Positions 1 to 64,000 of a stretch of 64,000 nt of DNA are shown here, piece after piece; the stretch's first letter is position 1, and each line of letters starts with the position of its first letter. The DNA lies in the sequence record PV764603.1. The stretch is one strand, 5' to 3'. The position numbers and the translations under genes are program-made. The notes under the pieces are model-generated. The model had not been told where the DNA came from. It worked only from the letters and a program-made list of their open reading frames with translations, and did not search any database.

Positions 1-3000
1 ATGACTCAAAACTGTCTGAGTTGCGCGCACTACTTCAAATGCGCGGACCCGAATAAGCAGGCGCGTGGCAGGGAATATTCCTGCCACGCTTGGACAGGTA
101 TCGACTTCTCATCGTCGGGCCTGAGTCTAGAAGCAACGAACGAGTACAAGTCTAAACAAATAGCCTCCACTCTCATTGAGCCTTCGGCCATTGACGAGAC
201 GGAGGCTTTTGCTGCTGAACTCGGCCTAGAAAAGATGTGGGACGAGGTGCTGAACTCCAAGTCTCCGGTCCCGCCCGATCTTGTGGTGGACGACCGTGAC
301 TTCAAGGAATTCGGTAACTTCTTCGACTTCTGTATGGCGAAGGACGGCCTGACCGCAGGCACTCCCTTCCCGAGGCAGCTGTGGCTAATTGCCAATCTCC
401 TAGGCGATGCTTGCGGCAACCCAAAGTGTACGGACCCAAAGTGGTTCGATGTAAACAACATTCCTGTCGGGTTGAAGAACATCTACGACCTGCTGGAAAT
501 GGTGACGTTCTATCAGAACGGTGTCTGTCCGAAGTGTAAGCAGACGCGAGCACAGCAGATTCGCAAGAAGATTGTACGCCGACCTAACGAAGGCTATGCT
601 TGCCTCACGGGTGACACCTTGGTTCAGACTGCTCATGGCCTTGTACGCCTTGACTCTATGGGCGACAGGTTGGGCGTGCGGGTGAATTCCGGCTACGCCC
701 ACGATGTTGCCTACCAGTTCCTCCCGAAGGGACTCAAATCCACGTACAGGGTTACAACAGCCAAGGGGTACTCCGTTCGCGGTACCTACGATCATGAGGT
801 CCAGGTACTGAACATCAAAACCCTTGATCTTGAATGGAAGGACTTGGGTAAGTTGACCGAAACTGACTTGCTCTGCATTTCCTTGAACGAAACCAAGGTG
901 CGCCGGAAACTAAAACTGTCTCTCCCGGATAATCCTTCTATCGACCATAAGGTCAAGAAGTTGCGTAAGCCCCGTTATATGACGGTGGAGCTAGCTCGCC
1001 TTCTGGGTCTGCTGCTGTCCGATGGCTCCGTTGGGGTGGATGGATTCACATTTGTTAACGCAGACACCAAGCTGCACAAGATTGTGCGTGACCTTACCCT
1101 AAAGGAATTCGGAGTAGTCGCTACCACAAAGCTTTTCCAAGAAAAGGGCAGCACTAGCCACGTAAATGGCGTAGCATTTACTCGGACCAAGGATGTGCAT
1201 GCTACTACTCTTTATAGCAGCACGCTGGGACAGTGGCTTAACTATCTAGGGGTGAAGTTTGGTTCTAAGAACCTTGAAATCCCTTGGGCAATCTTGGAGG
1301 CCGACTGCGAGGCAAAGGCAGCATTCTTGGCATCATTCGTTGAGGGTGATGGCAGTGTTCGCACCGAGCGTGTGAGCTTCTATAGCTCCTCTGTGAAAGC
1401 ACTTGGTCAAATTCAAGTGATCCTGCAATCGTGGGGTATTTTGTCCGGGCAGCAGCTTAGGGAAAATGATGGGTCAAACGCGCTAAATGTATGTGGCAAC
1501 TATGGCAACGCACTATACGCCCGTCTACGCCCTTACATGGTGTCTAAGCGAAAGAAAACCTACGTGGAAGCTAGGGCGACTGGTACCGATGTTATGGGTA
1601 TTCCGGTCTCTGGAATTATGGCTTGCCTAGGCGCGAGAAGAGTTCATCCTAGTAAGCACGTTTACCTCAATGACGATGGCAAGCCGGTTAATTGCGTAGT
1701 AAACAGTAACGGATTCCACCATCAGCGAAAGACACTTCCCTACTCCAAGGTAACTCCGCCTTTGCTTTCCAACCTTGCCAAGGTATCACCGTGTCTCAGC
1801 GGCAAGATTAAGGCATTGGCCGAAGCTGGTTATTACTTTGACCGAGTGTCCAGCGTGGATTATGTCGGTAGGGAAACGGTGTACGATATTAATGTCAGGA
1901 AGTCCCATCGCTTCACTGCTAACGGAATCGTGGTACACAATTGCGTCGGTCAGCGTGCGGGTAAGTCTACCACGCTGTCCATGCTGTCCAGCTATATCCT
2001 GCACAAGTACCTCAAGTTGCAGAACCCCACTGCGGTGTTCGGTCTGTTCAAGGGCTCAATCCTGACGGCATCGTTCGTGGCGCTAACCTTCGGTCGTGCG
2101 CAAAACCTGCTCTGGAATCCAATCCAGAACATGCTGATGAACTCCGAGTGGTTCAACAACTACCACTCCATGCTGGATGATGTGAGTGCACGCAAGGGCA
2201 TCGAACTCTACAAGAAGCCCGGCGGTATCATGTTGCAGTATCGCCATCGTGACCTTTACCTCGCACCCTCGGGTCCGTCTAAGCGAACGCTGCGTGGTGA
2301 TACGCGATTCTTCTACGTGGTGGACGAGGCCGGTCTGTTCCCAATTGACGGTAACGTGGACGACAAGGAACGTATGTCGATCTTTGAAACCCACACGTCG
2401 CTAAAGAACTCGACCCTGACCCTCCGAGAAGCCGCACGTCGTCAGCTGCGCAAGGGCTACAGCAACATCCCGACCGCGTTGGGTGTCTACATTTCCTCGC
2501 CAATGTCGCACCGCGATTTCATCATGCGTGGCGTCAAGGAAAACGTCAGCAACAAGCGCGCGCTGGTTATGCACCTGCCGTCGTGGAAGTTCAACCCCGA
2601 CCTTAGCGAGAAGTCGCTGCGCCGGGAATTCAAGAACGAGCCTGTCAAGTTTGAACGAGATTTCGGCGCTAACCCACCGCTGTCTGAGAACCCGTTCTTC
2701 GACATTGGCGAGCACCTGCAATCGACGTTTGCCCTCCCGGCCAACAAGATCGAGTACAAGTACAAGACGTTGAAGGACCCGCGGGCTGCCCTAAAGCAGA
2801 AGTGGGCAGAAATCATTACCACACGCAACGTCGGTATGGTGCCTGTCAGTGCTATGGCACTCGACGCAGGCGAAGTGAACAACTCGTTCTCTATGGCAAT
2901 CGGGCACGTGGAAACAACGCGAGAGCCGCGACTAGGTTTCGTGCGTACCGTCAAGGTCACGGGCATCATCGAGGTGGCGCCAAAGGTTCGTGTCTCTGCG

Positions 3001-3582
3001 ATCAACTACAACAGGATCGCCGAGCGCACTCTGTACCCGCTCATCCAGAAGTTCAACGTAGCCGCGCTGGTTTCGGATAGATGGCAGAACAAGAAGTTCC
3101 TGCACGATGCTATGGCGAAGTTCCCCAACTTGTATACGGAGAACTACAGCCTGACCTATGAGGACATTGTGGAGTTCCGCGATCACCTCATGGACGAACG
3201 CCCCGGCATCCTCCTACCTCACCCTGAAATTTCCTTCGAGGAAATCGACAGGATGGAGACGGCGACGGACTACCCGCACTGCTTCAAGTACAAGCCGGTA
3301 GCCCATACGTTCTTCCAGATGCAGACGGTGCAGGATGCTGGTAACCAAGTGTCCAAGGGCTCAGGTTTCACTGACGATAATCTTCGGGCAGTGTTCCTCC
3401 TGTGCAAGTTCCTCCTTGACCCAGTATGGTGTAAGGCCCACATGAAGGGAACCTCCATCCGAGGCTCTGGCGGCATTGGTGCCGTGGCAGGCCGTTCGGG
3501 TGCTGTGGCACTCCCTAGAGGGTCCATTATGCAAGCTGGGGCCTACGCCGCGCTCGGTTCTCGCGGCTTCAAGTTAGGCTAA
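1..3582 (+). CDS. terL: Terminase large subunit, interrupted by an intein
   Basis: After removing the intein the Walker A reads EGYA|CVGQRAGKST. Walker B FFYVVDEAG, motif III YISSP, RNase H-like nuclease acidic residues MALDAG and KGSGFTDD. Lies upstream of portal- and protease-like genes. Confidence 0.9.
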   Translation: MTQNCLSCAHYFKCADPNKQARGREYSCHAWTGIDFSSSGLSLEATNEYKSKQIASTLIEPSAIDETEAFAAELGLEKMWDEVLNSKSPVPPDLVVDDRDFKEFGNFFDFCMAKDGLTAGTPFPRQLWLIANLLGDACGNPKCTDPKWFDVNNIPVGLKNIYDLLEMVTFYQNGVCPKCKQTRAQQIRKKIVRRPNEGYACLTGDTLVQTAHGLVRLDSMGDRLGVRVNSGYAHDVAYQFLPKGLKSTYRVTTAKGYSVRGTYDHEVQVLNIKTLDLEWKDLGKLTETDLLCISLNETKVRRKLKLSLPDNPSIDHKVKKLRKPRYMTVELARLLGLLLSDGSVGVDGFTFVNADTKLHKIVRDLTLKEFGVVATTKLFQEKGSTSHVNGVAFTRTKDVHATTLYSSTLGQWLNYLGVKFGSKNLEIPWAILEADCEAKAAFLASFVEGDGSVRTERVSFYSSSVKALGQIQVILQSWGILSGQQLRENDGSNALNVCGNYGNALYARLRPYMVSKRKKTYVEARATGTDVMGIPVSGIMACLGARRVHPSKHVYLNDDGKPVNCVVNSNGFHHQRKTLPYSKVTPPLLSNLAKVSPCLSGKIKALAEAGYYFDRVSSVDYVGRETVYDINVRKSHRFTANGIVVHNCVGQRAGKSTTLSMLSSYILHKYLKLQNPTAVFGLFKGSILTASFVALTFGRAQNLLWNPIQNMLMNSEWFNNYHSMLDDVSARKGIELYKKPGGIMLQYRHRDLYLAPSGPSKRTLRGDTRFFYVVDEAGLFPIDGNVDDKERMSIFETHTSLKNSTLTLREAARRQLRKGYSNIPTALGVYISSPMSHRDFIMRGVKENVSNKRALVMHLPSWKFNPDLSEKSLRREFKNEPVKFERDFGANPPLSENPFFDIGEHLQSTFALPANKIEYKYKTLKDPRAALKQKWAEIITTRNVGMVPVSAMALDAGEVNNSFSMAIGHVETTREPRLGFVRTVKVTGIIEVAPKVRVSAINYNRIAERTLYPLIQKFNVAALVSDRWQNKKFLHDAMAKFPNLYTENYSLTYEDIVEFRDHLMDERPGILLPHPEISFEEIDRMETATDYPHCFKYKPVAHTFFQMQTVQDAGNQVSKGSGFTDDNLRAVFLLCKFLLDPVWCKAHMKGTSIRGSGGIGAVAGRSGAVALPRGSIMQAGAYAALGSRGFKLG
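601..1941 (+). mobile_element. Intein (447 aa) with LAGLIDADG homing endonuclease
   Basis: Block A CLTGDTLV at nt 601, block B TYDH, two LAGLIDADG motifs (LLGLLLSDG, FLASFVEGDG), block F VYDINV, block G HRFTANGIVVHN followed by +1 Cys at nt 1942. Confidence 0.95.
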
Positions 3583-3609
3583 TTTTACTCAGTAAACGAG
3601 GACAGTTCC

Positions 3610-3870
3610 ATGACCAAAACGATCAATCCTTTCTCCGACCTTCCTGTGGTCGCTCCTGCGGCTCCGGCTGCTGAAACTGCCACCACCGCGCCGGTCGAGG
3701 AAACTGCCACCATCCGCCCCAACAAGCTGGAGACCACCAACAGGTGTCCGGTTGATGGGCGTCCTATGCAGCGAGTCATGTGTGGCGTGAAGGGCACCGA
3801 TACGGAAACTCACGCCTACGCCTGCCTTGAACATCGCGTGTGCCTGCCGGTACCCAACAGCGAACTCTGA
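3610..3870 (+). CDS. Small Cys/His (zinc-finger-like) protein
   Basis: ORF with GAGGAC RBS-like site; CPVDG...C...CLEHRVC; lies between terL and the portal. Confidence 0.65.
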   Translation: MTKTINPFSDLPVVAPAAPAAETATTAPVEETATIRPNKLETTNRCPVDGRPMQRVMCGVKGTDTETHAYACLEHRVCLPVPNSEL

Positions 3871-3872
3871 CC

Positions 3873-5711
3873 ATGTTTGATTCCACCAAGCGCATTTCAG
3901 TTAAGCGGGGCAGGGGCCTCGTCACTGCTGCGCAGATGCCCCTGATGGGTTCGGGTGGCTTGAGTACCAGCATGGGTACTTACAGCAACCTCAACGTAAG
4001 TGCGATCAGCACTTTCTTCCAACGAAGTGAAACCCTGCTCCGAGGCATTGCTGACGAACAGGAATTGGCGTTCCGTACTTTCTACCGCGACATATACAGG
4101 TACGACGTTGTTGCCGGTACCGCTGTCGAAATGATGAGCGTGCTTCCGTTCTCGGACTTCACCTTGCAGGGTGGTACGCCGAAACAACTGGAGGTATTCA
4201 ACCGCAACATCGACAACCTCGGTATGCGCACACTCTTCCCACAGCTGAGTGTGGACTACTATGTCTCCGGGCGTAGCATTTCGAGCATGCTGTACGACAA
4301 CGACAAGAAGGTCTTCACCGATCTAATGTCGCACAATCCTGACAACGCAGAGATTACCCCGAATCCTCTGTACGATCAGGAGCCTCGCATCAAGTGTCGT
4401 GTCGACCCCGAGCTACGCCAGTTCCTAGACTCCCGTGATCCTTACTTCACGAAGCTCAAGGAGCGCATGCCGGAGAGTGTGTTGCATGCACTCAAGAACA
4501 GCCATGTGGTTCTCGATCCGCTGACTACCTTGTTCCTGCCGCGTGCTCTGACCCCTCGGTCTACTGGTACGTCGCTGTACCGCCGTCTGATTCCGATCTA
4601 CCTGCTGGAGAAGGTGCTGTATCGCGGTACCATCACTGAGGCGGCTCGCCGTCAGCGTGCTATCGGTCACATCATGGCAGGCTCGCAGTATTGGGAACCA
4701 CAGGACGCTGACTTGCAGAACCTGCTGGCCATGTTCCAGCAAGCGGACCTCGACCCTAACGGTGCCATGATCGCTACGCGTAACGACGTGCAGTATCAGG
4801 ACATTCGACCGGGTGGCGACTTCTGGAAGTGGACGGACACTGCGGAGCAGCTGACGCCGTTCAAGATGCGCGCACTGGGAATCAATGACGCGCTGCTGTC
4901 GGGTGAAGCGAACATCAGCACCCAGGAAGCATCGCTGTCTCTGTTCCTTGAACAGTTGCGTACCTACCGAGACTACGCTACTCGCCGCACGTTCTACGAC
5001 CGCATCTTCCCGATGATTAGTATCGTCAATGGGTTCAAGCCGTCCAAGCATGAAGAGTCCAAGATTCTGACCGAGACGGCCAATGGCAACATTGACCAGC
5101 TGGACGAAGAGACGGAAGACGCAATCATCTTCCACCAGCTGGGCGACCATAACGTGCTGATTCCCCAAGTGCGTTGGCACAAGCAGCTGCGCCCCGAGGC
5201 TGACCGTGAGCACCTTGACGTGCTGAACACGATGGCTGAACGTGGCGTGCCTGTGGGCCTTCGGACTTGGGCTGCTGCCGGTGGCCTCGACCTCGACAAG
5301 GAAGTGAAGGAACTGGAGAACGACATTCAGATCCGAAAGAAGATTCAGTCGATTACGGGTGTGCTAGGCAACCAAGGTCAGCAGCAGGATGAAGGCCCTG
5401 ACGACAGCTATCAGGGTTCGGAAGCTCAGGCACACGTCGCTGCTATCGTGGATAGCATGAGTGATACCGAAATCGCTGCTGCCGTTCGCATGCAGACTGG
5501 TCAGTACCGGGTACCCATCCTCGCACGTGACTTCGGCGGTGCATCTGAGATTATCGGCACCAGCCGTACTGGCAAGCCCAAGGCAGTGCTCAATCAGGCC
5601 CGGGCCAACCGCCAGTACAACGAACAGATGGCAACTGTTATTGGACGCCTTACCAACGCGGATCACTTCGCAAAGGTGCTGGCAGATGCAAAGACTAAGG
5701 GAGTCCCCTAA
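3873..5711 (+). CDS. Probable portal protein
   Basis: About 612 aa helical protein between terL and the prohead protease. Likely start ATG 3873 (track starts at 3840). Call is mainly from synteny and size. Confidence 0.7.
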   Translation: MFDSTKRISVKRGRGLVTAAQMPLMGSGGLSTSMGTYSNLNVSAISTFFQRSETLLRGIADEQELAFRTFYRDIYRYDVVAGTAVEMMSVLPFSDFTLQGGTPKQLEVFNRNIDNLGMRTLFPQLSVDYYVSGRSISSMLYDNDKKVFTDLMSHNPDNAEITPNPLYDQEPRIKCRVDPELRQFLDSRDPYFTKLKERMPESVLHALKNSHVVLDPLTTLFLPRALTPRSTGTSLYRRLIPIYLLEKVLYRGTITEAARRQRAIGHIMAGSQYWEPQDADLQNLLAMFQQADLDPNGAMIATRNDVQYQDIRPGGDFWKWTDTAEQLTPFKMRALGINDALLSGEANISTQEASLSLFLEQLRTYRDYATRRTFYDRIFPMISIVNGFKPSKHEESKILTETANGNIDQLDEETEDAIIFHQLGDHNVLIPQVRWHKQLRPEADREHLDVLNTMAERGVPVGLRTWAAAGGLDLDKEVKELENDIQIRKKIQSITGVLGNQGQQQDEGPDDSYQGSEAQAHVAAIVDSMSDTEIAAAVRMQTGQYRVPILARDFGGASEIIGTSRTGKPKAVLNQARANRQYNEQMATVIGRLTNADHFAKVLADAKTKGVP

Positions 5712-5740
5712 CCGGGCTCCCTACCATTGAGGTATCACAG

Positions 5741-6547
5741 ATGAGTAATCGCATTCTACTGGAAACGGCAGGCATCGAGCACATCGACCTGACTCCGACT
5801 ACGATCAATCCACTTGACATGCACAAGATGCTCAAGCGGAAAGACATTGTGAACAACGGCGCCAACGGCCTTGTGGTAGCCTCGGCTATTAGCTCGGACG
5901 TTCCGCAGGGTGAGACGCTGGACGTTACCAACTGGCTGCCAAGTGCTGCCAAGGTATACAACATCAGCCCGAACATTGACGACTACCTGATGGTCCCCGT
6001 GTTCACCATTCCCTCGGAGCTGCCGAACCGTAACGGCGTTGGCTTCCCGCTGGAAGAACTGGTAGCGTTCTCTCCCGAAGACGGCATGCAGTATTACAAG
6101 ACGTTCAAGGGTAAGCCGACTCACTACGAGCATGCTAACAAAGACTACACGATTGCCAAGGGCGTGATTGCGGACGTGTACCTGCGTAGGCTGGATGGCT
6201 GGAGCCAGAACAAAATCTACAAGATGGTTGAGCTACTCATGTTCGACCGCACCCGTGACGTTGACCTGTGCAACGACATTCTCAAGGGAAGGATCAACGC
6301 CTATTCGATGGGCGCATACGTGGGCGGGTACACCTGCTCCATGTGTGGCGGCTTGATGGGTACGTGTAGCCATCTGCACCCGGACAAGAAGCTCGACTTC
6401 TACAAGCTGGGTAATCACCTTGTCTACCGCCGTGTCAAGAAGCCTCGCGGCTTTGAAACGAGCGCTGTCGGAACCCCTGCGTACAGCGTAGCGGCGCAAG
6501 ATACGGTGATCCCCATCAACAACTCCGAAACATTGATTACGCGATAA
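5741..6547 (+). CDS. Prohead/capsid maturation protease
   Basis: Motifs PNRNG.GFP..EL, TFKGKPTHYEH, KGVIAD, SMG..V..YTCSMCG...CSH, FETSAV.TPAY, as in HK97-fold proteases of large phages; follows the portal. Confidence 0.7.
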   Translation: MSNRILLETAGIEHIDLTPTTINPLDMHKMLKRKDIVNNGANGLVVASAISSDVPQGETLDVTNWLPSAAKVYNISPNIDDYLMVPVFTIPSELPNRNGVGFPLEELVAFSPEDGMQYYKTFKGKPTHYEHANKDYTIAKGVIADVYLRRLDGWSQNKIYKMVELLMFDRTRDVDLCNDILKGRINAYSMGAYVGGYTCSMCGGLMGTCSHLHPDKKLDFYKLGNHLVYRRVKKPRGFETSAVGTPAYSVAAQDTVIPINNSETLITR

Positions 6548-6549
6548 CC

Positions 6550-6585
6550 AAGAGGGGCGTCTGCTTACGGGCAGCGCCCCTCTTT
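6550..6585 (+). terminator. Intrinsic terminator after the head protease
   Basis: aagaggggcg...cgcccctctt stem followed by a T-run. Confidence 0.75.
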
Positions 6586-6588
6586 GCG

Positions 6589-6607
6589 TTTTGGCATCCT
6601 GTAAATA
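6589..6607 (+). promoter_or_regulatory. Phage promoter-like motif (TTTTGGCA half-site + TCCTGTAAATA)
   Basis: Intergenic copy of the recurrent motif, about 30 nt upstream of ATG 6637. Confidence 0.65.
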
Positions 6608-6636
6608 ACCCCTGACGACCTAGGGATTTTTCTACT

Positions 6637-7056
6637 ATGGATTTGACTGTCGAACTTACTACTGAGCCCTCCCGAAAACCATTCAACGGACCTGTCCAAA
6701 CGGAGACGTGGTGCTCAGATGGAGTTCCGGTGGTAGTGGTTTGGTACGCCACCCACCAATATGACGGGAAGTGGTGGGCAATCGTGACGGACATTGAACT
6801 TCCGAAACGATTCAAGCGCTTCCCTCGCGCAGTCCTGCACGAACTACTGCGCCATGCTATCAACGCGCTAGGCACTGAGTACCCCGTGCTCTACCCCTGC
6901 GCCCGTAAATTGCTGCGCCGAGTTGAACCGCTCTACATGCGCAGTCTCATTCAAGGCTACAAGCTCGGCATGCAATACCTCAAGTTTTCGCCGAATGGTA
7001 GCAAGCATCCATTTATGATTCTGAGAGAAGCCAATGATTCGCAATCCAGTGTTTGA
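6637..7056 (+). CDS. Hypothetical protein
   Basis: 139 aa ORF downstream of the promoter motif, overlapping the next gene. Confidence 0.6.
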   Translation: MDLTVELTTEPSRKPFNGPVQTETWCSDGVPVVVVWYATHQYDGKWWAIVTDIELPKRFKRFPRAVLHELLRHAINALGTEYPVLYPCARKLLRRVEPLYMRSLIQGYKLGMQYLKFSPNGSKHPFMILREANDSQSSV

Positions 7057-7546
7057 CCTATTCGATCTTGCTCCACACCACTCCACGCTCAAGTGGCTTG
7101 AAGAAGAACTGGAAGTCAGCGAAGCGACTGCTGATGATACCGATGAGTTCGATCAGAAGCGCTTGATCCATCTGCGCCGCCTACGCGATTTGGTTGCGGC
7201 CCTTCCGCTGGCAGCTACCCGCTATCAGCAGTCCCTGCGAGAAATGGAAGCTGCGCACTCGGAAGCAGTGTCCCTCACCAAGGTTGTGATGGATGGCCTT
7301 GCGAACACGCCGGGTGTTAGCTATGAGTTCGTGATCCACAATGGAGAGCCGGTGTTGAAGGTGGTGCCGCGTGCTCTTGAGTACACCGTGGCGATGGGCG
7401 AAGCAGGCGACAACTACATTCGGTCTGTGGCTTTCCAAGGGAAGTTCACCCTGCCTCACTCTTTCCGGTGGCATGCTCTTTGGGAAGCCATGCAAGCTGT
7501 AGCCTTGAATCCAACTGTTGAGTACGCCGATGGCCAAGCAACCTGA
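7034..7546 (+). CDS. Hypothetical protein
   Basis: 170 aa co-oriented ORF with an RBS-like site. Confidence 0.6.
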   Translation: MIRNPVFDLFDLAPHHSTLKWLEEELEVSEATADDTDEFDQKRLIHLRRLRDLVAALPLAATRYQQSLREMEAAHSEAVSLTKVVMDGLANTPGVSYEFVIHNGEPVLKVVPRALEYTVAMGEAGDNYIRSVAFQGKFTLPHSFRWHALWEAMQAVALNPTVEYADGQAT

Positions 7547-8123
7547 ACCTGCCAAGCCGGAAGTAGACATTACCCCAACGGACGCCAAGAAGTATCCGGG
7601 TACGTGGCCGTGTACGATCCCTGCACCTCGCCATTATCCGTTCTCCAAGCACACCAAGTTGAGCACGAAGATGCGCGTGCTGATCCTGCCCGGGCGCATC
7701 GAATACGATCCTGCAATGGCGGACATTGAGGCTGAGGTCAGCGGCCTTGCACGCAAGAACGACGTAACATTGGTGGCTCACGACTACTACCGAGGTGCTT
7801 GCGAAATCATGGCACGGCGTCTCGGGCTAGACTACATGGTCATCAACGTGGACAACGATGATGGTAGGACTCTGCCAACCACGGTAGCACGGGACATACT
7901 CAACACTAGCGTATCCGCGCGCCGACGCGTCCTGAGTAAATCCGATCTTGTGCTGGCGGTCACGGATAGTCCGTTCCTCGCCGCCCTTAGCAAGACCAAT
8001 GCCAAGCGCAAGTCTCCCCTCACGGTCAAGACCTTCCGGGCCAAGTACCACGATTACATTGACGCGAAGGTTAACGCCGTACCTACCACAACTCCCAAGA
8101 AGAAGCGCAAGAAAAAGTCATGA
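7530..8123 (+). CDS. Hypothetical protein, possibly divergent SLOG/YspA-like, with Lys-rich tail
   Basis: C-terminal ARRRVLSKSDLVLAVTDS...AKRKSPLTVK resembles the SLOG C-terminal pattern; ends PKKKRKKKS. Confidence 0.5.
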   Translation: MAKQPEPAKPEVDITPTDAKKYPGTWPCTIPAPRHYPFSKHTKLSTKMRVLILPGRIEYDPAMADIEAEVSGLARKNDVTLVAHDYYRGACEIMARRLGLDYMVINVDNDDGRTLPTTVARDILNTSVSARRRVLSKSDLVLAVTDSPFLAALSKTNAKRKSPLTVKTFRAKYHDYIDAKVNAVPTTTPKKKRKKKS

Positions 8124-8320
8124 GCGATTCCGAACTGTCTCCGTTCTTGGCCCGCAACAGGCCGTACACCCCAACTCCTGAACAGCGGGCAGCGATGGAT
8201 CGCAGCAAGAAATTCCATGATCCCCTCCGAGTGCAGAATGGCGCTCTGATTGGTGAAGGCTCTACCAGTCAGCGCTTGGACGAACTCTTACCCTACGGGT
8301 CTAGACTCATAAAGGCATAG
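8120..8320 (+). CDS. Hypothetical protein
   Basis: 66 aa ORF with ATGA overlap to the previous gene. Confidence 0.5.
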   Translation: MSDSELSPFLARNRPYTPTPEQRAAMDRSKKFHDPLRVQNGALIGEGSTSQRLDELLPYGSRLIKA

Positions 8321-8580
8321 TGATGACGATCCCACACCACACTAGGAAAGACCCTCCCCCGTACAACCCGGTTCTGATCGTGCTGATCTTGGCTCTAATC
8401 GCAGTCATCGTTTACGGCACCTTCATCAAGGAACGGAACGAGGCGCGTCTCAACGAGCACAACAGCCAGCTGTATTCGGAGCTGTGTAAGAAGCAGGGTG
8501 GCAACCCTCTGTACGCAAACGACCCTGACCATCGTACTTGCTTGGTCGGCAACACTCCCATCAACGTAATCCAGCCATGA
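8320..8580 (+). CDS. Bitopic membrane protein with two-Cys extracytoplasmic domain
   Basis: Hydrophobic helix VLIVLILALIAVIVYG, then LCKKQGG...RTC. Confidence 0.65.
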   Translation: MMTIPHHTRKDPPPYNPVLIVLILALIAVIVYGTFIKERNEARLNEHNSQLYSELCKKQGGNPLYANDPDHRTCLVGNTPINVIQP

Positions 8581-9512
8581 CTCTCGACCTGACCTACCCC
8601 AAGTGGTTCGCTCCCATTGAGGAGCAGATTCGTCACGAACGTGACACCTTCCGATACGATCAATGCGTTGCCGTTCGCAGTCCCTTTGGCGAATACGAGC
8701 GCGGCCTCGCTAGCATCTTCGGGCACGGTGATCCTGTCCCTGATCGTACTGGCACCGGCACCCTGTCGCAGTTCTGCCATCAGATGCGATTCAACATGCA
8801 CCCGCATACGGTGCTTGACAGTAGCAGTCCTTACTTCGGTCAGAGCCTGCCGGTGTACCCACTGGTCACCACGAAGAAGGTGCACTTCAAGTCGGTGTTC
8901 CATGAACTGATTTGGATGCTCAAGGGCCTGACCAACATCAAGTACCTTACCGACAACAAGGTCACGATTTGGGATGAGTGGGCAGACGAGAATGGCGACC
9001 TCGGTCCTGTGTACGGCAAGCAGTGGCGTGATTTCGCTGGTGTCGATCAAATCACGGAAGTGCTGGCAGAAATGAAGCGCAACCCGTACAGCCGCCGACT
9101 GGTCATCAGCGCGTGGAATCCGCAGGACTTGCCGGAAATGAAGTTGCAGCCGTGCCACATCCTGTTCCAGTTCATCGTGCGCAACGGTCGAATGAACTGC
9201 CACTTCTTCATGAGGTCGAATGACGCCTTCCTCGGAACGCCCTTCAACATCGCACAGTATGCGCTGCTGAATGCGTTGGTCGCCAAGACTATCGGTGTGC
9301 AGCCGGGTGAGCTTGTGCTGTCGGTGACTGACTTCCACCTGTACTCGAATCATCTGTCTCTGGCCAAGATGCAGCTGACCCGCGAGCCGTATCCCTATCC
9401 CTTCATCAACATCAAGACCGCTCGGGACAACCTGTGGGATTACAAGTTTGATGACGTGGAAATCATCGGCTACAAGTCGCACCCTGCAATCAAGGCGGAC
9501 GTTGCGGTATGA
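8577..9512 (+). CDS. thyA: Thymidylate synthase
   Basis: DRTGTGT, PLVTTKKVHF, GDLGPVYGKQWR, catalytic LQPCH, RSNDAFLGTPFNIAQY, DFHLYSNH. Start at ATG 8577 (ATGA overlap). Confidence 0.97.
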   Translation: MTLDLTYPKWFAPIEEQIRHERDTFRYDQCVAVRSPFGEYERGLASIFGHGDPVPDRTGTGTLSQFCHQMRFNMHPHTVLDSSSPYFGQSLPVYPLVTTKKVHFKSVFHELIWMLKGLTNIKYLTDNKVTIWDEWADENGDLGPVYGKQWRDFAGVDQITEVLAEMKRNPYSRRLVISAWNPQDLPEMKLQPCHILFQFIVRNGRMNCHFFMRSNDAFLGTPFNIAQYALLNALVAKTIGVQPGELVLSVTDFHLYSNHLSLAKMQLTREPYPYPFINIKTARDNLWDYKFDDVEIIGYKSHPAIKADVAV

Positions 9513-9823
9513 CGGCAGTTCTCACTGAACTGGACACCCGACTGGCTGAGGCAGGAATCACCCTGTCTCAGTTCGCACAGCGCATTGGCATTCCCGAGCA
9601 GGCTATCCATGCCAACATCGGGAAGGGCTGGTGCATGATTGACCCCTTGATGGCCGCTGCCTTCGCCCGATATTGGGGAACCACCCCTGACTTCTGGCTC
9701 GGTATCAGTCATCAGCAGAACGTAGAGCGTGCTCGGGAAATCCTCCCGATGATGACCTTCCCTGACCACACAACTTTGTTGAGCGGGCCGCCATGCGATT
9801 TCGTAGACATCAAGATCGGTTAA
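9509..9823 (+). CDS. HigA-like XRE-family HTH protein (orphan antitoxin-like)
   Basis: GITLSQFAQRIGIPEQAI...IDPLMAAAFARYWGTTPDFWLGI matches the HigA pattern (ITxxMAxRLAxxxGTSPEFWL). Confidence 0.75.
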   Translation: MTAVLTELDTRLAEAGITLSQFAQRIGIPEQAIHANIGKGWCMIDPLMAAAFARYWGTTPDFWLGISHQQNVERAREILPMMTFPDHTTLLSGPPCDFVDIKIG

Positions 9824-10155
9824 CTGCGGAAGTCCCTTGTCCAACCACCCACGATGGATTCGCCCGTGTATTCAGCGAGTTCATGCACGAAAGCCTCAAA
9901 CACTACCTTCGGGAAGTCGCATTTCCTGCCGCCAATTTCAGTATGCGCAACCGTGTGTTTGCCAACGAGCATGACGCCCTTGGCAACTCCGCGAATCTAC
10001 AACGAACATTGATTCAGACAGTGACCTACGAGTGCCCATCCCTATCGGCCTCAACAGTCATCTACGAATTGGTCCTTACTCCCACTGGCAAGAAGACGGG
10101 ATGGAAAGGATGGTTGCATGATCGCACACATAAAGGAGAAACGGTAGCCGCATAA
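9793..10155 (+). CDS. Hypothetical protein (start uncertain)
   Basis: Co-oriented ORF filling the gap between the HigA-like gene and the nuclease. Confidence 0.45.
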   Translation: MRFRRHQDRLTAEVPCPTTHDGFARVFSEFMHESLKHYLREVAFPAANFSMRNRVFANEHDALGNSANLQRTLIQTVTYECPSLSASTVIYELVLTPTGKKTGWKGWLHDRTHKGETVAA

Positions 10156-10189
10156 CTCCAGACAGGATTGTCGCTAACCGGTACCCATA

Positions 10190-11185
10190 ATGAAAAAATT
10201 CACCGCACCTCCTGACAATACTTGGGTGCAGCGACAGTTGTTCTCTTGGTGGAAGGAAGCAATCGACCACGGTGGCATGGACCCCGTGGATCAATCACGT
10301 AACGAATTCCTGCGACCTTCCGCCCTCCCTTTCTGTCCCCTCAAAGTCGGCTACAATCGTGTGGTCAATGGCGTGGAGACAGAGCGTTACTCCAGCTTCA
10401 ACGAAAGCTTCTACACCTCCATCGGTACAGCGGTTCACGAACTCTTGCAGAATTTCGTGGGCCGTTTGGCCGTTTCCAAAGGCGTAGAACTCAAGGTCGA
10501 GACACTAGGCCATTGGCACTGCAAGGCATGCGGTCGGAAGCGTAGATTCACCATCTACAAGCCATGCAAGTGCGGAGGCACGCCCGAGTACGAGGAAATC
10601 TCTATCCACTGGCGTACCACCGTTGGCCACATCGACAAGGTGATCCGGGTGGGCAACTGCCTCTTCATTCTTGACTACAAGACCACGGGCTCTATGGCGA
10701 TACGCAAGCATCGCGCTGGCGCTCCTGCTGGTGAGCCTTACTTCCCATACCCAGCCAACCGCGCGCAGATCATGCGTTACGTCGGTCTGTTTGAAAAGGT
10801 GTTCGCCAAGGAGTTTGAACCCGGCGGTCGCTTTGAAGGCACTACGGTCATGGGCGCAATCTTGGCTTACGTGAGCCGCGAGACTGTCCGTGACGTGGCG
10901 TTCGTGTACTTGCCCGCTACGCGTAAGCGCAAGAAGAAGGAATATCGGAAGGCAGTGCGCGACGATGCACTGTTCGTCACGATGAAGGAAGCTGTAGCCA
11001 AGCGTTCCAAGAAACTCTTCATCGAGTTGATCGAGGAAAAGCCCTGCGCTGATCGGGATGACTACGATCAGAAGATGCACAGCAGATACGATGAGTGTCC
11101 GTTAGTCAACGTATGCTTTAGACGCCGACAATTGCTCAAACAAATCGACAAGGCCCTAAAGGGTCAGATCAAACCCAAGGACTAA
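10190..11185 (+). CDS. Cas4-like / PD-(D/E)XK exonuclease
   Basis: RPSALPFCP, IGTAVHE, GHID...ILDYKT, QIMRY, C-terminal C...CPLVNVC (Fe-S-type), plus an inserted CKAC...CKC zinc ribbon. Confidence 0.8.
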   Translation: MKKFTAPPDNTWVQRQLFSWWKEAIDHGGMDPVDQSRNEFLRPSALPFCPLKVGYNRVVNGVETERYSSFNESFYTSIGTAVHELLQNFVGRLAVSKGVELKVETLGHWHCKACGRKRRFTIYKPCKCGGTPEYEEISIHWRTTVGHIDKVIRVGNCLFILDYKTTGSMAIRKHRAGAPAGEPYFPYPANRAQIMRYVGLFEKVFAKEFEPGGRFEGTTVMGAILAYVSRETVRDVAFVYLPATRKRKKKEYRKAVRDDALFVTMKEAVAKRSKKLFIELIEEKPCADRDDYDQKMHSRYDECPLVNVCFRRRQLLKQIDKALKGQIKPKD

Positions 11186-11187
11186 CA

Positions 11188-11775
11188 GTGACTAATCCCA
11201 TCCGCATCGCACTCTGCGGCTTGCCGCACTCGGGCAAGGATACCAGCGCAGATATTCTCGTTGATCGCTTCGACTTTGTACGCCTTCGGTTCGCTACTCC
11301 AGTCAAGATGGCTGCCGCAGAAATGTTCGGATGGGATGCTAACGATGAGGAGGACAAGGACAGTCCTCTGATCCGTAACATCGCAGGGGACTACCTGAGC
11401 AAGCGCGACATTTGGCGCGATATGGCGGAGAACTACATCAAGCCACGTTTCGGGCAGGACTTCTTTGCGCGCGCCCTGACTAAGGAAGCATCGGTCCACT
11501 ATCACTCTGACAACATCGTAGTGACGGACCTGCGCTTCCCCATCGAGGCTATGGTGTTGCGACGTGCTGGCTTTACCGTCATCGAAGTGCAGCGCGAAGA
11601 CCAGCCCATTGTGGACGGCCTCCACAATCATCGGGTCGAAATCCAAGACCTTAGCAACTACATCGACTACCAAATTTCCGCACCCTCGGGCTTGCCTCTG
11701 GAGAACCTCCAAGACAAGTTGGGGCAGGCGTTGCAGGGAATCCTCGTAAAGATCAATCCTGTAAATAAACGCTGA
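11188..11775 (+). CDS. Deoxynucleoside monophosphate kinase (T4 gp1-like)
   Basis: P-loop IALCGLPHSGKDT, FATPVK, VVTDLRFPIE. Confidence 0.85.
   Translation: MTNPIRIALCGLPHSGKDTSADILVDRFDFVRLRFATPVKMAAAEMFGWDANDEEDKDSPLIRNIAGDYLSKRDIWRDMAENYIKPRFGQDFFARALTKEASVHYHSDNIVVTDLRFPIEAMVLRRAGFTVIEVQREDQPIVDGLHNHRVEIQDLSNYIDYQISAPSGLPLENLQDKLGQALQGILVKINPVNKR
11756..11767 (+). promoter_or_regulatory. ATCCTGTAAATA promoter-like motif
   Basis: Exact motif copy at the end of the kinase gene, 37 nt upstream of the next start. Confidence 0.6.
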
Positions 11776-11803
11776 GTATTGAAACGTCCCGCTGGAGACA
11801 TTT

Positions 11804-12748
11804 GTGCATCAAGGTGATTTTCTGATTATCAAAAACGGGCGCAAAAATGCGCTCGTCAAGATCGTCTCTATCCCGAATGAAGGCGAGTTGGTCGTCCGTC
11901 GAGAAGAGAGCAAGGTTGAAGGTCGTCGGATCACAGAAACGGTGTCCACTGAATCTGTAATTCTCAACCTCGGTCAAAACCCACAGCCGGGATTAGTGTA
12001 CGGCTGCAAGATCGAACCCTACGTTAGCTCCGCCGAGATTGACGGATGGGGCCATATCCATTACTACCGCGACCTAGAGCGTGACGAAAAGAAGACGATC
12101 AAACGGGCAGCTGCGAAGTCGTGGAAGCACCTAAAGAAGTTGGGGTTGGTTGCGTTCGCACCCCTGACCATTGAAGTGCGATTGGCGAAGGGTAGCGAAA
12201 TCGGCTACTACAAGATTCACAAGGCACAGGAAACTGACGTGCTGTGCCTCAAGCCCCGTGAGTTCCACTACGATGAACTGGTCCGTCTGTTCTACCATGA
12301 GGCAGGCCACGGCATCCTTGATCGCATGATGCCTGTCGAGTATCGCGCTCGCTGGATCAAGGCGTACACCCACTACACCACGTTGAGCAAATTGGACCCT
12401 GACGAAATCCGTGCCATTCGGGCGCTGGTGGAAGGGACAGGATCGCTCAATGGTGTTGACGGTGTGGACCCTGAGAAGCTCGACCTCTGCATCGACTCGA
12501 TTCATTCCAACTACGGCCTCAAGAAGCGTGACATTGAGGAACTGCTGGAACAGGGATACACACTTGAGGATTACTGGCCGACGCACCCGCTGGACCTAGC
12601 GGACAACGAAGTGCCCCTCACTGATTACGCCAACAAGAACTGGAACGAATTCTTCTGCGAAGCTCTGGCGATGCACATGACGGGCATCCAACTTCCCAAG
12701 CGCATTCGGACCCTCCTACTCAAAACCATTGAAGCTACCAAGGAGTAA
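11804..12748 (+). CDS. Zincin-like metallopeptidase domain protein
   Basis: HEAGH (HEXXH) and downstream YANKNWNEFFCEA typical of zincin MPTase domains; beta-rich N-terminus. Confidence 0.65.
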   Translation: MHQGDFLIIKNGRKNALVKIVSIPNEGELVVRREESKVEGRRITETVSTESVILNLGQNPQPGLVYGCKIEPYVSSAEIDGWGHIHYYRDLERDEKKTIKRAAAKSWKHLKKLGLVAFAPLTIEVRLAKGSEIGYYKIHKAQETDVLCLKPREFHYDELVRLFYHEAGHGILDRMMPVEYRARWIKAYTHYTTLSKLDPDEIRAIRALVEGTGSLNGVDGVDPEKLDLCIDSIHSNYGLKKRDIEELLEQGYTLEDYWPTHPLDLADNEVPLTDYANKNWNEFFCEALAMHMTGIQLPKRIRTLLLKTIEATKE

Positions 12749-12752
12749 CGCC

Positions 12753-12968
12753 ATGAACGGGCAACAGTCAAAGCCTGTCGCAACTGCGCTGGACGTGCAT
12801 CACACTGTCAACGCCAAGCTGACTACCACTGCGGAACCGGGTACCATTATTTGGAGTCCGAGGGAAGTCACCCTGAGCCCTACGTTACAGCGTCAGATGG
12901 ACAACGCCATTGTGCGCTATCATCAGCTTCCTGAGTGGTACCGACAGGCCGCTGAGAAGAAGGATTGA
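12753..12968 (+). CDS. Hypothetical protein
   Basis: AGGAG RBS, ATG 12753. Confidence 0.55.
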   Translation: MNGQQSKPVATALDVHHTVNAKLTTTAEPGTIIWSPREVTLSPTLQRQMDNAIVRYHQLPEWYRQAAEKKD

Positions 12969-12970
12969 GA

Positions 12971-14677
12971 ATGAGCAAGAAGAAAACGGGAGGGGCACCG
13001 TGGGGAGGGTGGACTCCCGCCTCTGACTTCCGAAGCGGAGCCAGCTACAACTTTGTTCCTGCGGCAAGTGAGTATTCAAAGCGCGGAGGCGTGCATATCT
13101 ATGTGCGCTATGGTCGAGGTCCGAGCCACGTAACTGTGGTGGATCATGATAGCGACTTCATGCGTATCAAGTGTCCTGACCGGGAACTGCTGATCGTAGC
13201 CAATGGTCAGCGTGCCCATATCTACCGGCCCATGCAGGGCACCTACGACGAGTTCTACAACTTCTCGCCGTTCTGGGAACATTCGTCCGCCGACCTTGAA
13301 TATGGTTGCGTGATGACGAACTACACCAGCTACATCGGTAAGGAGAAACGCTCTTCGGGCATCCGTCGCAAGGACTTCCGCTACGGGATCGACCAGCATA
13401 CCAAGATCATCGCAGACTCCGGTGGCTTCCAGTTGGTCAAGGGTACGGTGGACTACATCGACCCGAAGGAACTGGTCACGTGGTACAACGACAATGTGGA
13501 TTGGGGCATGGTGCTGGATACGCCGCTGGCGTCCAACGGCCTTGAAATCTACACTCGGTCCGCCAAGGTGCAGGCTGAGAACACACGCATCATGATGGAC
13601 AACAAGCGGCCGGGTCTGGAACTGCTGAACATCATCCACGGTGCGGTCGGCAAGGAAATGGACACCTTCCGCAAGATCGTTGAACGCCCTGACATTGATC
13701 GCCTTGCAGTCGGTGGTATCTACTTCGGTTCCATCCTGTCGAGTATCGACCGCCTGTGCGCCATCATGACAGGTGGGCAGCGATACAAGCACTATCACGC
13801 GCTGGGTATCGCCAACATCACGCAGACGATTCCCTTGATGCGTTTGAGTGGTAGCGACATTGCGCCCCTCATCACCTCGGATAGTAGCTCGCACCTACAG
13901 GCAGCTAATGGGCGCAAGTATTACAAGCCCAACGGCACCGAAGCGCTGCCGGAAGTGCTGTTCTACGCTGACGCGGGTGGCTACCATCCGGGCGGCAACC
14001 AGCTGCTCAACTGCACCTGCCCTATCTGCTCAGTGGTGAAGTACACCGACGTTCTAAGCATGGTCAATAGCAACACGATCACGCTGCTGCTGGTGTACCA
14101 CAATCTGTTCTCGATCCAAATGTTCCAGAAGTCCCTGTACGATCGGGTGGCGGGTGTGCCTGTCGGCGAAGCAAAGGATGCTTTGCGCACCTTGTTCGGT
14201 AACTCCAAGGCCAAGCGCAAGCAGCTGCAAGAGTTCTTCCACACGTTGGACTTTGTTGATATGGTCAAGACCTCGGGCTTGGCTGATGCGCGAAAGGAAT
14301 TCGCGTTCTACTTGCCGAAGACGGACAGTGACACAGGTGCTACCAAGACTCTGTTCTCGGGCATCGAAATGGAAGAGACGGCTGATCCCACCCGAGACTT
14401 GGCGATCCTCAAGAAGTATGAAGACGCCCAGGCTGGTAGGCTCAAGTTGTCCTCTACCCCTGAACGCAAGCCTGCCCCACCGAAGAAAAAGAAGGTGAAG
14501 CTGGAAGCTGAGGAAGGCGCGGCTCCTGAGCCCGAGGTTGTCGAACCTGTCAAGTTGGACAAGGCAGGCCGCAAGAAGAAGAACATCGCCAGCGCGACCA
14601 AGATCGGTAACAAGGCGATGGGTGTGACTCGAAGCAAACGCCCCGGTAAGCAGAAGGTCAAGAAGAAAAAGAAGTGA
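12971..14677 (+). CDS. dpdA: TGT-fold transglycosylase, DpdA/arcTGT-like (putative DNA 7-deazaguanine insertase)
   Basis: IADSGGFQ, MVLDTP, IIHG, LAVGG, HYHALG, TSDSSSH, zinc site CTCPIC...HNL. QueD is encoded nearby. N-terminal extension and Lys-rich C-terminal tail. The dpdA symbol is an inference from context. Confidence 0.8.
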   Translation: MSKKKTGGAPWGGWTPASDFRSGASYNFVPAASEYSKRGGVHIYVRYGRGPSHVTVVDHDSDFMRIKCPDRELLIVANGQRAHIYRPMQGTYDEFYNFSPFWEHSSADLEYGCVMTNYTSYIGKEKRSSGIRRKDFRYGIDQHTKIIADSGGFQLVKGTVDYIDPKELVTWYNDNVDWGMVLDTPLASNGLEIYTRSAKVQAENTRIMMDNKRPGLELLNIIHGAVGKEMDTFRKIVERPDIDRLAVGGIYFGSILSSIDRLCAIMTGGQRYKHYHALGIANITQTIPLMRLSGSDIAPLITSDSSSHLQAANGRKYYKPNGTEALPEVLFYADAGGYHPGGNQLLNCTCPICSVVKYTDVLSMVNSNTITLLLVYHNLFSIQMFQKSLYDRVAGVPVGEAKDALRTLFGNSKAKRKQLQEFFHTLDFVDMVKTSGLADARKEFAFYLPKTDSDTGATKTLFSGIEMEETADPTRDLAILKKYEDAQAGRLKLSSTPERKPAPPKKKKVKLEAEEGAAPEPEVVEPVKLDKAGRKKKNIASATKIGNKAMGVTRSKRPGKQKVKKKKK

Positions 14678-15078
14678 AGACCATCACAGACTTGATGGCG
14701 CTTTGCCCGAAGGTTCAGTACGAGAAGGCACGAGAGACTCGCATCTTGAATGCCAGCGCCGGACTGAGCCGTTCGGGCCTTCGCACCATCAGAGCCGTAG
14801 TACAGCGCGTCAGCGACAAGGGCGCGCATGACAAGCATCGGGTAGAGATTCAGTGCGTAGAGCCTGACACTCTACTCGGTGAGGGCTACGTAAAGGTGTG
14901 GTGTGACTGCGGATTCCAAGTCTTCTACGGACAGGAAGTGCTGCTGACTAAGCAGGGTGCCAGTAGCATTCGGTACTCTGACGGCAGCATGCCTAACATT
15001 CGCAATCCGGGCGGAGTCATGATGCTCTGCCACCACACTCTGCGCATCGCCTTAGCAATACGATCCAAGAAGCTATGA
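14674..15078 (+). CDS. SWIM-type zinc finger protein
   Basis: VWCDC...LCHH (CxC-xn-CxH); GTGA overlap. Confidence 0.65.
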   Translation: MKTITDLMALCPKVQYEKARETRILNASAGLSRSGLRTIRAVVQRVSDKGAHDKHRVEIQCVEPDTLLGEGYVKVWCDCGFQVFYGQEVLLTKQGASSIRYSDGSMPNIRNPGGVMMLCHHTLRIALAIRSKKL

Positions 15079-16091
15079 GTCGCAACTCTGCATCTATCCA
15101 AGCTACAAAGACAGTCAAGGAAACGATGCAGGGACGCTGGAATGATAGTCAGATGATGACTGCATTGGACCAGCTTCTCATGCTGGCCGTGGAGCCTATC
15201 ATCAGGCACACGGAGTTCTTTGATAGAAACATGCCAGCGATGCTTTGCTGGTACGCAACAAACACAGGACGCAAGATTAGTTCGGTTGACAAGCCCAAGG
15301 TTCTGCACCTCATGAACCTGTACTTGTTGGCCGACAAGGCTCAGGATAAGGTGCGCTTGGTGCGCCGAATGAAGCTGGAGAGAAACATCCTCTTCTTCAT
15401 CATCAAGCGCTTCTGCACGTTGGCCAAGGACTATCCGAAATTGGAGGTGCTTTACGCTCAGAAGCGCCTGCCGTCGCGTCGGATAGCTATGGAGAGAATT
15501 GAGCAGCTAGTCGGTGCGGGTAAGAACCTAGGTCGCGTGCTTCAACGCGTCAAGTCATGGGAAACCGAAGCTACCAAATTCAGGAATCAGATTCTTGAAC
15601 GGTTCATGCGGCACGCCATGATGCAAGCGGTGAAGTTCAACCGGGAGAATCCACGCACTGACCTTGAAGACGTAACGCAAAACTTTGTGCTGGCGGTGAA
15701 CAAAGCGGTGAACAAGATGAACCCCGATAAGGGAACGCTCGCTCCTTATACTCAGAACTGGATCACGAATGCCAAGCATTCGCCTACACAGTCTCATGAG
15801 TACGGGATCGCATACTCCCTGTCTCCGCATGCAAAGCGGGCTGTGGCTAGGGGCGATCTACAACTGGTGAATATTTCTTCGGACTTTGAGACTGAGGAAG
15901 TGTTCAACCAACCGGATAGCACAGATGAGTTTGAGAAACTCACCGAGGAAGATCGGGCACAGCGGGTACGCCTGCTGGCAAAGATTGCTGACCCGGATGG
16001 TTTTGCGCGCCAAGAGTTGGGCATTGAGGAACTGCTGCTTCCGCATGAAGTGGTACGCATCGACGCCAAACGACATTCTTGTAAACAATAA
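15075..16091 (+). CDS. Phage RNA polymerase sigma factor (sigma70 region 2-like)
   Basis: DLEDVTQNFVLAVNKAVNKMNPDKGTLAPYTQNWI aligns with sigma region 2 (DLIQEG.IGL.KAV.KFDP.KG..FSTYA.WWI). Confidence 0.75.
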   Translation: MSRNSASIQATKTVKETMQGRWNDSQMMTALDQLLMLAVEPIIRHTEFFDRNMPAMLCWYATNTGRKISSVDKPKVLHLMNLYLLADKAQDKVRLVRRMKLERNILFFIIKRFCTLAKDYPKLEVLYAQKRLPSRRIAMERIEQLVGAGKNLGRVLQRVKSWETEATKFRNQILERFMRHAMMQAVKFNRENPRTDLEDVTQNFVLAVNKAVNKMNPDKGTLAPYTQNWITNAKHSPTQSHEYGIAYSLSPHAKRAVARGDLQLVNISSDFETEEVFNQPDSTDEFEKLTEEDRAQRVRLLAKIADPDGFARQELGIEELLLPHEVVRIDAKRHSCKQ

Positions 16092-16114
16092 GTGATTCAA
16101 CAGGAGACCCAACT

Positions 16115-17685
<1,571 letters not shown>

Positions 17686-17792
17686 CCTCGGCAGTCCCTG
17701 ATTGGCCTAAAAACACAGGAAAATCCTTGCCTCAAAACGCCCAAAAGTCGGTAGGATTAGGGGTTTTGAGGCATCCTGGGACCATCAGATTT

Positions 17793-17828
17793 GGGAGGAC
17801 GTGCTACCCCACGTCCTCCCTTATTTTT
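17793..17828 (+). terminator. Intrinsic terminator between SSB-like gene and recA
   Basis: 11-bp stem gggaggacgtg/cacgtcctccc followed by ttattttt. Confidence 0.85.
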
Positions 17829-17851
17829 CGGTATTTTCGACGGAATCCAGT

Positions 17852-19321
17852 ATGGCAAAGAAGGCTGTCAAGCCTGCAAAGAAATCGGTAAAGAAGGGAG
17901 CGGCCAAGGCTGCCTCCAAGAAGAAGGAAGCCCCAGCTAAACTCAAGGCTTCTGCACCTGCGGTAAAGGTTTGGCGTCCTAACTACGACGACGTTATCAC
18001 GGTCGTGGAAAAGAAGTCCAAGCTGTCTAGCAACATGCAGAATCGTTTCGACTACGCCATGCACTCGGGACTGCTCTGTCAGGACATGCTGCTGGGTGGT
18101 GGCTACGTGTATGGTGCAATGGTAACGAACGTCGGTGGTGAACAGTCTGCCAAGTCCACCAACTGCTCTAACTTCCTCGCCACCTTGCTCGACCTGCCGG
18201 AAGAAGAACAGCCCGGTCTGATTGTGTCTGCCGACCCCGAGGGTTCGACCGATGCAGTCTACATGAGCAACATGATGAAGAATCGAATTCCGGTAGAGGA
18301 AATCTTTGGCCAGCGCGCCAAGGACGGGTCGTGGGCTGTACGTCCTCGCATCCGCTACTACCCGGAAGAGCGCGGTGAACTACTGCTCAATGCACTGGCG
18401 ATGATCCTGCGTCGTCTGCCGGACATGGAGTTGATGGATCAGCAGTGGTACTACGTGTACGAGAACACCAAGGAGAACCGTAGGATCGTTGGTGATCGGT
18501 ACAACAAGAGTTTCTTCTCCAAGCACAACAAGTTCTACGTACAGGCACCGAACAACGCACCGCAGTGCGTGATCGTGTTGGATAGCTGGGTTAGCTTGGT
18601 CCCTGAGAACATGGACGATGATGATCCGGCAGCGGGCCTCGCAGCGGTTGCACGTCTGCTGGCCGCTAACCTGTCGAAGATCAAGGGTAAGCTGCGTCGT
18701 AAGAACGCGATCCTAATGGGTGTGAACCAGCTTCGTGAGAAGCCGATGGCGCAGGGTGATCCCCGCTATGAACCCGGTGGTCAGGCGCTGCGCTTCCAGT
18801 CGGACATTCGTATCTGGCAAACGCCGCGTGCTCTTAGCACCCCGCAGATCGGCCTGAGTGGTGCGAGCGGTCCTGTGCATGAAGAGACTTCGATCACTGG
18901 CGAAGGTACTGACAAGTATCGGTACATCCACATGGTTGCGAAGAAGAACAAGCTGGCCGTTCCGGGCCATGAGTGCTTCGCTCGCATTTGGGTGGCTGAC
19001 GAAGACGGTATCGCGCATGGCTTCTGTCCCGCGTTCGACGTGTGGTACTTCCTCAAGATGACGGGCCAGTTGTCCGGCAGCCAGAAGAAGTTCTCGGTCA
19101 AATTGAACAAGGGTCAAGAGTTCAAGGCCAACATGGTTGACCTCAAGAAGATGATCCTGCTCAAGGGCGCCGAGCGCAAGGAACACTTCCGTAAGATGAA
19201 GCTCAAGCCGTTCGACATAAAGGCGTTCTGCCTCAAGCAGATCAAGTCGGGCAAGGCTAAGGAACTCATGTACCAGCATTCCAAGGCGGGTGCCGCTGAG
19301 GAACAGGAGGACGAGGAATAA
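17852..19321 (+). CDS. recA: RecA/UvsX-like recombinase
   Basis: Variant Walker A GGEQSAKST, VIVLDSWVSL, A..AR, NQLREK, EPGGQALRFQSDIRI. Start at ATG 17852; Lys/Ala-rich N-terminal tail. Confidence 0.9.
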   Translation: MAKKAVKPAKKSVKKGAAKAASKKKEAPAKLKASAPAVKVWRPNYDDVITVVEKKSKLSSNMQNRFDYAMHSGLLCQDMLLGGGYVYGAMVTNVGGEQSAKSTNCSNFLATLLDLPEEEQPGLIVSADPEGSTDAVYMSNMMKNRIPVEEIFGQRAKDGSWAVRPRIRYYPEERGELLLNALAMILRRLPDMELMDQQWYYVYENTKENRRIVGDRYNKSFFSKHNKFYVQAPNNAPQCVIVLDSWVSLVPENMDDDDPAAGLAAVARLLAANLSKIKGKLRRKNAILMGVNQLREKPMAQGDPRYEPGGQALRFQSDIRIWQTPRALSTPQIGLSGASGPVHEETSITGEGTDKYRYIHMVAKKNKLAVPGHECFARIWVADEDGIAHGFCPAFDVWYFLKMTGQLSGSQKKFSVKLNKGQEFKANMVDLKKMILLKGAERKEHFRKMKLKPFDIKAFCLKQIKSGKAKELMYQHSKAGAAEEQEDEE

Positions 19322-19638
19322 TGATGCAACAGGCTATCGACAAACTGCGTGGAAGGTTCGGGCAGCCTGACGGTAGCCTGTCCATCACAGTGAGCACTAA
19401 GCACAAGTCCGAAGCAGAAGTGCTGACGCTGAACCTCACTGTCACGTACCTCTATTCACAGATCGGGAACACTATCGTGCTCGACCCCATCAACGCGACA
19501 AGCCTAAGCGCGTTCCTGCGCCGACAGCTTGAACCGAAGATCATCAAGGCATTCGCCAAGGTGAGTGAGTCTAAGGCACGATTGGTTCCCGGCTCTGACC
19601 TGAAACACCTAAACCGCATTCAATTGATGGAGAAGTGA
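19321..19638 (+). CDS. Hypothetical protein
   Basis: TAATG overlap with recA. Confidence 0.6.
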   Translation: MMQQAIDKLRGRFGQPDGSLSITVSTKHKSEAEVLTLNLTVTYLYSQIGNTIVLDPINATSLSAFLRRQLEPKIIKAFAKVSESKARLVPGSDLKHLNRIQLMEK

Positions 19639-20099
19639 GCGTGTACCGTAGCACGAAAACATGGGGCCATGAACGAGGCTTTAGCTGTGCCTTCCGACAG
19701 TGGCGTGCTCACGACAGCCATTGCCGATTGGTTCACGGGTACGCCCTTGGCTTCAAGTTTGTCTTCGAGACAGACCAGCTGGACGAACGCAATTGGGTAG
19801 TGGACTTCGGGGGCCTTGACGACCTCAAGCAAATCCTCGCGGACAACTTCGACCACACAACCATCATCGCCGAAGACGACCCGGAACTGGAATGGTTCAG
19901 GGAAGCAGACCGCCGTGGTGTCCTGCGCCTTGTCGTATTCCCATACGCGGGTTGCGAGCGCTTCGCCGAAATGGTGTACGCTGTGACCGAACAGTGGCTA
20001 AAGGATGCAGGGTTCAGTCCTCGCTGCCGGTTGGTATCGGTAGAAGTAAGTGAGCACGGCGCAAACTCTGCGATCTATCATGGCAGTAGTCAAAGCTAA
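19635..20099 (+). CDS. queD: 6-carboxy-5,6,7,8-tetrahydropterin synthase (QueD/PTPS)
   Basis: SCAFRQWRA..SHCRLVHGY, NWVVDFGGL, FDH, GCERFAE, V.EHGANSA.Y. Confidence 0.9.
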   Translation: MSVYRSTKTWGHERGFSCAFRQWRAHDSHCRLVHGYALGFKFVFETDQLDERNWVVDFGGLDDLKQILADNFDHTTIIAEDDPELEWFREADRRGVLRLVVFPYAGCERFAEMVYAVTEQWLKDAGFSPRCRLVSVEVSEHGANSAIYHGSSQS

Positions 20100-20610
20100 C
20101 AGTCGGGTGACTGTGCGGGAGAAGCTGTACCGTGCAGCCATCGGGCACATGGTCAAAAGAGGATGGGCCGTCCATCGGGAGTTTGGTCTAAATGGTAGGG
20201 CGCGGCGAGGTGGACAGGGCCACTACCGCGCGGACCTATTCTGCAACACCTTGAAAGGCAAGTACGCCGCAATCGAGATAAAGTCCAGCGTCAGCGATCT
20301 ACGTGCTGACAAGAAGCTGCACAACTATTGTGGATACTGCCATCGTCTGTGGATCGTAACCACGGAAACGGTGTGGAAGAAAATGAAGGACAAGTATCCG
20401 TTTCCCGAAGGCTGTGGCGTATTGGTCCTGTCAATGAAGACAGGGTTGCTGCGCTCAGTTAGGCGGACTAAAGAGTACGATCTAGGCGATGACGTATGGC
20501 GTTCCATTGCTATGCGCCTGTCATATCGTACAGCGGAATTCAGCAGACGCAACACGGTTCGACGCCGAGTATACCTAACAGAAGCGGAAGAGAAGGCGTC
20601 GGGTACTTAG
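20080..20610 (+). CDS. mmcB: MmcB-family PD-(D/E)XK endonuclease
   Basis: RADLF...IEIKSSVSDLRADKKLHNYCGYCHRLW matches the MmcB (DUF1052) pattern; overlaps the end of queD. Confidence 0.75.
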   Translation: MAVVKANSRVTVREKLYRAAIGHMVKRGWAVHREFGLNGRARRGGQGHYRADLFCNTLKGKYAAIEIKSSVSDLRADKKLHNYCGYCHRLWIVTTETVWKKMKDKYPFPEGCGVLVLSMKTGLLRSVRRTKEYDLGDDVWRSIAMRLSYRTAEFSRRNTVRRRVYLTEAEEKASGT

Positions 20611-20652
20611 TGTATTGACGAGAGTGTTATGCACTCGCTATCGGAGAAACTC

Positions 20653-21750
20653 ATGCAACACAAGAAGAATTCGTTTGAGGAATTGGCTGCGCTCAAGGGT
20701 CACTTGAAGCCGAATGCTGAGAACGTCATTGATTCATTTACCGGGCGCTACGCCTTCCTGTCTGAGTCCTACCCTGCGCCTATTGAGCATGCAGGTACAG
20801 TGTTCCCTTCGGTGCTACACGCCTTCCAAGCGAGCAAGACCAACGATCGGGCACGTCACGCAATGATCCTCCTGATTGATGATCCCCATGAAGTCAAGAA
20901 GTTCTCGTGGGAAGAGAAGGTGGCATGGCAGTGGATTCGGAAGAAGCTGCGACTGCGACTGGAAATGCGTCGTCAGCAATTCCCCTATGGCAGCACTCTG
21001 GCCCAGCAGTTGATCGACACAGGCGAAGCCAAGATTTACTTCCACAATCGTTTCCTTGATCGGTATTGGGGAGTCACCCGCCGCAAGAATGGTCCGTACA
21101 AGGGAGACAATCATGACGGCTTCATTCTGATGCAGGTGCGCGACGAACTGAATTTCCGGTCCAAGCTGCATGACGCCTACTTCGAGTGCATGGCCAATCC
21201 CGAGAACGCCAACCTGAGTCAAGCGGCTCTGGCGTTGAACGCTTTCGGTGTGCTGGGTATTCCGTTCGCTCACATCTTCGACAACAAGACTGCCTTTGAC
21301 AACTCGGACGTGGTCCCACGTGCGCTGGTGTTGGATGATCGCGTAGAGTTCACTATCGGTACGTACTCGCGCCCTCCTGTCGTCCTGACCATGACGCAGC
21401 TGGTGTCGGGTGCCTTTAGTGAGCACCTGAAACGTGGCCTCGCAGATGGCACACTGAGCATCCAAGGCAACAACGGCCTCAGCGTAGTTCCTCCGCCGAC
21501 CGAGAAGGAACGAGCACTGCACGTCTCCGATACCATCATCAAGATGCTGACGGCAATGGGAGTCACCCGGTACAATGGTGAGCCTACTCAATGTCACACG
21601 CTGGAAGAGTTCAACAGCTGTACGCAGCTGCCGTGTTGGTACATCGACCCTAGCGACCCTATGCACTTCCATGTTCGGTACATGCCTACAGACCCTCAGC
21701 GTGCTATGTGCACTGTCGTTCTGGAGCGTAAGGAAGGTAACGCAGAGTGA
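20653..21750 (+). CDS. NADAR (YbiA-like) domain fused to an unknown C-terminal domain
   Basis: YAFLSESYP, FPSVLHAFQASK, DRYWG, GDNHDGFILMQVRDEL. GGAG RBS before ATG 20653. Confidence 0.75.
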   Translation: MQHKKNSFEELAALKGHLKPNAENVIDSFTGRYAFLSESYPAPIEHAGTVFPSVLHAFQASKTNDRARHAMILLIDDPHEVKKFSWEEKVAWQWIRKKLRLRLEMRRQQFPYGSTLAQQLIDTGEAKIYFHNRFLDRYWGVTRRKNGPYKGDNHDGFILMQVRDELNFRSKLHDAYFECMANPENANLSQAALALNAFGVLGIPFAHIFDNKTAFDNSDVVPRALVLDDRVEFTIGTYSRPPVVLTMTQLVSGAFSEHLKRGLADGTLSIQGNNGLSVVPPPTEKERALHVSDTIIKMLTAMGVTRYNGEPTQCHTLEEFNSCTQLPCWYIDPSDPMHFHVRYMPTDPQRAMCTVVLERKEGNAE

Positions 21751-22790
21751 GCTTCGCCGGAGTATTCATGGGGGACATTCACGCCGACAAACTCGCACAC
21801 CTGTTCGGTGCTGAACGATCCCTTGAATTGCAGTACAACGAGTGGTGCAAGAGTGCCGACTACGCACTTGAGCACGGCATCAAGAATTGGTATCAGATGG
21901 GCGACGTAGCGGATAAGCCACGTCTCTCGGAAGAGGCTCGCGTTTGGCTCCTGCGGTTCATGCACAAGTATGACGGACTGCTGGAGCAGGATTGGATTCT
22001 CGGTAACCACGACACCGAGTACGAGGGCTACCATTCCATGCAGCAGTTTGAGGAAATGGCCAAGATGGGCATGTTCAAGTCCATCCGATTCCATTGCGTC
22101 AAGAAGCAGGTAGTGGTCGGTGGTGTCCCCATCAACTTCCTTCCCTTCCCTGAGAAGAAGGCGATGCCTTATCGGAAGGGAGGTGAGACACTCAATCTTG
22201 CACACCTTGAACGTCCGGGCGCTATTCGTGACAACGGCACGCGTATGGACCTCAACCACGGTACGCCCGAAGAGGGTAGCGATCACTGGGTCATTGGCCA
22301 CCTGCACACGCAGCAGATGATGGGTAACAGCTGGTTCGTAGGCACGCCCTACCAAACTAACTTTGGCGAGTCATTGCCCAAGGGGTTCGGTGTGCTTAGG
22401 GCGAAGCGATTGACTTCGGGTAAACTCAAGATCGAGCGCGAGTTCATCGAGACGCAGCCCGGCTTCACCCTGCACAATCTCAAGGTGGAAAAGGTCAGCG
22501 ACTTGAAGAAGATCGCAGATGACCCGCTCAAGCTCTACAAGGTTGTGGTGAAACGTGGAGTGGAGTTGCCCTACGACGTAGGCGCGCGCCATCCGAACGT
22601 GGTCAATAACGTGGTGACCTACAAGACGGACAGGCAAGCTGAAACCCTGCTGGCTGACACTGACACTGAAATCAAGTTCGGTATCACTGACAACCTGCAT
22701 GGTGAATTGAAGACCCGAGGTCACAACAAGGCGCAGCGCAAGCGCGGCGAAGCCATCGTATCTGAAATCCTTCCCACTATCGGAGTGTAG
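21747..22790 (+). CDS. Mre11/SbcD-like (gp47-like) metallophosphoesterase nuclease
   Basis: GDIH, MGDVAD, GNHD, HLE, GHLH, VGTPYQTNFGE. Confidence 0.88.
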   Translation: MSFAGVFMGDIHADKLAHLFGAERSLELQYNEWCKSADYALEHGIKNWYQMGDVADKPRLSEEARVWLLRFMHKYDGLLEQDWILGNHDTEYEGYHSMQQFEEMAKMGMFKSIRFHCVKKQVVVGGVPINFLPFPEKKAMPYRKGGETLNLAHLERPGAIRDNGTRMDLNHGTPEEGSDHWVIGHLHTQQMMGNSWFVGTPYQTNFGESLPKGFGVLRAKRLTSGKLKIEREFIETQPGFTLHNLKVEKVSDLKKIADDPLKLYKVVVKRGVELPYDVGARHPNVVNNVVTYKTDRQAETLLADTDTEIKFGITDNLHGELKTRGHNKAQRKRGEAIVSEILPTIGV

Positions 22791-22792
22791 TC

Positions 22793-23053
22793 ATGAGCGT
22801 CAACAATGAACCTGTAAAGGTTCCTGAGAGCGTGCAGTCTGCACGATTCATCAAGAGCAAGGACGGGACTTTAGCCCGTGTGGTGATACTTCCTACCGCA
22901 CCCAGCCACAGTGCAATCACGTCTGACGAACGTATGATGTTGGATATGAGCGACCACATCGAGTATCTGGAACTAATGCTCACAGCCGCAGGCGTACCCT
23001 TCAACCCTTATGGGCTACCACCTGCTCCCGTAAACAAGGAACAAGGAAATTGA
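22793..23053 (+). CDS. Hypothetical protein
   Basis: 86 aa co-oriented ORF. Confidence 0.55.
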   Translation: MSVNNEPVKVPESVQSARFIKSKDGTLARVVILPTAPSHSAITSDERMMLDMSDHIEYLELMLTAAGVPFNPYGLPPAPVNKEQGN

Positions 23054-23054
23054 A

Positions 23055-23912
23055 ATGTCACTGAGTAATCACGCACGACGCGAACTGGAACTGGCGGGCC
23101 TACTGAGCCCGGAGAGTGACTACGGCGGTATGCTTGGCGATGCCGTGCTCCAGCTGATCGACACCTTCTCTGCGCAAGGCCACAGCGGCGCAAGTGCAGA
23201 GGTTGTAATCGACCTATTTAGCCGGGTCGCCCGCTACGAAATCCTGACGCCCATCGTTGAGGATAAACCGGAGGATTGGCATGACGTGTCAGAGCCCAGC
23301 GGATACCCGTGCTTCCAGCACCGTCGCCTGAGCCGACTGTTCAAGGACGGCGAGGGTGTGATGCGCCTGCATGGTGCAGTGGTCAGCATCGACCCCTCGG
23401 GCGAACGCTTCCACGGTCCTGCTATCGAGGTCAAGCTGCCGATCATGTCCGACGTCAAGGAACGTCACGTTGACTTTGATGGCAACGAGATTCCGCAGGT
23501 TGTGTGGGAGCGTCTGAACTCTGAGCACCGCGAACTGCTGGACGTTGGCGTCGAAGAGATTGATGACCTCGACGCGCGCAACCTTGTGGTGGAGGAACTG
23601 ATTCCGGTGCCGACCACGCTGACCGGAAGTGACGCAGCACTCGAAGCGGTTCAGTACGCCCACGATCACGAAAAGATTCTCTACACTTCGGTTGACGGCC
23701 TCAAGACTCTGCTGCTCAACGAGAAATTCCTTGCTGATTGGCAGCCCGCAAAGCAGTACAGCCTCATGATCGGGCGCGGCTACTGCGGTACGTGGCATGG
23801 CACTCCTGTTGTGACCACTGGCTATCTTGACCCGACCAAGTACAACCATCTGATCGGTATCGAAGGTCTGTACTTCACCACTGCTGTATCCACTGATAAC
23901 GAGGAAAACTAA
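23055..23912 (+). CDS. Conserved phage hypothetical protein
   Basis: N-terminal HARRELELAG...FSAQGHSGASA...LTP motif, a pattern I recognise from phage hypotheticals; AAGGA RBS. Confidence 0.65.
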   Translation: MSLSNHARRELELAGLLSPESDYGGMLGDAVLQLIDTFSAQGHSGASAEVVIDLFSRVARYEILTPIVEDKPEDWHDVSEPSGYPCFQHRRLSRLFKDGEGVMRLHGAVVSIDPSGERFHGPAIEVKLPIMSDVKERHVDFDGNEIPQVVWERLNSEHRELLDVGVEEIDDLDARNLVVEELIPVPTTLTGSDAALEAVQYAHDHEKILYTSVDGLKTLLLNEKFLADWQPAKQYSLMIGRGYCGTWHGTPVVTTGYLDPTKYNHLIGIEGLYFTTAVSTDNEEN

Positions 23913-24490
23913 TGGCTACTCCGCGCAAGAAGAAGTCGGCTGCACCGAAGGCAAAGAAGGTAGTGAAGCCTGCCAAGCCTGCCAAGACCTTGACCCTGAC
24001 GGACAAGTTCATCAACGGCATCATCAACGGTGACACCCCGCTGACCCATGACCAGCTGGAACTGCTCCAGCGTGCGGTGCTGGTGGCAGATGGCGACGAA
24101 CCTGCTGCGGCCGAAGTGGAAAGCAACGCGGTGTCTATCAGCGAGTCCCCGAGGGTGTGGAAGTCGTCGGATCCGGTGAAGCAGGCAGAGCGCAGCGTCA
24201 CCAACCTCCTGAGCGATGATGCAGCTGATTGCTGTGAACTCTCGGTGTACAGTGTGGGCAGCCTGCTGACCTACGTGGAATCGGAGTTCAATCAACTGAC
24301 TGGCGCTCTGAGTCATACGGAGGACATGCTCTATCCTGTGCTCAACACTGACGTGCTGGGTATTCCGACTGAATTCGCTGAGACGCCGGATAACGTTGCG
24401 TCCAACAACCGCACCCTGATCCGACTGCTGAACAACATCCGCAAACTGCGCGGTGAAGTCTACAGTCTCACCCATCGTATCAGCCTGTAA
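23912..24490 (+). CDS. Helical hypothetical protein with Lys-rich N-terminal tail (paralog of next gene)
   Basis: MATPRKKKSAAPKAKK start; C-terminal half resembles 24501..24854. Confidence 0.65.
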   Translation: MATPRKKKSAAPKAKKVVKPAKPAKTLTLTDKFINGIINGDTPLTHDQLELLQRAVLVADGDEPAAAEVESNAVSISESPRVWKSSDPVKQAERSVTNLLSDDAADCCELSVYSVGSLLTYVESEFNQLTGALSHTEDMLYPVLNTDVLGIPTEFAETPDNVASNNRTLIRLLNNIRKLRGEVYSLTHRISL

Positions 24491-24500
24491 GGAACGAACA

Positions 24501-24854
24501 ATGGCTAACCCACGCATTCCCGGTAAGCTCTCCGGCAAACTCCCCGCTGACAGCAAGGTTGTCGTCACTGGCGTCAAGCGTATCGCTTCGGAAAGCACTG
24601 ATCCTCTGCCGCCGTCCTCGGTCCGCTCCTTGATCCAGTCGATTGACAGCGAACTGCGCAACCTGCACGACAACATCACCGAGGTCAACGACACGTTCTC
24701 CATCGTGCTGACTGACGAAGCTTCGGTCAAGGATGAAGCCAAGATCGCGGATGCTTCATCGTCCGATCTTGTCAACACCCTACTCTCCATGCGTGATCGA
24801 ATCGTTGAGGCACGCTTCCGTCTTATCTCGCTGGTGGAGCGGTCCTCTCTGTGA
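24501..24854 (+). CDS. Helical hypothetical protein (paralog of previous gene)
   Basis: AAGGA RBS, ATG 24501. Confidence 0.65.
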   Translation: MANPRIPGKLSGKLPADSKVVVTGVKRIASESTDPLPPSSVRSLIQSIDSELRNLHDNITEVNDTFSIVLTDEASVKDEAKIADASSSDLVNTLLSMRDRIVEARFRLISLVERSSL

Positions 24855-25717
24855 TTCACCTGTACGATGGCAGCTATTTCGCACATCGTAACTTCCACGG
24901 GATGCCCAAGCTGACCAACAGCAAGGGCAAACCCGTTGGCATGCTGGTCGGTGCTGCGTCTGCGATTCACAAGCTGGCCGCAGACAAGAAGATGGGTCCA
25001 ACCTTGTTCGCCTTTGACATTGGCAAGTGCAAGTGGCGTGCAAAGCTGGTCCCTACGTACAAAGCAAATCGTGTGCACGACCCAGACATTGGGGTGCAGA
25101 TGAAAGTGCTGATGGACATTGTTGCAGCCTATGGCATCAAGACGTGGGCGAAGGCTGGAGTGGAAGCGGACGACGTGATCGGTACAGTGACACGCATGGC
25201 CTTAGAGCAAGGCGCACGCGTCCGCATCCATACTGGCGACAAGGATATGAACCAGCTTCTGAAAGGAACCAAGGTAGACATTATCCATCCAGTGTCGGGG
25301 AAGATCACTACTGAGGCAACACTCAAGAAGGAGTTTGGTTTCGGTGCTGCACGTTTTGTTGACTACCTAGCGTTGATGGGAGACAGCACTGACGGTTACC
25401 CCGGCCTTCCTGACTGTGGACCGAAGACGGCCAAGGCGTTGCTTTCTGCCGGTGGATCGGTTAAGGCCATGCTGGCTGACCCGAAGACCGCAGGCAAGCT
25501 TGCCAAGACTGTCAAGGCCAATCTGGAAACGCTGGAGGCTAACTACAAGGTGGCGCGCATCCGTCGCAAGATCGCGCTACCGTTCAGTGTGGACGACTTG
25601 ACACCTACCAAGATCGACACGGAAAAACTGCTGGAGATATTCGACAAATGGGAACTGAATGCAGCAGCCAAGAGGGTGAAGGAAATCAAGAACAGACCGA
25701 AGGGTCTGTTCGGGTAG
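24851..25717 (+). CDS. 5'-3' exonuclease / flap endonuclease (PolI N-terminal / T4 RNase H-like)
   Basis: LYDGSY, AFD, YKANR, EADDVIGT, TGDKDMNQL, LALMGDSTDGYPG..DCGPKTA. Confidence 0.93.
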   Translation: MIHLYDGSYFAHRNFHGMPKLTNSKGKPVGMLVGAASAIHKLAADKKMGPTLFAFDIGKCKWRAKLVPTYKANRVHDPDIGVQMKVLMDIVAAYGIKTWAKAGVEADDVIGTVTRMALEQGARVRIHTGDKDMNQLLKGTKVDIIHPVSGKITTEATLKKEFGFGAARFVDYLALMGDSTDGYPGLPDCGPKTAKALLSAGGSVKAMLADPKTAGKLAKTVKANLETLEANYKVARIRRKIALPFSVDDLTPTKIDTEKLLEIFDKWELNAAAKRVKEIKNRPKGLFG

Positions 25718-25886
25718 AGTGGGCAGAAGATCAGTCGAAGCTGCCGGACTGGTTCATTGACCAAGCATTACCTCCCGGCACTATCGACAATCGCTGTGTG
25801 GAAGTGGATGGCAAATCGTATGCCATCACTAACATCACTGACCCGCGTAGCCTACACGCCATCATCGCATACATGAGGAACTATCA

Positions 25887-26198
25887 ATGAGTGAACGTGC
25901 ACCTGTAAAGCTGGACTACGTGCGTGATATTCTGCCGTGCATCGGCGAGGTTCGTTACGACCGTATCCCCGGCACCACCATCACCGTCTGCACCATTGAC
26001 GTGCTGCGGGATGGCAAGTCGGTTGGCTTCCCGGTGACTGGTCAGAGCGCATGCGTATGTGACGGCCAGTTCAACGCGCAGTTCGGGGAAGAGGCCGCGT
26101 TCAAGCAGGCCACCAACAAGATTTGGGAGTTGGAAGGCTACCGACTGGCCCATCGGATCATTGAGCAGGGCGACCATCCTGCCACTTACGAAGGTTGA
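25887..26198 (+). CDS. Phage Gp49-like (N4 gp49/Sf6 gp66-type) protein
   Basis: ITVC...GFPVTGQSACV..QFNAQFGEEAAF..A.NKIWELEGYRL. Confidence 0.7.
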   Translation: MSERAPVKLDYVRDILPCIGEVRYDRIPGTTITVCTIDVLRDGKSVGFPVTGQSACVCDGQFNAQFGEEAAFKQATNKIWELEGYRLAHRIIEQGDHPATYEG

Positions 26199-26205
26199 AA
26201 CCGAG

Positions 26206-26236
26206 GCTCCATTCCCTAGCGGGATGGGGCCTTTTT
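26206..26236 (+). terminator. Intrinsic terminator
   Basis: Imperfect stem aggctccattccc/gggatggggcct plus T-run. Confidence 0.7.
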
Positions 26237-26246
26237 CGTATTCGGA

Positions 26247-26258
26247 ATCCTGTAAATA
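26247..26258 (+). promoter_or_regulatory. ATCCTGTAAATA promoter-like motif
   Basis: Intergenic, just after the terminator and before the clamp-loader gene. Confidence 0.65.
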
Positions 26259-26262
26259 ATCA

Positions 26263-27540
26263 GTGGCAGATGCCTCCATTGGAGAACCCGAAGTGAGCGA
26301 CACGAAGAGTAAGAAGAAGTCCAAGAACAAGGATGGGAAGGTCAAGAAGAAGTCCAAGTCTACGGAGGTTGCAGTACCCGTAAGCGATACGGTGGACAAT
26401 CGCAGCCTCGCTGTGCGCTGGCGTCCGAAGGACATTGATGACCTCGTTGGTCAGACGGAGATCATCAACAAGTTCAGGGGCATGTTGAAGACCAAGAAGA
26501 TTCCGGGCGCGATCCTGCTGGTCGGTCCCACTGGCTGTGGCAAGACCACTGTTAGCCAGATGATCGCTCGGTACGTCAACTGCGAAACCATGAACGCATG
26601 TGGCAAGTGTCAGAACTGCCTGATGCCGATTGAGTCCCATCCTGACTACGAGCAGGTGAATGCTTCGGAGAAGCGTGGCATCGACGACGTGCGCGCGATC
26701 ATCCAGCGCAGCAAGAACCGTCCGCGCCTCGGTAACCTTCGCATCCTGCATCTGGACGAAGTGCACCAGCTTACACCACAGGCTGCTGAGGCCCTGCTGG
26801 TGCCTCTGGAGAAGCCACCGGAACAGACGCTGTATATCCTGAGCACCACCGATCCGCAGATGCTCAAGCAGACGATGCGCAATCGCTGTGTGCCGATGAA
26901 CATCCAGCTGGTGCCGACGGCGGACGTAATCAAGCGCATCAAGTTCATCGCAGGGAAGGAGAACATCAAGGTCGGGGATGAGGTGATCGAGCATCTGGCC
27001 AACCTGTCGCAGGGTTACATGCGTGACAGCGTGCAGTTGCTGGAAGCTGTGCAGATGCAGCTGGCTAACAACCCGAAGCTCAGTGCCGACGAACTCAAGG
27101 CCATCTTGAGCAACAACGCACAAGCTGGTGGTCAGGAAGGTTTGGACGACCTAGCGATCAAGGTGCTGACTGCGTGCTACGGGCTCAATCGTGTTGGCGT
27201 CGCCAAGTACATGCTCGACCTGCGTACCGATTGGGTGCCGTTCCTGTCCAAGTGCATCTGGCTGAATCAGTACATCGTGGATGCGGAACTGACCAAGAAC
27301 ATGCGCTACCACCCGAACGTGTGGCATAACCCACTCAACAAGCGCTTCGCGTCTGTCATCAAGAACTCGGTCGAGGGCTTCGATCCCAGCAAGGGCAAGG
27401 TGATTGAAATGCTCGCATCGTTGCAGCGTACCCTGATCGACCTCCGACAGAAGTGCATCAGTGGCGGCATTGCCAGCGTCGAGCGGATGATGATTACCTC
27501 CCACCTGATCGGCTGGGTTGTGGATTCCAAGAAGGGATAA
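26263..27540 (+). CDS. dnaX: DNA polymerase III gamma/tau-like clamp loader subunit
   Basis: RWRPKDIDDLVGQ, Walker A GPTGCGKTT, zinc C...CGKCQNC, NASEKRGIDDVR, LDEVHQLT..AAEALL.PLEKPP, NRC. Confidence 0.88.
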   Translation: MADASIGEPEVSDTKSKKKSKNKDGKVKKKSKSTEVAVPVSDTVDNRSLAVRWRPKDIDDLVGQTEIINKFRGMLKTKKIPGAILLVGPTGCGKTTVSQMIARYVNCETMNACGKCQNCLMPIESHPDYEQVNASEKRGIDDVRAIIQRSKNRPRLGNLRILHLDEVHQLTPQAAEALLVPLEKPPEQTLYILSTTDPQMLKQTMRNRCVPMNIQLVPTADVIKRIKFIAGKENIKVGDEVIEHLANLSQGYMRDSVQLLEAVQMQLANNPKLSADELKAILSNNAQAGGQEGLDDLAIKVLTACYGLNRVGVAKYMLDLRTDWVPFLSKCIWLNQYIVDAELTKNMRYHPNVWHNPLNKRFASVIKNSVEGFDPSKGKVIEMLASLQRTLIDLRQKCISGGIASVERMMITSHLIGWVVDSKKG

Positions 27541-27779
27541 TGAGCAAGGTCATTGAATACGTCGGGGACGACGCTATGGAGCGGCTGTGCAAAGACATGG
27601 CCGCAGACGTGTTGCAACACACTGATCCATTCAAACGGGCAACCGTGTACGAAGATTTACGCTTGACCCGCAAGATATTCATTAAGCTGCCTTTGGGATG
27701 GCACGAAGTAGTGGGCTTCCACGTCATCGGTACCACTCCTGAAACTGTGCAGCCACTACTCACTATGGTGAACAGATGA
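27540..27779 (+). CDS. Hypothetical protein
   Basis: TAATG overlap with the clamp loader. Confidence 0.55.
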   Translation: MSKVIEYVGDDAMERLCKDMAADVLQHTDPFKRATVYEDLRLTRKIFIKLPLGWHEVVGFHVIGTTPETVQPLLTMVNR

Positions 27780-28219
27780 ACACCGATAAGAGCGCCACGA
27801 CCGAAGCTTTCACCAAGCGTAACGCCAACCGAAAGAAAGACAATCAAGTAGCCACAGCAAAACGGGATCGCCGTGATGCTCGCCGCAAGACAGTCAAGCT
27901 GGCCCGTAAGGTGGAGCATCTTGAAGGGGAAGTGATTCGGTTGCGCTCAGAAAAGTCTGCCGCGCTGCGCGACGTTCAAATGTTGGGAGCAGAGAACAGC
28001 ACGCTGGAGGTGGAGGTGGAAACGCTAACCGCCACCATCGCCGAGCAGGCCGAAGAGTTGGCTGAGGTGTACGCCAAGAAGCACGATGCCGAACGCCAAG
28101 CCCGTGAGTGGATGCTGGCTCGTGGTTGGTGGAAGCGACAGGCAGGGTTGCTGACGTGTGGTGTGATCGGTCTGTTTATCACCATGATGGCCCTCATCTT
28201 CAAGAGTAACAATGGCTAA
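27776..28219 (+). CDS. Coiled-coil protein with C-terminal membrane anchor
   Basis: Heptad-like helix followed by hydrophobic LLTCGVIGLFITMMALIF. Confidence 0.6.
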   Translation: MNTDKSATTEAFTKRNANRKKDNQVATAKRDRRDARRKTVKLARKVEHLEGEVIRLRSEKSAALRDVQMLGAENSTLEVEVETLTATIAEQAEELAEVYAKKHDAERQAREWMLARGWWKRQAGLLTCGVIGLFITMMALIFKSNNG

Positions 28220-30527
28220 GAAGCAGAAGCTGGGGTGGCGATTCGGCCACCTCAGCCTCACCAACGTTGTGTATTTCAAGAAGGCGGAGTTAGACCTCGG
28301 GTACGAGGGCACCACCGTCATCAAAGGTCTGAACAAGAACTCTCGGCTCAAGCGCAAGACCAGCAACGGCGTAGGTAAGTCGGTGTTGGTTGCATCCCTT
28401 GCTAACGTGGTGCGCAACTCGGCACCAGCACTCAGCATCGGCAAGCGCAACAGTGGTGCCAAAACTAGCCTGTTAATCAAACCGAACAGCGCAATTGAGT
28501 TTGACGTTCGGTGTAATGGCAATGACTACGGCATCAAGAAGTACCGGGATAAGTCTGCGTCAGTGAAGTATCAGATCACCGAGAACGGTAAGGACATGAA
28601 GTTCCCTACCGCGACCAAGGCCGAAGCGCACATCGCTGACACCCTGTTCCCTATTTCGGATGATGAGTTCTACAGTTACGTCTATCTGCATGGCACCCGC
28701 ACCTTCCCGTTGCAGATGGGCACCTCCACGGATCGTATGCAGTTCTTCTCTGATATGTTCCGGTTGGAGAAGTTCGACTTGGTACGCGCGGCATGTAATG
28801 CACGACGCAACGAGTTGAAGGACAGCGAGATTCGGATCAAGGAGCTACGCAAGCAGCTGGCTGCCTTGGACGAAGAAGCGGGACGCGTAGACATTGATAT
28901 GCTGCGCGCTAGGGCTGTCAAGTATCAGGGCAAGATCAAGAAGCTGGAGAAGAAGGTCAAACGACTGCGTAGTCGCCAGCGCATCTACACGGTCTACACC
29001 ACGCATGCGAAGGAATGGGAGAAGCTGGATCACAGCATTCCGTTGAAGGACCAGCTGAAACAGGTCAGCGCCAAGATCACGAAGTTGGATGACGCTGCAA
29101 CCGCATGGCGCAAGTACGAACGCCACCAAGATGACTTGACTCGCTGGAAGGCCGAGTACCTCAAGGCCACTGAGAAGGCGGGTAAGCTCACGCTGGAAAA
29201 GTGCAGGGAGAAAATCGAAAGCGCCAAGAGGGCGGACCGTGATGCACGTCGAGCACTGGATGGGCTGCGCAAGCCGACCCAACCCGAGGCCGTAGCCAAG
29301 GCCACGTTCAACCCTGCTGACTACGGGTTGGAAGGCGACACGTTCAAGCACTGGATCGTGGCAGCCGATAAGGAACGTGCGCGCTTTGAAGCACTGATCG
29401 GTCTACAGAAGCAGATCAACAAGATCGGTAGCAAGGGTGGCAAGTGTTTCGTGTGTGGCTCGAAAGGCGGGAAAGTCACTGACCATCTTCCCGAGTACGA
29501 GAATCAGGCGAAGCGCTGGCGCAAGGCAACAGAGCGGATCGAAGCAGCACGGGACTACGCTGAGTATCAGGAAGAGGCAGCAGAGTACGAGAAGGAACTG
29601 TCGGCATTCAAGAAGCAGCGCAAGAAGCTGCAAGCGATCCTTGATGACTTGCCCGACGTGTCCAAGTATGAGAAGGCCATCAAGTATCTGGAATGGCTGG
29701 AAGAGAATCCCAAGCCCAAGTGGAAGGGCGACGTTCCTGAGAAGCCCAGCACCAAGGCACGTGACAAGTTGGTTGCACAGCAGTCGGTGATCCGCACCCT
29801 GCTACCTGTTGAAGAACAGTTGAGGGAAGCGGCGCAGATCGACGTTGAGGAACTCCGATCGGCTGACAAGGAATATGAGTCGGTAAGCAAGAAGCTGTCT
29901 AACATGGTGGCCAAGAACGCGGAGCTTGCACCTCGCATTGAGTATCAGGAAAAGCTGCTGCGCGCCATCAAGCAGCTTCGGGCACAGGTACGCAACATTG
30001 GCGCAGACTTGGAAGACCTCCCGATCCTCGATAGCCTGATCGACATTTACTCCAAGAACGGCCGCAAGTTGGAGGTGATGAAACAGTTCGCCCTGAGTCT
30101 AGAGCACCACATGAACGCTAACGCCCCGCTGGTGTTCCCGGAGCCTATGCGTTTTGAGTTCGTGGTGCAGGCGAACAACTTTAGCATCAACGTCACCCGA
30201 GGGACTGGCAAGGAAGCGCTGACTTCTGACGTTCGGTTCCTTAGTGGTGCCGAGAGTAAGCAGTTCAACCTGTGCCTAGTGAAGTCCCTGCTTCCGATGA
30301 TCCCTGCCTCGCGCCGTGCCAACATCATTGTGCTGGACGAATGCGAAGCGAATCTCAGCGAGGCAGCGCGTGACCTGTATGTCAACGACTTCATCCCAGC
30401 ATTGCAAAAGGTAGTGCCTCACGTCATCGTCATCACTCCACTAGATGACGTATACCCATCCGCCCGAGTCTTCACCGTGGTCAAGGATGGCAACGAATCC
30501 AAACTCATTTCAACGGGTATGTCATGA
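28212..30527 (+). CDS. Rad50/SbcC-like (gp46-like) ATPase
   Basis: Walker A SNGVGKS, long coiled coil with CFVC zinc hook, signature LSGAES, Walker B IIVLDECEANL. Confidence 0.9.
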   Translation: MAKKQKLGWRFGHLSLTNVVYFKKAELDLGYEGTTVIKGLNKNSRLKRKTSNGVGKSVLVASLANVVRNSAPALSIGKRNSGAKTSLLIKPNSAIEFDVRCNGNDYGIKKYRDKSASVKYQITENGKDMKFPTATKAEAHIADTLFPISDDEFYSYVYLHGTRTFPLQMGTSTDRMQFFSDMFRLEKFDLVRAACNARRNELKDSEIRIKELRKQLAALDEEAGRVDIDMLRARAVKYQGKIKKLEKKVKRLRSRQRIYTVYTTHAKEWEKLDHSIPLKDQLKQVSAKITKLDDAATAWRKYERHQDDLTRWKAEYLKATEKAGKLTLEKCREKIESAKRADRDARRALDGLRKPTQPEAVAKATFNPADYGLEGDTFKHWIVAADKERARFEALIGLQKQINKIGSKGGKCFVCGSKGGKVTDHLPEYENQAKRWRKATERIEAARDYAEYQEEAAEYEKELSAFKKQRKKLQAILDDLPDVSKYEKAIKYLEWLEENPKPKWKGDVPEKPSTKARDKLVAQQSVIRTLLPVEEQLREAAQIDVEELRSADKEYESVSKKLSNMVAKNAELAPRIEYQEKLLRAIKQLRAQVRNIGADLEDLPILDSLIDIYSKNGRKLEVMKQFALSLEHHMNANAPLVFPEPMRFEFVVQANNFSINVTRGTGKEALTSDVRFLSGAESKQFNLCLVKSLLPMIPASRRANIIVLDECEANLSEAARDLYVNDFIPALQKVVPHVIVITPLDDVYPSARVFTVVKDGNESKLISTGMS

Positions 30528-30943
30528 ACGACCAAACACCGAACCTACACGTCAGGGTAGTGGACACGCAAGAGACGACCTTAATCGTCCCACCTGAATT
30601 CACCACTCCGGGCTGTTACGATCTTAATGATCCTGCGGTCGGCACCGCAGTCCAGAAGCTGGTACATATGGCAGCACATTCCTACGAAGGTGTAACCAAC
30701 ACTGCTGCCAACCGGGCTGCGATCACAGGTCGCGTCAACGAAGTGTTCACCAACCTGCAAGCGCGTGGTGTCTCCTTCTATCGGGGTGAAGTGAAGCCGG
30801 GCAATCAAGTGGTAGGTTTCGTTGCACGCGCCAACCCGATGCGCCCGAGCGAAATCAACATTGTTCCACTGATGTATAAGTCGCTGGACCTACACGATAC
30901 CGATGCACAAGAAGAGGAGACCGAAAATGGTAATGAAGAGTGA
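30524..30943 (+). CDS. Hypothetical protein
   Basis: ATGA overlap. Confidence 0.55.
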   Translation: MNDQTPNLHVRVVDTQETTLIVPPEFTTPGCYDLNDPAVGTAVQKLVHMAAHSYEGVTNTAANRAAITGRVNEVFTNLQARGVSFYRGEVKPGNQVVGFVARANPMRPSEINIVPLMYKSLDLHDTDAQEEETENGNEE

Positions 30944-31283
30944 GCTAGAGCAGTCCACGGGCGAGTTCAGCAAATTGATTTGGGGAGCGAAGCTGGTATC
31001 AATCACGCACGCAGGCAATGAAGTGCTGTGCGAAATGGAAAGCGGTGAAGTGCTGTGCATTGTAGCGGGTGGCGCCAAGCTGGTAATCAACTTCCCTGAC
31101 AAGCTGGCTCTGCCCGTACCTGTAGGTGATTGGGCGATAAACGGGAACACCGCATGCTGCTACGCTGAGGACAAGGAGCTTTACTTCCAAATCTACCCCG
31201 AAGGTGAGACGCCGTTCGCCACACTCTCTCCGCACGTTGCCAACATTTATTTCATGAAGAGGAAGACCGATGCAGCAGTTTAA
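30927..31283 (+). CDS. Hypothetical protein
   Basis: GAGGAG RBS, ATG 30927. Confidence 0.55.
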   Translation: MVMKSELEQSTGEFSKLIWGAKLVSITHAGNEVLCEMESGEVLCIVAGGAKLVINFPDKLALPVPVGDWAINGNTACCYAEDKELYFQIYPEGETPFATLSPHVANIYFMKRKTDAAV

Positions 31284-31644
31284 CCACGTCGAAGAAGCGG
31301 GATCGTGGCCCGAGGCATATGACAATGCAGTGAAGGCAGAGCGACGCCTACCGCTCTACAGTAATCGGATCATCCATCTGGATGCCAGCATGGAGGGCAG
31401 CTTCATTCTAACCGTCATCTATCAGCGCATCGAAGTGCGGATCGCTATGGCAGGTCACTCCAAGACCACCCGTGATGACGTGGAGCGTTGGGCAGAAGTG
31501 GTTGCCATTGCCAACGAGGTTGTAACCGAAGTCGTCAACCACCTGCACGCTAACGGGTGCCGCCTCAAGTACAAGCGCAAGACCATCGCCGCCCTCACTG
31601 TCAAGGATGACCTGTCGGTCGTCACTATCTACCCGGAGAAGTAA
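31270..31644 (+). CDS. Hypothetical protein
   Basis: GAGGA RBS; co-oriented. Confidence 0.55.
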   Translation: MQQFNHVEEAGSWPEAYDNAVKAERRLPLYSNRIIHLDASMEGSFILTVIYQRIEVRIAMAGHSKTTRDDVERWAEVVAIANEVVTEVVNHLHANGCRLKYKRKTIAALTVKDDLSVVTIYPEK

Positions 31645-31645
31645 C

Positions 31646-32041
31646 ATGCAAGAAGCTGGAATCGAAATCCCCTCCATGAGTGTTGAAGAACGCCTCGCCT
31701 CCCTCACCCGTGACTTGGCTGCTACCCGCACTGCACTCCAGCAGTCCACGCAGCTGCTTGGTATGAAGGAACTGTTCCTGCAATGCCTGACCTCCGCGCT
31801 GCTCACCCAAGGCGTTCGGATCGAAGCCAACGGCAACGTGGTCAATCAGGCAGCCGACGAACAACGGGCACTGGTCACTGTGCTGACGCAGAGACTGGAA
31901 GACGTGACTGCGGCCAATGAGAACTACGTTCGCATGATCGAAACCGCCCAGCAGAACGTTGAGGCACCCGCTGCGGTCCTGCCGCTGAACACGGAAGCTG
32001 CTGCCCCTGCATCTGCTGAGGGAGAATACCCTGATGACTAA
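31646..32041 (+). CDS. Hypothetical coiled-coil protein
   Basis: GGAG RBS, ATG 31646. Confidence 0.55.
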   Translation: MQEAGIEIPSMSVEERLASLTRDLAATRTALQQSTQLLGMKELFLQCLTSALLTQGVRIEANGNVVNQAADEQRALVTVLTQRLEDVTAANENYVRMIETAQQNVEAPAAVLPLNTEAAAPASAEGEYPDD

Positions 32042-32444
32042 CTGGTCCCCATCCATCACTCAAGCAATCAGGATTGGCCGTGGGCCTACCCTCGGGCGCG
32101 GTCCTACGGTCAATGGTCAGCGTGAGGCACCCAAGCGTGCGTCGTATCCCGATGATAGCGTGGGCATGAACAAGGCAGCACCTGTTCCGCCTATTGTCAA
32201 GAAGAACAAAGTAGACGCCAACGATCCGTCGCCCCTCATCACCCAGCTGCTACGTCTGCTTGGCTACACGCAGATCACTTCCAGCGAACGCATCGCCATG
32301 AAGCGTCTGCTGGATGATCCGTCGCACCCCAAGCACCTGTCGGTCATGCACCAGCTGATTGCAGACCCTCGCAGCATGGAACTGGTACGTAAGTATTACA
32401 CCATCGTGGGCCATATCCCGAAAGCGGTGCGTGGCCTGTTCTAA
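32034..32444 (+). CDS. Hypothetical protein
   Basis: GGGAG RBS, overlaps the previous stop. Confidence 0.55.
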   Translation: MTNWSPSITQAIRIGRGPTLGRGPTVNGQREAPKRASYPDDSVGMNKAAPVPPIVKKNKVDANDPSPLITQLLRLLGYTQITSSERIAMKRLLDDPSHPKHLSVMHQLIADPRSMELVRKYYTIVGHIPKAVRGLF

Positions 32445-32800
32445 TGATCGTTGGTGTAACAGGAGGGCGGGACCTAGGTGAAGAGGATAGAGCCTGGGTC
32501 TACAAGAAGCTCGACCGCTACCACAAGAAGTACCAGTTCACCCATCTTGTCCACGGAGGGGCAAGAGGGCTGGACACGTTAGCCGATCAATGGTGTGAGA
32601 CGAAGCCGGGTGTGCAACCTGTGTGCTGCCGTGCCATGTGGAATCGTGATGGCAACAAGGCAGCCGGGCCGATCAGGAATAGGGCAATGCGTCCCCTGAT
32701 CGCTCGGCTCTTGTCGTTCCCCGGCGGTAACGGCACCAAGGATATGACTGACCACTGCGCACATCACGGTGTGCCAATCACAAGGATCAAAGCACCATGA
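32444..32800 (+). CDS. SLOG-family (DUF2493/YspA-like) protein
   Basis: MIVGVTGGRD, LVHGGARGLDTLADQW, AAGPIRN..M, FPGGNGT.DM. Confidence 0.85.
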   Translation: MIVGVTGGRDLGEEDRAWVYKKLDRYHKKYQFTHLVHGGARGLDTLADQWCETKPGVQPVCCRAMWNRDGNKAAGPIRNRAMRPLIARLLSFPGGNGTKDMTDHCAHHGVPITRIKAP

Positions 32801-33306
32801 CAAAGTACGGTGAAGGACTGGGCAGCAGCTGCTCGGGCAAGGGCCTGCGCTCGCCCACCAAAGGACGCGCCCGTGGTTTCAGTCGAACCACGATGGCTGC
32901 ACTCACTGACCCCGATCGTCAACCCATAAAGGACGCCGCTATGAAGAAGTCTGAACTCGGTAACACCAGCAGTCAGGATCAAACCAACCTCCCCTACGCC
33001 AACCAGCCGGAAGGAGACAACCGCATGGGTGATCCTACGCCGCCGAAGACCCGCGAAAAGTATCTCTCTGACCTCGCCAGCAGCCTACAGGGCCATGCGC
33101 GTTGCCTGAGCTACAACGATGAGAACGGGCCACTCAAGCATCGCCTGCACGAAGCATCCCATGCTCTCGACAGCGTGGCCATTCGCGTCCACAAGAAGAA
33201 GGACGGGCTGCTGCTTATCACCGGACGTGGCAAGTCTAGGTTCGCTACTGCCCGTGAACGACTGGCCATCTGGCTGCTGCGCGGCAACACGGGGATCGAG
33301 GTATGA
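32797..33306 (+). CDS. Hypothetical protein (start uncertain)
   Basis: ATGA overlaps at both ends. Confidence 0.5.
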   Translation: MTKYGEGLGSSCSGKGLRSPTKGRARGFSRTTMAALTDPDRQPIKDAAMKKSELGNTSSQDQTNLPYANQPEGDNRMGDPTPPKTREKYLSDLASSLQGHARCLSYNDENGPLKHRLHEASHALDSVAIRVHKKKDGLLLITGRGKSRFATARERLAIWLLRGNTGIEV

Positions 33307-33644
33307 TCGACAGCGAATTCCAAGACCGGGGTGCTCCCCACCTCCCGCGTCCTACCGACACAATGAGCACCAGTGATCCTCGCAGGAACGTCTCCGGCAA
33401 AGCTCAGTTCTGGCCCAAGGGAGTAAAGAAGCCTGACCCCATCGACGATCCACGCCTGCACGATCCCGAATACGCAGACTACAGCATCAAGAAGGGAGAC
33501 GAAGTTTACGCAGCAGGCTGGACCCTGACGCCGTTGTACGTGGTGGACGTGAACTGGGCCCTACGCGCAATAGCAGTACGCCTAGGCCCTACGGGTGACA
33601 TTGTGATCTGGAGCGTCATGGGCAAGGTGAAGCGCCATGATTGA
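33303..33644 (+). CDS. Hypothetical protein
   Basis: Overlap-coupled ORF. Confidence 0.5.
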   Translation: MIDSEFQDRGAPHLPRPTDTMSTSDPRRNVSGKAQFWPKGVKKPDPIDDPRLHDPEYADYSIKKGDEVYAAGWTLTPLYVVDVNWALRAIAVRLGPTGDIVIWSVMGKVKRHD

Positions 33645-33909
33645 GCCGTCACCCATCTTCATGCAGATTAAGAAGCGCGGGTTAGAGCGGATGGAGCGCC
33701 TGCATCTTGATCCCTACGACCTCACCCACCTTCGGGCCTACGTGGTTGAGCACTGCAACATCAACTACGAAGAATGGGAACAAGCGATGGCGGGTGGCAC
33801 CATCTTTGGCCATCCCTTCGATCCCGAAGACTTTGCCTGTATGCAGGTGCTGGTAATGATCTGCACCAAACTTGAACCACCGAGGGAGAACCAGCTATGT
33901 GGCAAGTAG
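33637..33909 (+). CDS. Hypothetical protein
   Basis: Overlap-coupled ORF. Confidence 0.5.
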   Translation: MIEPSPIFMQIKKRGLERMERLHLDPYDLTHLRAYVVEHCNINYEEWEQAMAGGTIFGHPFDPEDFACMQVLVMICTKLEPPRENQLCGK

Positions 33910-34268
33910 TCGCCTTCGTGGGCGCTATTATCATCGTGGGACTAATCATCCGCCTGTCAGAAGTGTACCGCGAAGTCCTTAGCCCCTTGAGCAACAAGGA
34001 AATGCTCCAGCTGTACGCAGACAGGGCGGCAGAGCGTATGATTGCAGACGGGCTAGACCCCACGCGCATCGAGGACATTGACGAGTTCTACAGGAAGCTG
34101 ACGTTCACCGACAGTCCTGACCCCTTCCTCGATCACTACTGTACTCGGGTGTACGGCCAGCCCTTCGATCCCTTCAACACCCAGCACCTGCTGGCCATCT
34201 GCGAGCAGTCATACCCAGCCTACCAGCAAGCCCACTACCTCATGCAGCGGGAAAGGAGAACCCAGTGA
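33897..34268 (+). CDS. Membrane-anchored hypothetical protein
   Basis: N-terminal hydrophobic MWQVVAFVGAIIIVGLII; GGGAG RBS. Confidence 0.6.
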   Translation: MWQVVAFVGAIIIVGLIIRLSEVYREVLSPLSNKEMLQLYADRAAERMIADGLDPTRIEDIDEFYRKLTFTDSPDPFLDHYCTRVYGQPFDPFNTQHLLAICEQSYPAYQQAHYLMQRERRTQ

Positions 34269-34990
34269 ACACGCTCATGCGCGACAAAGCAGAAACCATC
34301 TTGGAGCTTTTGGACCAGCTGATTGAGGAAGACCGGCAGGCTAACGCAGACATCAACTATTGGGGACCGGGTGACAAGGATTTGGCGGCTGCACGCGCCA
34401 GCATGGCTGCATACCTGACGGGCATCTGTCCAGCACCGCACGCACATCCTTCCGGCTATCCCTACGACGACCCATACGCACGCCCGGCTACCTTCACTCG
34501 CGATCTAGTCCCGCCAAAGTCTAACTCCACGTCTCAGATTATGGAGGCTGCGGCAGAGTCTGAGGATAGGAGGAAGGGCAGGAAGGGAGTGATAGACCTG
34601 CTTCGGATCGATCACCCCAACCTAGCTACGATTCTAGAGCAGGATAGGGCGCTGCACAGGTACAACGAACTACTCGGTCTGGAGGGTAGTTCTGAACTGA
34701 TTGCCCTTCTCACCTTCCTGACCAGTATCGAGCAGCAGGACCAGCTTACCTACACGCTGACCGCCAAGATTCCCCACACTCTGGGAATCCACATCCTGCT
34801 GCCGCTGATGCCCAATCTACCACTGTGTCTGCACCACCACAGCCCCGCAGGCAACACGGTGCACACCCTGACCATCGACCGCCTCAGCATTGACGCCCTC
34901 GACCCACCCGGCTTCTACAGGATCATGGAGGTTACGGTCAAGACAGAGCGCCGCCTGCCCTCCAACATCCTGGGCACGGTGTGGACCTAG
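34265..34990 (+). CDS. Hypothetical protein
   Basis: 241 aa; AGGAG RBS, GTGA overlap. Confidence 0.55.
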   Translation: MNTLMRDKAETILELLDQLIEEDRQANADINYWGPGDKDLAAARASMAAYLTGICPAPHAHPSGYPYDDPYARPATFTRDLVPPKSNSTSQIMEAAAESEDRRKGRKGVIDLLRIDHPNLATILEQDRALHRYNELLGLEGSSELIALLTFLTSIEQQDQLTYTLTAKIPHTLGIHILLPLMPNLPLCLHHHSPAGNTVHTLTIDRLSIDALDPPGFYRIMEVTVKTERRLPSNILGTVWT

Positions 34991-36171
34991 ACTCCCTTCC
35001 GGCTAATCCTCAACCCCTGTCCCTCCACTCTAGGCCCATCCACACCCATCCCGCCTATCCTCCTCCCCTGCACATTCCCTCCGGCAAAAGCTTCCCTACC
35101 CATAACAAGGTAGAGAATAGGAATAGGGAGGATAGGGAGATAACCATAGCAGCATAGACAGTGAGGGAAGAGAATACAGGGAAGAACATAGGGGCAGGGA
35201 ATAAGCCTACTGCACACAATACAGAAGAGACAGGGACATAAGCTGGTATCCACACTAGATAGAAGCCATAGAGGATCATGCAAGAGATAGCAGCTATCCA
35301 GACCAATACCTTCGGTATCTCCCTACAGGACCAGACTAGGCAGTTAGTAGACAATGACCTAATCTCCCCTAGGGTCAAAGCCATATTGTTGGAGCAGCGC
35401 TCCACCGCCCTACTGTCTGACCGCATGGCAATCATTGGTCATCCTACACTGACTGCCCTGCTTACCAACCCATTCACCATCACGGGAGGATCACCCTATT
35501 ACCGTCGCTATCGGGTACGCACACTACGCCACTGCCGCACCACACTTGCAGTGTCGCCTCGCATCCCCATCAAAAACCTCTAGAAGTCGGTTACACCCAC
35601 TGAGTAATCGGGCAGATAAGGCAACAGGGTGCCATTTTGGCATCATCTGGACAACTACCGGAGTTTAGGGCAGTAAAGACCAGTATTTTCGTGCGAACAC
35701 CTTGCAGACCCCTAGGGCTTCCCCTTTGAACGAGTGGAGGCCCTTCTTTTTGACCGAAATATGACTGATTGACCACGTCAAAGCTCGGAGTCAAGGATTT
35801 GGCACCTTCCTGTAGAGGCCGAAAGAAGATTTTCTTCTCGGACCTCGGGCATCCCCTCATGCGTTGCCAAAATGGCACCGTCGGAGTGTCGGAATACACC
35901 CGAAAATGGCCCTTGACGTGGTACCCCACAGGGCGAAAAATTTAGGGGCTCCAGGATGCGTCTAGACACCCGATCCTTGCCAAGGATTACCGAGTTTGAC
36001 GCAAGGATTTTTCAAATATTTTGAGTCTGAGCAGGCCAATCCTGTAAATATTGGGTGTGGGCAAAACAGGGTGCCAAAATGGCAACATCACTGCCCTGTC
36101 CGACCAATTTTTCGACGCAGAACGCACCCTCCGTCCGAGGGTATGAATTTTTTGACGACCGAGGGTCAAAA
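34991..36171. other. Largely non-coding, strand-asymmetric segment with palindromes (candidate origin, terminus or control region)
   Basis: C/T-rich 34991-35100, then A/G-rich 35101-35280. Three TGCCA-N3-TGGCA sites, ATCCTTG-C-CAAGGAT at 35973-35987, and CCTGTAAATA at 36041-36050. Confidence 0.5.
35278..35583 (+). CDS. Possible hypothetical protein
   Basis: GAGGA RBS, 101 aa, atypical codon usage. Confidence 0.35.
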   Translation: MQEIAAIQTNTFGISLQDQTRQLVDNDLISPRVKAILLEQRSTALLSDRMAIIGHPTLTALLTNPFTITGGSPYYRRYRVRTLRHCRTTLAVSPRIPIKNL

Positions 36172-36702
36172 ATGACCAAAATTTCAGATATTTTGACCGA
36201 CGACGCAGTGACCGAAGTGGTGCGATCTGTTTTGCATCGCCTAGTGGTGGTCCGAGGTCTTTCTCTCTCCGAAATCATCAGGGACAACAGCGATATTGAT
36301 CCTGACCTGTTCGGAGCACGACTTTTCTCGGTGATCGCCAACACCGAGGTGCAAATTCCTGCCTCACCGAAGGGGACCGAGGTAGCGACTCCAGATTCAA
36401 GGGAGGACCGAGGGTACAAGAGGGGTGTGCGCGATTATGTCCTGTTCCGGCAGGACAAGAGTGGTAGGGGCCGGAGGGAATACCTGCACGTGAGCACGAA
36501 TCTGTACGGGTGGCAGCAGTCCATACCCCAGGATGCGCTGACTCACTTTGAGAGTGTAGAGGCGGTCCAGAATCAGGTGAACAGGATGCGGCTTGATACC
36601 GGCTACTTCTACTACACCGCTACCGCTGACGATCTGATAGACGAAGCGCTGCATAAGGTAGGGATAGTCCAGCATGCTATCGAGGTACCTAATGATGTTT
36701 AG
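36172..36702 (+). CDS. Hypothetical protein (KISDIL family)
   Basis: GAGGG RBS, ATG 36172; similar N-terminus to 36814 and 43864. Confidence 0.6.
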   Translation: MTKISDILTDDAVTEVVRSVLHRLVVVRGLSLSEIIRDNSDIDPDLFGARLFSVIANTEVQIPASPKGTEVATPDSREDRGYKRGVRDYVLFRQDKSGRGRREYLHVSTNLYGWQQSIPQDALTHFESVEAVQNQVNRMRLDTGYFYYTATADDLIDEALHKVGIVQHAIEVPNDV

Positions 36703-36813
36703 GATCAGCCCAGCCTTGTATGGGTTCTTCAAAGGGTGGACCGAATTGGCTACCACTATGGGAGTGAGGAAACGCGGGAAATCCAAGTACACTAGGAAGA
36801 GGGGTAAGCGGAA

Positions 36814-37314
36814 ATGAAGTTGAGTGACATTCTGACTGAGCGGGATTTGATTGATCTGGCAGATGAGGTGTCGTCCGGGAACTACGAATCCCTGATCGAG
36901 AAGCTGGGTGGGTATGAGTTTGAACCACCCTATATGATCGGGGTAGCAGTGGAGGCACACAAGCTTGCAACGTGCGCTACCGAGGATGATCCTCCCCTGA
37001 TATGGGATAGCGTGTCGCCGGAGTCGATGCAGAAGTTAGGTGAGGGGCTGGCCGATAGTATGCACACCCTGTCCATGCAGCCGGGTACCACACGCAGGCT
37101 GCTAGGCAAGGCGGAGACAGACTGGAACCTACGAGAGGCCATGAATTTGGCTGAGGCTCGGGTGTTCCGTAGCATGTCAGGACTCAGGGCAGTACGGGTT
37201 GATGAGAATGGTGATCCCCTGCGAGGACCAGCATACGAGGCGGGCGAGTGGAGTCTGCGTAACTGGGAAGCAATCAAGCGTGACCAACAAGGAGAACAAG
37301 ATGCTCAAGATTGA
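36814..37314 (+). CDS. Hypothetical protein (MKLSDIL start)
   Basis: 166 aa co-oriented ORF. Confidence 0.55.
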   Translation: MKLSDILTERDLIDLADEVSSGNYESLIEKLGGYEFEPPYMIGVAVEAHKLATCATEDDPPLIWDSVSPESMQKLGEGLADSMHTLSMQPGTTRRLLGKAETDWNLREAMNLAEARVFRSMSGLRAVRVDENGDPLRGPAYEAGEWSLRNWEAIKRDQQGEQDAQD

Positions 37315-38917
37315 CCGTGACCGATACGATGAGGATGCGAACGCGCCCCTGACGCTGGGTCAGATCATCAAGTGGGTGGAGACACAGCCGGAAGGTCAAT
37401 GCTTCTATGGCCTGCACATGCCGCACAGTTACCGGGGCTACTACCAATGCTTGGCGTTCACTCCTAGCCCCGAGACCATCAGCAAGGCAGAGTTGTTGCA
37501 CAGGCTTCGGGAAGGTGTGGGTGCATACGACGGGTACAAGGGTGGCATCTACCTCATGAGCTTCGGCACCGAGTGCTACCTTGCTCGATACAGCGAGACG
37601 GGTACGCCCATGTGCATGCGGTGGCTGGAGGATGAGCTTAGGGTAACGGTGATGCCGGAGGGTACAGCGCGCGCATCACGGGATGCCGTAGCCGATGTAC
37701 AATCAGAGACAGCGGTGGAGGAAGCACGGGATGCGCGCGCTGTACCCGTAGACCCTGTGTCCACCCATCACGTGCATCGGGGTGCAGAGTCTCTACCCTG
37801 CTACTGTGCACGCACGACAGACCACCCGAATGGCCATGAGCTACTGTGGGAGAACCCCGCACCTCATGCTGCTGGTGCACCGTCGCCCTCGGTCACCATG
37901 AAGATCAGTAGCCTGCACGCTGACAAGATGGACCCAGTGGATAGCCTCGAATCCCTGCCTCCCGATATGCGCCTTGGCTCTGCTGATTACCTCGACTACC
38001 TTGACTCGGATACGCCGATGACCACCAGTGATCCCAACGATTTGGTTGAACGTTGCAACAAGTATGTGGCGCTGCGTGAGCTAGCCGAACAGGGCTTGTA
38101 TGCGGTGGCGCGCGCTGCACAGGAAATGCGGGCTGTGTCTCAGCGTGGCAAGGACGCAGCTATCGTCCTTACCGAGACCCTCCCTTCTGAGCAGATGCGC
38201 GAAAGCATTCGGTCTACCGTTGCGTTCTTCACCGCACAGGAGGAGCGTATGACCAACATTCTCAACACCCTCTCGGCAGCGCGCGTCGATGCTTTGCAGG
38301 AGGGAGACTGTCGGAGGATTGATGGCCAGTGGTACGTCTGCACTGATCCCGACATGGCGCGCTTCGTTACCTTTGATGGGCTGGAGACTCCGTGCACCAA
38401 CCTCAAGCGAGCGTATGATGCTCTTCGGTTCTACGTTGATGCCAGCGACACTGAGTTGGAGGAACGTGGGATTGATCGTGCTGAGGCACTGCGTCTTGCC
38501 CGTGATGCTGAGCGCGCGCTGCACGAACACAACCACCTGAGCAAGGACCCAGATGACGTGTGGTGGGCCGAACCCCTGCCGCTTACTGCTATCGATCACG
38601 GTGCTGTCGTTCCCCTTGATACCGAGTGGCAGGTGACGACCAACCCGGTGCCTGCCGATGCTGATCTTGGTGGCGAGGATGGTCCCGTGTGGGCTGTGAT
38701 GCTGCCGTTGTCCTTCGGGCCGAACGCCTACTACGATCCCTCGCCTCTGATCCAGCGTTTCAACCGAGGCTCCCACGTCCACTTCTTCCGTAAGGCTACG
38801 GCCACGAAGATCCGCGATCACTTCAACGCAATGGTGCGCACCAGCACTGAACAACCGTTGGCCGAGATCGTTCACCACACCCTACAGCGACACGTACCCG
38901 GAGACAACAATGCTTGA
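37301..38917 (+). CDS. Large composite hypothetical protein
   Basis: AGGAG RBS, ATG 37301. N-terminal LTLGQII...PHSYRGYY.CLAF...GYKGG.Y.M module, a pattern usually seen as a small stand-alone phage protein. Confidence 0.65.
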   Translation: MLKIDRDRYDEDANAPLTLGQIIKWVETQPEGQCFYGLHMPHSYRGYYQCLAFTPSPETISKAELLHRLREGVGAYDGYKGGIYLMSFGTECYLARYSETGTPMCMRWLEDELRVTVMPEGTARASRDAVADVQSETAVEEARDARAVPVDPVSTHHVHRGAESLPCYCARTTDHPNGHELLWENPAPHAAGAPSPSVTMKISSLHADKMDPVDSLESLPPDMRLGSADYLDYLDSDTPMTTSDPNDLVERCNKYVALRELAEQGLYAVARAAQEMRAVSQRGKDAAIVLTETLPSEQMRESIRSTVAFFTAQEERMTNILNTLSAARVDALQEGDCRRIDGQWYVCTDPDMARFVTFDGLETPCTNLKRAYDALRFYVDASDTELEERGIDRAEALRLARDAERALHEHNHLSKDPDDVWWAEPLPLTAIDHGAVVPLDTEWQVTTNPVPADADLGGEDGPVWAVMLPLSFGPNAYYDPSPLIQRFNRGSHVHFFRKATATKIRDHFNAMVRTSTEQPLAEIVHHTLQRHVPGDNNA

Positions 38918-39278
38918 CCTTAGCAATGACGAACTGGCCAATGCCCTCAACAGCATCAACATGCAGAACTTCACTCTGTCCTCGGGCACAGAGGCGATGC
39001 AGGGTATCGCACGTGGACTCCGCGCTTTCAGTTCTACGCGTAGCGCCTTGCATGAAATGCACCTCAACACCGAAGCTCAGCACGCAGAGTGGACGAAGAA
39101 GCTGGAAGAGGCCAGCCATGAACAGCGCGCTCACGTACTGGCGATCCTGAGTTCCCTTGCACAACAGCGCGCGGGTCTGCACAAAGCACTGACCACCATC
39201 ATGCACACCGAAGACATGATCCTCTCCATCGCCACCGAACTGACGGGCGTCACCTTCCCCGTGGAGGCCGCAGAATGA
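38910..39278 (+). CDS. Hypothetical helical protein
   Basis: GGAG RBS; overlap-coupled. Confidence 0.55.
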   Translation: MLDLSNDELANALNSINMQNFTLSSGTEAMQGIARGLRAFSSTRSALHEMHLNTEAQHAEWTKKLEEASHEQRAHVLAILSSLAQQRAGLHKALTTIMHTEDMILSIATELTGVTFPVEAAE

Positions 39279-39433
39279 GTCTGAGTGATTGCCCTAAGTG
39301 TTGGGACACGCCGTGTGGCTGCGGCCACCAGTACGAACAGTGGACAGAAGAACGTCTGCGTGACCACATCAAGATGCTGGAAATGGTGCTTGCCAAGAAG
39401 CAGGCGCAACGATACAAAGGAGAGTCCAAGTGA
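39275..39433 (+). CDS. Small Cys-rich protein (52 aa, not in the ORF track)
   Basis: MSLSDCPKCWDTPCGCGHQY...; ATGA and GTGA overlaps; GGAGG RBS. Confidence 0.65.
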   Translation: MSLSDCPKCWDTPCGCGHQYEQWTEERLRDHIKMLEMVLAKKQAQRYKGESK

Positions 39434-39702
39434 GCATGTATCGAGTTGTGTTGCAGCCTGTATGCAGGGCGTTCGGTGGATGGGTGAGCGATCCGGATCG
39501 TGTTGATCGCAGCCATCTGATGAACACCACGGATACACTGGCGGTGTTGCAGTTTGACGACAACGGCGAATCCACCGGCAAAACGTTGTCCCAGACCTAC
39601 CTGTTCCTGTGCCTCGGTGACATTGTGGAACTCCACGACGACCAAGGCAGCATCGGACACCACCGCGTACTGGACGTGATGGATGCGGAGGTAGCGCAAT
39701 GA
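39430..39702 (+). CDS. Hypothetical protein
   Basis: GGAG RBS, GTG start overlapping the previous stop. Confidence 0.55.
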   Translation: MSMYRVVLQPVCRAFGGWVSDPDRVDRSHLMNTTDTLAVLQFDDNGESTGKTLSQTYLFLCLGDIVELHDDQGSIGHHRVLDVMDAEVAQ

Positions 39703-39861
39703 ACGTGGTACAACATCGGGAAGCTCAACCACCATGAAGGCGAGGTCATCCTGCATCCCGGCACCAAGTACAAGGTATCGCACCACTCCCAGCACACTGA
39801 TCCCGACAGCGGGCACATCTACCACGTGGTCCACCTGACCGCACACAGTCCGAAGCACTAA
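39703..39861 (+). pseudogene. 3' remnant of a His-rich ADP-ribosyltransferase gene
   Basis: Start-less frame TWYNIGKLNHHEGEVILHPGTKYKVSHHSQHTDPDSGHIYHVVHLTAHSPKH* aligns with the C-terminus of the ART at 42349 (HEAETVLHHGNKFKVLGHSVH). Confidence 0.75.
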
Positions 39862-39865
39862 TCCG

Positions 39866-39901
39866 AAGGGCCTATCCTGCTGACGTGGGGTAGGCCCTTT
39901 T
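39866..39901 (+). terminator. Intrinsic terminator after the ART remnant
   Basis: aagggcctatcc...ggggtaggccctttt. Confidence 0.75.
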
Positions 39902-39985
39902 GCATAGCCCGGCGATAGGTTCCAATTTCGTGCAAGTTGTCCCTGAATCGAACCTGAACGGCAGCTGAACGAAAATGAACAGTGG

Positions 39986-40014
39986 TTGACAGGGGGATAG
40001 GGTCCAGGCATAAT
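39986..40014 (+). promoter_or_regulatory. Host sigma70-type (early) promoter
   Basis: TTGACA (39986-39991), 17-bp spacer, CATAAT (40009-40014), upstream of gene 40097. Confidence 0.85.
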
Positions 40015-40096
40015 AGGCTTGTGGTAGGGAAACAAGGGCGTCAGCCCACCGGGACCCACCTATCGGAACCCCTAGTCAGATACCTCGGAGAACCTC

Positions 40097-40441
40097 ATGA
40101 AGCGCAAGTCCCCTCGGAACCGTCCCCTGACCGCTGAACTGATGCCGGTACGCGCTGCCGCCGAGCGCATGGACCTTCGGACCGCCAACCTGTCCAGCCA
40201 CCTGATGACGGTGGAGTTCCCGGAGCAGGACGACTCCCAGGTTATCCTGACCTTCATGCTGAACAAGAATGCCCAGCTGGTGGCCTCGGTGGAACTGGAA
40301 CGTGCGGGTCATGTGCAGTGCGCCACCCCTTACCTGCGCGGTGCCATGCTTCGGAACAGCCTGAGCGCCACGCTTGACGACTATGACGTGGAGCGCGACC
40401 GCATCGCCTCGGTCATCGCCTTCCTCGACAGCATCGTCTAA
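40097..40441 (+). CDS. Hypothetical early protein
   Basis: GGAG RBS; first gene after the sigma70 promoter; strongly GC3-biased codons. Confidence 0.7.
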   Translation: MKRKSPRNRPLTAELMPVRAAAERMDLRTANLSSHLMTVEFPEQDDSQVILTFMLNKNAQLVASVELERAGHVQCATPYLRGAMLRNSLSATLDDYDVERDRIASVIAFLDSIV

Positions 40442-40458
40442 CCCTTCGGAGCCCCCTC

Positions 40459-40821
40459 ATGAACGCCAACGTCCTCGCCCTGATCGTACAGACCGCCGTT
40501 GAAATGGGACTGGTGGTCCAGCATACCGCCAACGACATTACTGTCCTGTTTGATGAATCGGAGATGGAAGCGGCAGGCATGTTGGTGCAAGCTGCTCCGG
40601 CCCTTCGATTTGTGTATGGCCCTGTCCTGACCGCCTACCCCGAAGCTCACATGGGATACCACGAAGGGGAGTTGCAGGCCATCGGGTTCGCCACCAAGGG
40701 CGTTCGGGGCGACGAACTGCGCGACTGCATCGAAAAGATGAAGACCCACTTCAAGCCCGAAGCCGTCATGCCCCTCTTTACCTTCCTCGGCCTGCTGAAC
40801 CGCAACGCTGCCCACCACTAA
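40459..40821 (+). CDS. Hypothetical early protein
   Basis: GGAG RBS. Confidence 0.65.
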   Translation: MNANVLALIVQTAVEMGLVVQHTANDITVLFDESEMEAAGMLVQAAPALRFVYGPVLTAYPEAHMGYHEGELQAIGFATKGVRGDELRDCIEKMKTHFKPEAVMPLFTFLGLLNRNAAHH

Positions 40822-40831
40822 GGAACCGACC

Positions 40832-40951
40832 ATGAAGATCAAGACCATCCTGCTGACCGCCGTTGCTATCTCGGCCATCCTTTGGGCCGTCGCCATGATT
40901 GGCAGCGCCCCGTTCGTCGGCCCCACCCTTTCCACCACCGTCCGCGCCTAA
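40832..40951 (+). CDS. Small membrane peptide (39 aa, not in the ORF track)
   Basis: AAGGA RBS; MKIKTILLTAVAISAILWAVAMIGSAPFVGPTLSTTVRA*. Confidence 0.65.
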   Translation: MKIKTILLTAVAISAILWAVAMIGSAPFVGPTLSTTVRA

Positions 40952-40970
40952 CCCAACCAGCACCAAAGGA

Positions 40971-41312
40971 ATGACCATGAACGCCAAGACCGCCAAGACC
41001 ACTTCGGACGTTGATGCACAGCGCGATGCCATGCAGAAAGCCAACAAGGCCGAGCAGTTCCGCCGCCACTCCCTGCTGCAAAGCATGACGGCCGACGGTC
41101 CCCTGTTCGTCCCCCTCGACAAGGCCCACACCTTCGGTCTCGCTCCCGCTGGCCGTGGCGGTGCCGCCCACCTTGACGCGCTGGAATCCCTCGGCCTCAT
41201 GGCTGCGCTGGTGCCCCACGCAACCAACCCGGACACATGGGGCGGCTACCTCGTCTGCCGGTCCAGCTGGGCACGCGAGCAAGTAGGTCCGGACGACGCC
41301 AAGTTCCTCTGA
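40971..41312 (+). CDS. Hypothetical early protein
   Basis: AAAGGA RBS, ATG 40971. Confidence 0.65.
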   Translation: MTMNAKTAKTTSDVDAQRDAMQKANKAEQFRRHSLLQSMTADGPLFVPLDKAHTFGLAPAGRGGAAHLDALESLGLMAALVPHATNPDTWGGYLVCRSSWAREQVGPDDAKFL

Positions 41313-41387
41313 CCCTGTAAACCTAGATTAGACGCGCCGCCTTCAGGCGGCTTCGTCGTATCTGCCACCCCGACCTAAAGGAATATC

Positions 41388-41738
41388 ATGGACCACGCTA
41401 CCGCAACCGTCATCAACGAACTGGCCAAGGACACGCCCGACGTCGCCTTCCGCATGCTGGGAATCGACGACGCCATCATCACGTTCAAGGCACCGGAAGG
41501 TGCGACCGAGCGTTGGCAACTGCGCATCGTAGTGACCGAAGAAGGCAAGCTGGAATGCTGCGCCGACCTCGTTGACACCCTGACCGACAAGGGCAGCCAG
41601 AGCTACCTGATCTATCGGCCCCTCAACCACGTCCGACAGACGCTGCATGATCTGCGTGCAGCCCTGCGTCTGGACCCACAATCTGTCGTGCACTTCCTGT
41701 CCCAACTCGCCGACCGTACCCGCCTCCTCAACGCATAA
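41388..41738 (+). CDS. Hypothetical early protein
   Basis: AAAGGA RBS; preceded by hairpin GCCGCC-TTCA-GGCGGC (41336-41351). Confidence 0.65.
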   Translation: MDHATATVINELAKDTPDVAFRMLGIDDAIITFKAPEGATERWQLRIVVTEEGKLECCADLVDTLTDKGSQSYLIYRPLNHVRQTLHDLRAALRLDPQSVVHFLSQLADRTRLLNA

Positions 41739-41748
41739 GGAACCCATC

Positions 41749-42015
41749 ATGAACAAGCTCTCCGCATTCTTCTCCAACCTGATCGCCTCTTCCGCTACCG
41801 ACATTGACGGGTTCTCCATCAAGGTCAAGGGCGAGCGCACGCTGGAACTGCTGGATGAAGGCCGCGCCGCAGTGGCCGACCCTGAGTTCGTGCAGCGTCA
41901 TGGCAACTACTGGCACTTCGTTGAACAGAAGCATCCCGAGTACCTGCTGGTCAGCACGGGCCGACTGGTCATCGTCAAGGTACTCCCTGACAACGCCATC
42001 GACGCAGCCGCATGA
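41749..42015 (+). CDS. Hypothetical early protein
   Basis: AAGGA RBS, ATG 41749. Confidence 0.65.
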   Translation: MNKLSAFFSNLIASSATDIDGFSIKVKGERTLELLDEGRAAVADPEFVQRHGNYWHFVEQKHPEYLLVSTGRLVIVKVLPDNAIDAAA

Positions 42016-42263
42016 GTACCGACACCCCGTTGCCCAACGTCGAGGCCGTGACCCACAACACCTTCGTGGTGCGCACGCAAGCAGGCTTCCGACAGGCCCT
42101 CAAAGCATGGGGCGGTAAGGTAAAGGGCGACACGATTCACGACTGGCCCACCGCCTATCCGAGTCTTGTCACGTTCACCGTCGGCTACTGCGGGTATCAT
42201 TACGTGCAGTGTACTGCCATCCACCTCAACACACTGATGCCCGTAGTGGGCCGGCACGCATAA
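42012..42263 (+). CDS. Hypothetical early protein
   Basis: ATGA overlap. Confidence 0.6.
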   Translation: MSTDTPLPNVEAVTHNTFVVRTQAGFRQALKAWGGKVKGDTIHDWPTAYPSLVTFTVGYCGYHYVQCTAIHLNTLMPVVGRHA

Positions 42264-42348
42264 GGAAATCCCATGCCCGACGTTACCCTGCACCTGTGCA
42301 TCATCTGAGTCCTCTAATTTCAGGTGTCTTCCCCTAAGCAGAGAAACC

Positions 42349-43137
42349 ATGAGAGTCCTGTCTACCGTAGGGTCCAACAAGTTCGTCTGGACCGATCATC
42401 ACCTAGACTACACCGCACCCGAAGACGATTCGCTATCTAGTGAGACTGCTTCCTCCGAAGAACACGCTCATGCGTTGAAACGTACTTCCTTACATCCCGA
42501 AGACCAAAAAGGGCACAAGGCACACGTAACTCGGGCACGCCAAACATCCGAACACGTTGGCCATGCAGTAGATCACTACAGAAGTATCGGACACAACGAT
42601 TTTAACCGAGAACTCCGCCATCCCTCCCACAAGGGTAAGATCAAAGGCAACGGTGACTACAACTTCACCGACCATTCGCTACATGATCTGCATAAAGGAT
42701 TGGGGCACGCTACCAGTTATCAGCTGAAACACAAGACCGCTGTGTACCGTGGGGTGGGCGAAGCCGCCCACAAGATCAAGGCGCTCAAGAAGGGAGACAC
42801 CTTCACTGACCACGGGTACACCAGTACCAGCCATAGCCCCTCAGTAGCCATTTCTTCCTTCGGTCATAGCGAGCACACGGGTACGCATCGAGAGCATCAC
42901 GTCGTCAAGATTCATTTGCCCAAAGGCTCCAAGATTATGCACGTACCTCACCACGTTGATGATGGCCTTACCCGGCATGAGGCAGAAACGGTGCTGCACC
43001 ACGGTAACAAGTTCAAGGTCTTGGGTCACAGCGTCCACGATCTACCGGGTAGTCCGTCCGGACACTCTTCCTCATTCGATAGCACCAAGCACCGGGTGCA
43101 CGTAACCCACGTCAAGCTAGTAAAGCAACGCAAATGA
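42349..43137 (+). CDS. Histidine-rich ADP-ribosyltransferase (R-S-E clade, VIP2/Alt-like)
   Basis: YRSIGHNDFNRELR, TAVYRGV (R), FTDHGYTSTS (S), RHEAETVL (ExE); about 39 His in 262 aa. Confidence 0.85.
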   Translation: MRVLSTVGSNKFVWTDHHLDYTAPEDDSLSSETASSEEHAHALKRTSLHPEDQKGHKAHVTRARQTSEHVGHAVDHYRSIGHNDFNRELRHPSHKGKIKGNGDYNFTDHSLHDLHKGLGHATSYQLKHKTAVYRGVGEAAHKIKALKKGDTFTDHGYTSTSHSPSVAISSFGHSEHTGTHREHHVVKIHLPKGSKIMHVPHHVDDGLTRHEAETVLHHGNKFKVLGHSVHDLPGSPSGHSSSFDSTKHRVHVTHVKLVKQRK

Positions 43138-43144
43138 GCGACTC

Positions 43145-43166
43145 AGGCATCCGAAAGGGTGCCTTT
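43145..43166 (+). terminator. Intrinsic terminator after the ART gene
   Basis: aggcatcc-gaaa-gggtgcct followed by T's. Confidence 0.7.
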
Positions 43167-43192
43167 GTCGTTTCTGCGCTCCCGAGTCGAGG

Positions 43193-43217
43193 GTGCCATT
43201 TTGGCATCCTGTAAATA
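43193..43217 (+). promoter_or_regulatory. Palindrome TGCCATTTTGGCA abutting TCCTGTAAATA
   Basis: Intergenic, upstream of an AAGGAGG RBS. Confidence 0.7.
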
Positions 43218-43330
43218 TAGGGACAAAGGAGGCGCTATGCCCCTCAAAGAACGGGTCCAACGGGGTGGTCCTTTTATCCCCGACTTCGTAGACGTTCGCT
43301 ACATCACCCATAGCCCAACAAGGAAGCCCC

Positions 43331-43867
43331 ATGAGCCCGAAGCTCTGCATCATGAACGACACCCACAACCAGCAGTCGGCTGTGATCGTCACCCTCCAGA
43401 AAGACGTGATTGCCCACACGATAAAGTTTGCCTACGAAGGTGACCCGGAAGGCCCTCGTTTCCGCCTGCCCACCGATCGGGGTAGCCTGATGCGCCTGCG
43501 TGACCTGATCGACAGCGTGCTTGATCCGAGCGTGGTTCCTGTCAACACCCTGCGTCAGCTGGCCGACCGTTGGGCAGCTGATCGTGACTACAAGGGCAGC
43601 CCGGTTGACGACATTCGCGCGCTGATTGGCGACACGCAAGATTCAGCACCCACCCTCGATCCCAAGTACCGGATGGCGTTGAAGTTTGCTATAGGTCATC
43701 TGGACATGAGCGACCAACCCGAGTACGGACAGCTGCAAGAACTGTTGGCCATGACCGAGCGTGGGGAAGGTGCACGTAACCCGTGCGCGCACTGCGATGA
43801 CGGCAAGGTCATCAACGAGAACTTCCGTACTGTTGAGCCGTGCCGCCACTGTGAGGACGCCAAATGA
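43331..43867 (+). CDS. Hypothetical protein with C-terminal CxxC...CxxC
   Basis: AGGA RBS; ends CAHCDDG...CRHC. Confidence 0.6.
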   Translation: MSPKLCIMNDTHNQQSAVIVTLQKDVIAHTIKFAYEGDPEGPRFRLPTDRGSLMRLRDLIDSVLDPSVVPVNTLRQLADRWAADRDYKGSPVDDIRALIGDTQDSAPTLDPKYRMALKFAIGHLDMSDQPEYGQLQELLAMTERGEGARNPCAHCDDGKVINENFRTVEPCRHCEDAK

Positions 43868-44379
43868 AGATATCCGAACTGCTGGACGAAGACACCATAT
43901 CCGAACTGGTCACTTCGATCTTCCGCATCCGACTGGACTCCGGCCGCAGCGTAGGTGCCGTACTGACCCTCAACTACCCGGCCGGTCACGTGCGTGCTCT
44001 GCTAACCAACGCGATCAACGAAACCGAAGTGTATGGAGAGGTCTCGACCTCCGTATCTACGGGTAGTGACCAACCTGATCCGCTGCTGGATGCACTAGGA
44101 GGCAACAGGCAGACCTACCACTTCCTGACAGGCAAGTATCCCGAGGAAGACGTGGAAGACGTGGCGGCAATGGCCCGACGCTGGCAATGGCTGTGCATCA
44201 ACCGACCGACCCTGCTCATCACTGGCATCTTCGGGAACGGCTGCACAAACAAAACCATCGATGACGTGGAAATCATCATCGACCGCGCCGACGATCGGGG
44301 CCTGCTGCCAGTGCGCTTCCCTCCAACTGAGGACTGCCACGTGGGACCGAACTGCATCTGCCAACACAAGGACCAGTAA
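43864..44379 (+). CDS. Hypothetical protein (KISELL family)
   Basis: ATGA overlap; N-terminus similar to 36172. Confidence 0.6.
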   Translation: MKISELLDEDTISELVTSIFRIRLDSGRSVGAVLTLNYPAGHVRALLTNAINETEVYGEVSTSVSTGSDQPDPLLDALGGNRQTYHFLTGKYPEEDVEDVAAMARRWQWLCINRPTLLITGIFGNGCTNKTIDDVEIIIDRADDRGLLPVRFPPTEDCHVGPNCICQHKDQ

Positions 44380-45143
44380 TGAACGTCACCAACTCCGTCA
44401 CCAAAGCCATCACCGAGTTCCTCCGCACCTCGGGGTGGGAGCGCACTACCCTTGAACTGACGCGCACTAAACTGATCCTCATCGCCCATTCGGGTGACGC
44501 CGTGGTCACCATCACGTCCACCGACGATGACGACTTTGTACGGCAGCTGCGTGTGCTGACCTCTGGCTACCGTCGCATGCAGGTAGAGGAGGATGAGGAA
44601 GAAGCCGATGATGATGATGATGATGATGCTCCCGCCCCGCAGTCCCGTTCCCCAGGGGTACGCCCGCGTAGGACTCCCGAACAGGCACCACAGTGTCGTG
44701 AGTGCGACGCTGATCCGGGTGAGCCCTGTGACTGCGGTACCGAGAACGAGGTCAACGCGCACCTAGGTGCAAACTGGATCGAGCTTGATCCCGAGCAGGA
44801 TCGGATGGGCCTCTGTTGGGTATCCAACACCGTGCGCCTTGCGTTCTTGGCCCGTATCAAGAAGCTGGAGAAGGATCGCTTGCGTGTCTCCCGCGAGACC
44901 ACCAAGGGAACCAGTCGTTGCACTATGTCACAGTGCCGAGACTTGGGCAGCGGTCGCTATCTGCATGTTGGTACCGGCAAGGGCATGTGGTATCGTGGCC
45001 GTCAGGTAAACGTGACGTGGAAGGAAACGCTGGTCCACTACATTGAGCATCATGGCTTCTGCCCACCGCCTGAGTTCCGCGAGGCCATCGACGCATTGAT
45101 GAACCACAAGAAGCCCGTACCTACGAAGAGGGACAAGCCATGA
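44379..45143 (+). CDS. Hypothetical protein with acidic linker and Cys/His C-terminal domain
   Basis: EEDEEEADDDDDDD linker, CREC...CDC, C-terminal TLVHYIEHHGFCPPPEF. Confidence 0.6.
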   Translation: MNVTNSVTKAITEFLRTSGWERTTLELTRTKLILIAHSGDAVVTITSTDDDDFVRQLRVLTSGYRRMQVEEDEEEADDDDDDDAPAPQSRSPGVRPRRTPEQAPQCRECDADPGEPCDCGTENEVNAHLGANWIELDPEQDRMGLCWVSNTVRLAFLARIKKLEKDRLRVSRETTKGTSRCTMSQCRDLGSGRYLHVGTGKGMWYRGRQVNVTWKETLVHYIEHHGFCPPPEFREAIDALMNHKKPVPTKRDKP

Positions 45144-45325
45144 ACCTGGACGCACTCAGCATTCTCTTCATCGTGGTATTCGTCCTGCTGTCGTTTGTGT
45201 TCCTGTGGCTGGGACGTGGTGCATGGCGTGGTCGTGCACGTACCGGCATCACTCCTGTCTTCGCCAGCGCCTTTGGTTTCGGTGCCTGCTACACTGGCAT
45301 CTTCCTTCTACTGGAAAGGCTATGA
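45140..45325 (+). CDS. Small two-TM membrane protein
   Basis: Two hydrophobic segments; GAGGG RBS. Confidence 0.6.
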   Translation: MNLDALSILFIVVFVLLSFVFLWLGRGAWRGRARTGITPVFASAFGFGACYTGIFLLLERL

Positions 45326-45588
45326 CCAACAAGACCTTCAACATCAAGACCGAGTTCTTCACCAAGCTGTGCATCTACCTGATGCTAGGTGGTCTAATCA
45401 CCGGCATCGTGGAGCGCCAGTACGCCAAGGAATGCCCCGGTGAGGCCGGTGGCATGTTGACCATCACCGAAGCTGGGATCGTCAGCGCCACGTGGCCTGC
45501 GTTGCTAGGCGCTACGGTGTTCCATCTACTGACCAAAGATGGGGCCGACCGTCCCACCCAATGCAAGAGCGCCCGAGGTGATCTATGA
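45322..45588 (+). CDS. Membrane protein
   Basis: Two hydrophobic segments; ATGA overlap. Confidence 0.6.
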   Translation: MTNKTFNIKTEFFTKLCIYLMLGGLITGIVERQYAKECPGEAGGMLTITEAGIVSATWPALLGATVFHLLTKDGADRPTQCKSARGDL

Positions 45589-45851
45589 CCTTCGATCTGA
45601 CCATCCAACCAATCTCGGGTTGGAGCGAAGAAAGGAACTGCTGGCTGCACCCGCCTAGCTTCGCCAAGGTGTACGAAGCCAGCCTCGATCCCGACCACCT
45701 GTTGCTGCGTGTGGTTCCCCACCGTCACAGCCATAGCGTCAGCTACCTGAGCGTCAAGGCCCAACACTTGGCGGTCAACGACGTGGTAGTGTGGCCGTTC
45801 CCTACCGGCGAGCAGTTCGGGATCATCCACCACGTACCGAGTGTGCTCTGA
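45585..45851 (+). CDS. Hypothetical protein
   Basis: GAGGT RBS, ATGA overlap. Confidence 0.55.
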   Translation: MTFDLTIQPISGWSEERNCWLHPPSFAKVYEASLDPDHLLLRVVPHRHSHSVSYLSVKAQHLAVNDVVVWPFPTGEQFGIIHHVPSVL

Positions 45852-45982
45852 TGGAAGAAGCCGTCAGCATGTTATACACCCACGTAGACTGTCCGTATTG
45901 TGACAACACCTTTGAGGTCGAAGGCGATCAACGAGGTTCCGTAGTCACGTGCGATCATTGCGATAAGGAAATGTTGGTATGA
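45851..45982 (+). CDS. Small zinc-ribbon protein
   Basis: CPYC...CDHC in 43 aa; TGATG overlap. Confidence 0.55.
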   Translation: MEEAVSMLYTHVDCPYCDNTFEVEGDQRGSVVTCDHCDKEMLV

Positions 45983-46024
45983 CCAACCACGAACAAGCAA
46001 TCACCGACGCACTGTGGAGAGACA

Positions 46025-46543
46025 ATGGACACAATTGACCTGAGCAAACCCCCACGTGTGGTCACTGGAACCGTGACTATGCCTGCGCCTGCCTTCCAGC
46101 AGATTCCGAAGGCCAACACGTACACTCGACTGTACACCCCAGCTGAAACCCTCAGTGACATGGGCCAAGAGTTTGACGCGGCGTTGCATGCTGCGATCCA
46201 ACCAGTGCTCACCCACTTTATTGAGCGTGGAGCCGACAGTCACGACATGGAAGCGTTGGCCGTCGCTATGGTGACCAGCGAAATTGCCAGTCTGCGCATG
46301 GCCCGGCAGCTGCGCCGCCGCAACGAAGAACGCGAGGCAGAGCGGTTGCAGTTGGAGACCGACATTTTGCAGTATGGGGATCGTGCCTACGAACTGTGGT
46401 GCGAACACCAGCACAATGCAGTCAAGCGAGAGAACCGCCCTGCTTACTGGAGTCAGCTGCATCCACAACACAAAGCCGCGTGGGTCATTCGGGCCAAGCG
46501 CGAGGCAGAACAGGCAGAGTGTAGGGAGGCCCACGATGAATGA
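46025..46543 (+). CDS. Hypothetical protein
   Basis: GGAG RBS. Confidence 0.6.
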   Translation: MDTIDLSKPPRVVTGTVTMPAPAFQQIPKANTYTRLYTPAETLSDMGQEFDAALHAAIQPVLTHFIERGADSHDMEALAVAMVTSEIASLRMARQLRRRNEEREAERLQLETDILQYGDRAYELWCEHQHNAVKRENRPAYWSQLHPQHKAAWVIRAKREAEQAECREAHDE

Positions 46544-46691
46544 TTGTCCGCTGTGCAAAGCAACTCGACCCAGCTGCCCATACGGTCCCGTGGTGGCCAC
46601 CGACGTAAAGACCGGCAAGAAGGTGTGGCTGTCTAGCGCGTTGGTCCAGAAGATCATGAAGCTGCTGCCCAACAAGGAGGCTACCGCATGA
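46536..46691 (+). CDS. Small hypothetical protein (CPLC)
   Basis: GGGAGG RBS, ATG 46536. Confidence 0.55.
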   Translation: MNDCPLCKATRPSCPYGPVVATDVKTGKKVWLSSALVQKIMKLLPNKEATA

Positions 46692-47086
46692 CCGTCAAGC
46701 TCACAGGATGGACCAAGGCCGATGGGCACACGTTGTGGATGACACAAGATGGCGAACCTGTGTTCCGTGAAGGCCACCTGCCTGACCTCGGCCCCAACAA
46801 AGCTGTGCATCTTACGGGCAAGATGCCAGTGGACGATCCTCGCTACCTCAAATACCCAGGTTACGAATACCTTGAGGCCATCAGCGACGATCAAACCCAG
46901 TACCTGATCGAGCCCAAGCGCAACACTCGCCTGCGGATACGTAGGAGCCCGACGTTGGTAGGTGGGTGGACTATGGACATTCGGTCGTATGGTGAATGGG
47001 TTGTCTACCTTCCAGACGGTAGCAGCAAGACCATGATCCAAGATACGCTCGACAAAATCATTCGCTACGGTCCGGTGGGCGAATGA
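46688..47086 (+). CDS. Hypothetical protein
   Basis: AAGGAGG RBS. Confidence 0.6.
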   Translation: MTVKLTGWTKADGHTLWMTQDGEPVFREGHLPDLGPNKAVHLTGKMPVDDPRYLKYPGYEYLEAISDDQTQYLIEPKRNTRLRIRRSPTLVGGWTMDIRSYGEWVVYLPDGSSKTMIQDTLDKIIRYGPVGE

Positions 47087-47862
47087 GGATTTTAGCCAAG
47101 TACGGCACCGGGAGTTCAGCTGTCTACATTGCAGTGGATGAGAGCACTCCCGATGTGGAGTACGTCGTAACCTGCGCCGTAGAGCTACAGATTGGTCAGC
47201 AAGTTGAGGCGTCCAGTTGTTCGCTGCACACAGGGGTGCACACGCACCTTCCGTCTTACCTGTCGTTCCCCTACCTGTACTCAGCCATGTCCGGTTTGTG
47301 GTTGCGGTGCCGCCGTCAAAGCAATAGGCGTGCGCTGGTGCTGGGTTTAGGTGGCGGCAATGCCTCGCGTTACATTCGCTACACGTGGCCCGATGTAGCC
47401 CTAGTGTCTGTCGAAGCAAGTCCCGAAATGATCGCGGTGGCAAAGCTGTGGCCTGACGTCGGACCAGTCATTAAGGGCGATGCAGTGCAAGTGGTCAAGC
47501 GTACCGAAGCTGGGTACCTTGATTTCGTGCTGGTGGACTGCTATCCCTTCGAGAACAACACGATAGGCCAGCGGTTCTTTTCAACCGAGTTCCTGCGAGA
47601 GCTACGTAGTGTGTTGACCGACGACGGGATCGTGGCTTTCAACTTCATTGATGACGTGCCCCAGCTACCCGTAGCGGAGGTTGGGTTCAATGGAGGTGTG
47701 TTGGTGCGAAGCCCTGCGCGGTTACGGGAATCAAACAAGGTGGTGATGCTTAGTACGTCGCCGCTTGATCCCAACGAGTTTGTTACCGAGTGTCATTCAT
47801 CCAATCCAGCTTACGCTTTGTCGCGGCAGCTGACTGACTTTACCTTTGAGGCATACCCATGA
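47083..47862 (+). CDS. Spermidine-synthase-like class I SAM-dependent methyltransferase
   Basis: RALVLGLGGG, VSVEASPEMIAVAK, GDAVQVV, DFVLVDCY, F...FLRELRSVLTDDGIVAFN. Confidence 0.8.
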   Translation: MRILAKYGTGSSAVYIAVDESTPDVEYVVTCAVELQIGQQVEASSCSLHTGVHTHLPSYLSFPYLYSAMSGLWLRCRRQSNRRALVLGLGGGNASRYIRYTWPDVALVSVEASPEMIAVAKLWPDVGPVIKGDAVQVVKRTEAGYLDFVLVDCYPFENNTIGQRFFSTEFLRELRSVLTDDGIVAFNFIDDVPQLPVAEVGFNGGVLVRSPARLRESNKVVMLSTSPLDPNEFVTECHSSNPAYALSRQLTDFTFEAYP

Positions 47863-48272
47863 AAATCATTTTGCAAATCCGTTGGCCCAGCGATGCTCCT
47901 GCCGCAGATGCAGCAGACGTGCCCCGTATCACCGACCGCTTGTTCAATCTCACGCGTCCGATTCTGGAAGAGTACGACGCAGGCAACTACAATCTGGATG
48001 ACGTGATGACTGCGCTGGAAAGCGCAGGGTTCCGCAACCCGAGTCCCTACCGTCGCGCCGGTGTTGTCTCGCTCATCTGCCCACCCCACGCCTACGAAGG
48101 TGCGGCCGATCTTGTCAGTACGGTCATGAAGAGTATTGCTGAGGGTGATGAGAGTGCAATCATTGTGTTCACCAATCCGGACATTCGCATTGGTGCAGAG
48201 GTTGGCATGTTCGTGGCTGGTCCTCAATTCACGTTGCTCAACGTGAGCTTCGACCCCAGCAAGTTCCTGTAA
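47859..48272 (+). CDS. Hypothetical protein
   Basis: GAGG RBS, ATGA overlap. Confidence 0.6.
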   Translation: MKIILQIRWPSDAPAADAADVPRITDRLFNLTRPILEEYDAGNYNLDDVMTALESAGFRNPSPYRRAGVVSLICPPHAYEGAADLVSTVMKSIAEGDESAIIVFTNPDIRIGAEVGMFVAGPQFTLLNVSFDPSKFL

Positions 48273-48287
48273 CCAAGGAGACCGACG

Positions 48288-48614
48288 ATGACTTGCCACT
48301 GTGGATCGTATTCGTGTATGGACTGCATCTGTCCAGATACCTGCGGTCTATGCGACCGAAAGTGGCACAAGTGCCAGTGTAGCACAGAGCCGCGTGAGTA
48401 CGAGTTGGAGAACGGCCGCAAGTACCGAGCGGTCTACACCAAGACGCCGTTTATCGACGGCGAGTATCCGAAGGGCGGCATCGTCGTGCACGTGTGGAGC
48501 ACCGAATGGTGCTACCTTGCCAACTGCGAATCGTGGGAGGCAGTGGACGAAATGATGCGGTCGCTGAAACGGCTGCCCGAACGCAAGGAGAGAAATGATG
48601 GGCAAATGGATTGA
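48288..48614 (+). CDS. Protein with Cys-rich N-terminus
   Basis: AAGGAG RBS; 9 Cys and 2 His in the first 31 aa. Confidence 0.6.
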   Translation: MTCHCGSYSCMDCICPDTCGLCDRKWHKCQCSTEPREYELENGRKYRAVYTKTPFIDGEYPKGGIVVHVWSTEWCYLANCESWEAVDEMMRSLKRLPERKERNDGQMD

Positions 48615-48924
48615 CAAGATGCAGGTAGTGCATGGCACGACCATAGCCGAGTACAAAGCAATCTTGCTAGAGCGGGTACGCCACCCTTCCAAGATGTACC
48701 GAGACTTGGGATGCAAGCCTGTTGTCAAGCCTATCTACCTGTACGAACTGACCGACGGTACGATTTTGAACACAGGGTATTATCCATTGTGCCGTTCGCT
48801 ACGCACCATGCTGGGTGCCTCGATCAAGAGCGAGGAATTTTGGTACGGCGACCCGAGTGTAACGCCGCTCCTGTTCGCGCATGGAGCAATCGTCTTTCCT
48901 CAACGTGTGGAGAAGACCGCATGA
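48595..48924 (+). CDS. Hypothetical protein
   Basis: AAGGAG RBS. Confidence 0.55.
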   Translation: MMGKWIDKMQVVHGTTIAEYKAILLERVRHPSKMYRDLGCKPVVKPIYLYELTDGTILNTGYYPLCRSLRTMLGASIKSEEFWYGDPSVTPLLFAHGAIVFPQRVEKTA

Positions 48925-49331
48925 ATGGTACTGGACTTGGCCCTCCCCATCCACGCGCGGTAACGCTGTCCGAGTTGTACGGTAAGCCCTACCCTTTGAT
49001 TCTTTCGATAGATCGCCTCCTTGAGGGCAACCACTTACCGATGAGTAAGCCCCTCAGTAGAGACGAAATCCTCAACACCGATTGGACCCTCGTAGTTCAA
49101 ACCTCTGCGCTGATTGCGTTCGGTCCAGAGGATATGGTGGCTGAGTTTGAACGTGTTAGGACCGAGGTCAAGCGTCCGCTGCACCCACGCACGTTCAAGA
49201 AGAACCGACTGGTCGAAGGTGTTTCCCTAGAGGGCACCTTCCTGATCCAAGGGCCTTTGAGAGAGTACGCACCCGGTGACAACGTGTGGCAACTCAGCGT
49301 TGATTACGCCGTTAACAGGAATCGAAAATGA
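48921..49331 (+). CDS. Hypothetical protein (start uncertain)
   Basis: GGAG RBS, ATGA overlap at 48921. Confidence 0.5.
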   Translation: MNGTGLGPPHPRAVTLSELYGKPYPLILSIDRLLEGNHLPMSKPLSRDEILNTDWTLVVQTSALIAFGPEDMVAEFERVRTEVKRPLHPRTFKKNRLVEGVSLEGTFLIQGPLREYAPGDNVWQLSVDYAVNRNRK

Positions 49332-49678
49332 CACACATTGTCGCACCGAAGCCGCAGGAACGCTGGCTCAAAGAACAGACCACCAAGTTCCGTCCCCTCT
49401 ACAACAAGCGCACCAAGCTTGGTTCGGGAAACAAGCTCACGTTGCTCGAAGAGTGGTGGACGGTTGAGAACACCGATCACGTTGTAGTGGATGATGACGG
49501 CAAGCCCGTCCGCTTCCACTTCCTTCCGATGGCACAAATCTGCGCCGACTCTGTGAACGGTCCTACCGTTTCCCAGCAAGAGCAGACGCGCCAGATTCTA
49601 CAGGACGTGGTGGACCGAAAGATCGACAACAACAAAGCAGTGGCTTTGCTGTTTGCAGTCTATGGGATTGACCTATGA
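49328..49678 (+). CDS. Hypothetical protein
   Basis: AGGA RBS, ATGA overlap. Confidence 0.55.
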   Translation: MTHIVAPKPQERWLKEQTTKFRPLYNKRTKLGSGNKLTLLEEWWTVENTDHVVVDDDGKPVRFHFLPMAQICADSVNGPTVSQQEQTRQILQDVVDRKIDNNKAVALLFAVYGIDL

Positions 49679-49920
49679 AGAAGCTACTTAGGATCGTAGA
49701 TGATTGGTGGTTGTTCATCGGCCGTGCTGCCATAGTGGTGTGCGTTACGTTCGTTGTCGGCATGATTGTATGGATCAACGTGCTTACGATCAAGTCCAAT
49801 CGTCACGCTAAAGAATGGTGCCCTCGACACAACGGCGTGCTGATCGAAGCAGGTTCCGGTAACGTCAAGTGCGTCAAGAGCATCGAATACTTCACCGAAG
49901 AGGAACTCAAGGCGCCATGA
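49675..49920 (+). CDS. Bitopic membrane protein with two-Cys domain
   Basis: TM helix AAIVVCVTFVVGMIVWINV, then WCPRHNG...VKC. Confidence 0.65.
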   Translation: MKKLLRIVDDWWLFIGRAAIVVCVTFVVGMIVWINVLTIKSNRHAKEWCPRHNGVLIEAGSGNVKCVKSIEYFTEEELKAP

Positions 49921-50219
49921 TGCACATTGTAGATTCGGGAGCTTTCACGATGGCGCTCAATGTACTGCGCCGTGCAGGTAAGACCGAAGTAGCTGACGAG
50001 CTAGAGAAGGCCAGCAGGACGCTGCACCCACGTGACCTCGCCGAGGCAATGGATCATGTGCTACAGAACAAGACCGAAGACGTGATGGACGGCGGCTACT
50101 ACGAATCGCCCAACACTTCGTTAGGCGATGATGCACTGGAACAAATGACCACTGTGATCGACGGCAATCTCTGCTTGGTTCCGTTTGCTGGTCGCGTGCT
50201 CAACTCAATCAAACCATAA
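49917..50219 (+). CDS. Hypothetical protein
   Basis: ATGA overlap at 49917. Confidence 0.55.
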   Translation: MMHIVDSGAFTMALNVLRRAGKTEVADELEKASRTLHPRDLAEAMDHVLQNKTEDVMDGGYYESPNTSLGDDALEQMTTVIDGNLCLVPFAGRVLNSIKP

Positions 50220-50229
50220 GGAAAGACTC

Positions 50230-50550
50230 ATGCCATACTCTACCCGTAATCGTGGCCTCTACATCATCATCGCGCTGCTCACGGGCATGCTGGGGTTCCA
50301 CAACTTCTACGCAGGACATTTGAAGAAGGGTGGCCTCCAGTTCTTGGCCACCGTGGTCAGCATCCTGATTATCCCCGTGACTGCCATGCTGTCTGTCCTG
50401 ATTTCTGGCGGTGACAACGGCGGTGAGGCGTCCAAGCTGGTGATGTTCGCTGTGGTTGCTGCTCCTGTGCTGGCAGTGTGCAATGCAATCAGCGTGATCC
50501 TGGACATCGTTGAAACCAAGTCTGACGGCTATGGCGATTTGATGCGTTGA
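50230..50550 (+). CDS. TM2-domain membrane protein
   Basis: RGLYIIIALLTGMLGFHNFYAGHLKKGGLQF, the canonical TM2 pattern (LG.LG.HrFYlG....G+); AAGGA RBS. Confidence 0.85.
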   Translation: MPYSTRNRGLYIIIALLTGMLGFHNFYAGHLKKGGLQFLATVVSILIIPVTAMLSVLISGGDNGGEASKLVMFAVVAAPVLAVCNAISVILDIVETKSDGYGDLMR

Positions 50551-50579
50551 AGAAAAGGCCCCAATTGGGGCCTTTTCTT
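50550..50579. terminator. Perfect 30-bp palindrome, bidirectional terminator
   Basis: aagaaaaggccccaa|ttggggccttttctt. Confidence 0.8.
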
Positions 50580-50599
50580 TTGCCGGAAATAATGAGAGG

Positions 50600-50625
50600 T
50601 TGCCAAAATGGCAATCCTGTAAATA
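50600..50625 (+). promoter_or_regulatory. Palindrome TGCCAAAATGGCA + ATCCTGTAAATA
   Basis: Intergenic, upstream of an AAGGAGG RBS. Confidence 0.7.
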
Positions 50626-50645
50626 TAGGATACAAGGAGGACGAT

Positions 50646-51038
50646 ATGATCCCAGACTTTGACCTGTCCAAAGCAGTGCGCCAAACCAAGTTCGTGGGCC
50701 CCAACTCGAAGACAGGTAACTGCACTGAGGCGGCTATTGCCACCCTGCTGCAAATTCCCCTAAGCGCCGTTCCCGAATTCAACCGTAGCGAAGACGACGC
50801 ATCTGACTTTTGGGAGAGCGTTGAAAGCTTCTTGGTTGAGCACGGGCTCTACATCAAGTACACCACCAAGCACAAACAGGGTGTGTATCTCGTAAGCGGT
50901 CCCACGGTAAGAGGCCGAGGGCATCACACTGTCATCTACAAGGATGGACAGTTGGCGTGGGACCCGCATCCCTCCGACGCAGGCGTCACCGAAGACGTGT
51001 GGTGCCTACACCTTCAAGACACGGATCCATACGCATGA
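50646..51038 (+). CDS. Papain-like / C39-like cysteine-protease-fold protein
   Basis: Putative catalytic triad GNCTEAAIA (Cys), HHTVIY (His), WDPHP (Asp). Confidence 0.6.
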   Translation: MIPDFDLSKAVRQTKFVGPNSKTGNCTEAAIATLLQIPLSAVPEFNRSEDDASDFWESVESFLVEHGLYIKYTTKHKQGVYLVSGPTVRGRGHHTVIYKDGQLAWDPHPSDAGVTEDVWCLHLQDTDPYA

Positions 51039-51385
51039 GTACCGATTGGAGTAAAGCAATGGTTATTGACTGGGAACTGCTCGCCCTTCGTATGCTTGCA
51101 GCCAACCAACTTGGCATCCGCATTGAGCAAAGCGACGGTCATCGTTGGATCATCGAAGACCTGTGTTCCGAATTCTGCCTACACCTGTTCGGGGAGCCGG
51201 TACCCCTCAACGTGGTGGACCCTGAGCGTGAAGCCTACCAAAAGGTATACGGTTCCTACCGTGCTGCCCTCGACCTGATTGACGAACGGTTAGTTGCCAA
51301 GGGACACAAGACATTGGCCGAACAGTTCGATCACATCAACTACCACAACGACCTGTCAAACATCTTCGGAGACGGCGTGCAATGA
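51035..51385 (+). CDS. Hypothetical protein
   Basis: ATGA overlap. Confidence 0.55.
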   Translation: MSTDWSKAMVIDWELLALRMLAANQLGIRIEQSDGHRWIIEDLCSEFCLHLFGEPVPLNVVDPEREAYQKVYGSYRAALDLIDERLVAKGHKTLAEQFDHINYHNDLSNIFGDGVQ

Positions 51386-51708
51386 TTTTCAATGAGGATG
51401 AACTCAACCGAATAGCCGATCAGCTTGTGGGCAAGACCGCTGAGATTTGGGATGCACGTACGATACGCGAAGTAGCCCGAATAGGCGAAGTTCCCTTCTA
51501 CCTGAAAGGCACCGTGGAGCAAATGACTGTAAGCGCTCACGTAGGCAACATTGTCGCACGTGACGAACAGGACCAACCCATCTACCTGACGATCAAGGGC
51601 TGCATTTGCTGGGAGGGTCGATACACTCTGCGCGCCGACCTGAACTACGAACCGTACATGGGCTCTGTGGGAGCCGTCCCCGTTGACATTGAATGGAACC
51701 AACCATGA
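51382..51708 (+). CDS. Hypothetical protein
   Basis: GGAG RBS, ATGA overlap. Confidence 0.55.
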   Translation: MIFNEDELNRIADQLVGKTAEIWDARTIREVARIGEVPFYLKGTVEQMTVSAHVGNIVARDEQDQPIYLTIKGCICWEGRYTLRADLNYEPYMGSVGAVPVDIEWNQP

Positions 51709-52019
51709 GCAAGATCAAATTCCCGCAGGGCATGCGGGCCTATCGTCCACCGATGCACGCACCCCGACACGCCGTTACGGCACTGACCCTCGACGTTGAG
51801 GAATTCATTGCATTCCTACGCGAGCAGAAGTCCGACGTGGTACGCCTCAACGTGTTGGCATCCAAGGGCTCGGGTCATCATTACGTCTGTGTCAACGAGT
51901 GGCGACCGGGCAATCCTGAGCAGGAAGAAGCACGTGCTAATCGTTCACCTCAACCGCCTGCGGAAGATTACGCAGACTACAGCGTACCCCCTGACCAAGA
52001 AGAACAGGCGCCCTACTGA
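51705..52019 (+). CDS. Hypothetical protein
   Basis: ATGA overlap at 51705. Confidence 0.55.
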   Translation: MSKIKFPQGMRAYRPPMHAPRHAVTALTLDVEEFIAFLREQKSDVVRLNVLASKGSGHHYVCVNEWRPGNPEQEEARANRSPQPPAEDYADYSVPPDQEEQAPY

Positions 52020-52189
52020 TGCTCGGTCCAACTGACACTATCACAGAGTTCCCGGTGCCACGGCCCCGAACGTATCCCTCTGATGGAATGTTCACATGGG
52101 AAGGGCATCGCATCCACACTCACAGCAAGCCCGAGTCGCGCAAGCGTGGTAAGAGTAAGTACACTCGCAAGAAGGGGAAGCGCAAATGA
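52019..52189 (+). CDS. Small basic protein (56 aa, not in the ORF track)
   Basis: TGATG and ATGA overlaps; ends HSKPESRKRGKSKYTRKKGKRK. Confidence 0.55.
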   Translation: MLGPTDTITEFPVPRPRTYPSDGMFTWEGHRIHTHSKPESRKRGKSKYTRKKGKRK

Positions 52190-52392
52190 GCATTACCCGG
52201 CGTAAAGCGAAGGCGGCTGCGGAGGCTCACACCAACCTTACCATGTTTGGTGCTATCCAGAGTCTGTGCGAAAGCGGTTGCTTCTACGGTGGACGAGTGC
52301 ACCCGGCACTGGACAAGATCATCAAGATTTGCAAGACCGAGCAGCGCAAAGAACTCAAGATCATGGACAAGGAAATAGGTGCGCCCAGATGA
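52186..52392 (+). CDS. Hypothetical protein
   Basis: ATGA overlap. Confidence 0.55.
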   Translation: MSITRRKAKAAAEAHTNLTMFGAIQSLCESGCFYGGRVHPALDKIIKICKTEQRKELKIMDKEIGAPR

Positions 52393-52658
52393 CTACGTTC
52401 GTTGAAATGATGGCAGACCCGTCAGGTAACACCGTACCTGACTACATTGAACAGCTTCGGATCGAAGGGTGGAAGATCACCTGTACGCTAGCTCCGGGTC
52501 CCACGGTGCAAGACAAAGAAGTCATGCCCGTGTACAAGGTGGAAATTAGCAGCGCCAAGTGGGACGTGTGCTTCAAGGCGTACAACGACGCCGACCTCAA
52601 AGAAGCAATCGACAAGTGGATGGAGACGGGCATAGTCCCTCAGGAGAAGCTGAAATGA
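52389..52658 (+). CDS. Hypothetical protein
   Basis: ATGA overlap at 52389. Confidence 0.55.
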   Translation: MTTFVEMMADPSGNTVPDYIEQLRIEGWKITCTLAPGPTVQDKEVMPVYKVEISSAKWDVCFKAYNDADLKEAIDKWMETGIVPQEKLK

Positions 52659-53038
52659 AATTCGATCTACTGACCGCGTATACGATGTTCGACCTCGCAG
52701 GCTTCAAGGTCACCAGCATCACTGAGATTCCGAACGACTATTGGCCTCGCACCTCCCTGTACGAACAGCTGCGAGCCGAAAGTCCTTGGTTCGTCGTAGG
52801 CACTGACTTCGGTGGTGTTCGCATCGGTTGGCGCAAGCGCGTTATCTCGATTGAGTGGGATAGCGCTATGCACAGCGGCATCATCACCGAGGACGACACC
52901 ACCAAGGACCCGCATATGGTTCACGCGTGGAGTCGCGCTGATGCAGTGAAGTACCTTAGCAACCTTCGGGAGGCAGCGTATGCAGCCAAGAGCCGCAGGC
53001 CCACCCAAGTACAGGTAGAATCCAATGAATCTATGTGA
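52655..53038 (+). CDS. Hypothetical protein
   Basis: AGGAG RBS, ATGA overlap. Confidence 0.6.
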   Translation: MKFDLLTAYTMFDLAGFKVTSITEIPNDYWPRTSLYEQLRAESPWFVVGTDFGGVRIGWRKRVISIEWDSAMHSGIITEDDTTKDPHMVHAWSRADAVKYLSNLREAAYAAKSRRPTQVQVESNESM

Positions 53039-53186
53039 GCTTCTGCATCGACCGTTGTTCATGCCCAAGGATGCGATCAAGTGTAGCTACTGCGGCTACT
53101 ACAACATGCCCAATACGGAACGCTGCCTTGGCTTCCTGTGTGGTGCCAACCTGCGCCCTACCGGCGGCGGATTCGTGGAGTTCTAA
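53025..53186 (+). CDS. Small zinc-ribbon protein (53 aa, not in the ORF track)
   Basis: CSYC...C....CG; TAATG overlap with the next gene. Confidence 0.5.
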   Translation: MNLCELLHRPLFMPKDAIKCSYCGYYNMPNTERCLGFLCGANLRPTGGGFVEF

Positions 53187-53353
53187 TGACTAGCGCGCCT
53201 GAAACCACAAGCGTTACAGCCCGTATCGCACAGTCCATCCGTGAGCAGATCGGTACGGACTTGCCTACGATCACTCTGATGAATGGACAGATCATCGACA
53301 TTCAAGAACTGGCGCGTGCTATCGCAGCGCGCCTCGGACCTCCCAAGCCATGA
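53186..53353 (+). CDS. Hypothetical protein
   Basis: GGAG RBS, ATG 53186. Confidence 0.5.
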   Translation: MTSAPETTSVTARIAQSIREQIGTDLPTITLMNGQIIDIQELARAIAARLGPPKP

Positions 53354-53595
53354 ACACATACATCTACCGACCGTACATCCAAGGCCCCGGCACTCACATG
53401 CTGACGGTTGCGACAGATAGGCAGTCTGCCGTAGTCAACATTGTGCGCAACCTCAAGCACTATTTCCCCGATGACGTTGCCAAGTTCAAACCCGAAGCCC
53501 TGACTTCTATGGTCAACGGGCAAACGTCCATCCTCCTCCTGAATGATACCGCTGTCATCCTGCCGCCTGATAGCACCGTGTCGATTGGAGTTTGA
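53350..53595 (+). CDS. Hypothetical protein
   Basis: ATGA overlap. Confidence 0.5.
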   Translation: MNTYIYRPYIQGPGTHMLTVATDRQSAVVNIVRNLKHYFPDDVAKFKPEALTSMVNGQTSILLLNDTAVILPPDSTVSIGV

Positions 53596-53596
53596 C

Positions 53597-53845
53597 GTGA
53601 GCTACTCAGTGTTGTTCCGGCCGCAGCGTGGCGACTTTCAAACTAGCTACGCTGAGACTGTGCGAGTACGTAACACCCCCGAGGGTATTGCTGCACACCT
53701 GACTCAGATACTCGGTCAGGTGGTGGGCCCTTCGCAAATCACATTCGAGGATGCAGGCTTTGACAAGCGCCTCGGTACCAACAATCAATACGTTCTTCTC
53801 GACGGCCAATGCGTAGGCTACGTTTGGGAAGGCGACGAAATCTAA
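53597..53845 (+). CDS. Hypothetical protein
   Basis: GGAG RBS, GTG 53597. Confidence 0.5.
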   Translation: MSYSVLFRPQRGDFQTSYAETVRVRNTPEGIAAHLTQILGQVVGPSQITFEDAGFDKRLGTNNQYVLLDGQCVGYVWEGDEI

Positions 53846-53855
53846 AGGACAGACC

Positions 53856-54158
53856 ATGCTTCCGCAAGCCCGTTACCTCGTTGCTTTCAGCAACTGCTAC
53901 TTCCACTTCACGGACACAATGATGCCGCTGCGCATTCTTGAAAACTGCGACGTGGCCATTCAGATCAAGCCGAACATGGAGCTAACTCTCATCAAGGTTC
54001 GTACCGACACTGCGCTGCTCAAGCTGCTGAATGCCGAGACTTCAAACGAAACCAAAGACCTGTACGACGGCAAGCCTCCGAGAGAAGACAAGCGTGATTG
54101 GCGCGCGTTCAAGATCGAGTGCATCAACAACAGTCCCATCCCGGCTCCACTCATCTAA
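53856..54158 (+). CDS. Hypothetical protein
   Basis: AAAGGA RBS. Confidence 0.6.
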   Translation: MLPQARYLVAFSNCYFHFTDTMMPLRILENCDVAIQIKPNMELTLIKVRTDTALLKLLNAETSNETKDLYDGKPPREDKRDWRAFKIECINNSPIPAPLI

Positions 54159-54168
54159 GGGGCCGCGT

Positions 54169-54627
54169 ATGGGAACTTACATTGGTGGATGCGCCGAGCG
54201 AAAGACTGACTCGGGCTGGGAGGTTGTAGAGATTCACCTGCCGTGGCTGCTGGACTATCAGTGCTACGAATACTTCGGATGGCTTGGTGGGGTGCGCAAC
54301 TATGCAGCTGTGTCCTCGGTTGCCGAACAACGTGGCCTACCTGCCGACGTATCCAAGGAGGCTGAGGTTGAATACGATCACTGCTACGACGCTAGTTCCC
54401 CGAGCTATGTCACCGTGGAGGAACTGCTTGCCATCGACTATCAGCAGTTGGTTGAGAACCGTAGAACCCACGAAGTTGTTGGAAGTATAGGATACGGTAA
54501 CAGAACATGTGAACCGGGTAAGGGCGAGACGATGACCCTTGAAGAATACCTCAGACCGGAGCGCGTGGCCGAGATTCGTTCCCTGCCAGAGAAGGGTATC
54601 GACCGACTTGTGTTTTGGTTTAGCTGA
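54169..54627 (+). CDS. Conserved phage hypothetical protein
   Basis: MGTYI...E...W...YEYFGWLGGVRN...RGLP.D.S...SYVTVEELL...RLVFWF pattern. Confidence 0.65.
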   Translation: MGTYIGGCAERKTDSGWEVVEIHLPWLLDYQCYEYFGWLGGVRNYAAVSSVAEQRGLPADVSKEAEVEYDHCYDASSPSYVTVEELLAIDYQQLVENRRTHEVVGSIGYGNRTCEPGKGETMTLEEYLRPERVAEIRSLPEKGIDRLVFWFS

Positions 54628-54637
54628 GGATCGCGTC

Positions 54638-54916
54638 ATGTTCGAGAAAATCAAACGCTACTTGTTCGTCCAGTTGTTGCGGTACTTCATCCACGACAAG
54701 ATCAAGTGGCAAGCAATCCTGCACGTCTACTGGATTGAATACCGCAAGCGTTACACCGAAGAGACGACGCCCACTTCCCTTGACAGCATCTACACTGTCT
54801 TGAAGGAAGCGTCCGAACGTGAGTTGGCTGCCAGCGCACGTGATCGCAAGATTCGGGAACTCAATCAGCAAGTAGCACAAATCACTAGCGAGAACTATCA
54901 CGACTATTGGGACTAG
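54638..54916 (+). CDS. Hypothetical protein
   Basis: GAGGA RBS, ATG 54638. Confidence 0.55.
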   Translation: MFEKIKRYLFVQLLRYFIHDKIKWQAILHVYWIEYRKRYTEETTPTSLDSIYTVLKEASERELAASARDRKIRELNQQVAQITSENYHDYWD

Positions 54917-54919
54917 ACC

Positions 54920-55303
54920 ATGAAAGAGTTAGGCCATAGCGGCATAATGATTTATCCGCTTACCCCGTTGCAGTCCGAAGCCTCAAAGATTCTCGCGGAA
55001 GAATGCGTAGAACTTGCGAAGGAATGCAGCAAGATCGAGCGTTGCGGTTTGCCATTCATTGCGACTGGTGAAGCACTCACGTTCAAGGAAAAGTTCACTG
55101 AGGAAATTGCGGACGTCCTCACGCTGATCGACGAGGCAATCGCTGCCGGGTTGGTAGATCGCCAGCGCCTTGTCCAAGTGCTTGACAACAAGCCCGCACG
55201 TCTGCGCAAGTGGACGACCCACCTTGGCTACGCTCCAGTGCGTTACGCCAATCCCCTGCTCCTCAACTTCAATTCTTCTGACGACACTTCGGATCGAGAC
55301 TGA
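54920..55303 (+). CDS. MazG-like nucleotide pyrophosphohydrolase
   Basis: ILAEECVELAKECSK...EEIADVL (ExxE...ExxD all-alpha NTP-PPase motif). Confidence 0.75.
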   Translation: MKELGHSGIMIYPLTPLQSEASKILAEECVELAKECSKIERCGLPFIATGEALTFKEKFTEEIADVLTLIDEAIAAGLVDRQRLVQVLDNKPARLRKWTTHLGYAPVRYANPLLLNFNSSDDTSDRD

Positions 55304-55305
55304 CT

Positions 55306-55761
55306 ATGACCATTCGCTATATCCACCTGCGCTCCCCGGTAATCCCGTACCTGCAAGAAACGAGTGAACACTTCGGCGGCATCACTGTGGCCTACGAACT
55401 GTGGACCACCAAGGACCCGACCGGCGTCTCCCACCTGTTCGCCAACGTAGCACTGGCCCTGTGCGATCACCGGGATCGTTACAACAAGGTGGAAGGCCGT
55501 CGCATTGCTTCCGAGCGCCTGCGCAATCGTCTCTCGGTGTCTCCGCTGCTCGCGTTCACCACGCACCTTGGCTTCGCTGCTATGGAAGAGGAAGTTGGCC
55601 ACGGCGTCGGTTCCTATATGGACCGCTTCTACGCCAAGCTGACGCGCGACGCTTCGGGTGGCATCGACGTGAACGAACGCGAAATCAAGGTCACCAAGAT
55701 TCTGACCCAAGTTGCCATCCAGCATGGCGAGGTTTGCTTCTACTCTTGGGGAGGCAAGTAA
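55306..55761 (+). CDS. Hypothetical protein
   Basis: 151 aa; GGITVAY...C...DRYNK.EGRRIA pattern seen in phage hypotheticals. Confidence 0.6.
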   Translation: MTIRYIHLRSPVIPYLQETSEHFGGITVAYELWTTKDPTGVSHLFANVALALCDHRDRYNKVEGRRIASERLRNRLSVSPLLAFTTHLGFAAMEEEVGHGVGSYMDRFYAKLTRDASGGIDVNEREIKVTKILTQVAIQHGEVCFYSWGGK

Positions 55762-55767
55762 TCGAAA

Positions 55768-55783
55768 GGGGCCTTCGGGCCCC
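55768..55783 (+). terminator. Hairpin (possible terminator)
   Basis: GGGGCC-TTCG-GGCCCC; weak U-tract. Confidence 0.5.
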
Positions 55784-55803
55784 ATTCCATTGAGGGACAT
55801 ACC

Positions 55804-56130
55804 ATGCAATATACAGGCGGCTGCGGACCGATGCTAATCAGTAGCAGTACAAAGTGGCTCACCAAGATTCACCTCTCCCTAGAGGACGGCAAATGGAAGG
55901 CCACATGGAAACCAACTAACGGGTACCACCCAAAGGACTGCCCTTCTTTCGTGTTCAGCGCTGCGACTCCGGTGGAAGCCTACGCTACTACGATGGCCGA
56001 AGCGTCCAACTACCTGCTGTGTATTTTCTGGCAACCGCCTCGGACATACAACGGAAGGTACAAGCCTGCGCATCTTGCGTTGCTCGATGCAATCACGCTC
56101 CAAGCTAAGAGGGATCGCAATGGGAATTGA
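55804..56130 (+). CDS. Hypothetical protein
   Basis: GAGGGA RBS. Confidence 0.5.
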   Translation: MQYTGGCGPMLISSSTKWLTKIHLSLEDGKWKATWKPTNGYHPKDCPSFVFSAATPVEAYATTMAEASNYLLCIFWQPPRTYNGRYKPAHLALLDAITLQAKRDRNGN

Positions 56131-56539
56131 GAACGGTGTAGGACTGAGCTACAACGACTACCGAGCAATGAATGGTCGCCAGATTGTGTGGCGATTGGTA
56201 AAGGAAGCTAATGGCAGCTTCACTCACATTCTGGAATTCAACGGCAAGCGCGGCATCTTCCCCAGCGACGATCCCGAGGATATTGAGAAGCATTCCAAGT
56301 ACCTCAACGCAGAGTCCTACCTGCGCGCTATTAACGTGGTCAGCAATGGCGACGGTACTGCAACCGGGACAGGCCACCTGATCGTGGCAGAAGACTACTT
56401 CACCTTTGCGCTTGCAATGGTTCCGATGGTTGTTCGCCAAGGCAGGCACAAGGGCAAGAATCTCCCGATTAAGAAACAAGTGTGCGTGTTCAAGGCAGGC
56501 AAGATCGCCGACTACCTACATTCCGAGGCCACGGTATGA
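56120..56539 (+). CDS. Hypothetical protein
   Basis: GAGGGA RBS, ATG 56120. Confidence 0.55.
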   Translation: MGIENGVGLSYNDYRAMNGRQIVWRLVKEANGSFTHILEFNGKRGIFPSDDPEDIEKHSKYLNAESYLRAINVVSNGDGTATGTGHLIVAEDYFTFALAMVPMVVRQGRHKGKNLPIKKQVCVFKAGKIADYLHSEATV

Positions 56540-56781
56540 GCAAGATCGACGTACAGGAAATCATGCGCGAAGTGCGTGAGAACCTAGACCGACTGCAAGC
56601 GTGCAAGGGCCACAAGTGGCCGAAGATCGAACGTGAGAAACGTTCGCCGTTGGAGAAGTACACGTGCACTGAATGCAAAGGTAAGGTCGGCTTCACGGAA
56701 ATGCTCTACTATGTGCGTGGTGCTGTGCACTACGGCGGTGTGGACCCCAACACAATCTCCCCGGAGTGGCCGTTCAAATGA
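56536..56781 (+). CDS. Small Cys/His protein
   Basis: ACKGH...YTCTECKG; ATGA overlap. Confidence 0.55.
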   Translation: MSKIDVQEIMREVRENLDRLQACKGHKWPKIEREKRSPLEKYTCTECKGKVGFTEMLYYVRGAVHYGGVDPNTISPEWPFK

Positions 56782-56993
56782 GTGATAGCTTTGTAGTGCA
56801 ACAGAAGCTGGGAACGAAGTCGCTGTATTTCACCACCATTGATCGAGGCGGTGCCGTGTGGTCCGAAGGTGATCTGGCCAAGGCCACTCAGTTCGCTTCG
56901 GAAATCAATGCGCAGGACATTGCGGAATTCATCGCCGAACGTGCCGTTGGAACTTGGGAGGTAGTTACGTATGCGACCGCCGCAGCCGCGTGA
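56778..56993 (+). CDS. Hypothetical protein
   Basis: ATGA overlap at 56778. Confidence 0.5.
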   Translation: MSDSFVVQQKLGTKSLYFTTIDRGGAVWSEGDLAKATQFASEINAQDIAEFIAERAVGTWEVVTYATAAAA

Positions 56994-57513
56994 AGTTTGG
57001 ACCCACACAAGCGGTAGGGACTACACTGTCCTGCTGATCGCTAACCAGCATTCAGAGAATCCGAAGTACCCTGTGACTGTCGTGTACGAGGGTGACAACG
57101 GTAGGGTGTGGAGTCGCCCGCTTAGTGACTGGCATCGCTCCATGACGTACAAGGCGGAGTGCCTGCACAATTGGGTAGATGCGCGCAACAAGTACATCGA
57201 CTCGGGTGAGGTATGCCTGACCTGTTTCAAGATGCGTGCTGGCAACCCGACTACGGAAGGATTCAAGATCAACTGGATCGACCCGGAGTTGTCCTTGGTG
57301 CATACCAAGCCTCTAACGGTTATGCCGCAGGACGTAAAGAAGACCCTCAATGATTGGATCGAAAAGGAGTTCCCTACTCTGTCCAACATGCGCCGCTTTG
57401 TGGGCAGGTACGAAGAAGGTCAGGGCTACCCGGTGGTGCTCGACGGTTGCATGATGGGACGAGTGGCTATTGCTTACTTTGATCGTGACCCTTCGGACTA
57501 TCTCTATGACTAA
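56971..57513 (+). CDS. DUF1653-like domain fusion protein
   Basis: WTHTSGRDYTVLLIA...VVYEG.NGRVWSRPLSDW pattern; GGGAGG RBS. Confidence 0.6.
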   Translation: MRPPQPREVWTHTSGRDYTVLLIANQHSENPKYPVTVVYEGDNGRVWSRPLSDWHRSMTYKAECLHNWVDARNKYIDSGEVCLTCFKMRAGNPTTEGFKINWIDPELSLVHTKPLTVMPQDVKKTLNDWIEKEFPTLSNMRRFVGRYEEGQGYPVVLDGCMMGRVAIAYFDRDPSDYLYD

Positions 57514-57925
57514 GCCCGGCATCTTTCTAATCCAGCGCGAGCTAGAAGGAAGGCTCCTCATTCAACTTCTCAGCGAAGGTGGCTCCCAGCAAATCGCCCG
57601 TGCCAACTTTTATGCGGACGACCGTGGCGCGTGGGTGTTCAACGTGCTAGTGCATGAGCCGTTCCGTAGAATGAAGATGGGTAGGATGCTGCTAGAGGGA
57701 ATCGCAACCTACCTCCGTGATCCGGACAAGACTATCAGCTTCAAGGTAGACCACGACAACGAGGTGGCGCTGAAATTCTACAGCAGCTTGGGGTTCAAGC
57801 GAACCGGAGTATTGCAGAATTCAAGAGGCGCTGGGCTGGACGAAGTAGTCATGGAGGCTCGGATACGAAACACCACGGTGAGCCCACCAACCATGAACAA
57901 GTGGACTTATCAAATCACGGTATAG
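57506..57925 (+). CDS. GNAT-family N-acetyltransferase
   Basis: NVLVHEPFRRMKMGRMLL (acetyl-CoA motif A); VDHDNEVALKFYSSLGF (motif B). Confidence 0.88.
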   Translation: MTKPGIFLIQRELEGRLLIQLLSEGGSQQIARANFYADDRGAWVFNVLVHEPFRRMKMGRMLLEGIATYLRDPDKTISFKVDHDNEVALKFYSSLGFKRTGVLQNSRGAGLDEVVMEARIRNTTVSPPTMNKWTYQITV

Positions 57926-57926
57926 A

Positions 57927-57952
57927 GTGCCATTTTGGCAACCCTGTAAATA
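57927..57952 (+). promoter_or_regulatory. Palindrome TGCCATTTTGGCA + CCCTGTAAATA
   Basis: Intergenic, upstream of gene 57980. Confidence 0.7.
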
Positions 57953-57979
57953 TCAGATACCTAACACACTAGGACTGTC

Positions 57980-58549
57980 ATGACTGCCCCGATCAGGCTA
58001 TACGACCCTTTCGTCGTCACCTACTACGTGCAGGACAAGGAAGCTTTGATGGCCAACCATCGGTCCCTGTTCTCCGTTGATGAAGTAAACAAGATGCGCT
58101 TCCCAATCGTCATCGGTATGGATGACGTGCCTCAGTGGATGAATGCACAGGAGTACCGGGACCATCTAGGCGTCCGTATGCAGGCGCTCAATCGCTACCT
58201 GTTCCCTCCGGACTTTAACCTAGATCGCATCCTCTATGTAACCTTGGGCGACCAGCAGGTACCGATTCAGCTTACGCACGCTGAGAGCGTGTTGTTGCAT
58301 TGCCTGATGGAAGCTAATCGGGTAGTGAGTAACGGCGAACTCTTGAATTTGCTGGAGTCGCTGCCCACACGCAATGGTAAGGAGCGGAATTACACCAAGA
58401 GCACGCGCTCTAGCCTAGTGCACGTCATGACGTATCGGATACGGTCGAAGGTGCGCCGCATCGGTGGCCCTACGCTGCTTGAGGTTATGCACGGTGTAGG
58501 CTGCCGTTACGTAGGTGGTTCCAACTTCTCTATGGCACAGGTGAATTGA
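57980..58549 (+). CDS. OmpR/PhoB-type winged-helix DNA-binding protein lacking a receiver domain
   Basis: IQLTHAESVLLHCLM...VVSNGELL...LVHVMTYRIRSKV...LEVMHGVGCRY matches Trans_reg_C. Confidence 0.75.
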   Translation: MTAPIRLYDPFVVTYYVQDKEALMANHRSLFSVDEVNKMRFPIVIGMDDVPQWMNAQEYRDHLGVRMQALNRYLFPPDFNLDRILYVTLGDQQVPIQLTHAESVLLHCLMEANRVVSNGELLNLLESLPTRNGKERNYTKSTRSSLVHVMTYRIRSKVRRIGGPTLLEVMHGVGCRYVGGSNFSMAQVN

Positions 58550-58550
58550 A

Positions 58551-59069
58551 ATGATCGATCCGATGACGGGCACCTTGCCCGCAGTAGAAGAACTGAAAGA
58601 TGATATGGGCTTCAACAATGTTGGCCCGACCTTGAGCAGCAAGCTGTTTCAAGTGTGTGCACAAGAACTGCGTGAGTGGTATCAGAAGCGAGGTCACAAG
58701 ACCTACCCGGCGGACGCTCCGTTCCTGACACGCGAAAAGAAGATGCCGGCCAACACACGGCTGATTCTGACCTACCCATCCAAAGGCCGCTACGTTGTTC
58801 TGCGCCGCGATCCGGGCAACCTCACTCCGCCGACAGTCGAGTATTCACTGGCGCGATTCGCAGTGGTGTCGGCGAAGGCACTCAAGAAGCTCCACCCGGA
58901 GAGCACATTTGTCGTAGCACGTGCGCTGCGCTCAGAATGCTGGTGGGAGTACCCTCACTATCCACGCAACGCACGCCGCAAGATTGCCCCACGCGATCTG
59001 AATCCCGTTGATCTGGCAGACTCTTACGCTGTCATCTTCACCACCGACCTTACCGCCAAGACGCCCTGA
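58551..59069 (+). CDS. Hypothetical protein
   Basis: 172 aa, immediately follows the wHTH gene. Confidence 0.55.
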   Translation: MIDPMTGTLPAVEELKDDMGFNNVGPTLSSKLFQVCAQELREWYQKRGHKTYPADAPFLTREKKMPANTRLILTYPSKGRYVVLRRDPGNLTPPTVEYSLARFAVVSAKALKKLHPESTFVVARALRSECWWEYPHYPRNARRKIAPRDLNPVDLADSYAVIFTTDLTAKTP

Positions 59070-59078
59070 TTGCATAGG

Positions 59079-59110
59079 GTGCCAAAATGGCAACGGTGCC
59101 AAAATGGCAC
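59079..59110. promoter_or_regulatory. Tandem pair of GTGCCAAAATGGCA palindromes
   Basis: Two copies spaced 17 bp, intergenic, upstream of the CYTH gene. Confidence 0.7.
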
Positions 59111-59130
59111 CCTCGATTATTGGAGTCTTC

Positions 59131-59646
59131 ATGGCCGTTGAAATCGAACGCAAGTGGTTTGTGAAATCCCAGGAATGGGAGAAGCAATCCACTATGCACT
59201 ACTCTATCGTGCAGGGCTACTTGGCAATGTCTGCCGACGCGACTGTTCGGGTGCGTAACGGAGACAAGGGTGCACAGGTGTGCATCAAGTCAAGAAACGC
59301 AGGCGTGTCACGGCAGGAATTTGAATACCGAATCCCTGCCGAAGACGCAGACGCACTGATGAACATGTGCAGCCTCATCGTTAGCAAGACCCGTCACCTT
59401 GTCCCCTATGGTGGTCACACCTTTGAGGTTGACGTTTTCCACGGGCCCCTGCAAGGCTTTGTCATGGTCGAGCTTGAACTCAAAAGCGAAGACGAAGAGT
59501 TTGCCTTGCCGGAATGGCTTGGCAAGGAAGTCACCAAGTACCGCTGCTGTTACAACGAAGACCTCGCACGCTTGGTACGTGCTAACCCCGACGCCAATAT
59601 CTACCGCCTGTTGAAACAGGAAATGGAGGCTGAGGATGGACGTTAA
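59131..59646 (+). CDS. CYTH-domain (triphosphate tunnel) protein
   Basis: MAVEIERKW (ExExK), IVQGYL, VRVR, RQEFEYRIP, KTRH, FEVDVFHG...MVELE, WLGKEVT. GGAG RBS before ATG 59131. Confidence 0.9.
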   Translation: MAVEIERKWFVKSQEWEKQSTMHYSIVQGYLAMSADATVRVRNGDKGAQVCIKSRNAGVSRQEFEYRIPAEDADALMNMCSLIVSKTRHLVPYGGHTFEVDVFHGPLQGFVMVELELKSEDEEFALPEWLGKEVTKYRCCYNEDLARLVRANPDANIYRLLKQEMEAEDGR

Positions 59647-60043
59647 AATTCCTGGGCTTAACCTTGAGTACGTGCGTGCCATTACAGGTGTCACCTCCCG
59701 AACCATAGCCATGTGGCAGAGTGGCAAGACCCTGCCGACGATGAAACAGATGGACGTAATCGAAACGGTTAACGCCATCCTCGCCAACTGCCCTTCGGTA
59801 CACCATCAAATCGCAACCTCGCATGTTCTGTCGTATGGCCTCAAGCAACCCATCGAGGGTTTCAATACGCTGGCCGAGTTGTGTCAGGCTGCGTGTCAGG
59901 AACGCAACCCACAATTGCACTCACTGCTGATTAGCGGGATTGCTGAGTTTGAGGCGGAGATTGAGGCGCATGCAAAACGTCTAGCACGTCCCCTTGCTCG
60001 CCACCCTAACCGAGCGTGGGAATCCGAGTATCCATCCTGCTAA
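59636..60043 (+). CDS. HTH-containing protein, weakly Xre/MbcA antitoxin-like
   Basis: VRAITGVTSRTIAMWQSGKTLP is an XRE-like HTH; GGAGG RBS. Confidence 0.5.
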   Translation: MDVKIPGLNLEYVRAITGVTSRTIAMWQSGKTLPTMKQMDVIETVNAILANCPSVHHQIATSHVLSYGLKQPIEGFNTLAELCQAACQERNPQLHSLLISGIAEFEAEIEAHAKRLARPLARHPNRAWESEYPSC

Positions 60044-60052
60044 GGAACGCAC

Positions 60053-60493
60053 ATGTATACGCCTTATCAATACGAGTGCAAATGCAAATGTCACGTGCCG
60101 GATTCCACGGTAGACCACGATACACCTTGCTGCAAGCCTAATCCTACTCAGCAGGAAATGATCCTTCGGGAGCTACTGGCCAGCTACGCAGGCAGTCCAC
60201 TGTTGTATCGGGACGATGGTGAGTTGCAGGACAGCGAGATTGACTTCCTGCGCGATCATCCAATAGAGATTGCCAAGAAGCTGACCACTCGGGCGCTGAT
60301 GAAAGTTGCAGCCGCACAGCAACGCATAGAAATCAAAGAGTTTGAGCATGTGCATCCGTGCCACATGGAAACGTGTGCGTGTTCAACGCATGTTCTGTAC
60401 CTTGATGGCGTAGCACTCACCGACGGTTCGCGGAAAGAACTTGAATCCATCGAACGTCACCTCCGTAGTTCACTGGCGAATAGTAGTGCATGA
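60053..60493 (+). CDS. Hypothetical Cys/His-containing protein
   Basis: AAGGA RBS; CKCKCH...CC and C..C.C.TH clusters. Confidence 0.55.
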   Translation: MYTPYQYECKCKCHVPDSTVDHDTPCCKPNPTQQEMILRELLASYAGSPLLYRDDGELQDSEIDFLRDHPIEIAKKLTTRALMKVAAAQQRIEIKEFEHVHPCHMETCACSTHVLYLDGVALTDGSRKELESIERHLRSSLANSSA

Positions 60494-60723
60494 ACGTCTT
60501 CAAGGATTGGCTCACACGGAACAACTTGACGCTAATCCAAGGGGCAAAGGAACTGGACTTGGGGAAGCGGACTATCGCGCGCTACTGTGCCGAACCATCT
60601 GAGGTTCCCGAGATAAGTATCCTCGCGCTGGCAGGCTGGGAGTTCAGCAAAGGCAAGAGGAAGCAAGCTACTGCATTGTGCGAGCTTGTCGAGAAACTCA
60701 AAAAGAAGAGGATGAAGTCGTGA
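60490..60723 (+). CDS. Small XRE-like HTH protein
   Basis: FKDWLTRNNLTLIQGAKELDLGKRTIARY. Confidence 0.65.
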   Translation: MNVFKDWLTRNNLTLIQGAKELDLGKRTIARYCAEPSEVPEISILALAGWEFSKGKRKQATALCELVEKLKKKRMKS

Positions 60724-61673
60724 CCGAACAGAAAGAAACGTTTGAGGAATTCCGAGCACGCAAGCAAGCAGAGTTGCAGCCGCATCTGCAAGACACCTTC
60801 CAAGGTGACGATGCCCGTCTGATCGCATCGGTTGAATCCTTGATTGCAATGGACCTTGACGGCGTGTTGGTGCCGCATGGTATTGGTGGTACGGGTCGAG
60901 CCCTGTTGGCTGCACTAGCATCGCGCCTGCGCACTTTGAACGAAGTCATGGAGCACGTGGACCCTGCACAACTACCGGGTCTGCCTACCGACCTTCGGTT
61001 CAAGCTGGGTGCCTACGCAAAGCCAGCAGGTTCTATCCCACGCCTGATCGTGGAACCCACCACGCCTGACGAACATCGTGCCCTGTCGGAACACCTTAAT
61101 TCGTTGAAGCGCGAGCAGCTGGTCACCGACGATCAAAGCGAAGCCAAGGCCAATCTGCTGACTCTGATGCAGAGTCGCCGTGCCGAACGTGCTCCCATTG
61201 ATGGGGATCACAAGGATGGCCTCGACCGCATGTTCTCGGACATCGTGCACGAACGTGCTATCGACCTTGGTGCCATTGGCGAAGATAGCTGGTTCGAGTT
61301 CGACAGTCAGGAGAAGCTGGAGGAATACATCAAGCTTGTCATGCAGGACTGGCTGCCCACCATGATCGAAGGCACCGAAGTCAGCGTTGACCTTGACTCC
61401 ATATTTGGTTCCGAAGGTCGTCGCCTGTTCGGTACGGTTACTTGCGCGCAGGAGCATAATGGTCACAACGGCGTCATCCTGCTGATGCAGGAGCCGGAAC
61501 CAAACTGGAATCACTTCCCTACGCGAGAGGGTGTGGATGCAGACAACGATCCAGTGTGGACCGGGCGCTTTGAAGCGCAAGGCCAGTGCATGATTTCGTC
61601 CACCACCGAAGGCGTCATCATTTCCAATGGAGCCCGCGTTGCGTTCCTAGGTCCACGCGAAGTCAACAAGTAA
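60720..61673 (+). CDS. Hypothetical multi-domain protein
   Basis: GAGGA RBS, GTG 60720; about 317 aa. Confidence 0.6.
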   Translation: MTEQKETFEEFRARKQAELQPHLQDTFQGDDARLIASVESLIAMDLDGVLVPHGIGGTGRALLAALASRLRTLNEVMEHVDPAQLPGLPTDLRFKLGAYAKPAGSIPRLIVEPTTPDEHRALSEHLNSLKREQLVTDDQSEAKANLLTLMQSRRAERAPIDGDHKDGLDRMFSDIVHERAIDLGAIGEDSWFEFDSQEKLEEYIKLVMQDWLPTMIEGTEVSVDLDSIFGSEGRRLFGTVTCAQEHNGHNGVILLMQEPEPNWNHFPTREGVDADNDPVWTGRFEAQGQCMISSTTEGVIISNGARVAFLGPREVNK

Positions 61674-61683
61674 CGGAGCTGTC

Positions 61684-62007
61684 ATGACAAGAAGTGTATA
61701 CTCAGAACGCCGCGAGCAATTCCAAGCCATCTTGGTTAGTCGTGACCCGGACTTCCTGCCCTACATCACGCAATGGATAGACTACGAAGGCAACCACAAG
61801 AATCGGCTCAAGATGGCGCACGACATTGAACTCAAGGACGGTCGTGTCCTCACTGAGTATCGCCCCAACGGTTCGGGCTGGTATGCCAACGTTGACCGCA
61901 AGGGAGAACCCAATCGGGTTGATGATAGTCAAGTGAAGCGCATTCGTTTGTCCATGCGGCAGTATCCGTGGGAACCTGACCCTAACGAGAAAAGCGATGA
62001 AGCTTAA
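61684..62007 (+). CDS. Hypothetical protein
   Basis: GGAG RBS. Confidence 0.6.
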   Translation: MTRSVYSERREQFQAILVSRDPDFLPYITQWIDYEGNHKNRLKMAHDIELKDGRVLTEYRPNGSGWYANVDRKGEPNRVDDSQVKRIRLSMRQYPWEPDPNEKSDEA

Positions 62008-62266
62008 ATGGCAGTCAGTTAGCAAGATGGTCAGCTTCGGGCCACACACCCGAGGCATGAGAATACAGCAGGTTGACGAGGCGCGCTATGCGGGCTATGT
62101 CGCTGCGATTACGCCAGAGAACGTTGTCCTGATTCATCCCGACGACACCACGCCTGCCACCTATGGTGGTCAACGCGTGAGCATTCATATCCACGCGGGC
62201 AATCGGGAGAGTGCTCAGGAGTTCGCGGTAGCTACCCTCAAGGCGCTGGAGAAGGTGAACGCCTAA
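61997..62266 (+). CDS. Hypothetical protein
   Basis: Overlap-coupled ORF. Confidence 0.55.
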   Translation: MKLKWQSVSKMVSFGPHTRGMRIQQVDEARYAGYVAAITPENVVLIHPDDTTPATYGGQRVSIHIHAGNRESAQEFAVATLKALEKVNA

Positions 62267-62688
62267 TGGACTTTGTGGCTGGTCCGATATTGATGTTTCG
62301 CAACACGCACGTGGCGATGATCCATCGCCGCGATAACAACAAGTGGGTGATCCCGGGCGGTAAGCCTGACCACAACGAGTTGCCTGTCATGACAGCGATT
62401 CGTGAACTCAAGGAAGAGACGGGCATCGACTTGCTTTCGCTGGGCTATATCAGCATGGATATGCAACCCTGTTGGTTTGCCTCGCCCAAGCTGGGTGTGC
62501 CATCCAAGCACACACTCATTCTGTACTACCTGGTACAGGTAGACGAAATGTATCCCATCCACAACATTGAACCTGCCAAGCATCACGATGCACAATGGAT
62601 CGACCTCAAGGAACTGGGTCGCTACAACGTGGGCTCACGTGATTTGCAGGCACTCCGTAACGCTCGACTTCTGCAACGAGGACGCTAA
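62266..62688 (+). CDS. Nudix hydrolase
   Basis: Nudix box PGGKPDHNELPVMTAIRELKEETG. Confidence 0.92.
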   Translation: MDFVAGPILMFRNTHVAMIHRRDNNKWVIPGGKPDHNELPVMTAIRELKEETGIDLLSLGYISMDMQPCWFASPKLGVPSKHTLILYYLVQVDEMYPIHNIEPAKHHDAQWIDLKELGRYNVGSRDLQALRNARLLQRGR

Positions 62689-62894
62689 TGCTTCTTACCC
62701 ATAAGCTGGACCCACTGGTATTCCTGACTGGCGCAAATGATCTTGAACATGCTCGACGCATCATTGCAGTTGAAGAAGGGCTCATGCAACGCCCTGACCT
62801 CCGGCACCTTACTGTGATCCCCACCAAGGAGCAGCAGGAGGCCCACATCAACCGGACCCTCAAGGAAATGGATGATGAAACGCCAGCAGCGTAA
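62688..62894 (+). CDS. Hypothetical protein
   Basis: GAGGA RBS, TAATG overlap. Confidence 0.5.
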   Translation: MLLTHKLDPLVFLTGANDLEHARRIIAVEEGLMQRPDLRHLTVIPTKEQQEAHINRTLKEMDDETPAA

Positions 62895-63138
62895 ACTCCT
62901 GTTTGGTGCCCTGTACGTCGTGTGCGTTCTCCTGTTTTCGGTCTTTATCAACCGCACCTACGTGATCGGGAAGAACTTGGACAGCAAGCAGGATGCAATC
63001 AACACGGAATGGTGTGAAGAACGTGGTGGCCACCTAACGTTCCAGCGATACCCGCCACGCACTTTCTGCATGAAGGATGGCGTAGAGGTTGAACCGCAGT
63101 ATCTCAAGTCCGAAGTTTGGATTGGCACTACCCCTTAA
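62872..63138 (+). CDS. Bitopic membrane protein with two-Cys domain
   Basis: TM helix LLFGALYVVCVLLFSVFI, then WCEERGG...TFC. Confidence 0.65.
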   Translation: MMKRQQRKLLFGALYVVCVLLFSVFINRTYVIGKNLDSKQDAINTEWCEERGGHLTFQRYPPRTFCMKDGVEVEPQYLKSEVWIGTTP

Positions 63139-63222
63139 TACCGCAATCTCAATAGTGTAAATAACCTATGGGTGGTATGCTCCGGCATGCCGCTCATTTT
63201 TCATTTCCCAATCGGAGTTTCC

Positions 63223-64000
63223 ATGTCTCATCAGCAACTCAACGCCAACGTCAATAACCTCGTAGGCAATACCCCGAACGCCCACCCGCTGCTGCGCATC
63301 CTGACCTCGCAAGGTCGGATCATCAAGCAGGAAGCGGAAGAGTTGATGGCCGCTATTCTGGCCAAGGACATTACCGAAGTTCGTGACGGTCTGAGCGACG
63401 TGATCGTTACCACTGACGGCATGTACCATCGTCTCGGCATCGAGGGTGCCGATCTGGAAGAAGTGGCAAAGAGTGCGGCGGACGTTTCTGCCGTATACCC
63501 GATCAAGAGCGCACCTTCCCTGCTGAGTATCGTGCTGGAGCAGATCAACGCTCAGATCAACTTCCTTGCTGTCGTCGGTGGCCTGACCCAGGATCAACTG
63601 GACGGCATGGCATTCAAGAACCACACCTCCACGAAGGAACAGGCCAACGAAGCTTGGATCAAGGATACCATCGCCAGCTGTGATATTCTGCGCCGCTCTG
63701 CCTACCTGTTGTCTTCCATGTTCGGTGTTGACATTGCCGCCGACCAGCAGGCTGTGTACGAATCGAACATGAGCAAGTTCGACACCGACCGCAGTGTGGC
63801 TGAGGAAGGCGTCGGTCGCTACTGGCGTACCGTTGGTGTCGAAGTGGAAATCTTCCCGAACACCATCAACGACGTGGAATACTTTGTCCTCAAGTCGGCC
63901 AAGGATCAGAAGGGCACTGACGGCAAGGACTACCCTGCTGGTAAGTTCCTCAAGTCCAGCAACTTCTTCGAGCCGCGCTTCCAGCCCTTGCCGGAAGACG
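63223..64000 (+). CDS. PRA-PH/MazG-like NTP pyrophosphohydrolase (truncated by the window end; not in the ORF track)
   Basis: GGAG RBS, ATG 63223, open to the end. IKQEAEEL...EVRDGLSDVIV...VYESNMSKFD motifs. TGTAAATA at 63156-63163 upstream. Confidence 0.75.
   Translation, partial: MSHQQLNANVNNLVGNTPNAHPLLRILTSQGRIIKQEAEELMAAILAKDITEVRDGLSDVIVTTDGMYHRLGIEGADLEEVAKSAADVSAVYPIKSAPSLLSIVLEQINAQINFLAVVGGLTQDQLDGMAFKNHTSTKEQANEAWIKDTIASCDILRRSAYLLSSMFGVDIAADQQAVYESNMSKFDTDRSVAEEGVGRYWRTVGVEVEIFPNTINDVEYFVLKSAKDQKGTDGKDYPAGKFLKSSNFFEPRFQPLPED

Follow-up and report, generated by a model that had tools for sequence, protein, structure and literature searches.

The operators OR and OL of phage 434, sites of Cro/CI-type XRE proteins, are short palindromes with contacted outer bases, repeated in several copies at promoters, with an A/T-rich centre apparently used in indirect readout and with small XRE-type HTH genes nearby. 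C-boxes (C.PvuII, C.AhdI, and C.Esp1396I) are the sites of restriction-modification controller (C) proteins. In the Lpa late promoters of phage P1 a -10-like element is joined to a conserved inverted repeat near -22 that replaces the -35 element, and T4 MotA acts at -30. L5 and phiC31 are temperate actinophages with genome-wide repressor sites; the gp71 stoperators of the former and the conserved inverted repeats of the latter are many (near-)identical 13-17 bp intergenic sites in an early-gene block, some of them within transcription units.

The 13-bp dyad TGCCA-(AAA/TTT)-TGGCA of the Xanthomonas jumbo phage PhiXhv-16 (PV764603.1; nucleotides 1-64000 form the window analysed here) resembles each of these systems in part. 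It shares with the 434 operators all the features listed above, but PhiXhv-16 is a virulent jumbo phage, its sites are spread over 25 kb and not confined to one immunity region, they are fused to presumed phage-sigma promoters and not to host sigma-70 promoters, their sequence bears no relation to that of the 434 operators, and the binder is putative. As at C-boxes, two adjacent half-site-N3-half-site dyads lie about 4 bp apart upstream of an operon with an XRE HTH protein of about 80 aa, a likeness that suggests a cooperative tetramer and autoregulation. Unlike C-boxes, the half-site is TGCCA and not GACT, most copies are single dyads at other promoters, and no restriction or modification genes were found beside the tandem operator. 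The P1 arrangement recurs in PhiXhv-16, although no homologue of Lpa turned up and most promoters of the same class work without the repeat. The likeness to stoperators and phiC31 repeats extends to the sites within transcription units, but stoperators are asymmetric and orientation-dependent whereas the PhiXhv-16 sites are symmetric. PhiXhv-16 is reported to be virulent (PMC13340338), in which it differs from the temperate actinophages, and neither an integrase nor an immunity module was seen in it. As an element the dyad is of an ordinary kind, yet it is real and well supported.

Copies and conservation of the dyad

Exact copies of the dyad start at 35630, 35865, 36072, 43194, 50601, 57928, 59080, and 59097, eight where 100 dinucleotide-preserving shuffles gave a mean of 0.04, which confirms at every position the recurrence claimed by an earlier, sequence-only reading. 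The genome-wide scan which that reading had proposed covered all 229,154 bp of PhiXhv-16 and returned the same eight copies, every one between 35.6 and 59.1 kb. No variant with one mismatch was present in the whole genome, and the mismatch scan allowing up to two found nothing beyond the eight exact sites. Once the starts of three genes are corrected to 36173, 50646, and 59131, all eight copies are intergenic, while intergenic gaps make up 6.0% of 35278-63138 (chance about 2e-10). The dyads mark a 25-kb block of small genes.

The full site extends further than first reported, to a roughly 21-bp palindrome, AGGD-TGCCA-WWW-TGGCA-HCCT. In 36 half-sites from two lineages with diverged flanks the arms are invariant (36/36), and in the half-site flank position -2 is G in 34 of them, position -4 is A in 25, and position -1 is never C. 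At the tandem locus only one copy is present in the public strain L247, and it forms a perfect 21-bp palindrome. The centre is exclusively AAA or TTT; it flips as a unit between orthologous sites, and the choice is independent of promoter orientation. The outer flanks obey the half-site rule on each strand and do not pair with each other as a stem.

These rules bear on whether the repeat works as a structure, either an RNA hairpin (processing, stability, or attenuation) or an extruded DNA hairpin or cruciform (for example a replication signal or a hairpin promoter of the N4 type). Single copies fold at -5 to -14 kcal/mol and the tandem pair at -24 kcal/mol (z -4.85), and likely transcripts include the copy at 36072 as well as the tandem pair. 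However, there is no covariation, the arms keep to one sequence even though folding would require no more than complementarity, and the rule-bound flanks are often unpaired. Little RNA is expected where five to six of the copies lie, upstream of promoters or just past terminators, and the occurrence of both AAA and TTT loops on the same strand argues against strand-specific hairpin recognition. An Rfam search gave no match, and we find a structural role hardly credible. The suggestion of the sequence-only reading that the dyad might act at the origin or terminus found no support either; the gene called DnaA in sister phages encodes a clamp-loader ATPase.

Conservation in relatives, the other comparison that had been called for, was as strict. 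Among close relatives none of 104 dyad positions varies, versus 36 of 790 in the flanking intergenic DNA. Nine exact dyads, in an architecture matching that of PhiXhv-16, are present in a divergent relative, a Logan contig with proteins 28-87% identical: the control region has three, another four are fused to CCTGTAAATA, one of them preceding the wHTH orthologue, and the last two form a tandem with a period of 17 bp. Between the two phages 70 of 70 arm positions and 27 of 27 promoter positions are identical, against 62% in other intergenic DNA. Every collection searched gave only these two lineages.

The dyad could also be read by a Xanthomonas protein, for example a global regulator or nucleoid protein exploited by the phage. 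The phage binder is itself a candidate only, and the 15-bp core, flanked by G/C and centred on A/T, is vaguely Fis-like. The invariant G/C positions are at +/-8, though, and those of Fis-type sites at +/-7, and all sites are perfect with degenerate copies absent, which would be unusual for global regulators of a host. A search for the 17-mer in 185,579 genomes returned scattered single matches in unrelated taxa, with no Xanthomonas among the matches listed. A host reader is very unlikely, and the dyad is almost certainly, as predicted from its sequence and conservation, the binding site of a dimeric phage regulator.

Composite promoters

At three places the dyad is followed on the plus strand by the promoter motif CCTGTAAATA, at a distance of 1 nt (43194) or 2 nt (50601 and 57928), so that the spacing of 0-2 nt given earlier was essentially right. 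This spacing places the dyad centre at about -24/-25 of the inferred transcription start. Public RNA runs, in which the phage appears only as contigs, yielded no transcript ends. The first composite (43194-43217; dyad 43194-43206, motif 43208-43217) heads the operon of 43.3-50.5 kb and is identical across dyad and promoter to its orthologue at 24505 of the divergent relative; just upstream of its dyad, an intrinsic-terminator-like hairpin with a T-run (43145-43173, plus strand), read directly from the sequence, closes the operon of 40.1-43.1 kb. The second (50601-50625; dyad 50601-50613, motif 50616-50625) is preceded by a terminator-like hairpin, AGGCCCCAATTGGGGCCT, with a T-run (50556-50582, plus strand), and ATG 50646 is a more likely start of the gene behind it than the annotated TTG 50547. 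The third (57928-57952; dyad 57928-57940, motif 57943-57952) lies immediately upstream of the wHTH gene, as the sequence-only reading had said, in an exact and syntenic arrangement in the divergent relative. The half-site reported at 6589 is also real: TTTTGGCA stands directly before CCTGTAAATA (6589-6607, plus strand), a promoter without a full dyad, with three mismatches over the 13-mer.

Promoters of the class TGTAAATA are presumed to be read by a phage sigma-70-family factor (15075-16091, plus strand; Pfam Sigma70_r2, E 1.3e-3; NCBIfam sigma70-ECF superfamily, E 1.3e-5), which has homologues in PaBG-like jumbo phages. If the dyad were an activator site, a dimer at about -24 would, in parallel with P1 Lpa and T4 MotA, recruit or remodel the holoenzyme at a promoter with a -10 element only, and the dyad-marked operons would form a delayed class. 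The constant spacing of 1-2 nt, at three promoters here and four in the relative, would suit a helix-face-dependent activator, no conserved -35-like element was found upstream of any TGTAAATA promoter, region 2 is the sole region of the sigma factor detectable with Pfam and NCBIfam, and a centre near -24 is also used by some activators (P1 Lpa late promoters, MerR family). On the other hand, 11 of the 18 TGTAAATA promoters are free of any dyad and carry the same core (five of the 11 with an exact CCTGTAAATA), so the core seems sufficient; the dyad-bearing promoters match it as well as the dyad-free ones and are no weaker in their core. One of the dyads is downstream of a promoter, and no promoter motif adjoins the tandem pair. 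Activation is possible, if rather unlikely. What the comparison of arms, centre flips, and flanks strongly favours is the central part of the earlier claim, a sequence-specific, symmetric DNA-binding protein that would read the dyad at a subset of TGTAAATA promoters; its origin or terminus part is unsupported.

Control region, tandem operator, and candidate binders

An intergenic control region of 495 bp contains the dyad O1 (TGCCATTTTGGCA, 35630-35642), 47 nt past the stop of the gene at 35278-35583; its centre is AAA, flipped, in the divergent relative. At 35792-35804 a decayed dyad is left, of which PhiXhv-16 and PhiXhv-12 retain the right half TTTGGCA (35798-35804) alone, while the dyad is complete in PhiXhv-15, Ep026, and the divergent relative. 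O3 (TGCCAAAATGGCA, 35865-35877) has a conserved flank, CATGCGT...CC, and the centre TTT in the divergent relative. It is followed by a conserved block of about 160 bp (35880-36040, plus strand) that contains further copies of CAAGGATT as well as the palindrome ATCCTTG-C-CAAGGAT (35973-35987) and may hold the site of a second factor, and then by the promoter-like motif P36041 (CCTGTAAATA, 36041-36050, plus strand; CCTGTAAATG in the divergent relative). O4 (36072-36084), the downstream copy cited in favour of repression, lies 21 nt past P36041, which corresponds to about +9 to +21 of the inferred transcript; the PhiXhv group has this copy and the divergent relative lacks it.

The tandem dyads (59080-59109), 4 bp apart with a period of 17 bp and kept in the divergent relative, lie 21 nt before the start of a CYTH gene at 59131, with no promoter motif adjoining them. 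The operon behind them encodes two XRE-type HTH proteins, both on the plus strand and better conserved than any other protein nearby. HTH77 (60490-60723), a 77-aa Cro/C1-type HTH with a basic tail, is 87% identical in the divergent relative with residues 1-36 almost invariant, and matches the HTH domain of PDB 2AUW (E 2.9e-6), XRE clusters of the atlas (0.95), and Pfam HTH_3 (E 0.03). HTH135 (59636-60043; 135 aa, XRE-like helix-turn-helix at the N-terminus) is 82% identical and has atlas leads to HTH_3/HTH_31 at 0.91 and no Pfam match. Their AlphaFold models are poor (pLDDT 64 and 58, respectively).

Screening of the 35-63 kb proteins detected just one further DNA-binding domain, a weak C-terminal OmpR/PhoB-like winged helix in a 189-aa protein (57980-58549, plus strand). 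All four candidates named by the sequence-only reading, including the HigA-like protein at 9509, proved to be HTH-like, but this one is disfavoured. Autoregulation of the wHTH gene from its own dyad-bearing promoter would account for its place directly behind a composite in both lineages, and it is the sole protein of 35-63 kb with a Pfam DNA-binding match under E 1e-3 (Trans_reg_C, E 1.7e-4), although the score is below the curated cut-off. Its sole homologue is 34% identical, the lowest conservation of any candidate, despite the identical 13-bp core and flank preferences, and the residues that align with the recognition helix of the OmpR family are not the same (VMTYRIRSKV versus VFLMRIRKKI). 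The usual targets of OmpR-family domains are direct repeats, and a tight dyad is atypical for them. We consider this binder distinctly unlikely; HTH77 and HTH135 fit better since they are far more conserved, while the putative recognition helix of the wHTH has changed and the operator has not.

We therefore consider it moderately probable, judging from sequence comparison, that a two-fold symmetric phage-encoded dimer, probably HTH77 or HTH135 from just behind the tandem operator, would bind the operator of about 21 bp at the dyad core, with repression the likelier outcome. At each of the three composites the operator would cover about -34 to -14 relative to the putative start, with TAAATA taken as the -10 element, and its outer CCT is common to the CCTG of the promoter, so that a bound dimer would touch or exclude the phage-sigma holoenzyme. 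Repression is the likelier because the dyad-bearing promoters match the core equally well and because one copy is located downstream of a promoter. The tandem pair before the CYTH-HTH operon would provide autoregulation, and the three to four sites of the control region would allow cooperative or looped control of P36041. Such a dimer would most probably shut off, or by feedback limit, the block of small accessory genes at 36-59 kb, and would leave unregulated the replication genes that have the same promoter class.

Copies, placement and extent of the dyad

The dyad TGCCA-(AAA/TTT)-TGGCA (TGCCAWWWTGGCA) occurs eight times in the window against 0.04 copies expected, and the start coordinates listed in the sequence-only reading are exact for all eight. 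Allowing two mismatches in the window gave zero extra sites, and a scan of the whole genome of this jumbo myovirus (229,154 bp) found neither a ninth copy nor a one-mismatch variant. The phage is Xanthomonas phage PhiXhv-16 (PV764603.1): a megablast with 35000-45000 hit it at 100% identity and unshifted coordinates, which makes the window nt 1-64000 of its genome. All eight dyads are intergenic, in a region (35278-63138) of which only 6.0% is intergenic. Three of them (43194, 50601 and 57928) end 1-2 nt 5' of the promoter motif CCTGTAAATA, in agreement with the composite of dyad and promoter proposed earlier with a spacing of 0-2 nt. The dyad at 36072 is placed 21 nt downstream of a promoter motif, two lone dyads lie in the 495-bp gap 35584-36078, and the last two form a tandem (59080-59092 and 59097-59109) with 4 bp between them, 21 nt upstream of a CYTH gene. 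Three annotated gene starts (36079, 50547 and 59104) overrun dyads or promoters. The alternative starts 36173, 50646 and 59131 possess Shine-Dalgarno sequences; the last two agree with other gene callers in related contigs, and 36173 is conserved in the divergent relative, the Logan contig ERR6221067_1691.

Half-sites were pooled from PhiXhv-16, PhiXhv-15 and the divergent relative (n=36). The arms are invariant (36/36), and the flanks show preferences as well, with G at -2 in 34/36, G at -3 in 21/36, A at -4 in 25/36 and C at -1 in 0/36. The operator is therefore 21 bp long, AGGD-TGCCA-WWW-TGGCA-HCCT. In a public strain (SRR26420195; L247, 2434-2446) one dyad is a perfect 21-bp palindrome, AGGGTGCCAAAATGGCACCCT, where all others carry the 17-bp tandem, so that the operator varies naturally in copy number at 59080-59109, from single to tandem duplication. 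The outer CCT of the operator coincides, in the composites, with the first three bases of the promoter element CCTG, and operator and promoter thus overlap.

We considered whether the element could act through structure only, as an RNA hairpin, a cruciform or a hairpin promoter of the N4 type. This explanation is weakened by the entire absence of covariation, by the presence of both loops on one strand and by the position of several dyads upstream of promoters or after terminators. An N4-type promoter is a hairpin of 5-7 bp, specific to one strand, whose defined 3-nt loop is recognised by a virion RNA polymerase; here AAA and TTT loops occur on the same strand and the phage encodes a sigma factor that works with the host core enzyme, which speaks against this class. 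A structured RNA family is likewise disfavoured, with no Rfam match in 35400-36400 and no covariation among the 36 arms. Only the dyad at 36072 was flagged as an intrinsic terminator, on the minus strand, and the other copies have no T-run after them. The flanks obey the half-site rule on each strand, while the -1/+1 bases are often unable to pair. The operator is a DNA dyad, not a stem.

Conservation and comparison with known elements

The sister genomes PhiXhv-12, PhiXhv-15, Ep026 and Ep032 are 95-98% identical to PhiXhv-16. In four close genomes 0/104 dyad positions vary, against 36/790 at other intergenic positions. The control region of PhiXhv-15 and Ep026 has one further (ninth) dyad, of which the right half alone persists in PhiXhv-16 and PhiXhv-12 (35798-35804). 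The divergent relative (69 kb) is syntenic with the phage at a protein identity of 28-87%. In the 65.6 kb scanned it has nine exact dyads, all in the homologous block, and no one-mismatch variant was found. Three lie in the control region, four are fused to CCTGTAAATA (two directly after terminators, one 5' of the orthologue of the OmpR/PhoB-like wHTH protein) and a tandem pair keeps the 17-bp period. In alignments of orthologous intergenic DNA, identity was 70/70 over the ten arm positions and 27/27 in the promoter, as against 404/648 (62%) at the remaining positions. The centre flips as a whole between AAA and TTT in 2/7 orthologous sites with the arms unchanged, and both orientations are present beside promoters in both lineages. 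This pattern is as would be expected from a two-fold symmetric protein that recognises the arms and requires an A-tract between them. The dyad element is real, conserved and functionally constrained.

Beyond this group, homologue searches with wHTH and the two XRE-like proteins HTH77 and HTH135 returned the PhiXhv group and one Logan lineage only, and scans of IMG/VR and JGI metagenomes for the composite motif gave chance matches only and no new lineage. Contigs of four public runs placed on 34600-40500 came from related strains of many habitats and had no usable transcript ends. One strain variant among them lacks 362 bp in 40092-40455 (gene 40097-40441), and others have segments exchanged in 37.3-37.65 kb (37290-37654). 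The public runs with close relatives of the phage stem from sediment, drinking water, freshwater, honey and wastewater.

In IMG/VR, a search with GTGCCAAAATGGCA revealed the identical 13-mer clustered in unrelated contigs. One of them (L095, IMGVR_UViG_3300036770_006768, 2532-11342) has 14 copies as CTGCCATTTTGGCAG, mostly in pairs 29 bp apart. It looks ICE- or plasmid-like (DUF932, DUF6915) and had no match in PLSDB. Four copies lie about 30 bp apart in L029 and four within a repeat of about 45 bp in L017, and the 13-mer is also present in L115, L068, L112, L073 and L021. BLASTP and phmmer comparisons of these contigs with the candidate binders found no shared protein. A binder common to the phage and these contigs was rejected, and we treat them as independent uses of the same word. 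The idea that a host factor reads the dyad found no support, since the sites are all-or-none perfect and the hits of a 17-mer genome scan were scattered, with no Xanthomonas among the matches listed.

Operators read by phage HTH dimers are a textbook element, and in sequence and placement the dyad fits the Cro/CI-XRE type: such operators are 14-21-bp palindromes whose half-sites are centred roughly one helical turn from each other, at promoters or in regulatory intergenic positions kept by selection, and the dyads have both properties. The C-box of restriction-modification controller (C) proteins consists of tandem dyads (OL and OR) with a gap of about 4 bp, 5' of the operon that encodes the regulator itself, and the phage tandem matches this. 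It is followed by an operon of CYTH, HTH135, a Cys-rich protein and HTH77, an arrangement conserved in the divergent relative. However, a C-box has neighbouring restriction endonuclease and methyltransferase genes, which the phage locus does not. A Pfam scan of 67 proteins from 35-63 kb found no endonuclease and no DNA methyltransferase, only weak methyltransferase-fold matches (E 0.006-0.015, one member each) that are not tied to a particular gene. The C-box consensus also differs, GACT-N3-AGTC instead of TGCCA/TGGCA half-sites. The stoperators of mycobacteriophages are asymmetric 13-bp sites in one orientation to transcription; the phage dyad is symmetric, its centre on the transcribed strand is AAA or TTT, and it flips between orthologues. 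A sigma-54 promoter (GG-N10-GC; TGGCAC-N5-TTGCW) was rejected, TTGC being absent at the needed distance after every TGGCA.

The sequence-only reading had also allowed for a role at the origin or terminus, and nothing points there. The product of 26263-27540 (+) has orthologues in PhiXhv-12 and PhiXhv-15 annotated as chromosomal replication initiator protein DnaA. It is a clamp-loader-type AAA+ ATPase (DNA_pol3_delta2, E 7.5e-29), which strips the origin idea of its sole support, and this role was rejected.

Promoters, the marked block and direction of control

Just one non-coding word other than the dyad recurs in the genome, ATCCTGTAAATA. As an 8-nt core, TGTAAATA, it has 18 copies against 3.6 expected from base composition; all are co-oriented with genes and nearly all lie directly 5' of a gene start, about 17-40 nt away in the copies measured. 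It is probably read by the phage sigma factor (15075-16091), a divergent sigma-70-family protein in which region 2 alone is detectable and which has homologues in PaBG-like jumbo phages. Long GAT/GAC and GAA/GAG triplet runs (window 16900-17600, genome 78800-79450), which would encode Asp/Glu-rich low-complexity stretches, dominate the k-mer statistics of the genome.

The dyad is missing from 11/18 of these promoters, and the nameable genes behind them belong to replication and nucleotide metabolism (clamp loader, primase, topoisomerase subunit), the others being unnamed. The dyad-bearing promoters lead three consecutive operons (43.3-50.5, 50.6-57.9 and 58.0-59.1 kb). With the promoter at 36041-36050 (+), which has its dyad downstream, and the tandem site, the marked block spans about 36-59 kb or beyond. 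Its small genes number about 60, and most lack a Pfam family; the products with matches are a spermidine-synthase-like protein, a nucleoside triphosphate pyrophosphohydrolase (by annotation only), a GNAT acetyltransferase, a TM2 protein and wHTH (57980-58549, +; sub-threshold Trans_reg_C). The 40.1-43.1 kb operon ends with a gene (42349-43137, +) for a 262-aa protein, which has a match to ADP-ribosyltransferase exoenzymes (PF03496, E 2e-8) and may be an Alt/Mod-like host-takeover enzyme. A near-consensus sigma-70 promoter, TTGACA-17-CATAAT, lies at 39986 in the gap directly 5' of this operon; sigma-70 consensus scans near the lone dyads gave nothing convincing.

Two further features surround the promoter at 36041. 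A block of about 160 bp on its 5' side (35880-36040), nearly identical in the divergent relative, contains the 15-bp palindrome ATCCTTGCCAAGGAT (35973-35987) and 3/6 of the genome's CAAGGATT copies, and may bind a second regulator or give rise to a small RNA. A terminator-like hairpin with a T-run (36126-36152, +; ACCCTCCGTCCGAGGGT ATGAATTTTTT) lies in the leader, 3' of both the promoter and the dyad that follows it and 5' of the probable start 36173. It is not conserved in the divergent relative and may be an attenuator.

With TAAATA taken as the -10 element, the 13-bp core would extend from -31/-30 to -19/-18, centred at about -24/-25, and the 21-bp site would reach to -14. We favour repression, which appears roughly twice as likely as activation, because the promoter core of dyad-bearing copies is as good as that of dyad-free ones, the operator overlaps the promoter edge, one dyad sits downstream of a promoter and the tandem dyads have no adjoining promoter. 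An activator site at about -24 would be suited by the fixed spacing of dyad and promoter, and activation from there is known in the MerR family and at the P1 Lpa late promoter. The latter has a -10 element, an inverted repeat near -22 and no -35 element. The composites would agree with this geometry if TAAATA is the -10 element; in the phage 11/18 promoters of the class lack the repeat.

Candidate binding proteins and significance

The dyad is best read as the operator of a putative phage HTH dimer. Of the binders proposed earlier, the two XRE-like proteins gained and wHTH lost ground. HTH77 (77 aa, 60490-60723, +) and HTH135 (135 aa, 59636-60043, +), encoded in the operon just 3' of the tandem operator, are the best-conserved proteins of the neighbourhood, 87% and 82% identical in the divergent relative, with residues 1-36 of HTH77 nearly invariant. 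HTH77 matches the HTH domain of PDB 2AUW (E 2.9e-6) and XRE/Cro clusters (0.95, 181-185 shared features). HTH135 has a typical XRE motif at its N-terminus and weaker leads to HTH_3/HTH_31; the predicted structures of both are of poor quality. The sub-threshold Trans_reg_C match of wHTH is the sole DNA-binding domain at E < 1e-3 among the 35-63 kb proteins. Its single homologue found by an exhaustive protein search, that of the divergent relative, is 34-35% identical, and the OmpR-family recognition-helix stretch differs (VMTYRIRSKV vs VFLMRIRKKI), which seems hard to reconcile with an identical operator. On sequence grounds we would thus rank HTH77 and HTH135 about equal and above wHTH. The 192-aa "DNA binding protein" of PhiXhv-12 (L124, 47668-48246) was ruled out because it is missing in PhiXhv-16 and PhiXhv-15, which retain all dyads.

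Two further proteins were also noted. The HigA-family antitoxin-like HTH protein (9509-9823, +; NCBIfam E 5e-7; phrog_1381) is encoded next to a gene annotated as thymidylate synthase in PhiXhv-12; the contig of the divergent relative begins downstream of its position. Between the two XRE-like genes lies that of a Cys/His-rich 146-aa protein (60053-60493, +) with the motifs CxCxCH and CC, then CH..C.C..H. The protein had no family match, shares 65% identity with its counterpart in the divergent relative and may bind zinc.

The paper describing PhiXhv-16 (PMC13340338) gives no promoters, sigma factor or regulators. Two cis elements emerge from the present analysis: the promoter class TGTAAATA (18 copies) and the 21-bp operator on a subset of them.

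The operator leaves general concepts unchanged, this kind of element being well known. To our knowledge, transcription control in jumbo phages that use the host polymerase with their own sigma factor is almost unstudied. A bolder proposal, which we consider improbable, is that this "virulent" jumbo phage has a genome-scale silencing switch made up of the dyad and its binder: at phage-sigma promoters, a Cro-like dimer would clamp the 25-kb block of host takeover together with its own operon. We know of no such circuit described for PaBG-related jumbo phages; it would allow the phage to persist reversibly at low expression, in a carrier or pseudolysogenic state, or to shut expression off sharply between the middle and late phases. 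With three candidate proteins shortlisted, the regulon at 36-59 kb (about 60 small genes) becomes directly testable and, if the binder is found, the operator-promoter fusion would offer a compact and portable way to switch expression on and off in Xanthomonas.

Follow-up and report, generated by a model that had tools for sequence, protein, structure and literature searches.

A histidine-rich ADP-ribosyltransferase gene of Xanthomonas phage PhiXhv-16 and its relatives among small phage enzymes

The gene and its transcriptional surroundings

A window of 64,000 nucleotides (sequence record PV764603.1) from the 229-kb genome of the Xanthomonas jumbo phage PhiXhv-16 was analysed, and an intact open reading frame for a histidine-rich ADP-ribosyltransferase (ART) was found in it (Table 1). 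The product contains 39 His, together with 8.8% Lys and no Cys, and it is called hypothetical both in the annotation and in the paper describing the phage. His averages 2.9% over the 117 annotated genes of the window, against which the enrichment has a binomial P of 6e-17; the runner-up, an 88-residue protein, has 9.1%. The catalytic signature is present as V-Y-R-G-V (R134), G-Y-T-S-T-S (S159-T-S161) and H-E-A-E (E211 and E213). The original prediction, which had been made from the letters of the DNA and had named a 262-residue frame with approximately 15% His and an R-S-E signature, was borne out in all these points by the checks of reading frame, composition and motifs. An antisense gene as the source of the composition was ruled out, since the minus strand carries no long antisense ORF.

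Residues 10-22 of the protein (K-F-V-W-T-D-H-H-L-D...) form a motif which is common to the clade described below, and residues 23-45 are acidic and Ser/Glu-rich, with lower confidence in the structural model. The computed net charge was positive at every pH computed, from about +8 at pH 7.5 to +27 at pH 6. This is the only ART-like ORF of the genome; two other His-rich proteins, of 647 residues (13.1% His) and 126 residues (10.3% His), are encoded in the structural half. The NCBIfam search gave no family for the ART and none for the 647-residue protein.

Table 1. Features of the ART gene and its surroundings (positions in the window)
Feature	Position	Strand	Remark
Sigma-70-like promoter candidate	39986..40014	+	TTGACA, 17 nt, CATAAT; 11/12 consensus match
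Seven small co-directional genes, function unassigned	40097..42263	+	unusually GC3-rich
Spacer, 85 nt	42264..42348	+	AAGGA box and 11-codon ORF
ART gene	42349..43137	+	262 aa, 14.9% His, XYR93368.1
N-terminal segment, aa 1-45	42349..42483	+	clade motif and acidic linker
Pfam PF03496 ADPrib_exo_Tox match, aa 64-226	42538..43026	+	profile match
Catalytic Arg134 codon (Y-R-G)	42748..42750	+	motif and clade alignment
Ser159-Thr160-Ser161 codons (S-T-S motif)	42823..42831	+	motif and clade alignment
Glu211-Ala212-Glu213 codons (E-x-E, ARTT loop)	42979..42987	+	motif and clade alignment
Intrinsic-terminator-like hairpin and T-rich tail	43145..43174	+	hairpin 43145..43164
Palindrome TGCCATTTTGGCA, then recurrent motif ATCCTGTAAATAT	43193..43218	+	motif repeated elsewhere

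The sigma-70-like site lies in a 394-nt gap before the gene at 40097 and is a candidate start of the unit which ends with the ART gene; it is taken as a candidate only, since such sites are not more numerous in the region than in shuffled sequences. In the spacer, which is 100% identical in phages PhiXhv-15 and Ep026, no promoter belonging to the ART gene itself was found, and merely a weak ribosome-binding site precedes its start. Downstream of the gene the hairpin (8 pairs, GAAA loop, dG -21.7 kcal/mol, z = -4.35) was not equalled by any of 200 shuffled sequences, therefore the hairpin and T-tract that had been assigned to the gene as its own terminator are real by folding. A terminator followed by the ATCCTGTAAATA motif forms the operon boundary at several other sites of the PhiXhv-16 genome; the palindrome and motif after the ART terminator probably mark where the following transcription unit begins, in which case the ART gene would end its own.

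The structural genes of the phage occupy 142-210 kb, and the ART gene lies outside this half. No late-promoter motif shared upstream of the structural genes was found by k-mer counts and by eye. Ten neighbours of the ART gene were scanned (seven upstream and three downstream; five against Pfam and seven against PHROGs), and neither an ARH or other immunity gene nor a binding-component family was detected among them; the sole family match was a DUF in 44379..45143.

Codon usage, conservation and origin of the locus

The gene had originally been interpreted as a self-contained cassette that cut off a resident gene. A related alternative is a recently acquired moron, a horizontal insertion which would have truncated the resident gene and brought its own expression signals. 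The codon usage gives this partial support: GC3 is 0.60 in the ART gene, compared to 0.74-0.85 in the six genes just upstream and to a window mean of 0.667 (sd 0.06), and when corrected for amino acids its shift to A/T in the third position ranks 2nd of 100 genes (z = -2.6). Unusually high GC3 is, however, also a property of the block upstream (z +1.8 to +3.8), thus the local contrast between A/T-ending codons and GC3-rich flanks is real but comes partly from the neighbours of the ART gene. Recent insertion would also be consistent with the lower GC (0.34-0.51) of the phages which carry most clade relatives, with the strong terminator, with an island of identity (42012..43330) amid flanks that are otherwise 87-97% identical, and with the situation in the distant relative L039, where the ART gene and a His-rich partner gene are inverted relative to their neighbours. 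The 11-codon ORF behind the AAGGA box (42273..42308), which shares its reading frame with the upstream gene and lies three codons past the stop of that gene, could be added to these; but every 1.3 kb or so the ART strand has a Shine-Dalgarno-like site with an ATG that is no annotated gene start, giving a chance of ~6% for one in the spacer, and the supposed remnant of a resident gene is indistinguishable from chance.

Several observations oppose a recent insertion. The spacer has no detected promoter and the terminator-plus-motif junction is repeated at other sites of the genome. Furthermore, the ART gene is intact and syntenic in close relatives, which counts against a cassette: each of the five sequenced phages of the species carries it, with 100% nucleotide identity in PhiXhv-15 and Ep026 and 100% protein identity in PhiXhv-12 and Ep032 (gene 41388..41738 is missing from PhiXhv-15 and Ep026). 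The homologue in L039 is 36% identical, which is in the range of the other shared genes (30-60%) and suggests that the ART has been resident in the lineage for long. Additionally, no donor is visible, since the nearest relative outside the lineage has at most 42% identity. We regard recent acquisition as unlikely; the self-contained cassette is weakly supported, the codon shift, the terminator and the inversion in L039 standing for it, and the promoter, the recurrent boundary and the conserved synteny against it.

Family membership, fold and the histidine-rich clade

The Pfam profile PF03496 matched the protein with 34.2 bits (cut-off 23.4, E 2e-8). When the PDB was searched by phmmer with the ART protein alone no match was obtained; the PDB matches required the clade profile, among whose targets were VIP2 (9e-23), CDTa, Certhrax, Vis, iota Ia and C3. 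The AF2 model from the single sequence was unusable (pLDDT 39.5) and was replaced by a model with the family alignment of 84 relatives (pLDDT 84.9, pTM 0.85), where the folded domain covers approximately residues 50-259. In a Foldseek search of the PDB with this model ART toxins were returned at E ~4e-9 and probability 1.0; 107 matches had E<=0.001, the best 50 of these 107 were all ARTs, and the matches (target-normalised TM up to 0.65) included VIP2, iota, C2, CDTa and C3 structures. In BFVD the model matched phage ARTs, among them a DLP_6 protein at 2e-17 and an Alt protein. Pfam, clade profile, AF2 and Foldseek agree on an ADP-ribosyltransferase of the R-S-ExE type, the ART fold of which is predicted with confidence; this had been supposed, and VIP2 and Alt, with which comparison had been proposed, are both among the fold matches. 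Alt-like PHROGs were matched weakly by the ART itself (phrog_802 at E 0.0085, phrog_832 at E 0.0043); the clade member from phage DLP_6 reached 1.5e-7.

The column of R134 holds Arg in 82/84 clade sequences, those of S159-T-S161 are kept in 58-67/84, E211 in 79/83 and E213 in 83/83. Conservation also extends to the Y..N..R motif of the N-terminal helix and to the P-K-G loop, in a clade whose members share only 25-40% identity. It might be supposed that the ART is catalytically dead, being a structural or DNA-binding His-rich protein which keeps the ART fold, and the extreme composition and the weak ribosome-binding site would suit such a protein; conservation of all these catalytic elements at this low identity makes it extremely improbable. 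The eight positions before E-x-E in the ARTT loop contain no aromatic residue, in which VIP2 differs according to the printed alignment, so the substrate choice may differ from that of the classical arginine-specific toxins.

Relatives were collected by an exhaustive HMMER search, which found 264 (a word-indexed protein search found 1), and an NJ tree was built from the ART cores (catalytic core of 170 columns) of the 150 best, with His-rich defined as at least 7%. About 70 of these best 150 of 264 relatives form a clade of small stand-alone phage ARTs, rich in Lys as well as in His, where the PhiXhv-16 ART is also placed; the median His content of the core is 11.8% inside the clade and 2.0% outside, and that of the PhiXhv-16 core is 17.1%. 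On the tree His of at least 7% needs 4 changes, compared to about 50 in shuffles. The possibility that the His-rich matches are an artefact of a His-rich query was rejected, since the best-scoring matches are His-poor: the ART cores of large multidomain relatives have 0-2.5% His, yet they received the top scores. On the basis of these sequence comparisons, His-richness is a trait of a previously unnamed phage ART clade, from which the PhiXhv-16 ART inherited it. The earlier statement that there is no precedent for His enrichment in ARTs does not hold, as the trait recurs in dozens of small ARTs of phages in the public databases, and our literature search found no paper describing a His-rich phage ART clade.

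The genomic sites of clade members are in late structural modules of T4-like phages, next to gp2/gp4, gp23, the portal or the prohead protease, or between sheath and tube. Tandem arrays of 2-17 copies occur, the 17 being in one 244-kb contig. An N-terminal pattern resembling the T4 capsid-targeting signal was found in 17/33 versus 6/279 ORFs, and only a quarter to a half of the clade members carry this T4-like signal. Non-ART proteins that adjoin the arrays and have the same N-terminus are also His-rich (7-12%). PhiXhv-16 has one copy of the ART, which stands in an accessory block and not in the late structural module, and there are no tandem paralogues.

Proposed function and possible roles of the histidines

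Phages are well known to use ARTs for taking over their hosts, and the ART of PhiXhv-16 is most naturally read as an effector of host takeover or anti-defence. With a probability of about 60% in our estimate, it is an intact and probably active mono-ADP-ribosyltransferase of the VIP2/C3/Alt kind that acts on one or more host proteins and is likelier made after infection. The enzyme would spend NAD+ to tag its host protein(s) with ADP-ribose, most likely on arginine since the ARTT loop carries E-x-E, and early in infection this tagging would either reprogramme the host Xanthomonas or put one of its defences out of action. The His-richness inherited from the clade lies within the catalytic core, partly at the conserved columns, and by calculation it makes the protein a polycation with a charge that varies strongly with the surroundings. 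T4 ModB is reported to perform RNA attachment, and a polycationic surface could likewise bind nucleic acid as the target of the ART, either for ADP-ribosylation of DNA or RNA or for attachment of RNA. The net charge, positive at all computed pH values, the high His and Lys content and the ARTT loop lacking an aromatic residue before E-x-E would agree with such a target; nevertheless the searches by sequence and by fold both had E-x-E ARTs that modify proteins as their best matches, none of the returned matches was specific to DNA-targeting ARTs, and we find a nucleic-acid target quite improbable.

About 13 alignment columns have a His share of at least 0.4 among the 84 sequences, and the PhiXhv-16 ART has His at 10 of these 13 conserved columns (39, 59, 69, 155, 184, 189, 217, 227, 251 and 254); H227 and H254 never vary among the 14 closest sequences, and H217 hardly does. 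The conserved His columns align to polar residues of VIP2, and several of the His are on neighbouring predicted strands (180-190, 220-232 and 247-259). This would suit conserved His that form metal sites (e.g. for Zn or Ni) on the surface of the ART sheet, which would stabilise or regulate the enzyme, so that metal and not charge would explain the composition. However, two thirds of the 39 His stand at non-conserved positions, which is a better fit to compositional pressure, and there are no Cys partners; metal sites seem therefore doubtful to us.

Regarding the timing, the ART gene would close an accessory unit (~40097..43137) that opens with a host-type promoter candidate and ends in a strong terminator. 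This position and the N-terminus, which is devoid of the processing residues, lead us to lean slightly towards synthesis after infection, in the manner of ModA/ModB, rather than towards delivery with the virion in the manner of Alt. Delivery would mean that the ART and the DNA are packed together in the head of PhiXhv-16 and that the ART is brought into the cell at infection; its His/Lys surface would associate with the capsid DNA, protonated and cationic there and near neutral in the cytoplasm, and the computed rise of the net charge between pH 7.5 and 6 is in line with this. Clade members in T4-like phages look head-packaged and would enter the cell along with the DNA, given their place in late structural modules and, in some, the N-terminus resembling the T4 capsid targeting sequence (PMC9026906, PMC5694885). 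The His-rich non-ART proteins adjoining the arrays and the two His-rich proteins in the structural half of PhiXhv-16 speak for delivery, too.

In the T4 capsid targeting sequence positions 4, 7, 8 and 10 matter for targeting and processing (PMC9026906). The PhiXhv-16 ART retains hydrophobic residues at 4 and 7, but it has G8 and N10 where its relatives have L/I and E, thus by the criteria of that work it is without the processing part of the T4-type pattern. The position of the gene outside the structural half, in one unit with small accessory genes behind the host-type promoter candidate, also weighs against an injected effector, and so do the head proteins of PhiXhv-16, which are not detectably T4-like. 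Since this applies to the portal and the protease, the T4 rules may not transfer to PhiXhv-16; its head protease matched no family with known cleavage specificity. Injection with the DNA is a possible reading, though not the one we would choose.

A more general view would take high His as a shared signature of phage effectors that travel in the capsid and work as a charge switch, being cationic and DNA-bound in the packed head and released in the neutral cytoplasm. The PhiXhv-16 ART and the other His-rich proteins of the phage would be included, the members would be ARTs, a second enzyme-like family and HEAT-repeat proteins with the same N-terminal signal, and the arrays (17 copies in one contig) would be an arms-race repertoire, perhaps comparable to the T4 internal proteins. 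We think that such a class is rather improbable.

The clade is notable for its coherence, with 8-18% His inside a conserved catalytic fold and up to 17 tandem copies in one phage. In combination with the frequent capsid-targeting-like N-terminus, this composition and these arrays suggest a set of delivered effectors that has not been described before, and a physical role for histidine. It should be emphasized that PhiXhv-16 was proposed for crop biocontrol in the paper describing it, and was found there to be free of toxin genes by database look-ups. The phage carries a PF03496 domain that is annotated only as hypothetical, and annotation pipelines should name such domains; the ART comes without a delivery component, and there is no sign that it would act outside the bacterial host.

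Comparison with known systems

VIP2, iota Ia, C2-I and CDTa, which are the best PDB profile matches and fold matches of the ART, have the R, S-T-S, E-x-E, the P-K-G (PN) loop and the Y..N..R helix in common with it. The VIP2-type toxins possess a duplicated ART-like adaptor domain and a partner binding component, whereas the PhiXhv-16 protein consists of one domain (262 aa) and has no such component among its annotated neighbours. It is phage-encoded, its His content is 15% compared to the ordinary content of these toxins, and identity in the fold alignments is 13-21%.

The C3-like exoenzymes and the Listeria ART-ARH effector (PDB 8za7, the top Foldseek match of the model at 3.6e-9) are small single-domain ARTs of a size near that of the PhiXhv-16 ART. 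C3 enzymes carry Q-x-E and modify asparagine, unlike the phage ART with its E-x-E loop. No ARH gene was identified beside the PhiXhv-16 gene among the ten scanned neighbours. ART domains that belong to large phage proteins of the virion or polyvalent type (MuF fusions etc.) are the top HMMER matches (E 1e-23 to 1e-15) and are also found among the BFVD fold matches; with 0-2.5% His and in proteins of 800-4000 residues, they stand outside the His-rich clade.

T4 Alt, ModA and ModB are phage ARTs that modify the host RNA polymerase and other proteins (PMC7824862). The direct PHROG matches of the PhiXhv-16 ART to them are weak (E 0.004-0.009), an N-terminal part of the size found in Alt is missing, and the capsid-targeting propeptide of Alt, cleaved after Glu, has no equivalent in view of G8 and N10. 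To our knowledge, there is no His-richness in the Alt or Mod proteins. With respect to the T4 internal proteins, the same two residues set the PhiXhv-16 ART apart from their type of signal. Many of its clade relatives, however, share the 10-residue start with hydrophobic residues at 4 and 7, L/I at 8 and E at 10, a likeness which is set by the published description of these positions (PMC9026906), and they are basic, diverse and arrayed like the T4 internal proteins (PMC3012670).

Enzyme family and predicted fold

The 262-aa product XYR93368.1 of PhiXhv-16 is, at a probability of roughly 0.9, a genuine, intact ADP-ribosyltransferase (ART) that belongs to the PF03496 type and to a His-rich clade of small stand-alone phage ARTs. 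It scored 34.2 bits against Pfam PF03496 (ADPrib_exo_Tox; curated cut-off 23.4) and gave weak PHROGs matches to ART toxin and Alt-like families. An exhaustive HMMER search returned 264 relatives at E<=0.001, and a profile of 84 small relatives matched VIP2 in the PDB at 9e-23, together with CDTa, Certhrax, Vis, iota Ia, C3 and others, the Y-R, S-T-S, P-K-G and E-x-E blocks standing in register. In the deposited record the gene is labelled hypothetical protein; scanning it against Pfam would have identified the domain.

The ART fold expected by comparison with VIP2-type enzymes was indeed predicted. An AlphaFold2 model from the 84-relative alignment reached a pLDDT of 84.9 and a pTM of 0.85, and its 50 top Foldseek matches in the PDB were all ARTs (E 4e-9 to 1e-6, probability 1.0). 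Phage ARTs were numerous among the BFVD fold matches, the best being a 337-aa protein (E 2.4e-17) of the same length as the homologue detected by tblastn in Stenotrophomonas phage DLP_6. The three ART motifs quoted in the original prediction are all present, and the catalytic residues are kept among the relatives (R134 in 82/84, E211 in 79/83, E213 in 83/83). E-x-E is the form known from arginine-specific ARTs, and the protein is likely to be active, with a host protein as its predicted target, modified on arginine.

The His-rich clade and its genomic settings

The protein has 39 His (14.9%) and 23 Lys and lacks Cys; the mean His content of the 117 annotated window genes is 2.9%, the runner-up being an 88-aa protein with 9.1% (binomial P 6e-17). 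An antisense gene as the source of this composition was rejected, since the opposite strand holds only short ORFs. Elsewhere in the window, a 287-aa ORF with 21% His lies antisense to an annotated gene and is almost certainly its non-coding shadow frame; thus a His-rich ORF alone is no evidence of a gene.

The supposition that His enrichment lacks precedent in ARTs had to be abandoned, as a dozens-strong His-rich phage clade was found (70 of 150 cores). When the 170-column cores of 150 matches were placed on a neighbour-joining tree, the state "His>=7%" required 4 changes, against about 50 in shuffles, and the 70-member clade that includes the window protein has a median core His of 11.8% (2.0% outside it, 17.1% in the window protein). 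Stand-alone relatives of 190-340 aa have a median of 9% and a maximum of 18.5% His, and the larger His-rich matches are ART-ART fusions. These relatives could have been drawn in by a His-rich query, but this was rejected: the best-scoring matches are ART domains within 800-4000-aa proteins, most of them with 0-2.5% His. In the 84-sequence alignment 13 columns carry His in at least 40% of the sequences; 10 of these are also His in the window protein, whose remaining 29 fall at variable columns. The conserved columns stand opposite polar residues of VIP2 in the profile alignment, and the alignments suggest surface positions for them. A literature search found no paper describing His-rich phage ARTs, and neither the clade nor its arrays and N-terminal signal appear to have been described so far.

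Of 50,697 deposited phage genomes, clade members were found only in those of the PhiXhv/Ep026 group and DLP_6; all other carriers are metagenomic. The relatives lie in late structural modules of T4-like phages (Table), usually as 2-5 tandem paralogues, with at least 17 on contig L013, a lower bound since this array starts at the edge of the stretch examined and may be longer. In many of them the first 10 residues follow a pattern with hydrophobic or aromatic residues at 4 and 7, L/I/V at 8 and Glu at 10 (M-x-x-F/L-x-x-F/Y-L-x-E on most L013 array members). Its strict form was found in 14/64 His-rich sequences and 0/62 large matches, its looser form in 17/33 His-rich ART ORFs and 6/279 other ORFs of the phage loci (Fisher 2e-14). 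The six other carriers include two T4-like proteins of an ART-bearing contig (portal and prohead protease), a HEAT/LRV-repeat protein 3' of the L013 array, and one member of a second His-rich family, which stands directly behind ART arrays in T4-like contigs and matched nothing in Pfam, PDB or PHROG.

In T4 the capsid targeting sequence comprises residues 1-10 of internal protein III, where residues 4 and 7 serve targeting and 8 and 10 processing, and varied basic proteins bear such sequences in T4-related phages (PMC9026906). Alt and the internal proteins, a diverse anti-restriction repertoire, are packed through it and cut after Glu (PMC5694885, PMC3012670). Because of the structural-module settings, the N-terminal pattern and this T4 precedent, we infer that clade members may be head-packaged, co-ejected effectors, the likeness resting on the published position descriptions.

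The window copy, its transcription unit and its age

Apart from the window gene, no ART-like ORF occurs in the 229,154-bp genome (PV764603.1) of Xanthomonas phage PhiXhv-16, whose bases 1-64000 make up the window. This jumbo phage infects X. hortorum pv. vitians and came from French sewage. The ART gene sits at 42 kb within an extended plus-strand block that combines nucleotide-metabolism genes with small genes of unknown function, well away from the main structural cluster (142-210 kb). The first residues of its product include L4 and V7, but positions 8 and 10 are G and N; residues 10-22 keep the clade-wide [K/R]-F-x-W...D motif, packed on the core in the model, and model confidence is lower for the acidic residues 23-45.

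The description of the gene as a self-contained cassette was upheld only in part. Its terminator is convincing as a terminator-like element (hairpin with T-rich tail, dG -21.7 kcal/mol, z -4.35), and the shift to A/T-ending codons is real: at GC3 0.60 the gene is the second most shifted of 100 (z -2.6, corrected for amino-acid composition), although the local contrast is exaggerated by the six genes immediately 5', which are shifted oppositely (z +1.8 to +3.8). The 11-codon start and its AAGGA box exist, but at about one SD+ATG site per 1.3 kb away from annotated starts, chance would place one in the 85-nt spacer in about 6% of cases. That spacer contains no promoter-like site, and the nearest strong candidate lies in the 394-nt gap before gene 40097. 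Beyond the terminator stands a motif, ATCCTGTAAATA(T/A), with 12 genome copies exactly as CCTGTAAATA, every one along the local direction of transcription; it often directly follows terminator-like hairpins and lies 5' of the DnaA-like, primase and topoisomerase genes; the structural cluster contains no copy, and the motif probably represents a class of promoters or operators specific to the phage. Since the spacer lacks a promoter-like site, a candidate lies 5' and the terminator-motif junction recurs, the most plausible reading of the ART is as the final gene of the unit 40097..43137, ending at an ordinary operon boundary, with no signals apparent of its own. The preceding genes form a mosaic accessory region, and gene starts behind the motif (43237 and 50616 sites) may need revision.

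Features and their coordinates (window, unless a record, genome or contig is named)
Feature	Location	Strand	Remarks
ART gene	42349..43137	+	262 aa
11-codon ORF	42273..42308		
Terminator hairpin	43145..43164		
Palindrome, then motif ATCCTGTAAATAT	43193..43218		3' of ART terminator
Motif CCTGTAAATA	6598, 11758, 26249, 36041, 43208, 50616, 57943	+	
Motif CCTGTAAATA	record 69026	+	outside window
Motif CCTGTAAATA	record 115987, 102019, 85928, 80315	-	outside window
Palindrome TGCCATTTTGGCA	35630, 43194, 57928		precedes motif
Promoter candidate	39986..40014		sigma-70-like, 11/12
Seven small unknown-function genes	40097..42263	+	GC3 0.74-0.85; window mean 0.667
Gene	40971..41312		matches differently placed gene in PhiXhv-15/Ep026
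Gene	41388..41738		missing from PhiXhv-15 and Ep026
Unannotated 68-aa ORF	43237..43443	+	directly behind promoter-like motif; strong AAGGAGG 3 nt upstream; overlaps gene 43331..43867 in different frame
Motif + AAGGAGG + ATG	50616		within gene 50547..51038
DUF7919 gene	44379..45143	+	long Glu/Asp run incl. seven consecutive Asp; antisense frame reads as His run
Shadow ORF	16881..17744	-	GC3 0.31; antisense to 16115..17584
Identity island	42012..43330		~1.3 kb
647-aa His-rich protein	PV764603.1 188355..190298 (L037:24355-26298)		13.1% His, GC3 0.58
126-aa His-rich protein	PV764603.1 154391..154771		10.3% His; between tail tube and baseplate hub
121-aa His-rich protein	PV764603.1 177672..178037		11.6% His
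L013 ART array	L013:51-13619 (IMGVR_UViG_3300037418_002962, 243.7 kb)		within 13.6 kb; 7-12% His
Second His-rich family	L008:6626-7351, L006:4774-5481		~240 aa, 11-12% His, 44% mutual identity
Two-gene ART unit	L039:2583-4513		opposite to all neighbours
Clade ARTs	L006		after gp2
Clade ART	DLP_6		after gp4 and gp2
Clade ARTs	L008/L011 contig		both sides of portal, prohead protease + scaffold, gp23 block
Clade ARTs	L023		between tail sheath and tail tube, upstream of portal

Four near-identical genomes are available (PhiXhv-12, PhiXhv-15, and Ep026 and Ep032 from Israel), and the paper describing PhiXhv-16 places the lineage in a new genus without close relatives. The gene is syntenic and intact in these close relatives, which weighs weakly against an inserted cassette, all being one species. 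PhiXhv-15 and Ep026 match the gene and the spacer before it at every nucleotide (100% identity), within an island having at most 2 substitutions among the French and Israeli phages, and identity in the flanks is 87-97%. The absence of any change in 874 nt at 1-2.5% divergence (P 2e-4 to 3e-10) suggests that the segment was shared recently or is under unusual constraint. In L039, a distant metagenomic relative of the lineage (Logan SRR22477848 contig, 17.8 kb, GC 0.55), six neighbouring genes are shared with the 32-57 kb region at 30-60% identity, and a 217-aa His-rich ART, 36% identical to the window protein, forms a two-gene unit with a 408-aa protein (9.8% His, start including R-F-G-W). On this evidence the ART gene seems to be old in the lineage and yet able to move as a small unit.

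Histidines, delivery and known systems

The genome-wide search proposed for more His-rich ORFs was productive, as three such proteins were found in the structural/lysis half. The 647-aa one is lineage-specific, only 68% identical in PhiXhv-15 and without a match in Pfam, NCBIfam or PHROG; the 126-aa one is weakly similar to it.

The computed net charge of the window protein rises from about +8 at pH 7.5 to +27 at pH 6 and +45 at pH 5, so that it would be strongly cationic wherever its His are protonated, for example amid packed DNA. Such a role fits the packaging setting of the clade and the His-rich non-ART proteins with the shared N-terminal signal; metal binding at the conserved His columns would be a compatible alternative. 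For the window copy itself we lean slightly towards synthesis after infection rather than delivery in the virion.

The paper describing PhiXhv-16 reported no toxin genes from CARD, ResFinder and VFDB look-ups and does not mention an ADP-ribosyltransferase. In its predicted way of working the window protein resembles Alt, ModA and ModB of T4, although its sequence matches to Alt-like families are weak. Its build corresponds to that of the VIP2 or C3 enzymatic domain; unlike the binary toxins, it has no adaptor domain and, among the neighbouring genes scanned, no partner, and is therefore not one of them.
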